IMG/VR virus record: IMGVR_UViG_3300032111_000014
Direction: 5' to 3' (one strand)
DNA from: a virus
DNA: 29,068 nt
Shown here: positions 1 through 29,068 of the stretch, piece after piece
Position numbering within the stretch: the stretch's first letter is position 1
Layout of the letters: every line of letters starts with the position of its first letter
The notes under the pieces: generated by a model
Databases searched by the model: none
Told to the model about the DNA's origin: nothing
The model's input: only the letters and a program-made list of their open reading frames with translations
Position numbers and translations under genes: made by a program

Positions 1-1383
1 TTGGACGTTGTGCTTATAAACCCCGAGGACCGGACAGCTGTTAAGAATAAACTGGGCTTTGTTTTGCCGCCCCTCAACCTGATGTACCTTGGAGCCGCCC
101 TTGAAAGCGCATCCTTCACTGTTAAGATAATCGACGATGACATTAAGAGGATGGGAGCTGAGGGGGTTGCCAGAATAGTTGAAAGAATCAACCCACTCAT
201 TGTGGGAATAACAGCAACCACTGCAACGATAAAGACGTCCCTCGAGTACGTAAGGGCCATAAAGAATCGTTTACCCGAGGTCCTGACAGTTATAGGGGGG
301 CCACATCCCACATTTCTCCCCGTGGATACCCTCCAGGACTGCAGGGACCTTGATGTTGTTGTCATGGGCGAGGGTGAGGCCACCCTCGTGGACCTTGCAG
401 AGGCCTGTGAAAGGGGAGGATGCCTTGATGGTGTAGCAGGTATCACCTACCGTAGGGGTGACAGGATAAAGACAACCGGGCCCAGGGCCCTCATAGAGGA
501 CCTTGACAGTATCCCATTCCCTGCAAGGCACCTGGTACCCTTCAGGGACTATGAAACCTCCAGCCAGGACGCTGGCGGGATGATAACCAGTCGCGGCTGT
601 GTCTACCCCTGCAGGTACTGCTCATCATCCCTCATAATGGGTAAGAAGTTCAGGTTCAGGAGCCCGGAGAACGTTGTTGATGAGGTTGAGGAACTTGTGG
701 AGGTCTACGGCCTGCATGATATAGCATTCCTTGACGACACCTTCATGCTACACAGGCCCCGTGCCAGGGAGATCTCTGAGGAGATACAGAGGAGGAACCT
801 TGATGTGAGCTTTGTCACGTCCTCCAGGGTGGACATGGTCCAGGAGTCCCTTCTAAGGGAACTCAAGGCCGCCGGTATGAGCACAATATACTATGGTGTT
901 GAATCAGGGTGTCAGCGCGTCCTTGATATGATGAAAAAGGGCATAACCGTGAAGCAGGCAGAGGATGCTGTGAGGGTCACCAAGAGGGTTGGTGTGGACG
1001 TCATAACATCCTTCATCCTGGGATACCCCGGTGAAAAACCCGCAGAGATGGACCGGACCATAGACTTTTCAATAAAACTTGACCCTGACTACAGCCAGTA
1101 CTCAATACTGACCCCATTCCCGGGCACTCCAATCTACGCCGAGCTCAAGAGTCAGGGACTCATTGAAGATGACTGGGAGAATTACACCGTCATAAAGCCT
1201 GTTATAAAATACGAGAAGCTGGGTCTGAGCCGTGAGCTCATCCAGAAAAAACTTGTGAAGGCCTACCTGAAATTCTATTCAAGGCCACGTTACCTCATTA
1301 AGCACAGCTACATGATACGCGTATTCTTCGAAACCCTCTACAGGACCTACATCGAGCCAAAGATCCCCTTTAAAAAAGGTTGA
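1..1383 (+). CDS. Cobalamin-binding radical SAM protein (BchE-like/class B methyltransferase family), host gene
   Basis: N-terminal B12-binding domain ([23 protein letters not shown]) and CxxxCxxC motif ([11 protein letters not shown]), followed by DDTF and YGVESG radical SAM motifs. Confidence 0.92.
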
Positions 1384-1440
1384 AGGGTGAATGGGTTTAT
1401 GGAACTGCAGATATGAGGGGGGTGGAAAATAGGGTGGGTT

Positions 1441-2244
1441 TCATGCCATCGGCATCCTGAAAACCCCTACATTAACACCTCCCAGGCCCACACGATTTAT
1501 GATGCCAATTTTCCCTGATCCTTCAAGTTCAAGGTAGCCTGTTGAATTCCTTATAACCCTGAAACCTGCCGGTTCAAATGCGATGCCACCGTAATCCACT
1601 GAACCTGTGATTCTAAGGATGTTTTCAGGGAAAATGGCCAGTGAAGTCCCCCCCATGGTTACATTGGTGCTCATATTACCGCTGGCCCTCAGATTCTGAT
1701 GCAGGTCTGCTATGTAGAAACCGCCGGTGTTAACATTGAAGGAGGCGTTCCTGAAGGTGGAATTTCCGATTAACACTGTCCCTCCTCCTGCGTACTGTAT
1801 GGTTGAGTTGAGGTTTTCTATCCTTGAATCATTGGCGAGTACAACCCTGAATCCACCTGTCCTTGTTTTAAGGGTGATGTTGTAGATGTACCTGTTTGAT
1901 AGCATTATCCTTGCACTGGCGGTGTCCATTGTAATGTTCAGGTTCAGGTTTTCACCATTCACTGTATGGTTAACCCTGGGGCGCGGAGTGCCGGAGCTCC
2001 TCTCTGTCTCAACGGTGTAAACCCTCCCTGATGTGTTTGTAAATTCAAGGTCCACGCCGCTGGCATTTGATTCCAGGTTCACATTCACATACCTGACACC
2101 GGATACCTCACTTGAGTTAAGTGTGAAGTTCTCAGTCACAGCCTCATCTGACCGCGGCAGGAGCGATGCTGCAGATGCAACGATAAATGCAGCCACCAGT
2201 ATGATGAGGAGTACTGCCCCTGCAATATTCATTCTGTCCATCAT
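1441..2244 (-). CDS. Membrane-anchored hypothetical protein with beta-rich, Asn/Ser/Thr-rich ectodomain (DUF4097-like), host gene
   Basis: 267-aa ORF with an N-terminal hydrophobic helix and many N-x-S/T sequons; its start overlaps the Yip1 stop at 2241-2244, suggesting an operon. Confidence 0.6.
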   Translation of the reverse strand: MMDRMNIAGAVLLIILVAAFIVASAASLLPRSDEAVTENFTLNSSEVSGVRYVNVNLESNASGVDLEFTNTSGRVYTVETERSSGTPRPRVNHTVNGENLNLNITMDTASARIMLSNRYIYNITLKTRTGGFRVVLANDSRIENLNSTIQYAGGGTVLIGNSTFRNASFNVNTGGFYIADLHQNLRASGNMSTNVTMGGTSLAIFPENILRITGSVDYGGIAFEPAGFRVIRNSTGYLELEGSGKIGIINRVGLGGVNVGVFRMPMA

Positions 2245-2578
2245 AACACCCCCAGAATCATCATCAGAACGGTTACCACAACTGCTGGAAGTGCAAATAC
2301 TGATAGAAAGGCCCTTCCATAGCCTATCCCATGCTCAGCATCCACTGCAGCAACAGCAGTGGTAATGGTCCATATGTACATCACCACCATGAGGGCTGTG
2401 GATGTGAAGATTGTTCCCCAGAGTATCAGGGTCATGAAGGCGAATATTCCAACCACGAAGGGGGCCGCTGCAAAGCCCATCATCCTGAAGGTCCCTGAGA
2501 ATGTCCCTCCTCCACTGAAAACCCTGGATGCAACTATATGGGATATCAGTGCCCATAAAATGAGTTTTATGAATGAAA
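2241..2578 (-). pseudogene. 3' part of a Yip1-domain membrane protein gene interrupted by the prophage
   Basis: Reads SFIKLILWALISHIVASRVFSGGGTFSGTFRMMGFAAAP...LGVL* on the minus strand; in frame with the 27332..27564 N-terminal half across the 13-bp att core. Confidence 0.88.
2566..2578 (+). repeat. attL core TTTATGAATGAAA
   Basis: Exact 13-bp copy of 27332..27344; recombination here restores the host frame. Confidence 0.9.
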
Positions 2579-2580
2579 GT

Positions 2581-2608
2581 TTTATAGAAATGTCTACATT
2601 TATAGACA
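2581..2608 (+). promoter_or_regulatory. Putative integrase promoter (TTTATA at 2599-2604) overlapped by inverted repeats
   Basis: TATA-like box about 27 bp upstream of an SD-less ATG at 2630; inverted repeats TGTCTA-N6-TAGACA (2591-2608) and AAATGT-N2-ACATTT (2588-2601). Confidence 0.45.
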
Positions 2609-2629
2609 GTGCTTTTATACAGATAATTC

Positions 2630-3838
2630 ATGCCCACCAAGAAACCATCCCCAGATAAAGTAACACAAGACCCCCTATTCCAGGATTTTATTTTAACAAG
2701 GAACATAAAACAAGGAACGATCAGATCATATATCGCGGCTTTACAATACTATCTCACAGTAACAGGTAAAAATAACCTCACAGAACTCATTGAGGAAGCC
2801 GAGAATGAACAGGACCGTGGTGTTAGAAGAAGAAAAAGGCGCATCAGAACATACTTCATCAAGTACATCAAGGCACTCGAAGAAAATGGAATCAGAGAAT
2901 CAACCATCAACCTCTACCTTTCACGTCTGAAAACGATCTACAATGAATATGAGATAGACACACCACGTATCACCTACAAGACCAACACTAATAACAATGC
3001 ATCACTTGAAGAGCTTCTTAGTATTGAAGAGGTGAAGCATGTTGTTGATAATGTTAAAATCAGAGAAAAGGCCATAATCCTACTGCACCTCACGAGTGGA
3101 ATGGGCGCTGCAGAAGTGCAAAGCCTCACACTTCATGATTATAATAGTGCGATCGGCTTTAATGTCCTGGGCGGGGACTATAATGAGTTGAAAAAAAGAA
3201 TTATGGATGAGGGGATCATTGGTGTGTGGAAGATCAGACGTGTGAAGACAGGGATGCCCTATGTGACATTCAGCACACCTGAGGCTAACCTTAAGATCCT
3301 TGAATATTTGAAACACCGGAAACTTAAGGGTATGCCCGCCACAAGTTCAGATGACCCTTTATTCGTAAGTCGTTCTAATAAGCCCATAATGCGCTCCAAT
3401 TACATGGCCATTTTTGAGAGGATAAACGATTCTTTAGGAATGGGGTTCTGTGAGAATGGATCGCGCAGGTTTACATCACATAAACTTAGAAAATTATTCA
3501 CGAGCATCCTTTATAAGGAGGGAATGGATAAGCTCATGATCGATTGGTGTTTGGGCCATAAAGTTAATCCCGTCACGGAGGCTTATTTTAAGGCTAATAT
3601 TGAGCACCTGAAGCGAGAGTATAGGAAGAGGATGCATGCATTAACCCTGGAGAAGTCACGTGTTAGGAGGGTTATGTCTGATGAGGTCAGAGAGATTGTC
3701 CGTGAGTTGGAGGCTAAGGAGAGGGAGATTAAGGAGTTGCGTGAGTCTCAGGAGAAGTTGAGGGAGTGGGTGAAGAAAACGGAGAAACTCTATAATATTA
3801 TTGTTTCAGATCCTGAGTTTTTGAAGAGAATGAGATAA
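2630..3838 (+). CDS. int: Tyrosine recombinase/integrase with C-terminal coiled coil
   Basis: Motifs RVKT (K206), HKLR (H284/R287), LGH (H310), EAY (Y319); adjacent to attL. The first catalytic Arg position reads Gly (SGMGAAE). Confidence 0.9.
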   Translation: MPTKKPSPDKVTQDPLFQDFILTRNIKQGTIRSYIAALQYYLTVTGKNNLTELIEEAENEQDRGVRRRKRRIRTYFIKYIKALEENGIRESTINLYLSRLKTIYNEYEIDTPRITYKTNTNNNASLEELLSIEEVKHVVDNVKIREKAIILLHLTSGMGAAEVQSLTLHDYNSAIGFNVLGGDYNELKKRIMDEGIIGVWKIRRVKTGMPYVTFSTPEANLKILEYLKHRKLKGMPATSSDDPLFVSRSNKPIMRSNYMAIFERINDSLGMGFCENGSRRFTSHKLRKLFTSILYKEGMDKLMIDWCLGHKVNPVTEAYFKANIEHLKREYRKRMHALTLEKSRVRRVMSDEVREIVRELEAKEREIKELRESQEKLREWVKKTEKLYNIIVSDPEFLKRMR

Positions 3839-3912
3839 TGATTGTGATTAGTTTTCAGGGGCTCTCTAAGGTTAAAGGTATTATTTATTCTTTTCTTATT
3901 AACCTTTCATAG

Positions 3913-4015
3913 GGTGGGGTCCCCAGGGGGTTTTAGAAGGAAGTTCTTTTGGCGCCCACCAAAAAGTGACATCCCCTAATGACCCCCTGGGGGTGCGCAT
4001 CCCTTAGGGGGATGC
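3913..4015. other. GC-rich cluster of inverted repeats (possible structured RNA or DNA element)
   Basis: Stems 3921-3931/3982-3992 (11 bp perfect), 3947-3952/3959-3964, 3997-4003/4009-4015, and a crossing pair 3913-3918/3955-3960. Confidence 0.55.
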
Positions 4016-4040
4016 TATGTGATAGGTATTAATGGTAGTG

Positions 4041-4049
4041 TTATATATA
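4041..4049 (+). promoter_or_regulatory. TATA box TTATATATA, probable rightward early promoter
   Basis: Archaeal TATA consensus about 30 bp upstream of the first GGTGGT-AAG-ATG start signal. Confidence 0.55.
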
Positions 4050-4064
4050 GGTGCCCCCCTTTAG

Positions 4065-4088
4065 TGTGTGGTGGTAAGATGAAAACAC
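4065..4088 (+). repeat. 24-bp direct repeat copy 1 (TGTGTGGTGGTAAGATGAAAACAC)
   Basis: Identical to 4394..4417; contains an SD and ATG; enclosed by the inverted repeat 4052-4060/4091-4099. Confidence 0.95.
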
Positions 4089-4119
4089 TGAGGGGGGCAG
4101 AAGAAAGAGTTTCATTGGT

Positions 4120-4293
4120 TTATTCTTTAATTTCGTCAAGATATTCTTTATTTTTTTCGATAAACAAGTCTATGGCTTCTTCCCATGCTGAAGTAATTGG
4201 TGTTTTCTCGAATTTTAGCATTGCGATGACTTTGAAGAGTTTGAACTTTTTTGCATCGATATTGACGCTTGTGTTGACCTTTTCACTTTTCAT
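4120..4293 (-). CDS. Ribbon-helix-helix DNA-binding protein, candidate lysogeny repressor (57 aa)
   Basis: MKSEKVNTSVNIDAKKFKLFKVIAMLKFEKTPITSAWEEAIDLFIEKN shows the beta-helix-helix pattern; AT-rich promoter-like DNA upstream. The ORF track extends to 4623, but the 4293 start is more plausible. Confidence 0.65.
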   Translation of the reverse strand: MKSEKVNTSVNIDAKKFKLFKVIAMLKFEKTPITSAWEEAIDLFIEKNKEYLDEIKE

Positions 4294-4340
4294 GGTTTCT
4301 ATTTTTTCAGAGCATAGCTTAAAAATCTTTATACTATTTA

Positions 4341-4360
4341 ACCAATATACCAATATACCA
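4341..4360. promoter_or_regulatory. Tandem ACCAATAT repeats in the AT-rich region upstream of the RHH gene (operator candidate)
   Basis: ACCAATAT-ACCAATAT-ACCA next to TATA-like sequences on the minus strand. Confidence 0.4.
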
Positions 4361-4393
4361 AAAAATATAAATACCATGTCATCCATAGGATTA

Positions 4394-4417
4394 TGTGTGG
4401 TGGTAAGATGAAAACAC
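4394..4417 (+). repeat. 24-bp direct repeat copy 2
   Basis: Identical to 4065..4088; supplies the SD and ATG (4408) of the first early gene. Confidence 0.95.
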
Positions 4418-4884
4418 AAGACATTATAATTAGGAAAAGCCTTGAAGCCTGGAGAAAGTACAAGGGGGCCCTTGAAGAAGGCTACCCCGAAGAGATAGAA
4501 GAAACATACCAGAACTACCTGGACTATGAAGGCGTCAGAGTGGAAATACAAACACCTGTAGAAGCCCTTGAAGACCAAGTACATGAAAACTGGATGGGCT
4601 TCAGAAACCCCAACAAGGCCCATTTAACCAGTGAAGCAATCCGTGAATTCAAAAGAATACTTGAATACTTTGCAGGTGATCTTCTACATTCAGCAGGTAG
4701 CCTTGCATGGATCAGAGCACTCAGGAAACACGAAGGGAAAGAAGATGTAATTATTGATGAAGACATTGTTTACCTCGCCTACCTGAACATACTCAGCGGC
4801 CTAATTACTTCAGAAGATGAAGAGACACTCAAACGTCACAATGCACTCTACAGGTCAATAATTTACGGAGTGGAGGTGGAATAA
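4408..4884 (+). CDS. Hypothetical early protein (158 aa)
   Basis: ORF with GGTGGT SD at ATG 4408; helical and acidic; no recognised family. Confidence 0.75.
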   Translation: MKTQDIIIRKSLEAWRKYKGALEEGYPEEIEETYQNYLDYEGVRVEIQTPVEALEDQVHENWMGFRNPNKAHLTSEAIREFKRILEYFAGDLLHSAGSLAWIRALRKHEGKEDVIIDEDIVYLAYLNILSGLITSEDEETLKRHNALYRSIIYGVEVE

Positions 4885-5025
4885 ATGATGCCATTAACCA
4901 AAAAGGAACTCTACAACCGCCTCCTAATAACAAGGGACATCGACGACATTAACCGCTACAGGAAAACCATCGAAGATTTAATCAGATGGATCCAGATTGA
5001 CCTAAAAGATGGGGATGAATGGTGA
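4885..5025 (+). CDS. Small hypothetical protein (46 aa; not in ORF track)
   Basis: MMPLTKKELYNRLLITRDID...DEW*; GGAGGT SD; starts immediately after the previous stop. Confidence 0.6.
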   Translation: MMPLTKKELYNRLLITRDIDDINRYRKTIEDLIRWIQIDLKDGDEW

Positions 5026-5141
5026 TGTCCGATATGAACATGAGGGCTGTGATCCTAATCCTCCTAATCCTCCTCTTTTTCATTTTCATGGGATTTATGA
5101 AGACACTTGAAGTTGCACCATACCACACATTTGGATTGTAG
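5025..5141 (+). CDS. Small single-TM membrane peptide (38 aa; not in ORF track)
   Basis: MSDMNMRAVILILLILLFFIFMGFMKTLEVAPYHTFGL*; TGATG coupling with the previous gene. Confidence 0.55.
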   Translation: MSDMNMRAVILILLILLFFIFMGFMKTLEVAPYHTFGL

Positions 5142-5190
5142 GGGGTTGATGCTATGGGATTAGTGGATGAATATAAAGGGGGTGTGAATA

Positions 5191-5715
5191 TTGAATGACC
5201 TTCTACTGGAATTAGAGAATGATGAAGGATGGGAAGACCTGAACGAATCAGCAATATTCTGGAACCCCGTGGAGGGAGAAAGTATACGTGGCATCTGCAA
5301 AGGCATCAAGGAGATACACACAAAACTCGGCAGCCTAAAAGTCATGACCCTCCAAACAGCAGACGGGGAATACTACGTGAAAGGCCACAAGGCCCTAGAG
5401 AAATACTTTGACAGGATACAAGAAGGATGGGGTGTCTGGATCACATACAATGGAAAGGCAAAGTCACAGAAGGGTGCGGAATACCACAGTTACACAGTGA
5501 AGGTGAAAAGGCTCGAGCAACCTGCACAGTTAGGGGTTCTCCATGAGAATGACTTCCAGGACAAAAGCATCCAGGCGCTTATCATGTTGACCCGCGCCGA
5601 CAAAGGGACGACAACATTAAAGAATGTGCTGGAAAAGCTTGATGAAGTCTATGGTGAGGGTGGTGTCACAGAATCCGAGTACCTCAAAATCAAGGAGGAA
5701 CTGGGGGTGAACTAA
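5191..5715 (+). CDS. Putative OB-fold single-stranded DNA-binding protein with C-terminal helical extension
   Basis: TTG start with GGGGTG SD; beta-rich aromatic/Gly pattern (WNPVEGESIRG...YNGK...YHSYTV) resembling phage SSB-like OB folds. Pattern-level call only. Confidence 0.45.
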   Translation: MNDLLLELENDEGWEDLNESAIFWNPVEGESIRGICKGIKEIHTKLGSLKVMTLQTADGEYYVKGHKALEKYFDRIQEGWGVWITYNGKAKSQKGAEYHSYTVKVKRLEQPAQLGVLHENDFQDKSIQALIMLTRADKGTTTLKNVLEKLDEVYGEGGVTESEYLKIKEELGVN

Positions 5716-5716
5716 C

Positions 5717-5902
5717 ATGGATAGAGTCAGGACCAGCATAATGCTCCCTGAAGGTGTGTACAGTTACCTGAAAGACATTGTGATAACAGCACAAGACGAA
5801 GGAGTGAAACTATCCATGAATGAGATCATCAATGACGCCATCCTCTATTACCTGGACTATGTGAACATCGAGAGAGAATACCTTGATAGGAGGATGCGCT
5901 GA
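5717..5902 (+). CDS. Ribbon-helix-helix protein
   Basis: RTSIMLPEGVYSYLK...SMNEIINDAILYYL fits the CopG/Arc pattern. Confidence 0.7.
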   Translation: MDRVRTSIMLPEGVYSYLKDIVITAQDEGVKLSMNEIINDAILYYLDYVNIEREYLDRRMR

Positions 5903-6369
5903 TGGTGGGGGAACACCTACGGAGGCTGCGGAAGGCGCAGAACATTCAAGTCGAACCTCTACCTGGGGATGATGCATTACTAGCATTCATCACCCGGTCA
6001 GAGAATGGGGAATACCTTGTCACAGTACTGGATAACATGATACGATGCGAATGCCCTGATTACCAGTACCGTCATGGCGATGAGGGTTCATACATCTGCA
6101 AACATTGCTGGGCAGTCCTGCAGCACATACTCAACGAATCATATGAAGAATACGGTGACCATGAATGCATGCGCACATTCAAGGTACCTGCTTGGCTTGC
6201 TGAAGAAAAAGGACTCAGCAGGGAAAGAGTGACAGGAACAATAGAACATGAAACACCCAAGGCCATACTGCTGAGAACACCTAAAGGAGAGTCTTACTGG
6301 CTCCCCAAAAGCCAGATCCGTGAAGAAAGGATCCCCACTGATCAAACCACCCTGGGGGTGAAAGGATGA
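5902..6369 (+). CDS. SWIM zinc-finger protein
   Basis: CECPDYQYRH...CKHCWAV matches CxC-Xn-CxH. Confidence 0.8.
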   Translation: MVGEHLRRLRKAQNIQVEPLPGDDALLAFITRSENGEYLVTVLDNMIRCECPDYQYRHGDEGSYICKHCWAVLQHILNESYEEYGDHECMRTFKVPAWLAEEKGLSRERVTGTIEHETPKAILLRTPKGESYWLPKSQIREERIPTDQTTLGVKG

Positions 6370-6503
6370 GAGGAGATTTTGATGAGGAAGAACTCCAGAG
6401 TGCAATGGAAGCATGGAGTAAACTCATCAGATGGGCCCACAGATGGGAGGAAGAAGGATGCAGAGGAGGATCTGCGGAAGGCGAGATCTCCAGAAGGCCA
6501 TAA
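6366..6503 (+). CDS. Small acidic hypothetical protein (45 aa; not in ORF track)
   Basis: ATGA overlap with the SWIM gene stop; MRGDFDEEELQSAMEAWSKLIRW... Confidence 0.4.
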   Translation: MRGDFDEEELQSAMEAWSKLIRWAHRWEEEGCRGGSAEGEISRRP

Positions 6504-6700
6504 AGGAATTACTCAGAGAATATGGGGAGTTGAGTGTGGAGGAGTTGCACAGGCTACTCCTTCACAACTATGAATTCGGAAGGAATTATGATGTAACCCG
6601 GCAGGCTGTCACAATCTACACGCGTAGGGTGGCGGCGACTACAGGGATAACGATGAATAAGTATGGGAAACCAGTCAGGGTGTACACATTGGAGGCGTAG
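6458..6700 (+). CDS. Winged helix-turn-helix protein
   Basis: LQKAIKELLREYGELSVEELHRLL...TRQAV...GKPVRVY; the track start is 6431, but ATG 6458 has the better SD. Confidence 0.6.
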   Translation: MQRRICGRRDLQKAIKELLREYGELSVEELHRLLLHNYEFGRNYDVTRQAVTIYTRRVAATTGITMNKYGKPVRVYTLEA

Positions 6701-6702
6701 TA

Positions 6703-6936
6703 ATGGATGACAAGTTTATATTGACCGAGGAAGCATTTGAGGAAAGTAAAGAATTAGCGCTTAAGACTGTGAGGTTATTCCGTGATGAGGGGGCGCATCC
6801 ATTAATTGGGTTGGAAGCGCTTCTAATTGCCTTAGAGGCCACAATTAAAGGTACAGGTATGAGGGAATCAGAGGCATTGGTGGCTGTTACAATAATGTCA
6901 CTAAAGAAATTATTAGATGATGATGGGGGTCAATAG
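6703..6936 (+). CDS. Hypothetical protein (77 aa)
   Basis: Tightly packed operon ORF with SD. Confidence 0.65.
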   Translation: MDDKFILTEEAFEESKELALKTVRLFRDEGAHPLIGLEALLIALEATIKGTGMRESEALVAVTIMSLKKLLDDDGGQ

Positions 6937-6938
6937 TC

Positions 6939-7223
6939 TTGGAGGTTAAAGTGACTTTAAGAGTGGACGATGAATTATACAGGTTCTTCATGGAGAATGA
7001 TGTTGACCTGGATAGGGTCATGCAGTTATTCATGAACCAGATGAACTACTACTTCAGGGAGACAATGAGCATCTATTCACTGATGCGACAGGTTCCTGTA
7101 GGGGAAGTCCTCCGAAGGATGGCGTCAGAGTACGATGAGGATGAAAGGAAGAGTAAGGAGAAATTAAGGGAATATCATGAGAAAAATAGGCTAAGAGGGG
7201 CCTTAAACAGTGAAGCACCATGA
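6939..7223 (+). CDS. RHH-like hypothetical protein
   Basis: N-terminus VKVTLRVDDELYRFF fits the RHH strand and helix A; TTG start. Confidence 0.55.
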   Translation: MEVKVTLRVDDELYRFFMENDVDLDRVMQLFMNQMNYYFRETMSIYSLMRQVPVGEVLRRMASEYDEDERKSKEKLREYHEKNRLRGALNSEAP

Positions 7224-7684
7224 AAGAAGACCAGATAAGTGTCAGGGTTTCAAGGGTTGATAAGGAGACTATTAAGAAAAGTAAGTACAGTTATGCTGAT
7301 GCCATAGAATATTTCGCGAGGTTACTCAGGAAAAATAAGGGTATAATCCCAGAGTTATATCTGAAAGCACTCAGGGAAGAGTTAGATGAAATATCTGAGA
7401 GGAAGATTGAATTGGAAAAGGAATTGGAAAGATTGAACATAGAGGAGGATCGATTGAAAAGAGAGTTAGAGAGGTTTTCTGAGCCTGTTGATGAACCCAT
7501 GAGGGAGGTGAGGGAAGCTGCAAGGTTTGTTATGGAGAGACTTGAGGAGAGAGAGGGTATGGTTTCCCCCAGTGAGGTTGTTAATGATCGTGGTGAGAAT
7601 CTGATAGAGGTTGCTAGTAGGATGTATGGGGCCCCTGAAGAGGAGATCTTAAGGTTACTTTCAGATATGGGAGTCTCCTTATAA
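7220..7684 (+). CDS. RHH-like protein with coiled coil
   Basis: QISVRVSRVDKETIKK...YADAIEYF followed by an E/K/R/L heptad region; ATGA coupling. Confidence 0.6.
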   Translation: MKEDQISVRVSRVDKETIKKSKYSYADAIEYFARLLRKNKGIIPELYLKALREELDEISERKIELEKELERLNIEEDRLKRELERFSEPVDEPMREVREAARFVMERLEEREGMVSPSEVVNDRGENLIEVASRMYGAPEEEILRLLSDMGVSL

Positions 7685-7695
7685 AATTATCTATT

Positions 7696-7960
7696 TGTAT
7701 ATACATCTTTTTTTCTTTGTATATACATTGACGAGAGTATCCCCCTCACATCATGTATATACAGATATACAAGGCATGTATATACGTATATACAAGATTC
7801 CCTAGGGATACCTTCGCAGATGTATATACATCTTTTTTTCTTTGTATATACATTGACGAGAGTACCCCCAGCACATCATGTACATACAGCTGTACAGGGC
7901 ATGTACAGTCGACTGTACAAAACTCCCCAAGGATACCTTCGCAGATGTACATACATCTTT
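7696..7960. repeat. 125-bp tandem repeat (2 copies plus a 15-bp partial) rich in TGTATATACA/TGTACA palindromes; candidate replication origin or regulatory array
   Basis: Copies start at 7696, 7821 and 7946; the first 44 and last 15 bp are identical; 17 internal substitutions. Confidence 0.9.
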
Positions 7961-7962
7961 GA

Positions 7963-8148
7963 TTCGCTAAGAAGAAAAAAATTATTTCTAAGGAAGTCAG
8001 GGAAGAATTAGATGAAATATATGATTCCTTAGAATATAAGGGGCTTCTACCTTCATTTGCCCAGATATTGGATGATCTTAAAGAAACCGTGCAAAAGTAT
8101 CCAAATGCTAAATCTGTAGATGAGATAATTCAAGAAATTTCAAGATGA
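7963..8148 (+). pseudogene. Start-less 61-codon frame coupled to the PIN gene (possible antitoxin remnant)
   Basis: FAKKKKIISKEVREELDEIYDSLEY...QEISR*; ATGA overlap with the PIN start; bounded upstream by TGA 7960-7962 at the repeat-array junction. Confidence 0.45.
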
Positions 8149-8754
8149 CTGAAAAAGATCATATACTCGGATTTTTCTGTGATACTGGGTTTATCATAGG
8201 GCTTTGCATAGAGACAGATAAACATCATCAAGAGTGCGCCAAATTAACTGCTAAATATCCTATAGAAAAACATGATTATTTTACATGTTTAATTGTTTGT
8301 GATGAGGTAAATCATTGGATTCACCGCCTCACGGGAAAATTAATTGAAGAAGAAGGGGACAAAGGAACAAAAATAATAGAAAGGAAGCTTAAGAGGTATT
8401 TTAATAATTTTTTGTTAAAAATAGAAGTTTTCGATGTCGATGATGTAGAAACTGAGGCTACAGAAACTTTAAAAGAAGTATATAATCAGATCATTTTGGA
8501 TTTGCAGAACTTGATAGGTTATATGACACCTAATCAAATAAATGATATTAAGATTATAGCCACCGCTTTGATATGGGGGGGCCTATACTAATTGTTATGT
8601 GCATAAATGTTTTCTAACTGTTGATAAAGGCCATATATTTGATAAAAGGGATAAAATTTACAGGATAGGCTGTAGATGCCTTAAGACAAAAAACCCTCCT
8701 CTTAGGATTAAATATGTTGGATGCTCATCAGGTGATGGTAATTTAGCGTCTTAA
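8145..8754 (+). pseudogene. PIN-domain (VapC-like) ribonuclease, frameshifted at a G7 run (8575-8581)
   Basis: FCDTGFII, CDEV and NDIKIIATAL in frame 0; the final PIN motif FLTVDKGH is in the +1 frame, open to TAA 8754. Removing one G gives 202 aa. Confidence 0.75.
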
Positions 8755-8787
8755 GTTTTATAGTCTATGCTTTTTTTATTTTTGTAT

Positions 8788-9159
8788 ATGGGAATAAGTG
8801 AATCCTTAAACCGAAGATATGATATGCATAATTCTTCTAATGGTGAATGGAGACATACTCAACACTACTTTTTCCTGGAGACAATATCTGCAGACCTCAA
8901 CCTCAACAGGACTGATATACAAAGAATACTCTACATAACACGGAGGGTGGGGATCAAACAATTACATAAGCGCGCATCAATGGAACAGGTCCTATTGGCC
9001 CTTGCAGTATTCATCAAGGAGGAATCAACGGGCCATCCCCTAAGGATAGACAGGTACAGTATCCTTAAGGAATACAATGTTAACTATAAATTGTACACTA
9101 CTGTCCTCAGGAATCTTCTCCAATATTATCGTAGCAGATCCCCTGTTGTGAGGGGATGA
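8788..9159 (+). CDS. Single cyclin-fold (TFIIB/TFB core repeat-like) protein, candidate late transcription regulator
   Basis: ISADLNLNRTDIQRIL...RASMEQVLLALAVF...GHPLRID resembles the TFB repeat; TTTTATAG at 8757 fits a leaderless start at 8788 (track start 8767). Confidence 0.5.
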   Translation: MGISESLNRRYDMHNSSNGEWRHTQHYFFLETISADLNLNRTDIQRILYITRRVGIKQLHKRASMEQVLLALAVFIKEESTGHPLRIDRYSILKEYNVNYKLYTTVLRNLLQYYRSRSPVVRG

Positions 9160-9162
9160 ATA

Positions 9163-9375
9163 TTGCAGGATTACAGGATATTCCAGATCAAAGTATATGA
9201 TAATTATAATTTGTTTTTGAGTGAGGAGGAGAAATGCCCTGAATGTGAAGGTATCCATTTTGAGTTGGATGCCGAGTATAATATTTGCTGCAGGTCATGT
9301 GGTTTGGTTCTGTCAAGTGTTTGTTGTTATGTTGGTGGAGTGAAGTTGGACTTACCCTGGGGCCTCCTACTTTAA
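9163..9375 (+). CDS. TFIIB-type zinc-ribbon protein
   Basis: CPECEGIHFELDAEYNICCRSCGLVL matches the TFB N-terminal ribbon CPxC-X14-15-CxxCGLV; TTG start in the same GAATATTG context as 5191. Confidence 0.75.
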   Translation: MQDYRIFQIKVYDNYNLFLSEEEKCPECEGIHFELDAEYNICCRSCGLVLSSVCCYVGGVKLDLPWGLLL

Positions 9376-9464
9376 CCACCCAGTTTTGCAGTATTCTCTA
9401 ATAACTCTGTTGATGTTCCGACTACGTTACATACATATTATAGGAGAGAACTGAGGTGACAAAA

Positions 9465-9602
9465 TTGGATCGTGAAGCACTAGGACTCACAGGCCTTATC
9501 ATATTGGGGATGATATCTTTGTACTTCAAACAATACGAATTAGGCTCTGCATGTATTGGGGCCATCGCAGGATACATAGCCCGCCCAGGAGAAACAACAT
9601 GA
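9465..9602 (+). CDS. Small 2-TM holin-like protein (45 aa; not in ORF track)
   Basis: GAGGTGA SD and TTG start; MDREALGLTGLIILGMISLYFKQYELGSACIGAIAGYIARPGETT*. Confidence 0.55.
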   Translation: MDREALGLTGLIILGMISLYFKQYELGSACIGAIAGYIARPGETT

Positions 9603-9823
9603 CAAAAGAGGGACATGGATGCATACAAAAAGAGAGGATAACAAGCCTGGAGGAGAGACTGAAAAACGTTGAATACGACATCATCGACATCAAGGAGACC
9701 AATAAAATGCTAATAGACCTCCAAGCAGAAATAGCAACCCTCAAAGCCTACCACAAAATCACCATGATACTCTTAACAGCCCTGCTCATCCCCATAATCA
9801 TCACACTCATACGCACAATATAA
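9599..9823 (+). CDS. Coiled-coil plus C-terminal TM protein (XhlA/hemolysin-like lysis accessory)
   Basis: ATGA-coupled start at 9599; ERITSLEERLKNVE heptads then ITMILLTALLIPIIITLI. Confidence 0.6.
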   Translation: MTKEGHGCIQKERITSLEERLKNVEYDIIDIKETNKMLIDLQAEIATLKAYHKITMILLTALLIPIIITLIRTI

Positions 9824-9863
9824 CCCCACCCACAAAATCACACAAACAAACACATGATCACAC

Positions 9864-10385
9864 ATGAAAGAAACACCAACCCAAAGGAAAGCATTCGAAT
9901 ACTACTACTCCCTTGGCGACAAAAGAAACCTGAAAAAAGTCGCTGAAAAATTCGGATACTCATATGACACAATTAGAGGATGGTCATCCAAACTCAGGTG
10001 GCGGGAGAGGATATACCAGTACGAGAAGAAACAACTCCAGGAGATAAGAAGAGCGCGTGAAGAATTATCAGAGGAGTCAAAGGAATACTATGCTGACCTC
10101 TGGAGCAAATACCTTAAGGCTTGCAGCCTCACACTGGAGGGTTACATTGAATCCATCGAGAATGGAGGGGAAGGCCTCACCTTACAGACATCTAAGGACC
10201 TCCATAACCTTGGATTAGCAATAGCATTGGGCCTGGGGGATCCTACTGAGATACATGAACACCGTGAAAGTGGTGGTGAACTGGAGGATTTGCTGGAGGA
10301 TCTTGTGTCGGCCACGAAGAACCTGAAGGATGAGGGTATGGATGAAGGCCTGGATGATGAAGAGGCTGAAGTTGAAGGTGGCTGA
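9864..10385 (+). CDS. terS: Terminase small subunit
   Basis: N-terminal HTH (NLKKVAEKFGYSYDTIRGWS..W) immediately upstream of terL. Confidence 0.75.
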   Translation: MKETPTQRKAFEYYYSLGDKRNLKKVAEKFGYSYDTIRGWSSKLRWRERIYQYEKKQLQEIRRAREELSEESKEYYADLWSKYLKACSLTLEGYIESIENGGEGLTLQTSKDLHNLGLAIALGLGDPTEIHEHRESGGELEDLLEDLVSATKNLKDEGMDEGLDDEEAEVEGG

Positions 10386-11736
10386 CTGGAAAAAGAAACT
10401 GAAAGAATCAGAGAATATTCGGAGCATCCTCCAGGGCCTCTCTGACAGGGAATTGAAGCTGTTCTATTCGACGATAATATTGAACCCATATATCCCTGTG
10501 AACCCCTTCCATAAACAGATTAAGTTTCTATTGTCAGATGAACGTGAAGTCCTGTATGGTGGTGCGGCAGGTGGCGGTAAATCAGTGGCTTTACTTATGG
10601 GGGCCCTGCAATATGTGCATTACTCTGATTACGCCGCCCTAATCCTGCGCCGAACCTATCCTGAGCTCAGCCAGGAAGGAGGCCTTATAGACATGGCCCA
10701 TGACTGGCTTGGGGGGACGGATGCAGAGTGGAATGAACAGAAAAAACGGTGGACATTCCCCTCCGGCGCTGCATTGCAGTTTGGGCATATGGAACATGAA
10801 AAGGACCGCTACAGATACCAGGGGTCGTCATATCATTATATCGCATTCGATGAACTCACAGAGTTCATGGAGACACAATATAGGTTCATGTTCCGATCAC
10901 TCCGTAAGGAAGTGGATGATCACATACCTCTACGCGTCAGGGCCACCAGTAACCCTGGAGGTATTGGGCATGAATGGGTTAAAACCCGCTTCATTACAGG
11001 TGAAAAGACATTCATCCCCTCAACATGGAGGGAAAACCCTTATCTTAACCGGGATGAATATGAAGAGGCCCTGAATATGCTTGACCATGTAACCCGTAGG
11101 CAGTTGAAGGATGGGGACTGGGATGTTACACTGCAGGGTGGGGTGTTCAAGAGGGAATGGTTTGAGGTCATCGATTCACCCCCACATGGTCTTGTGATGA
11201 GTATCAGGTACTGGGATTTCGCAGCAACTAAACCTGACGGGGCCAATGACCCTGACTATACAGTTGGTTTGCTTCTGGGAGTGGATAAGGAGGATTACTA
11301 TTATGTTCTTGATGTCCGGCGGTTCAGAGAATCCCCTGGAAAGGTTAAATCGAAGGTCCTGAGGACTGCTGAGGAGGATGGGCGTGAAGTGATCATCGCT
11401 AAGGAGGAGGAGCCAGGATCCTCAGGTAAGATAGTCACTGATTACCTTAGAAGCCTACTCCAAGGCTACACATTCAGGGCTGACCGCGTGACTGGAGATA
11501 AGGTGACACGCGCCCTTCCCGTTTCAAGTTATGCGGAATCAGGGCGCATCAAAGTCCTCAGAGCTCCCTGGACAAGGGCATTCCTTGATGAATTGGAGGC
11601 CTTCCCCATGGAGGGTGTCCATGACGATCAGGTCGATGCGTTCAGTGGTGCTTTTAACATATTATCAATGGAGATGAGGAGAAAGAAGAAGATCTACATC
11701 TCAGGACCTCTCAGAAGGAGGAGGAAGCATGTTTAA
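10330..11736 (+). CDS. terL: Terminase large subunit (start may be GTG 10378)
   Basis: Walker A YGGAAGGGKS, Walker B YIAFDE, ATSNPGG motif III, RNase H-like nuclease end HDDQVDA. Confidence 0.95.
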   Translation: MRVWMKAWMMKRLKLKVADWKKKLKESENIRSILQGLSDRELKLFYSTIILNPYIPVNPFHKQIKFLLSDEREVLYGGAAGGGKSVALLMGALQYVHYSDYAALILRRTYPELSQEGGLIDMAHDWLGGTDAEWNEQKKRWTFPSGAALQFGHMEHEKDRYRYQGSSYHYIAFDELTEFMETQYRFMFRSLRKEVDDHIPLRVRATSNPGGIGHEWVKTRFITGEKTFIPSTWRENPYLNRDEYEEALNMLDHVTRRQLKDGDWDVTLQGGVFKREWFEVIDSPPHGLVMSIRYWDFAATKPDGANDPDYTVGLLLGVDKEDYYYVLDVRRFRESPGKVKSKVLRTAEEDGREVIIAKEEEPGSSGKIVTDYLRSLLQGYTFRADRVTGDKVTRALPVSSYAESGRIKVLRAPWTRAFLDELEAFPMEGVHDDQVDAFSGAFNILSMEMRRKKKIYISGPLRRRRKHV

Positions 11737-13357
11737 TTATCACCTCTCAATCAAGTCACTTGAAAAGTATAAGGCTATTAAGAGGGAGGAAGTAGAATCA
11801 CAGGCCCTCGGGGAGACACGTTTTGAGGAGTACGTGGAACCCAAAGTCAATCCACTTGTCCTGCTTTCACTCCTCCAGGTCAATCCCTATCATGCCAGCG
11901 CCTGTAGCATTAAAGCCAATGATATTATCAGGACAGGTTACATTTTAGAAGGAGACGATGAAGGGGTGGTTGAGGAGTTCATCAGGGCATGTAAACCTTC
12001 ATTTGAATACGTCCTCCTCAGGGCCCTTGAGGATCTTCAGGTTTTTAATTACTGCACACTTGAAGTTGTGAGGGATGGCCAGGGCGACCCTATCCGGTTT
12101 GAATATATCCCTTCCCATACGGTCAGGGTGCATAAGGATGGTTCAAGGTACCGGCAGACCTGGGATGGGGTTAACATCACCCACTTCAAGGACTACCGTT
12201 ATGAAGGGGAAATCAACCCTGAAACAGGAGAGGACCAGGATAGTGTAGGGGCAAATGAACTTGTCTTTATCCATATACCCTCCCCTGTATGCAGCTACTA
12301 TGGCGTCCCACGGTACGTTTCAGCAGCCCCTGCGATCTTGGCGATGCAGAAAATCGATGAATACAACTATGCATTCTTTGACAATTACACGATCCCTAGT
12401 TATGTGATTACAGTGACGGGGGAATTTGAAGATGAACTTGAGGAGGACCCTGATGGGAACCCCACCGGGAGAACTGTCCTCCAAGCATTGATCGAGGATA
12501 ATTTCAAACACCTCAAAGAAGCCCCACACACCCCCCTTGTCTTCTCAATACCCGGGGGGGATACTGTGAAAGTCACTTTCACCCCATTAAACACGTCACA
12601 GAAAGAGTTAAGCTTCAGGGAGTATGCTGCTGAGAAAAAATATGATATTGCAGCAGCCCACATGATCGACCCTTACCGGTTGGGGATAGCTGACACAGGT
12701 CCATTGGGTGGTAACTTCGCTGAGGTAACCCGACGCACATACTATGAGTCTGTTGTGAGACCACAGCAGAACATCATATCCTCCATACTTACAGATTTCT
12801 TTCAAGTGAAATTCAACCCCAAAACAAGATTTAAATTTAATGATGAAACCCTCCTAGAGTCAGACTCAGTGAGGAATTACGCACTCCTTGTACAGTCAGG
12901 AGTCCTCACACCCGCCGAGGCGCGTGAAAGACTGTTTGGTTTGGATGGTGGCCCTGACATATTCATGGTACCATCAAAGGGTGCTGCCAAGTCTGTGAAG
13001 AGACAGGAAAGAAACTATGAGAAAAACCAGATCAGGGAAATCAGGAAGATCTATGCCAAATACCATCCACGCTTCAATGAAATCATATCATCAAAACTCA
13101 GTGCCGAAGAAAAAAAGAAAAAAATCGATGAAGTCCTGGCAGAGTTCAGGGCCGAGGCATATGAGGCTGGAAAGAAAATGCTCATCATAGGAGGGGATAT
13201 GGGTTCTATGTCAGCCCTCAACAAAGGAGTATCTGTAATCCCCTCCAAACCATTGAATCTTGAGAGGTATGAGGAACTCCTAGAAGCATCTGTTGAGGAT
13301 ATAATGGGGAGGATACGACACTACCTCTACAAGGTTATAGGATGGAGGGAACTGTAA
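11729..13357 (+). CDS. Portal protein
   Basis: Follows terL; 542 aa; portal motifs (YYGVP, IAAAHMIDP..LG, GVLTPAEARE). Confidence 0.88.
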   Translation: MFNYHLSIKSLEKYKAIKREEVESQALGETRFEEYVEPKVNPLVLLSLLQVNPYHASACSIKANDIIRTGYILEGDDEGVVEEFIRACKPSFEYVLLRALEDLQVFNYCTLEVVRDGQGDPIRFEYIPSHTVRVHKDGSRYRQTWDGVNITHFKDYRYEGEINPETGEDQDSVGANELVFIHIPSPVCSYYGVPRYVSAAPAILAMQKIDEYNYAFFDNYTIPSYVITVTGEFEDELEEDPDGNPTGRTVLQALIEDNFKHLKEAPHTPLVFSIPGGDTVKVTFTPLNTSQKELSFREYAAEKKYDIAAAHMIDPYRLGIADTGPLGGNFAEVTRRTYYESVVRPQQNIISSILTDFFQVKFNPKTRFKFNDETLLESDSVRNYALLVQSGVLTPAEARERLFGLDGGPDIFMVPSKGAAKSVKRQERNYEKNQIREIRKIYAKYHPRFNEIISSKLSAEEKKKKIDEVLAEFRAEAYEAGKKMLIIGGDMGSMSALNKGVSVIPSKPLNLERYEELLEASVEDIMGRIRHYLYKVIGWREL

Positions 13358-13508
13358 GATTTTCCATTGTGTCGGCCAACCAACCCAAATGAGACTTGTT
13401 TTTTCTTCAGCCATGAGATCCCCCTGTCTGCTGCAAAATCTACCTCCTAAAAATATGGTTTTATGGGTGGTTGGCCTGCTCCCTAATAACATTTTGTGGT
13501 GAGATCTG

Positions 13509-14162
13509 ATGGCGCGTCCTGGAGGAGTTGAGTATGATCATGAAAAGCTTGACCACATGTTTGATGAATTCCTCGCGGATATACAGGATGTCCTGACTCG
13601 TTTAAAAGTTACCGATGTTGAATCCTTCTTATCAGATTTTCACTCACTCACTAAGGCAGAATTCATGAGGCGTTATGGTGTCAGTGAACGTGAATACGAT
13701 GAACTCCAAGCCGCGCTTCAAGAAGTAGAGGATTTAAACCTGCCAACCTTTGAGGATGAAAAGGATTTAGCGCAGATCATCTGGTTCATGGGCCTTGCGG
13801 TGGTTTATCTTGCGAGGGATATTGAACGTGACACAGAAATCCAGGCATATCGTCAGCACGCCGAAGCACATGGCAGGGAATTATATCTGAACTGGGTGAC
13901 AATGGGTGATGATCATGTCTGTGAGACATGCCAAGACTATGAGGACGGATCCCCCTATAGGGTGGAGGAATTCCCTCATATCCCCCACCCCTTCTGCAGA
14001 TGCCACCCTGAACCCTGCGATGAGAATGGAAGGCCAATCGATGATCTTTCAGAGTACAGTGAAACTGAACTTGAATATTATGATGAGATCATGGAGGACT
14101 TTGGGGATGTTGGGATCGACTTTGAAGCCGTACCGCCACCGCCACCATACTACTACATTTAA
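13509..14162 (+). CDS. Head morphogenesis/minor head protein (SPP1 gp7/Mu gpF-like)
   Basis: WVTMGDDHVCETC...PHPFCRC motif. Confidence 0.8.
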   Translation: MARPGGVEYDHEKLDHMFDEFLADIQDVLTRLKVTDVESFLSDFHSLTKAEFMRRYGVSEREYDELQAALQEVEDLNLPTFEDEKDLAQIIWFMGLAVVYLARDIERDTEIQAYRQHAEAHGRELYLNWVTMGDDHVCETCQDYEDGSPYRVEEFPHIPHPFCRCHPEPCDENGRPIDDLSEYSETELEYYDEIMEDFGDVGIDFEAVPPPPPYYYI

Positions 14163-14179
14163 TGGGAGTGTGATAGGTT

Positions 14180-15385
14180 GTGACTTGGAAATTGCATAGG
14201 AAAGGATATGAAAATGCAAAGAGCCTCATAGAGGCTGGGAAAGTTAATGATGGTGAATGGGAGAAGCCCGACCTCAAGGACTTCAATGATGTCGAAGAGT
14301 ACGCATTATTCCATCTTGCAGTAAACCCCGATGCTGACCCCAGCACTGCAGGGGCATATGCTTATCCTTATGGTCGTGAAGGGGAGGTGTACCTCCAAGC
14401 ACTCAGAGCTATACGATCCTCTGCTGCAGGGGCTAGAGGAGCAACACGTAACGATGAGATATTCGATGCCGCAGGCAGACTCCTTGAAATGATCAATGAG
14501 AAAGGGGATGGATCAAGGAAATGCCATGGAGACCATTGCATACAGCAACATATGATCCTCAAGGTGGATGAGCATCAGAGGGTCATCACGGGCCCAGTTC
14601 TGGTTCCTGGTGAGTTTGACCTTGATGGTGACATTGTTTCAAAGGAACAGGTTGAAAGGGTGGCCTACAAGTTCATGGAGGATTACCAGAACGTTGATAT
14701 CCTCCATCGTTTTAAGAACGTGGCTAAACCGGTTGAATCTTTTATACTGCGTGAGGATACGATGATGGAGGGTGTGGACCTTCCAGAGGGCACCTGGATA
14801 CTCTCAGCGAAAGTATATGATGATGACACATGGAGGGGTATCCTGGAGGGGAAGTATCAGGGTTTCAGCATCACAGCCGTTCCAGCAGTCATGAAGAAAA
14901 CAACACTGGCAGATATTGGCTGGCCATTTGACGTTGTAACAGTTTCGATTGTTGACAGGCCAGCAGTCCCAAAAGCAAGATACCTATCTATTAAACGAGG
15001 TGATAGGATGGATGAGAAATCTGTTCTTAAAACAATTTTTGAGAATTTGAAGCAGTATTTCGAGCAGGACAAACCAGCCGCCAAATTAGATGCTGGTGAA
15101 GTCCAAGTCCTGAAGACTGAGATGGATTCGCTCAAAACATCAATTAATGATGTGATTGCTGAGTTGAAATCACTGAAAGAAGCGATTCAGACAGAAACAG
15201 GATCAGAGAATAATGCAGAACCTGATGATTGTGATAAAGACGCTGAGGAAGAAGGATCCTTAAAGTCTGACAAAGATACGCAGGCTCTGAAGGGCCAGGT
15301 GGGAGAAACCAGAAGATCAGCGCTCAAATCATTCCACGAGGAAATGGGCGTTGACCTCTTCGGAAGACCAATCGATAGAGAATGA
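14180..15385 (+). CDS. Prohead protease (XkdF-like) with extra N-terminal domain and C-terminal scaffold-like coiled coil
   Basis: ITGPVLVPGEFDLDGD...H...GTW...GKYQGFSI; position between minor head protein and MCP. Confidence 0.8.
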   Translation: MTWKLHRKGYENAKSLIEAGKVNDGEWEKPDLKDFNDVEEYALFHLAVNPDADPSTAGAYAYPYGREGEVYLQALRAIRSSAAGARGATRNDEIFDAAGRLLEMINEKGDGSRKCHGDHCIQQHMILKVDEHQRVITGPVLVPGEFDLDGDIVSKEQVERVAYKFMEDYQNVDILHRFKNVAKPVESFILREDTMMEGVDLPEGTWILSAKVYDDDTWRGILEGKYQGFSITAVPAVMKKTTLADIGWPFDVVTVSIVDRPAVPKARYLSIKRGDRMDEKSVLKTIFENLKQYFEQDKPAAKLDAGEVQVLKTEMDSLKTSINDVIAELKSLKEAIQTETGSENNAEPDDCDKDAEEEGSLKSDKDTQALKGQVGETRRSALKSFHEEMGVDLFGRPIDRE

Positions 15386-15396
15386 GGTGATGCAAA

Positions 15397-16344
15397 ATGC
15401 TGACAATTGAAGATATTAAAGGAGGCAAACCATTTGAAATAGTCCCCAAGATAGATGTTCCAGATCTTGGACGTGGCGTGCTCTCTGTTGACAGGTTCGG
15501 AGAATTCGTGAAGGCCGTTAGGGATTCAGCAGTTATCATACCAGAGGCACGTATAGATAATGCGCTTAAATCATACGAGAAGGATATAAGCAGACTTTCA
15601 CTTGTCCTGGATGTGGGACCTGGACGTGACGCAACCGGTCAGAAGTTAGCACCCCCAGAGTCAACTGCCGAGGTTAAGACAAACACGCTATACATGCGAG
15701 AAATGGTAACGAAGGTCATCATCCATGAGGACGCCATAGAGGACAACATTGAAGGCAAAGCATTCGAACAAAAAATTGTCACCCTCCTCGGGGAAGGAAT
15801 CAGTTATGTCCTAGAGAAATATTACCTCCATGGGGATACATCATCATCAGATCCCCTCCTGAAGATGAGTGACGGATGGCTGAAACTTGCCGGTGAAAAA
15901 CTGACAGAATCTGATGTTGACCCTGAAGCTGAGGATTGGCCGATGAATCTCTTTGATACAATGATAGAGAGTATCCCCACCCCATACAGGAACAATCTTC
16001 CCAACATGAAATTCTATGTAACCTGGGATATTTACAGAGCATATCGTGATGCGTTGAAAGGTCGTGAGACAGGATTGGGGGACCAGGCCCTCACCGGAGC
16101 TAATTCAGTCCTATATAATGGTCGGCCTGTTCAGTATGTCCCCGCATTAGAGGCTTTAAATGATGGTAAGTCGAGGGCTCTTTTTGTTGTGCCAACACAG
16201 TTAGTCTATGGTTTCTGGAGGAACATTAAAGTGGTGCCTGACTATGACGCTGACATGAGACTCACAAAGTACGTTGCAAGCCTAAGGACAGACAACCATT
16301 ATGAGGATGAGGAAGGAGCAGTATCAGCAACCATAACAGTTTAA
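15397..16344 (+). CDS. Major capsid protein (HK97 fold)
   Basis: 315 aa after the protease; typical segments (LEKYYLHGD, DGWLKLA, YNGRPV, VYGFWRNI). Confidence 0.88.
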   Translation: MLTIEDIKGGKPFEIVPKIDVPDLGRGVLSVDRFGEFVKAVRDSAVIIPEARIDNALKSYEKDISRLSLVLDVGPGRDATGQKLAPPESTAEVKTNTLYMREMVTKVIIHEDAIEDNIEGKAFEQKIVTLLGEGISYVLEKYYLHGDTSSSDPLLKMSDGWLKLAGEKLTESDVDPEAEDWPMNLFDTMIESIPTPYRNNLPNMKFYVTWDIYRAYRDALKGRETGLGDQALTGANSVLYNGRPVQYVPALEALNDGKSRALFVVPTQLVYGFWRNIKVVPDYDADMRLTKYVASLRTDNHYEDEEGAVSATITV

Positions 16345-16358
16345 GAATGGGGGATCAT

Positions 16359-16649
16359 ATGGAGACAAATGAACGATTGGACAGTATGGTGCAGGAACTC
16401 TTCACCAAATATTCAGGTGTAAACATCAACAACTTCGATGAACTCTTTAACCAGCCCCCTGGTTTTCTCAAGGATTTCAGCGAGTACTCCTATGAACTCC
16501 TGAAATTCAATGATTATATTAAAATGTCGGGGAACAGACAGCGAGATATTAGAAGCCTTTATAGATTGACGGCACTCTTACTTTTGGGTTTGGTGTACAC
16601 GAGTCAGAGACTCAGCACCCTTGAAAATCCACCGGAGCCTCCAGAATAA
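16359..16649 (+). CDS. Hypothetical virion-module protein
   Basis: ORF after the MCP; GGGGGA SD favours ATG 16359 over 16347. Confidence 0.65.
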   Translation: METNERLDSMVQELFTKYSGVNINNFDELFNQPPGFLKDFSEYSYELLKFNDYIKMSGNRQRDIRSLYRLTALLLLGLVYTSQRLSTLENPPEPPE

Positions 16650-16664
16650 TATGGGGTCTCAGCT

Positions 16665-16988
16665 ATGACAATCACACCTGAAGATATACGTATAGAGTTA
16701 CGAAGGGATGAGTTAACTGATTCAGAGGAGGCATTCATCACTAGAAAAATCGAAGAGTACAGTCTACGCGCTGGGAGGATCAACCCCACGGCACCGGATC
16801 ATATAAAGGATGAGTATGTCCTTGCAGGAGTTCTGCAGGCCTTTCTCACAGATTACATGGATGATGTTTCATCATTTACTGATGGAAGATTCAGCATAAC
16901 AAGAAAATCAATCATCGAAAATCCCATCAGTGACAGGTTCAAAAAAGCCCTGCTCAAGTTACAGGGCATCAGGATATGGAAACCATAA
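16665..16988 (+). CDS. Putative head-tail adaptor
   Basis: Size, helical N-terminus (ITPEDIRIEL) and synteny. Confidence 0.55.
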   Translation: MTITPEDIRIELRRDELTDSEEAFITRKIEEYSLRAGRINPTAPDHIKDEYVLAGVLQAFLTDYMDDVSSFTDGRFSITRKSIIENPISDRFKKALLKLQGIRIWKP

Positions 16989-17006
16989 CGATAAGGGGGT
17001 GGATGT

Positions 17007-17348
17007 GTGCCTAACCCCGGATTGAAACGCTTTCAGCAGACCCTCTACAAGTATGGTGCTGATGCTATCCTCACCCACCGTGAAATGAAGGGTCGCGATG
17101 AGAGGGGCCAACCAGTAATGGAGGACACACAACACAGTATTAAAGTATTTTTCCATGTGAACACAGGGAACGAGAGGTTAATCATTGGCCAGCATGTTGT
17201 AGATTATGATGCATACGCATTAACAATCAGGGACTTGGAGGTTGACGAGGGGGATAAACTGGAAGTAGGGGGCAGGGAATACACAGTCAGCCTGATAATT
17301 CCTAACAGGACGCATCAGGAGTTACACTTGAAACGGGTGAGAACATGA
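17007..17348 (+). CDS. Putative head-closure protein
   Basis: beta-rich, GDKLEVGGREYTV motif; synteny. Confidence 0.6.
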   Translation: MPNPGLKRFQQTLYKYGADAILTHREMKGRDERGQPVMEDTQHSIKVFFHVNTGNERLIIGQHVVDYDAYALTIRDLEVDEGDKLEVGGREYTVSLIIPNRTHQELHLKRVRT

Positions 17349-17749
17349 CAATAAGGATTGATATAGAGAAGCCAGAGGAACTCCTGAGTAAATATGATGA
17401 AGTGGAGGATCGTATTGAACAGACAGTCACACTTCTCATGATAGAACTTGAGGAAATAGCTATGAATACAGCCCCCATCAAGACAGGTGAACTTCGTATC
17501 AGCCACACATGGAGCGTGAATGGATCAGCGGGGGAGATGACCAACACAGTACCATACTTGCAATGGGTCCTCTATGGAAGGGGATGGGTGTTCCCCGTGG
17601 AGAAAAAGGCCCTCTATTGGGAGGAACTGTTACATCCTGTGGCCTATGCCAGGCCAGCCCCGCCGAATGATTATTTCTCTGCGGCCGTCGCCTATATTGA
17701 TGCGAAGGGTATCGTGGGGGATTCATTTATCGAGTGGCTGATATCATGA
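17345..17749 (+). CDS. HK97 gp10-like neck/tail-completion protein
   Basis: APIKTGELRIS and YLQWVLYG motifs. Confidence 0.7.
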   Translation: MTIRIDIEKPEELLSKYDEVEDRIEQTVTLLMIELEEIAMNTAPIKTGELRISHTWSVNGSAGEMTNTVPYLQWVLYGRGWVFPVEKKALYWEELLHPVAYARPAPPNDYFSAAVAYIDAKGIVGDSFIEWLIS

Positions 17750-18153
17750 ACTCATTGGAACTTGCATTCAAGGAGAGACTAGAATCAATGGATATCAGTG
17801 ACACTGTTGTCCTGGACTTTAATGAGAAAATTGAGGGCGAATCGGTCATCATAGTGAGCTTAAAGCAGTTGAAGAAAATAGAGCCAGTCCTTGACGGGAA
17901 AATCTACAGGGCCACAATAGAGGGGCATCTCACGGGTGTGTGGAAAGTTGTTGACAATAGCGTCACAATGGCCGTTAAAAAAAGGAATGATGCATTAGAG
18001 GCTATCATGAGAGAATTTCTCTACACAAAGGTCGGCGGTGCGCGTGTACGCCTACTTAGGTGGGATAAGGACATCAGGCAGGACATAGTGGATGATAGAA
18101 GGTATTATGTCCTTTTTGATGTTACGCTTGAGATTGAATTGAATATGAGGTGA
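17734..18153 (+). CDS. Putative tail terminator
   Basis: Synteny between the gp10-like protein and the tail tube; size. Confidence 0.5.
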   Translation: MADIMNSLELAFKERLESMDISDTVVLDFNEKIEGESVIIVSLKQLKKIEPVLDGKIYRATIEGHLTGVWKVVDNSVTMAVKKRNDALEAIMREFLYTKVGGARVRLLRWDKDIRQDIVDDRRYYVLFDVTLEIELNMR

Positions 18154-18884
18154 TGGATATGATTGTGGATAAACTAGCAGAAACTATACTGACAGGGGAG
18201 AACGTTGGGTTCTTCCTTGGGATACCTGTGCAGGAGGAAACCCCAATAGGGGATATAGACGGGATGAATAAGGATTTTTATGTGAAGAATCCACCGATAT
18301 TCCCTAGGAGCTGCGATGACCTGACAGTGAAACCAGCAGATGTGACAGTGACAGTGGATGGTTCACCAGCAACAGTATCAAGCATCCTCTTCGACGAGGA
18401 TGAAGGATACGCTAAGGGTTTCAGTCTCGCATCAGCACCAGACACAGGGGATAGTGTGAAAGTATCATATGTGGAGGAGATGGAACCATTCCTTGCCCAG
18501 GATGTCACCCCTGATGTGAAACAGGACACAAAGGAGGTCAGCATATTAAATGAGTCGGCGAAGATAACAAGCTACGCTGGCACCACAATCACACTAAAAT
18601 CTGAGCAGATACTCTCCAAAAATGGTTTGGAGCAGTTCAGAAAACTAATGTACTACAAAGTGGGTGAAACCACAGGGGCCGAGCAATATAAACTCCGTGA
18701 CAAACCCATCAACCTATACGGGTACACCGTGTACCACGTGGATGGGGAAACACTGGGACGGTTCTACTTTGAAAATGTGAAACTGAAACCTGACATACCC
18801 GGAGGTAAAGCAGGGGACAACCTGTCATTCACCCTTGAGATGACCGTCGCAGATACACCAACACTCGTAATACCAAAAACGTAA
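18150..18884 (+). CDS. Major tail (tube) protein with an inserted beta-sandwich-like segment
   Basis: Tube-type C-terminus (GKAGDNLSFTLEM); insert DVTVTVDG...APDTGDSVKVSY. Confidence 0.7.
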   Translation: MMDMIVDKLAETILTGENVGFFLGIPVQEETPIGDIDGMNKDFYVKNPPIFPRSCDDLTVKPADVTVTVDGSPATVSSILFDEDEGYAKGFSLASAPDTGDSVKVSYVEEMEPFLAQDVTPDVKQDTKEVSILNESAKITSYAGTTITLKSEQILSKNGLEQFRKLMYYKVGETTGAEQYKLRDKPINLYGYTVYHVDGETLGRFYFENVKLKPDIPGGKAGDNLSFTLEMTVADTPTLVIPKT

Positions 18885-18906
18885 TACCAAAAATGTGAGG
18901 GAATAT

Positions 18907-19449
18907 ATGACTTCACCTAAACGCTTCTCTTTTTTCAAGAAGAAAAAATTAGATCTTAACGGGACACAAGTGGAAATCGAAGGGTACCGGGTCATTGACA
19001 GTGAATATGTAATCCCCTTGATCGAAAAGAGAAATGAGGCCCTAGAGATCGGGGCGACATACCAACGCTTTATAGAAAAAATCGAGAAAAAGAAGGAAAT
19101 ATCAAAAGAAGACGCGAAAACGATCAAAAAACTCAAAGACAAGATAGATAAACTCACCGTTGAAGTCAGCAAGATAAGCTACCCACTGGCACAGAGGGGA
19201 ATCAAAAGAGCACTATACAAGAACACACAGGAATACAGGGAAGCAGAGTCCCAGGGCAGCCTTACTGAGTACCTTGACAGTTTACCAGATGTGGAATTAG
19301 CGCCGTATATGGTCACAGAAATTGTGAATACTATGCTGGAGTTGGGGAACCCTGACCTTATAGGAATCCCTCCTGAAGAGCCTGAAAAAAAGCAGGGCCG
19401 GAGGAGGAGTGGATCATCCTCAAGAGGCAGATCTACCAGTTCAGTATGA
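18907..19449 (+). CDS. Tail assembly chaperone (G-like)
   Basis: Between tail tube and TMP; contains the slippery heptamer A-AAA-AAG at 19386-19392. Confidence 0.75.
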   Translation: MTSPKRFSFFKKKKLDLNGTQVEIEGYRVIDSEYVIPLIEKRNEALEIGATYQRFIEKIEKKKEISKEDAKTIKKLKDKIDKLTVEVSKISYPLAQRGIKRALYKNTQEYREAESQGSLTEYLDSLPDVELAPYMVTEIVNTMLELGNPDLIGIPPEEPEKKQGRRRSGSSSRGRSTSSV

Positions 19450-19628
19450 GTACAGGGTGGTCATTACGGGAAATACTTGAATTGGAATACAGCGTATTCC
19501 TAGAGTACTACCTGGCTCATCTCGAGGATCCCACGATGAAACCCTCTGAGGATGAGATAGAGACCAGATTAGAGGAACTTAAAAAGATAAATTATGGTCT
19601 AAAAGATGAGGACAAATATGATTCTTAG
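19392..19628 (+). CDS. Tail assembly chaperone T segment, expressed as a GT fusion by -1 frameshift
   Basis: The -1 frame is open from the slip site: [31 protein letters not shown]... Confidence 0.7.
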
Positions 19629-20080
19629 GTGTGACAACTCCTGCGATGTCCTAAAATTGTCTCAAATGCCTCAGAAATAACACCTAAACCTACTATAAGA
19701 AGAATGGCAGAAATGCCATAACTCCATCCTTTAGGAGGCATAATTAGTATTAGAACACCTATCGAGGTGATAAAAGTCCCTTCTATCAGTTCAAGGTGTG
19801 GCAGACCATTCTTCCTGTAAATTATGCTGATGATGAAGAATATGGGGAGAGCTAAGAACAGGATCTCAAACAATAACTTAATAGGTTCAGGATAATCACG
19901 GAACCACATAAGCCCATACAAAACTGAATAGATAAATATTAAGTTTGATTTTACCATTCCAATGATCGGAGCACTCCTTAAATCCCCCCCGCATTCACAT
20001 GTGTAATCCTTGGGGTTTTCATCATCCTTTAGGGTGTACTCCCGGCCACACTCCTTACATTTCACCTTCAAGTGAGACAT
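19625..20080 (-). CDS. Zn-ribbon plus multi-TM membrane protein (moron, opposite strand)
   Basis: CKECG...CECGG followed by about 4 hydrophobic helices; own AT-rich upstream region at 20081-20120. Confidence 0.8.
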
Positions 20081-20141
20081 CCCCTTAGTAGTATTATGTT
20101 AATAAGTAATTAAATTTTTTCCCACATGGAGGGTCATTTCT

Positions 20142-23100
20142 TTGAGTGATCATAGCCTTGCTGTGCAGGTTCAGATGGATGCAGAGGAAGTGTTGAACGG
20201 TTTGAATGAGATTAACAATATGTTATCAAATCTTCCAGGTTCAGTGGAAGTCGATTTCACCAGTGAAGATGCAATTACTCCTATCCTTGAATCTATCCAG
20301 GAGGGTTTGAACAGCTTGCCCTCAGACGTTGAAATCGCTATCTCAGCATTCGATGACTTCGCCACAGAGACCATCACAAATCTTAAAGACCTTGTGGAGG
20401 CATTGCCATCAGAAGTGAATGTGAACCTCACAGCAGAGGATAATGCATCGGATCTGCTTGATTCTTTGAAGGAGAAACTCTCTGAGGAATTCAACATAAC
20501 ATTGAACGTAGAGGATAACGCTACTGACACACTTACAAACCTGAAAAACATCCTTGACGAACTCCCATCCACCGTGGATATCTCCTTGAACGTAGAGGAT
20601 AACGCTACAGAAATTATTGAAAGACTCCATGATCTCCTAGGGGATATCCCTGATGAAATCACAACCACAGTGAACGCTGAAGTTAATGAAGGAGAGGTGG
20701 AAGACCTTAAGACTAAACTTGAGGAGATCGATGGGACCACATATGATACTACGGTTAATGTGGATACGGAATCAATTGAAACAGCTACAGAAACAACAAA
20801 TACTTTCAATGAAGCTATCGACGGTTTAACTTCTAAAGTCGCTGGCTTAACGGCGGGATTCTTATCCTATAATAAAACACTTGAACTCCTAGATTATGAC
20901 AGGATAATTGAGCAGTCAGCAATACTCACAAACGCAACTCAAAGTCAAAGAAAGGCCATGGAGGATCTAATCCGTGAAAACTATGTCTACTCATTGGGGA
21001 TGAAAGGAACGGCTGAGGTGATGTACACACTTGCAGCTTATACCAATGATGTGAACCTGACTATGGGTTACTTTAAAGCAGCCCTTCTTGGGGTTAAAAG
21101 GAGTGGTGAGGATGTCACTGCAGTGACACTGGCACTTGCAAGGGTCTTCAGAGACTTCAATGTCAGCGTCCAGGACTCAATGGATACTGTTAACCTCCTC
21201 CTTGGGCTTTGGAGGATTTCAGGTTATCCATCCTTCACACAGTTCATTGATACTGTTGACAGGCTCGGATACTTCTTCAGACAAGCCGGTTTGAATGCTG
21301 AGGACACCGCCAGGATAATTGCATCGGTAGGTCCTGTTGGCACACGACTTCTGAGACCATTCGCTAAAGAGTTAACTGAAATCTCAAGGGAATGGGAAAG
21401 GGGTGGTGAAGGTGTCAAGGAATACAGTGATAAACTTGAAAAGTTTGGTGTGGCTGTGAAAGACGCTCATGGTAATATCAGACCATTCCGTGATGTGCTT
21501 TTTGATTTTATAGAGGTTCTTTCTCGGATTCCTGATCAGCAGGAACGTGTTAGGGTGGCCACTGAGGTTTTTGGTGAATCGGTGGGGCCAGCGCTGGCAC
21601 AGGTGGCAAGTAACTGGAAAACCACGGGTAAGGTGACTGAAGAGGAATCTGAGAGGATGAACAAAGCACTTGGGAAATCAGCTGAGAAACACAGAGAAAG
21701 TGCAGCAACAATAAGTGGGGAAATTGATAAAATTCTTATGCACTTCTCAGAACTCATAGAAAGATATAAAGGGATATTTGAGGTCATATCACTCCTTCTA
21801 GGTCCAACTGTTGCGGAGCTCATAGTCCATAAGGGTATCCCGGCCATGAAGAACGCGATTAACAAGCTTATTGAGAGTATTAAGAACTTGCTGGGTAAAG
21901 ATTTTGGATTATTAAAGGAAAAATTGCCTGATGAGTTGTCAAATCGCCTCAAAGAAATGTTCAACGAAGGATTTGGTAGGGCCGTAGGTAAACTTAGAGA
22001 TATCGTCAGAGGTTTCATTGATAGAGTTAAAAGAGTACTAAGCGATGAAACAGGCCGTTTAATACCTAAAATTGAGATTCCTGTGGAATTAAAGCTCCCC
22101 AAATTAGATTTCGGCATAGGTAAGAGTCAGGTTGATGACGCTGCAAGGACCCTCCTGGAGAGATTTACAGGGAGTGTTGATGACGCTGCAAGGGTTAGTA
22201 TCCCAGAGTTAGGTTCCCGTATAGGATCCTTGCTTATAAGGGGTATCGGTGAAGGAGTTGGTGTCGCTCTTTTAAGTGTAGATATACTCGCAAACTTTAG
22301 GGAATACCTAAACAGAGCACTCTCTGATCCAACATCCTTATTCGGGCCGACACCTCTTTCATTACTTCCTGATTCCATTAAAAACATGTTTTCCCCTGAA
22401 AAACTTTTTGAGGGGATCTATGGCCCTGAAAAGTGGAGCAAACTAAAGGAAGCGCTGATGCAGAATATCAAGACCTACATTGAGGATCCTATACGTGAGG
22501 AACTTTCAAAATTATTTAGGGACCCCGGAAAGTACATCATCGAAGGCTTTGGGCAAGTATGGAATGACTTCAAAGTGTGGGTCATGACCCGCATACCAAC
22601 ATTTAAATGGCCACAACTACCTAAACTTCCTCTTCCTAATCCTGTAACGGCTCTGCAGGAGATGTGGAACAAATTCACAGGATGGGTTAAGGAACATATT
22701 CCCACTTTCAAATGGCCAAAAGTCCCCAATATTTCCATGCCTAACCTTGTGGCGCTGATTCAACAAGCATGGAATAAGTTTCTTGCGTGGGTTAAGGAAC
22801 ATGTCCCCAAGTTTAAGTGGCCTAAATTACCTAGCCCATCCATGCCTAACCTCGTATCGTTGATCAGCAAGGTCTGGTCCTCCTTCACATCATGGATAAA
22901 ATCAAGATTCAGTGGTTTCAAGTGGCCCAAGTTACCATTACCCGATTTCTCAGGCATCGCGGCCCAATTCAGGATTTGGGGGTCACGTTTCATATCTAAC
23001 CTTGCAGCAGGAATCCGTTCAGCGATTCCTAACCTAAACAGTGTTCTTAGCATCATAAGAAGGTTGTTACCATCATCACCACCAAAAGAGGGTCCTCTAT

Positions 23101-23459
23101 CCTCATTAACATATGATGTGATGAGGGAGTATGGTTATCTTCTTGGGAGACATTTTAATGAGGGCCTGGCAGCGACAATCCCCAATACAATCTCAAGTAT
23201 AGGATCTCCCCAATTTCTGCCTTCTCAGTTAAGTTCAGAAAGTAGGGCGAGAGGAGGTCTTTATTCTCAGGATGTGAATCTCCAGATTCAAACCCATGTA
23301 TACGTGGATAAAGTGGAATCTGATATTGACCTTGAAGAAATGGCAGAGAAAATCTCCACGAGAATTAATAATAAGATATTCCAGGAGATGAGGCGAAACG
23401 GGAAGAATCCTTACCTCATCGCAGAAGGAGTTCAGAGGAGAACAATATTCTCTGATTAG
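20142..23459 (+). CDS. Tail tape measure protein (1105 aa)
   Basis: Longest ORF in the tail module; helical TP901-type core, periodic Trp repeats; TTG start with GGAGGGT SD. Confidence 0.9.
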   Translation: MSDHSLAVQVQMDAEEVLNGLNEINNMLSNLPGSVEVDFTSEDAITPILESIQEGLNSLPSDVEIAISAFDDFATETITNLKDLVEALPSEVNVNLTAEDNASDLLDSLKEKLSEEFNITLNVEDNATDTLTNLKNILDELPSTVDISLNVEDNATEIIERLHDLLGDIPDEITTTVNAEVNEGEVEDLKTKLEEIDGTTYDTTVNVDTESIETATETTNTFNEAIDGLTSKVAGLTAGFLSYNKTLELLDYDRIIEQSAILTNATQSQRKAMEDLIRENYVYSLGMKGTAEVMYTLAAYTNDVNLTMGYFKAALLGVKRSGEDVTAVTLALARVFRDFNVSVQDSMDTVNLLLGLWRISGYPSFTQFIDTVDRLGYFFRQAGLNAEDTARIIASVGPVGTRLLRPFAKELTEISREWERGGEGVKEYSDKLEKFGVAVKDAHGNIRPFRDVLFDFIEVLSRIPDQQERVRVATEVFGESVGPALAQVASNWKTTGKVTEEESERMNKALGKSAEKHRESAATISGEIDKILMHFSELIERYKGIFEVISLLLGPTVAELIVHKGIPAMKNAINKLIESIKNLLGKDFGLLKEKLPDELSNRLKEMFNEGFGRAVGKLRDIVRGFIDRVKRVLSDETGRLIPKIEIPVELKLPKLDFGIGKSQVDDAARTLLERFTGSVDDAARVSIPELGSRIGSLLIRGIGEGVGVALLSVDILANFREYLNRALSDPTSLFGPTPLSLLPDSIKNMFSPEKLFEGIYGPEKWSKLKEALMQNIKTYIEDPIREELSKLFRDPGKYIIEGFGQVWNDFKVWVMTRIPTFKWPQLPKLPLPNPVTALQEMWNKFTGWVKEHIPTFKWPKVPNISMPNLVALIQQAWNKFLAWVKEHVPKFKWPKLPSPSMPNLVSLISKVWSSFTSWIKSRFSGFKWPKLPLPDFSGIAAQFRIWGSRFISNLAAGIRSAIPNLNSVLSIIRRLLPSSPPKEGPLSSLTYDVMREYGYLLGRHFNEGLAATIPNTISSIGSPQFLPSQLSSESRARGGLYSQDVNLQIQTHVYVDKVESDIDLEEMAEKISTRINNKIFQEMRRNGKNPYLIAEGVQRRTIFSD

Positions 23460-23467
23460 GTGATCTA

Positions 23468-23878
23468 ATGATCGATGTGTCCTGGAAAATCAATAATCAG
23501 GAATTACTTGTTTCGCAAGTTACTGAAAACTGGGATAGTCTTGTATTCACACTCGTTGTTCATGCGGAATCTGATGAATATAAAGATCTCCTCATGCAAG
23601 TTAAGGCAATATCCGATATGGCCGTTGCGGATGGTGAGGTTCACAGATTAATTGATGGGAAAACGAAGGTCACATTTACCGGTGGAGAGACTGTGACCAT
23701 CACAGATGGTATAAGAGAATGGACTGGAGTTATTCTTAAGCCACAATACAATTTGGATCATTATCCTGTTATTGTGGTTAGTGTAACCGCCTTAGTGGAG
23801 GCCCCACCATCATTCCTGGAAATAGTGGATGGTATGTACTTCGATTATGATTATTTTGATGGGGAATATTTTGAGTGA
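23468..23878 (+). CDS. Putative distal tail protein
   Basis: Directly follows the TMP; size. Confidence 0.5.
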   Translation: MIDVSWKINNQELLVSQVTENWDSLVFTLVVHAESDEYKDLLMQVKAISDMAVADGEVHRLIDGKTKVTFTGGETVTITDGIREWTGVILKPQYNLDHYPVIVVSVTALVEAPPSFLEIVDGMYFDYDYFDGEYFE

Positions 23879-25755
23879 TGAGGATGGCGTATAATTATAA
23901 ATTCTTAAATGCCTGTAATCAGAGCACTGGATTCTGCATTATATATAACAATCCATGGTATAATGGAGTTAGCTTTGAGAGCAAGGTGTCATTTAAGAAC
24001 TATGGGGAGCCTCACCCGTCAAACCCAGAGGAGGATATTCTGATCATATTCAGCGAACCCTTTAGACCCCCAAATATGTATATAAGTCATGATAATGCGC
24101 TTAATTGCTTTGATAGCCTATATGGATATCCCGAGACAAATCCGGGGACATCACTGAATATTTCACCATCAGGTTTCATTCCTTTACAAACAAATGAATG
24201 TAGGGATGTTCCGTTTAAGTTTACCCCAAGGAATCTGCCCCCAGGACCAATCTATGTGGGAATACGGGCGTATCTTAGACATGATGGACCTGAGAGAACA
24301 CCTATTGCTTCAGAGGATTGGACTTATCGTGCTGTGTCTGAATATGAATCAGGTGCGGATGATGAGGGTGTTGTTTTAGAGGTTACACTCCCCATTCTCA
24401 CAGACAGTTTTCGTGTGGACTATCGTGATTTTGAATTTTATGTGAATGGGAATATCGCTGAAGACAGGTCACTTGAAGGCGTTGAGGGGGATATAGTCAC
24501 ATTTAAAGTACTCACTGACATTGCTGAGGGCACGAATACTATAGAATGCGTGGCGGGGTATAAATTATGGGATAGACCCTTTAGCACAATATCCCCAGAA
24601 ACAGAGATCTCTATTGAAATGGGGGATTGGGAGTGGAATGGATCATATTACACGGATCACATCCTTCTGAGGGGCTTCGTGAATTCCCTAAAACCGGAAA
24701 CAACTAATATTTCGAATTTAAGCGTGTACATTGATAATCAAAAGATCCCCGTCAAAAGATTGAAGATTAATAAGACAATCAATAATATTTCCGTGGAAGC
24801 GACGAGCTTAAATATTAAAGCTTACACTGGGCAAACATTGCGGGTCGAAACAGAAGCAGGTATGATCTATGAGGATAAAATCACCTATGTTTCAAGGAAC
24901 TATACGAGCAAAGGGTGTACTGTGGTGCTCCGTTCAGAACCACCCTCATTAGAGGAAATCCTCAACCGGTCTGTTGGCTTGAACTACAGGGAATGGGATG
25001 GTATAGGAGTCTACAGTGGCCTTGAGAACTACAACAACCTGAGAGCCATCCTTGCCAGATGTGGCCTTGAAGTTCACCCCTCATCAATACAAATCCCAGG
25101 ATGGCCCTACAGGGAGTATGTGAATGGGAATGCAAAGGAACAATTTGACTCTATTCTATCTTTAGGGGGGTGGGTTGCAACAATGTATGAGGGAAAAGTG
25201 CTTATCAGGAATACTAATGGACATGACACTGTTGACATTAATGGATTCCCCACGATTTCATTAGAATATGAAGAGGACTCTGCGGGCGTTATCAACCATT
25301 TGAAGTATTATCGTCAGTGGGATGCTGGAGGAACATACCTTGAAAGAGAATATGAAGATTTGGAGAGCATTAACGGATGGGAATTAGGTAATGGGGATAT
25401 GCATCCAGGTCTGGGGAGAATTGTTATGGAGATCCCCGCAGGAGGAGATGTTGACACGGACACACTTATGGAGTCACATAAAAAAGTAACAAAACCCGTC
25501 ATGAGCATGAATGCCGAGTTTAGTGGGTGGATTGGCTTAGAGCCAGGGTGTGCCTTTACCGATGCGATTTATGGTGAGGATTTCCTAATCACAGCAGTCA
25601 GGATCTCATTCGATAGTCAGGGGGCCATAACTCAGATAACAGCAAGCAATACAGATTCAGGTCATCTTGTTGAAGTTCGCGGGTTTGGTGTATTATATGG
25701 TAAGGGCGGAAATCTCCAGCCGAAGGAAGGTTGGATATATGGTAGAAAGGAGTGA
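23875..25755 (+). CDS. Putative baseplate hub/tail-tip protein
   Basis: Synteny; the C-terminal half has hub-like features (LEPG...FLITAVRISF). Confidence 0.55.
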   Translation: MMRMAYNYKFLNACNQSTGFCIIYNNPWYNGVSFESKVSFKNYGEPHPSNPEEDILIIFSEPFRPPNMYISHDNALNCFDSLYGYPETNPGTSLNISPSGFIPLQTNECRDVPFKFTPRNLPPGPIYVGIRAYLRHDGPERTPIASEDWTYRAVSEYESGADDEGVVLEVTLPILTDSFRVDYRDFEFYVNGNIAEDRSLEGVEGDIVTFKVLTDIAEGTNTIECVAGYKLWDRPFSTISPETEISIEMGDWEWNGSYYTDHILLRGFVNSLKPETTNISNLSVYIDNQKIPVKRLKINKTINNISVEATSLNIKAYTGQTLRVETEAGMIYEDKITYVSRNYTSKGCTVVLRSEPPSLEEILNRSVGLNYREWDGIGVYSGLENYNNLRAILARCGLEVHPSSIQIPGWPYREYVNGNAKEQFDSILSLGGWVATMYEGKVLIRNTNGHDTVDINGFPTISLEYEEDSAGVINHLKYYRQWDAGGTYLEREYEDLESINGWELGNGDMHPGLGRIVMEIPAGGDVDTDTLMESHKKVTKPVMSMNAEFSGWIGLEPGCAFTDAIYGEDFLITAVRISFDSQGAITQITASNTDSGHLVEVRGFGVLYGKGGNLQPKEGWIYGRKE

Positions 25756-25760
25756 TCTTA

Positions 25761-26510
25761 ATGAATATAAGGCATAGTAAAATAGCTTCCAAAACAAATA
25801 AGGTTACAGGGACCGATTGGAATGATGTCCATGTCGTTGAGGGGTTCGATGAGGATGTTGAATCTGCGGTTTCAACAATACTCAGCAACTATCAATTTCT
25901 AAACGAAACAGATGTGAATAATATCCTCACTCAAAGGTTGAATGAGGAGATGAGTGGGGAATCCACGAACCTCGGGCAATATGTCCTTGATATTCTTCAG
26001 AGCCATCAGGATAGTGGAGGGGGTGAATATGAAATCCATGAGGAAGCAACAATTAATGGTGTCAGTGATGGGGATCTACTCTGTAGTTACACTGATAAGA
26101 AAGACATAATTCTTAAATACACATACAAGACCCCCACAACCACTGATACCAGTAATGATTATATTGGCTTGCGACTGGACACAGAGGCATACCTTGACGA
26201 TTATGTCATCAGGGAAACAATACATGGCTCTAATGTGTCTATAGGTTCTGGCCCCTTGAACAGGATTAATCTCGCAACAGGGTTATCAACCACAGGTTAT
26301 CTTGAAGTGATGGGGGAAGTGAAGATTAACTGGTTAAATGATAATAATATTCTTATAGGTGGGGAGTGGATTCGATCAGCCCCTGGCACACCATATAAAG
26401 TTGAGTCATATGGGAGGATCCCAGCATGGGATATCGCACCACTCAGGTTGAAATTAACACTATCATCCAATTTTGGTGGGGTGTTGAAATATAGAGTGCT
26501 CACACGTTAA
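25761..26510 (+). CDS. Putative tail fibre/receptor-binding protein
   Basis: Last structural ORF; N-terminal HSK...DWNDVH motif seen in fibre anchors; beta-rich C-terminus. Confidence 0.45.
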   Translation: MNIRHSKIASKTNKVTGTDWNDVHVVEGFDEDVESAVSTILSNYQFLNETDVNNILTQRLNEEMSGESTNLGQYVLDILQSHQDSGGGEYEIHEEATINGVSDGDLLCSYTDKKDIILKYTYKTPTTTDTSNDYIGLRLDTEAYLDDYVIRETIHGSNVSIGSGPLNRINLATGLSTTGYLEVMGEVKINWLNDNNILIGGEWIRSAPGTPYKVESYGRIPAWDIAPLRLKLTLSSNFGGVLKYRVLTR

Positions 26511-26524
26511 TCTGAGATGGTACT

Positions 26525-27181
26525 ATGCCTCTTAAAAATGGTAAGATTGAGATAAAGAAGTTTAGGAATATGCTAAGGCGCTACGAGGATTTTGTGAAAA
26601 AGGAAGGTCATGAACCCAATATAATATACCTTGAACAAGGTAAAAGTGACCATGTTTCTTTAGGAACATTCAAGGATATGTTAAGGCGCTACAAGGATTT
26701 TGTGAGGAGTAATGGCCGTGACCCTAATTATATCAGCATTCAACCTCAGTCATCTTTAAAAGGGCCTTGGACAACTAAAGTCATCGAAAAGATAGGTACT
26801 TTTCATGATGCAACGAGCCTCTATGAACAGGTGAAAAAGACCTGCAAGTATAAATATTACTATAATGATCAGGTCCCTAATCATGTTGCAGTCATGAGAA
26901 TGACAACAAGCGGGATAAACTGTACTGACGCCTGTCAGTTGTTTCAGCGTGTCATGGAAGAAATGGGGTACATGGTGAAAATAGAACATGTCCAGGTCAA
27001 GTGCAGTGACGGGGGGTGGTACGGCCATTACCTTCTGAATGTCAAAGGTTTTGAATTCAAAGACTGGGTCATATGGGATTACGTATCTGCAACAAAGACG
27101 GGAAGACCATTAGGGGAACCTTGTTGCTTAAATGGACTTAAACATCTGGGATGGGGCATAGTCTCCCCCAAACATGACTAA
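26525..27181 (+). CDS. pei: Pseudomurein endoisopeptidase (PeiW/PeiP-like) with two pseudomurein-binding repeats
   Basis: Repeats FRNMLRRYEDFVKKEGHEPN and FKDMLRRYKDFVRSNGRDPN; triad C133 (INCTD), H168 (GHY), D185 (WDY). Confidence 0.9.
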   Translation: MPLKNGKIEIKKFRNMLRRYEDFVKKEGHEPNIIYLEQGKSDHVSLGTFKDMLRRYKDFVRSNGRDPNYISIQPQSSLKGPWTTKVIEKIGTFHDATSLYEQVKKTCKYKYYYNDQVPNHVAVMRMTTSGINCTDACQLFQRVMEEMGYMVKIEHVQVKCSDGGWYGHYLLNVKGFEFKDWVIWDYVSATKTGRPLGEPCCLNGLKHLGWGIVSPKHD

Positions 27182-27309
27182 AAAAAGAAAAAAGAAGGTA
27201 GGGCATTAATTATATGGCAGAAACACGTGTCCATATGTTTATTTCTTGGCATTGACCATAAAGGTTAATGTATTATCATTACATGAAATGGTATGTCAAA
27301 ATAGGATTA

Positions 27310-27327
27310 AAAGTAAACAAAAAAACC
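27310..27327 (-). terminator. Oligo-T tract likely ending host read-through into the prophage
   Basis: GGTTTTTTTGTTTACTTT on the minus strand just inside attR; a second T-tract at 27181-27196. Confidence 0.4.
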
Positions 27328-27331
27328 AACA

Positions 27332-27344
27332 TTTATGAATGAAA
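27332..27344 (+). repeat. attR core TTTATGAATGAAA
   Basis: Exact copy of 2566..2578. Confidence 0.9.
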
Positions 27345-27695
27345 CAATCAGCACAGCAACTGCAAAGAACACAGGCACCAGGATGCCTGCCCCTGTTACA
27401 GCTGAGACCACACCTCCAAGCATGTACCCTAGAAAGGCTGCGAGGAAAACGTACAGGTAGAGACCCTGCCCTTCAAGTCCCCTCTCCCGGACCCTCCTGA
27501 AGGCCTCCTCGGGTGATACAAGGACAAGTATCATGTCCCTTGAAAAGTTCATTATTCTGTTCAAGACTTAACCTCCTACCATAATCTCAAATTTCTGGTT
27601 ATATCCACTAAAGCATCTCAAAAATAATTCTGTTTATACGCTTCACAATTCTGATCTGCTATCACCCCCATTTTCAGGAAGAAATAATGAAATGA

Positions 27696-28466
27696 CTATT
27701 CAACCTCCCTTTCAATGAATTCCTTCACGTCCCTGATGCCTGACATGAACTGGGCAGGGAATACTATGGTTGAATTCTTTTCAGTGGCTATTTCAGCGAG
27801 GACCTGTAGATTTCGCAGTTGAAGGGCCACTGGATGTTTCTCAATCACGTCGGCGGCCTCTCCAAGCTTTGCTGCTGAGAGGTATTCTCCCTCTGCAGTG
27901 ATTATCTTGGCACGTTTTTCCCTTTCAGCCTCTGCCTGTTTTGCCATTGCCCGCTGCATCCCTTCAGGGAGCTTTATATCCTTTATCTCCACGGTTGTTA
28001 CGTTTATACCCCATGGTTCGCTGTGCTCATCTATCATCTCCTTTATCTTCTCATTTATCCTGGCTGTTTCTGAGAGGACTTCGTCGAGGGCAAACTGGCC
28101 TATGACGTTCCTCACCGTGGTCTGTGAGATCTGGTTAACAGCCCCGTAGTAGTCCTCAATTGCAACAACTGCCCTTAGAGGGTCAGAGACCTTGAAGTAG
28201 GCAACGGCGGCCACATCTATTGAAACGTTGTCCTGTGTTATTATCTTCTGGGAGGGTATGGGCATCGTAACTATTCGAAGCGAAACCTTTACCATCCTAT
28301 CGATGACCGGGATTATTATGCGGAGCCCTGGTTCCCTGACTCCTATAACTTTTCCCAGCCTGAAAACAACCCCCCTCTCGTACTGTTTAACTATCTTCAG
28401 GCTCATGGCCAGAATAGCAATTATAAGAGCTGTCAGCAATCCTGCAATTAATGGATCCATGAACAC
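27696..28466 (-). CDS. SPFH/band 7 (stomatin-like) protein, host gene
   Basis: [43 protein letters not shown]. Confidence 0.95.
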
Positions 28467-28636
28467 CCCCCTGATTTTCTATATATTATATCTGACCCAC
28501 ACGTATATCTAGATTTTGATATCTGTTTCCTTCGTAATAGGTAAATATAACGAATAGAATCTGACTTCAGAAAATTCATGAACCCCTAAAGACAAAGTAT
28601 TTTTAAGAACCTGATCAACACTATAATGGGATCGTC

Positions 28637-29068
28637 ATGGATTACGGGAAGCTTATAAGAACCAAGGAACTCGTCCTTCTCGTCCTGATAACACTTGACA
28701 TAGTGCTCCTAAGCTATATCTCATTCTACCCATCAAATCCATGGACCGTGAATGCCATAAACCAGTTTGACCTCCTCCTGTGCATCATCCTCTTCATGGA
28801 ATTCTCAGTAAACCTGAAAAGGGCTGAGGATCGTAAGAGATTCCTCCGGGAAAACTGGCCAGATATAATTGCATTCCTCCCTGTGGACTTCTTCCGGGCA
28901 TTCCGCTTTATAAGGATAATAAGGGTTGTGAAGGTCCTCGCCCTCTTCAGGAAGTACCTCAAGAAGTTCTTCACCTTCCTTGTGGATACACACCTTGACC
29001 AGGCGGTGGGGGTACTCCTAATTGCACTCGTGGCCGGGACAATGTTCTTTTACATGATGGAGTCAGGG
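28637..29068 (+). CDS. Voltage-gated potassium channel subunit, N-terminal part (runs off window; not in ORF track)
   Basis: S1-S4 helices with NWPDIIAFLP (S3) and FRAFRFIRIIRVVK (S4). Confidence 0.85.
   Translation, partial: MDYGKLIRTKELVLLVLITLDIVLLSYISFYPSNPWTVNAINQFDLLLCIILFMEFSVNLKRAEDRKRFLRENWPDIIAFLPVDFFRAFRFIRIIRVVKVLALFRKYLKKFFTFLVDTHLDQAVGVLLIALVAGTMFFYMMESG

Follow-up and report, generated by a model that had tools for sequence, protein, structure and literature searches.

A complete-looking psiM2-like prophage lies inside a protein-coding gene of a Methanothermobacter in the virus record IMGVR_UViG_3300032111_000014, whose 29,068 nt, referred to here as the window, contain both of its junctions with host DNA. 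The interrupted gene encodes a protein of the Yip1 domain family. We consider it highly probable that this is an ordinary integration at a site chosen for its DNA sequence, with a null Yip1 allele as its result. Relative to the intergenic site that its family normally occupies, integration has probably been retargeted, as judged from comparisons of attachment sites. The window is a natural case in which the switching of attachment sites by an archaeal virus can be traced.

Prophage Ends and Attachment Sites

The 13-bp repeats that the original prediction had placed inside a coding gene are confirmed. The sequence TTTATGAATGAAA occurs at 2566–2578 and at 27332–27344, in both cases within the Yip1 gene, and these are the only two copies in the window, both on the plus strand. 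The first copy is the attL core: host sequence precedes it, and it is followed by the phage P′ arm, which contains three TATAAA boxes on the minus strand at 2579–2629; the second is the attR core, with host sequence on its right and, on its left, a P arm that is colinear with positions 23480–23636 of psiM2. Taken alone, such a repeat is not significant, because the window has 98 repeated 13-mers (4–18 in shuffled copies), and its significance resides in what TTTATGAATGAAA joins. From these direct repeats, the flanks rebuild attB and the prophage ends rebuild attP. The rebuilt attP (27182–27344 joined to 2579–2640) is colinear with the spacer between peiP and int of psiM2, with 216 of 225 nt identical. 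Three of the nine differences make up the central triplet of the core, which is ATG in the prophage attP and TAT in the psiM2-type core (TTTATGATATAAA in psiM2 itself). With attB and attP both reconstructed, the prophage junctions are the product of conservative site-specific recombination. Contigs carrying the empty site are present in two independent metagenome runs (X3 and X7). A tRNA gene as the target is excluded, as the window contains none.

The prophage occupies 2579–27331 (24,753 bp, plus strand) and is 91.4% identical to psiM2 by megablast over 65% of the query, in colinear arrangement. Homologues of 24 of the 31 psiM2 proteins are found in the prophage with their order kept, and both nucleotide similarity and gene order place the virus in the genus Psimunavirus (Leisingerviridae). 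The packaging, head and tail module, from TerS to the tape measure, extends from 9864 to 23459 on the plus strand, and all of its genes are full length in tblastn searches with the psiM2 proteins (TerS 99%, TerL 98.5%, portal 97.8%, major capsid protein 97%, and tape measure 63% identical). The virus differs from psiM2/psiM1 of M. marburgensis (AF065411) in being integrated, in its core, in its distal tail genes, which are unrelated to those they replace, and in its shorter pseudomurein endoisopeptidase (Pei). The Pei gene (26525–27181, plus strand) is the final prophage gene ahead of attR; its product matches Pfam Peptidase_C71 at 266 bits, carries two PMBR repeats, and is 50% identical to PeiP.

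The Interrupted Yip1 Gene

Joined as originally proposed, the two flanks (2241–2578 and 27345–27564, minus strand) yield 558 nt and an open frame of 185 aa that reads ...VSFI|KLILW... across the junction. Hydrophobic stretches are visible in the rebuilt translation, and the insertion point falls in the codons V-S-F-I-K of a predicted membrane helix. Two starts are possible: a TTG located 6 nt after GGAGGT (185 aa), or an ATG four codons downstream (181 aa). Membership in the Yip1 domain family (PF04893) is evident from an intact orthologue (L001:1498–2043), which scores 52 bits against the Pfam cut-off of 28.6 and covers profile positions 2–172 of 173. The split halves divide this profile between them. 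The 5′ part (27307–27564, minus strand) matches positions 2–66 at 21 bits and consists of 77 host codons followed by eight phage-encoded codons (NVGFFVYF) and a stop at 27307. The 3′ part (2241–2578, minus strand; 112 codons) matches positions 73–172 at 33.8 bits. As had been noted, the phage supplies it with no replacement start: a TGA at 2628–2630 closes the frame, and the first in-frame ATG, GTG, or TTG is the ATG at 2483.

A comparison with prophage-free Methanothermobacter genomes had been suggested as a check on this reconstruction. All nine species genomes searched contain an intact gene that aligns without gaps to the rebuilt 558-nt gene, and the rebuilt junction is identical at 93 of 95 nt to the empty site of G008, the closest relative of the window's host among the genomes compared. 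The Yip1-family gene is conserved and single-copy, and the window keeps no intact copy. The insertion would appear to create a null allele, with loss of function predicted from the sequence.

The neighbors of the split gene are also as first described. Upstream lies an SPFH/Band 7 (stomatin/HflK-like) gene (27696–28466, minus strand) that matches Pfam Band_7 at 145 bits, its HflK/HflC matches in NCBIfam being weak and under the cut-off. Downstream, the open reading frame list gives a 267-aa membrane-anchored gene (1441–2244, minus strand). This gene has no Pfam or NCBIfam match, and a protein atlas provides a lead, and a lead only, to DUF4097-like proteins. Because its start overlaps the Yip1 stop in an ATGA, it is translationally coupled to Yip1 and is probably subject to polarity from the insertion.

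The Integrase

The integrase gene (2630–3838, plus strand; 402 aa) is of the psiM2 ORF29 type and starts 51 nt from the core. Its product is a tyrosine integrase that matches Pfam Phage_integrase (PF00589) over residues 137–324 with 60.6 bits (cut-off 27.1). It is 97% identical to the integrase of psiM2, 98% to that of a prophage in genome G001, and 64% to that of psiM100. The box II residues H284, R287, H310, and Y319 correspond in alignment to HxxR...LGH...Y in Pyrococcus abyssi XerA (4a8e) and do not vary among the four Psimunavirus integrases. A catalytic arginine of box I was not found in this alignment: the XerA segment GLRVSEL aligns to GMGAAEV, placing Gly159 at the Arg position, and a glycine at this position is common to the psiM2, psiM100, and G001 integrases. 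The case for an active integrase is made by three clean proviruses, not by a canonical active site, and another arginine may substitute for the one missing from box I.

Choice of the Integration Site

The usual attB of the virus family is AT-rich and intergenic, with a CBS-domain gene on one side and a GTPase gene on the other, and has the sequence ATGAATYTTATGATATAAA. The G001 prophage is found there, flanked by TTTATGATATAAA between the divergent CBS-domain and GTPase genes; its attB core differs from the window core by 3 nt, and the Yip1 gene of its own host is intact. Among other genomes of the genus, G003 and G006 have an exact, unoccupied copy of this intergenic site, G007 and G010 have a copy that is one base off, and in G008, G009, and G004 a GG insertion disrupts it. 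An extended motif, ATGANTYTTATGANNNAAA, occurs once per genome in five of five genomes searched. Since the two sites on which the motif is counted also served to define it, only the count of one per genome and its absence elsewhere are informative. In G008, the only match is the Yip1 site. Further core variants occur in the attP of additional relatives, each with an integrase 97% identical to that of the window, and across integrases that are 97–98% identical, no fewer than four versions of the core and no fewer than two attB sites are represented.

In all likelihood, a temperate psiM2-type virus integrated by means of its tyrosine integrase through conservative recombination of attP with an identical 13-bp core inside the Yip1 coding sequence, and the site was probably set by DNA sequence rather than by the function of Yip1. 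The canonical CBS/GTPase site would have been destroyed in the host lineage, leaving Yip1 with the only copy of the motif in that lineage. With G008 as a proxy (97% identical at the Yip1 locus), the window's own host would likewise lack the canonical intergenic site. The ATG triplet of the core may have been acquired by overlap exchange during an earlier cycle of integration and excision at a non-identical site. Such an exchange, no intermediate of which came to light, is proposed as the origin of the variant core by analogy with the site-affinity (saf) mutants of lambda. The likeness to saf mutants and to lambda secondary-site integration lies in near-identical integrases and attP arms, few changes in the core overlap, and a changed chromosomal target; saf mutants are known from bacterial genetics, whereas the present case is read from natural variants of an archaeal virus. 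The predicted outcome is a null Yip1 allele that is probably polar on the translationally coupled downstream gene. Disruption of Yip1 is in itself an ordinary consequence of integration.

Alternative Explanations

One alternative is that Yip1, or the envelope gene coupled to it, is needed for infection, and that its inactivation gives the lysogen resistance to superinfection. The target is a predicted multi-pass membrane protein whose gene neighbors encode an SPFH protein and a membrane-anchored protein, and the distal tail genes, which have no relation to their psiM2 counterparts, are consistent with a different receptor. However, viruses closely related to this one use other integration sites, and DNA sequence probably accounts for the choice of site. 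The dN/dS of the split gene (0.46, against 0.15–0.18 for its neighbors) is calculated from only seven substitutions and carries correspondingly little weight. The original prediction had suggested that the disrupted gene might encode a receptor or a phage-sensitivity factor; this suggestion has gained no support, as a literature search on Yip1 and phage entry found no link between them. We regard this explanation as quite unlikely.

A second alternative is that the prophage is kept as a reversible interrupter, whose excision on some cue restores Yip1 and the downstream gene without death of the cell. Bacillus sigK/spsM is one described phage regulatory switch of this type. In others, such as Listeria phage phi10403S in comK (PMC7397523) and the Sa3int phages of Staphylococcus aureus in hlb (PMC6597384), a chromosomal gene is interrupted and then restored by precise excision. 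The comK and hlb systems show recurrent occupation across strains, together with excision without virions that has been shown experimentally. The window prophage does interrupt a functional and conserved chromosomal coding gene, and it supplies a replacement for neither half. Its integrase is intact, and the split gene has almost no decay, with seven nucleotide differences from G008 and no stops, but recent integration explains the missing decay equally well. Recurrence was looked for and not found: the insertion is seen in one genome only, the site is occupied in none of the nine species genomes and is empty in X3 and X7, and the sister proviruses are intergenic. As the sister virus with the 98% identical integrase shows, interruption of a gene is not a trait of this family. 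Among 5.8 billion proteins, a search for split Yip1 fragments turned up nothing beyond the piece from the window itself and an unrelated 57-aa fragment at a contig end. Moreover, with its virion and lysis module complete, the prophage is not domesticated.

Contig depth in the source runs, X1 and X2, is 1:1 for host and prophage (about 125–145 and 138–142 in one, 420–448 and 433–442 in the other). In X1 and X2, no contig of the empty site is among the matches listed and no loose end at 2578 is among the loose ends listed, Logan contigs being blind to rare excised forms and compatible with a minority of excised genomes. Part of what was originally predicted holds, in that lysogeny splits a conserved Yip1 gene and precise excision would rebuild it; the proposed host switch has no support, with the insertion in a single genome and a depth of 1:1. 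Reversibility is in itself trivial, as excision of any such prophage restores attB, and nothing further can be read from the in-frame junction because any conservative excision by a tyrosine recombinase restores the gene. In the titles and abstracts covered by a literature search for active lysogeny in archaea, only bacterial examples appeared. We give very little credence to active lysogeny at Yip1. The broader proposition, in which Psimunavirus integrases retarget through swaps of central core bases and an excision-reversible interruption of the Yip1 envelope operon is here exploited by the host or the virus, appears to be similarly improbable; if true, it would be the first active lysogeny in an archaeon.

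The least tenable alternative, that a chance 13-mer caused the genome of a free virus to be fused with a host contig, could draw on the metagenome-derived assembly of the window and on free psiM2-like genomes in other runs (a 26.3-kb contig in X7), but it has next to no probability because Logan contigs of the source runs span attL (5,271 nt, 2455–7725) and reach from 7835 past base 20000 with enough length to cross attR (20.6 kb), both with no differences and at host-like depth, while the two junctions are exactly reciprocal and an assembly built on 31-mers would not be misled by a repeat of 13 bp.

Relation to Known Proviruses

The preferred reading, ordinary integration at a retargeted site, adds a case to the archaeal proviruses already known to reside inside coding genes. 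These include BJ1 (HMG-CoA reductase), Msmi-Pro1 (heavy-metal efflux), and NitGar-E6 (AsnC regulator), as listed in section 19 of a published account (PMC8371274). Like the window prophage, they are proviruses of tyrosine-integrase type with attB within an archaeal coding sequence, although other viruses and other target genes are involved. What distinguishes the window is that its change of target can be followed through three points of comparison: the unoccupied site, the attP from a relative in culture, and the position of a sister provirus elsewhere. A large provirus survey preprint does not cover integration sites.

The prophage psiM100 of M. wolfeii (AF301375) belongs to the same genus and has the same layout, with attL, the integrase first, and pei last before attR. 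Both att cores are AT-rich. In psiM100, however, the core is 17 bp long (TTTATTATTAAAAATTT) and intergenic, between MTW1216 and MTW1215, with the neighboring genes reported as unaffected (Luo et al., 2001, as cited in PMC8371274), whereas that of the window is 13 bp long and lies inside a coding gene.

The window also represents a natural psiM2-type lysogen with exact att sites. Its only cultured relative, psiM2, has never been observed integrated, which has been attributed to a dead integrase (preprint 10.64898/2026.10.07.757236). Integrases that are 97% (window) and 98% (G001) identical to that of psiM2 or of the window, respectively, and that carry the box I glycine occur in clean proviruses. 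Lack of an attB in M. marburgensis is ruled out as the reason for non-integration: G007, which matches plasmid pMTBMA4 at 100% and is on that basis strain Marburg, carries ATGAATCTTATGATATAAA at the canonical intergenic site, a match of 12 of 13 positions to the psiM2 core. This Marburg site and the candidate attB motif are of direct use for integrase-based genetic tools in Methanothermobacter, for which a genetic system exists (PMC8609365), and for testing the episomal state of psiM2.

An interrupted Yip1 gene

The whole window holds two exact copies of the 13-mer TTTATGAATGAAA, both on the plus strand: the attL core at 2566-2578 and the attR core at 27332-27344. Repeated 13-mers number 98 in the window versus 4-18 in shuffled copies, and a 13-bp repeat is unremarkable by length alone; its weight comes from the sequences joined by the two copies. 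When 2241-2578 and 27345-27564 are joined, the minus strand holds a single open frame of 558 nt, which encodes 185 aa if it starts at a TTG with GGAGGT 6 nt ahead of it and 181 aa if it starts at the ATG that follows, and which reads ...VSFI and then KLILW... across the junction. Each of the split halves matches Pfam Yip1, one over positions 2-66 and the other over 73-172 of the 173-position profile, and an intact orthologue covers the entire profile with 52 bits.

An uninterrupted Yip1 gene is present in one copy each in all nine species genomes of the genus (frames of 186-200 aa without stops) and in all five genomes of the neighbouring genus, and the rebuilt protein aligns with these orthologues without gaps. 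The original observation that a prophage splits this gene in frame is therefore upheld, both by the joined flanks and by comparison with Methanothermobacter genomes in which the gene is intact. In the closest genome, G008, a 3-kb stretch matches the joined flanks at 97% identity, 93 of 95 nt agree across the junction, and the 13-mer is shared. In Logan assemblies of two independent metagenome runs, X3 and X7, contigs follow the left flank through 2578 directly into CAATCAGCACAGC, the window sequence directly after attR, and are unoccupied Yip1 sites in near-identical hosts.

Integration is real, because one Logan contig from a source run (2455-7725) crosses attL with zero differences and a second, of 20.6 kb from 7835, extends approximately 8.4 kb past base 20000, long enough to cross attR, both at a depth equal to that of host contigs. 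The source runs (X1 and X2) also hold a second, commoner Methanothermobacter strain, seen at window 1444-1704 as contigs with 25 differences and approximately 1.4-1.6 times the depth.

A psiM2-type virus

The prophage (2579-27331) is colinear with Methanobacterium phage psiM2, with 91.4% identity over 65% of the segment length, and psiM100 is a weaker match. The prophage has full-length TerS, TerL, portal, major capsid protein, head-tail and tape-measure genes. Of the distal tail genes of psiM2, it lacks counterparts to ORF22-25 and ORF27 and has only a weak partial match to ORF26; they are replaced at 23468-26510 by three ORFs (136, 626 and 252 aa) that have no Pfam match and probably form a different host-recognition module. 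The last gene (26525-27181) encodes a pseudomurein endoisopeptidase of 218 aa with a C71 domain and just two pseudomurein-binding repeats, compared to 305 aa in PeiP. The first gene (2630-3838), 51 nt from the core, encodes a tyrosine integrase of 402 aa. An attP rebuilt from the right end, one core and the left end equals the psiM2 peiP-int spacer at 216 of 225 positions, and three of the nine differences are the central triplet of the core, which in psiM2 is TTTATGATATAAA.

Run X7, a sludge metagenome, contains a psiM2-like contig (record 28) of 26,317 nt, a virus-genome length, at approximately five times host-contig depth. This contig is probably circularly permuted, since its joint runs back from 16819 to 2581. 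The host Yip1 site is empty in X7, so in this sample the related viruses either exist as free genomes or occupy another integration site.

Choice of the attachment site

A search for tRNA genes across the whole window found none. A sister prophage in G001, whose integrase is 98% identical to that of the window, is flanked by copies of the psiM2 core 26.4 kb apart and occupies the intergenic region that separates a GTPase gene from a CBS-domain gene transcribed divergently; the Yip1 gene of this genome is uninterrupted. This canonical intergenic site is empty with an exact match in G003 and G006, is a one-base variant (CTTATGATATAAA) in G007 and G010, and is broken by a GG insertion in G008, G009 and G004. 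An IMG/VR provirus end (L035) is integrated at this one-base variant. Both attB sites share a motif longer than the core, ATGA-N-TYTTATGA-NNN-AAA, that has exactly one match in each of the five genomes searched (zero for the reversed control pattern), and as the motif was derived from these same two sites, only the one-per-genome count has evidential value. The match is the intergenic site in G001, G003, G007 and G010, and the Yip1 site in G008, the closest relative of the host. The most likely mechanism is thus ordinary integration at the sole attB-like sequence left in the host lineage.

Most simply, the flanking motif would be what the integrase recognises, and strand exchange would require identical central bases. 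If a virus integrates at a site that is not identical and later excises, host bases could replace the central bases of attP, for which lambda site-affinity mutants are a precedent. ATG is found in both attL and attR, so the core was already of the ATG type in the virus that infected this host. Related viruses with integrases 97% identical to that of the window have attP cores TTTATGATTTAAA and TTTAAGATGAAAA, and such variation suggests repeated attachment-site switching. Near-identical attP arms with differing cores (TTTATGATTTAAA, TTTAAGATGAAAA, TTTAAGATGAGAA) are seen at L034:1-80, L036:2930-3000 and L040:2930-3000.

G007 is M. marburgensis Marburg, as shown by the 100% identity of plasmid pMTBMA4 to the second contig of this genome. 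In this strain psiM2 stays extrachromosomal and does not integrate, according to a preprint (10.64898/2026.10.07.757236). The CBS/GTPase intergenic site of Marburg, ATGAATCTTATGATATAAA (G007:C1:206262-206280), matches the psiM2 core (L014 23630-23645) at 12 of 13 positions inside the full motif; by sequence, a suitable attB seems to be present, which rules out its absence as the reason. The box I arginine position (GLRVSEL in XerA) aligns to Gly159 (GMGAAEV) in all four Psimunavirus integrases (those of the window, L013, L014 and L015), three of which lie in clean proviruses. The family would then rely either on a different residue in place of the arginine or on a non-canonical active site. 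If Gly159 is the "inactivating mutation" cited from older literature, it would be a family trait compatible with integration.

Reversible interruption or switch

The predicted knockout of Yip1 by lysogeny is supported, as is, in principle, its reversal by excision. The further proposal of an excision-controlled switch is unsupported. An in-frame junction is no evidence of regulation, because any conservative site-specific recombination restores a gene precisely upon excision. Active lysogeny is documented in bacteria (PMC7397523 and PMC6597384), and beyond the interruption of a gene none of its testable defining features was found here. The insertion did not recur among genus genomes, other runs or a search for split Yip1 fragments, the prophage is not reduced, and sister viruses (the G001 prophage and related provirus ends) do not interrupt genes. 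In the source runs, prophage contigs are as deep as host contigs, and the contigs listed include none with an empty site. Only 7 nt separate the split gene from its G008 counterpart, and it has no stops; its dN/dS is 0.46 versus 0.15-0.18 in neighbours, with too few sites behind the 0.46 to interpret, and this low decay would fit a recent insertion. Yip1 as a receptor or phage-sensitivity factor is likewise unsupported, as no literature link between Yip1 proteins and phage entry was found.

In a review of archaeal tyrosine recombinases (PMC8371274), BJ1, Msmi-Pro1 and NitGar-E6 are, like the window prophage, proviruses inside coding genes, whereas psiM100 is described as intergenic. The present case therefore adds another example of a known phenomenon, and is additionally instructive in that the target change is traceable between near-identical integrases.

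Consequences for the split gene and its neighbours

In the lysogen, the 5' piece of Yip1 encodes 77 host residues followed by NVGFFVYF, with a stop at 27307. As originally noted, the phage supplies no replacement start for the 3' half; TGA at 2628-2630 closes the frame upstream, and the first ATG/GTG/TTG is the ATG at 2483. The neighbourhood originally described is also confirmed, with an SPFH/Band 7 gene upstream and a gene for a 267-aa protein with an N-terminal anchor downstream (1441-2244), for which a family search gave no match and only a DUF4097-like lead. Because its start overlaps the Yip1 stop (ATGA), this downstream gene would no longer be translationally coupled and would probably be without its promoter. 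The P' arm (2579-2629) carries three TATAAA-type boxes in the same orientation on the minus strand (GTATAAAAG, CTATAAATG, CTATAAAAC), from which transcripts could conceivably run outward through the 3' fragment of Yip1 and into 1441-2244.
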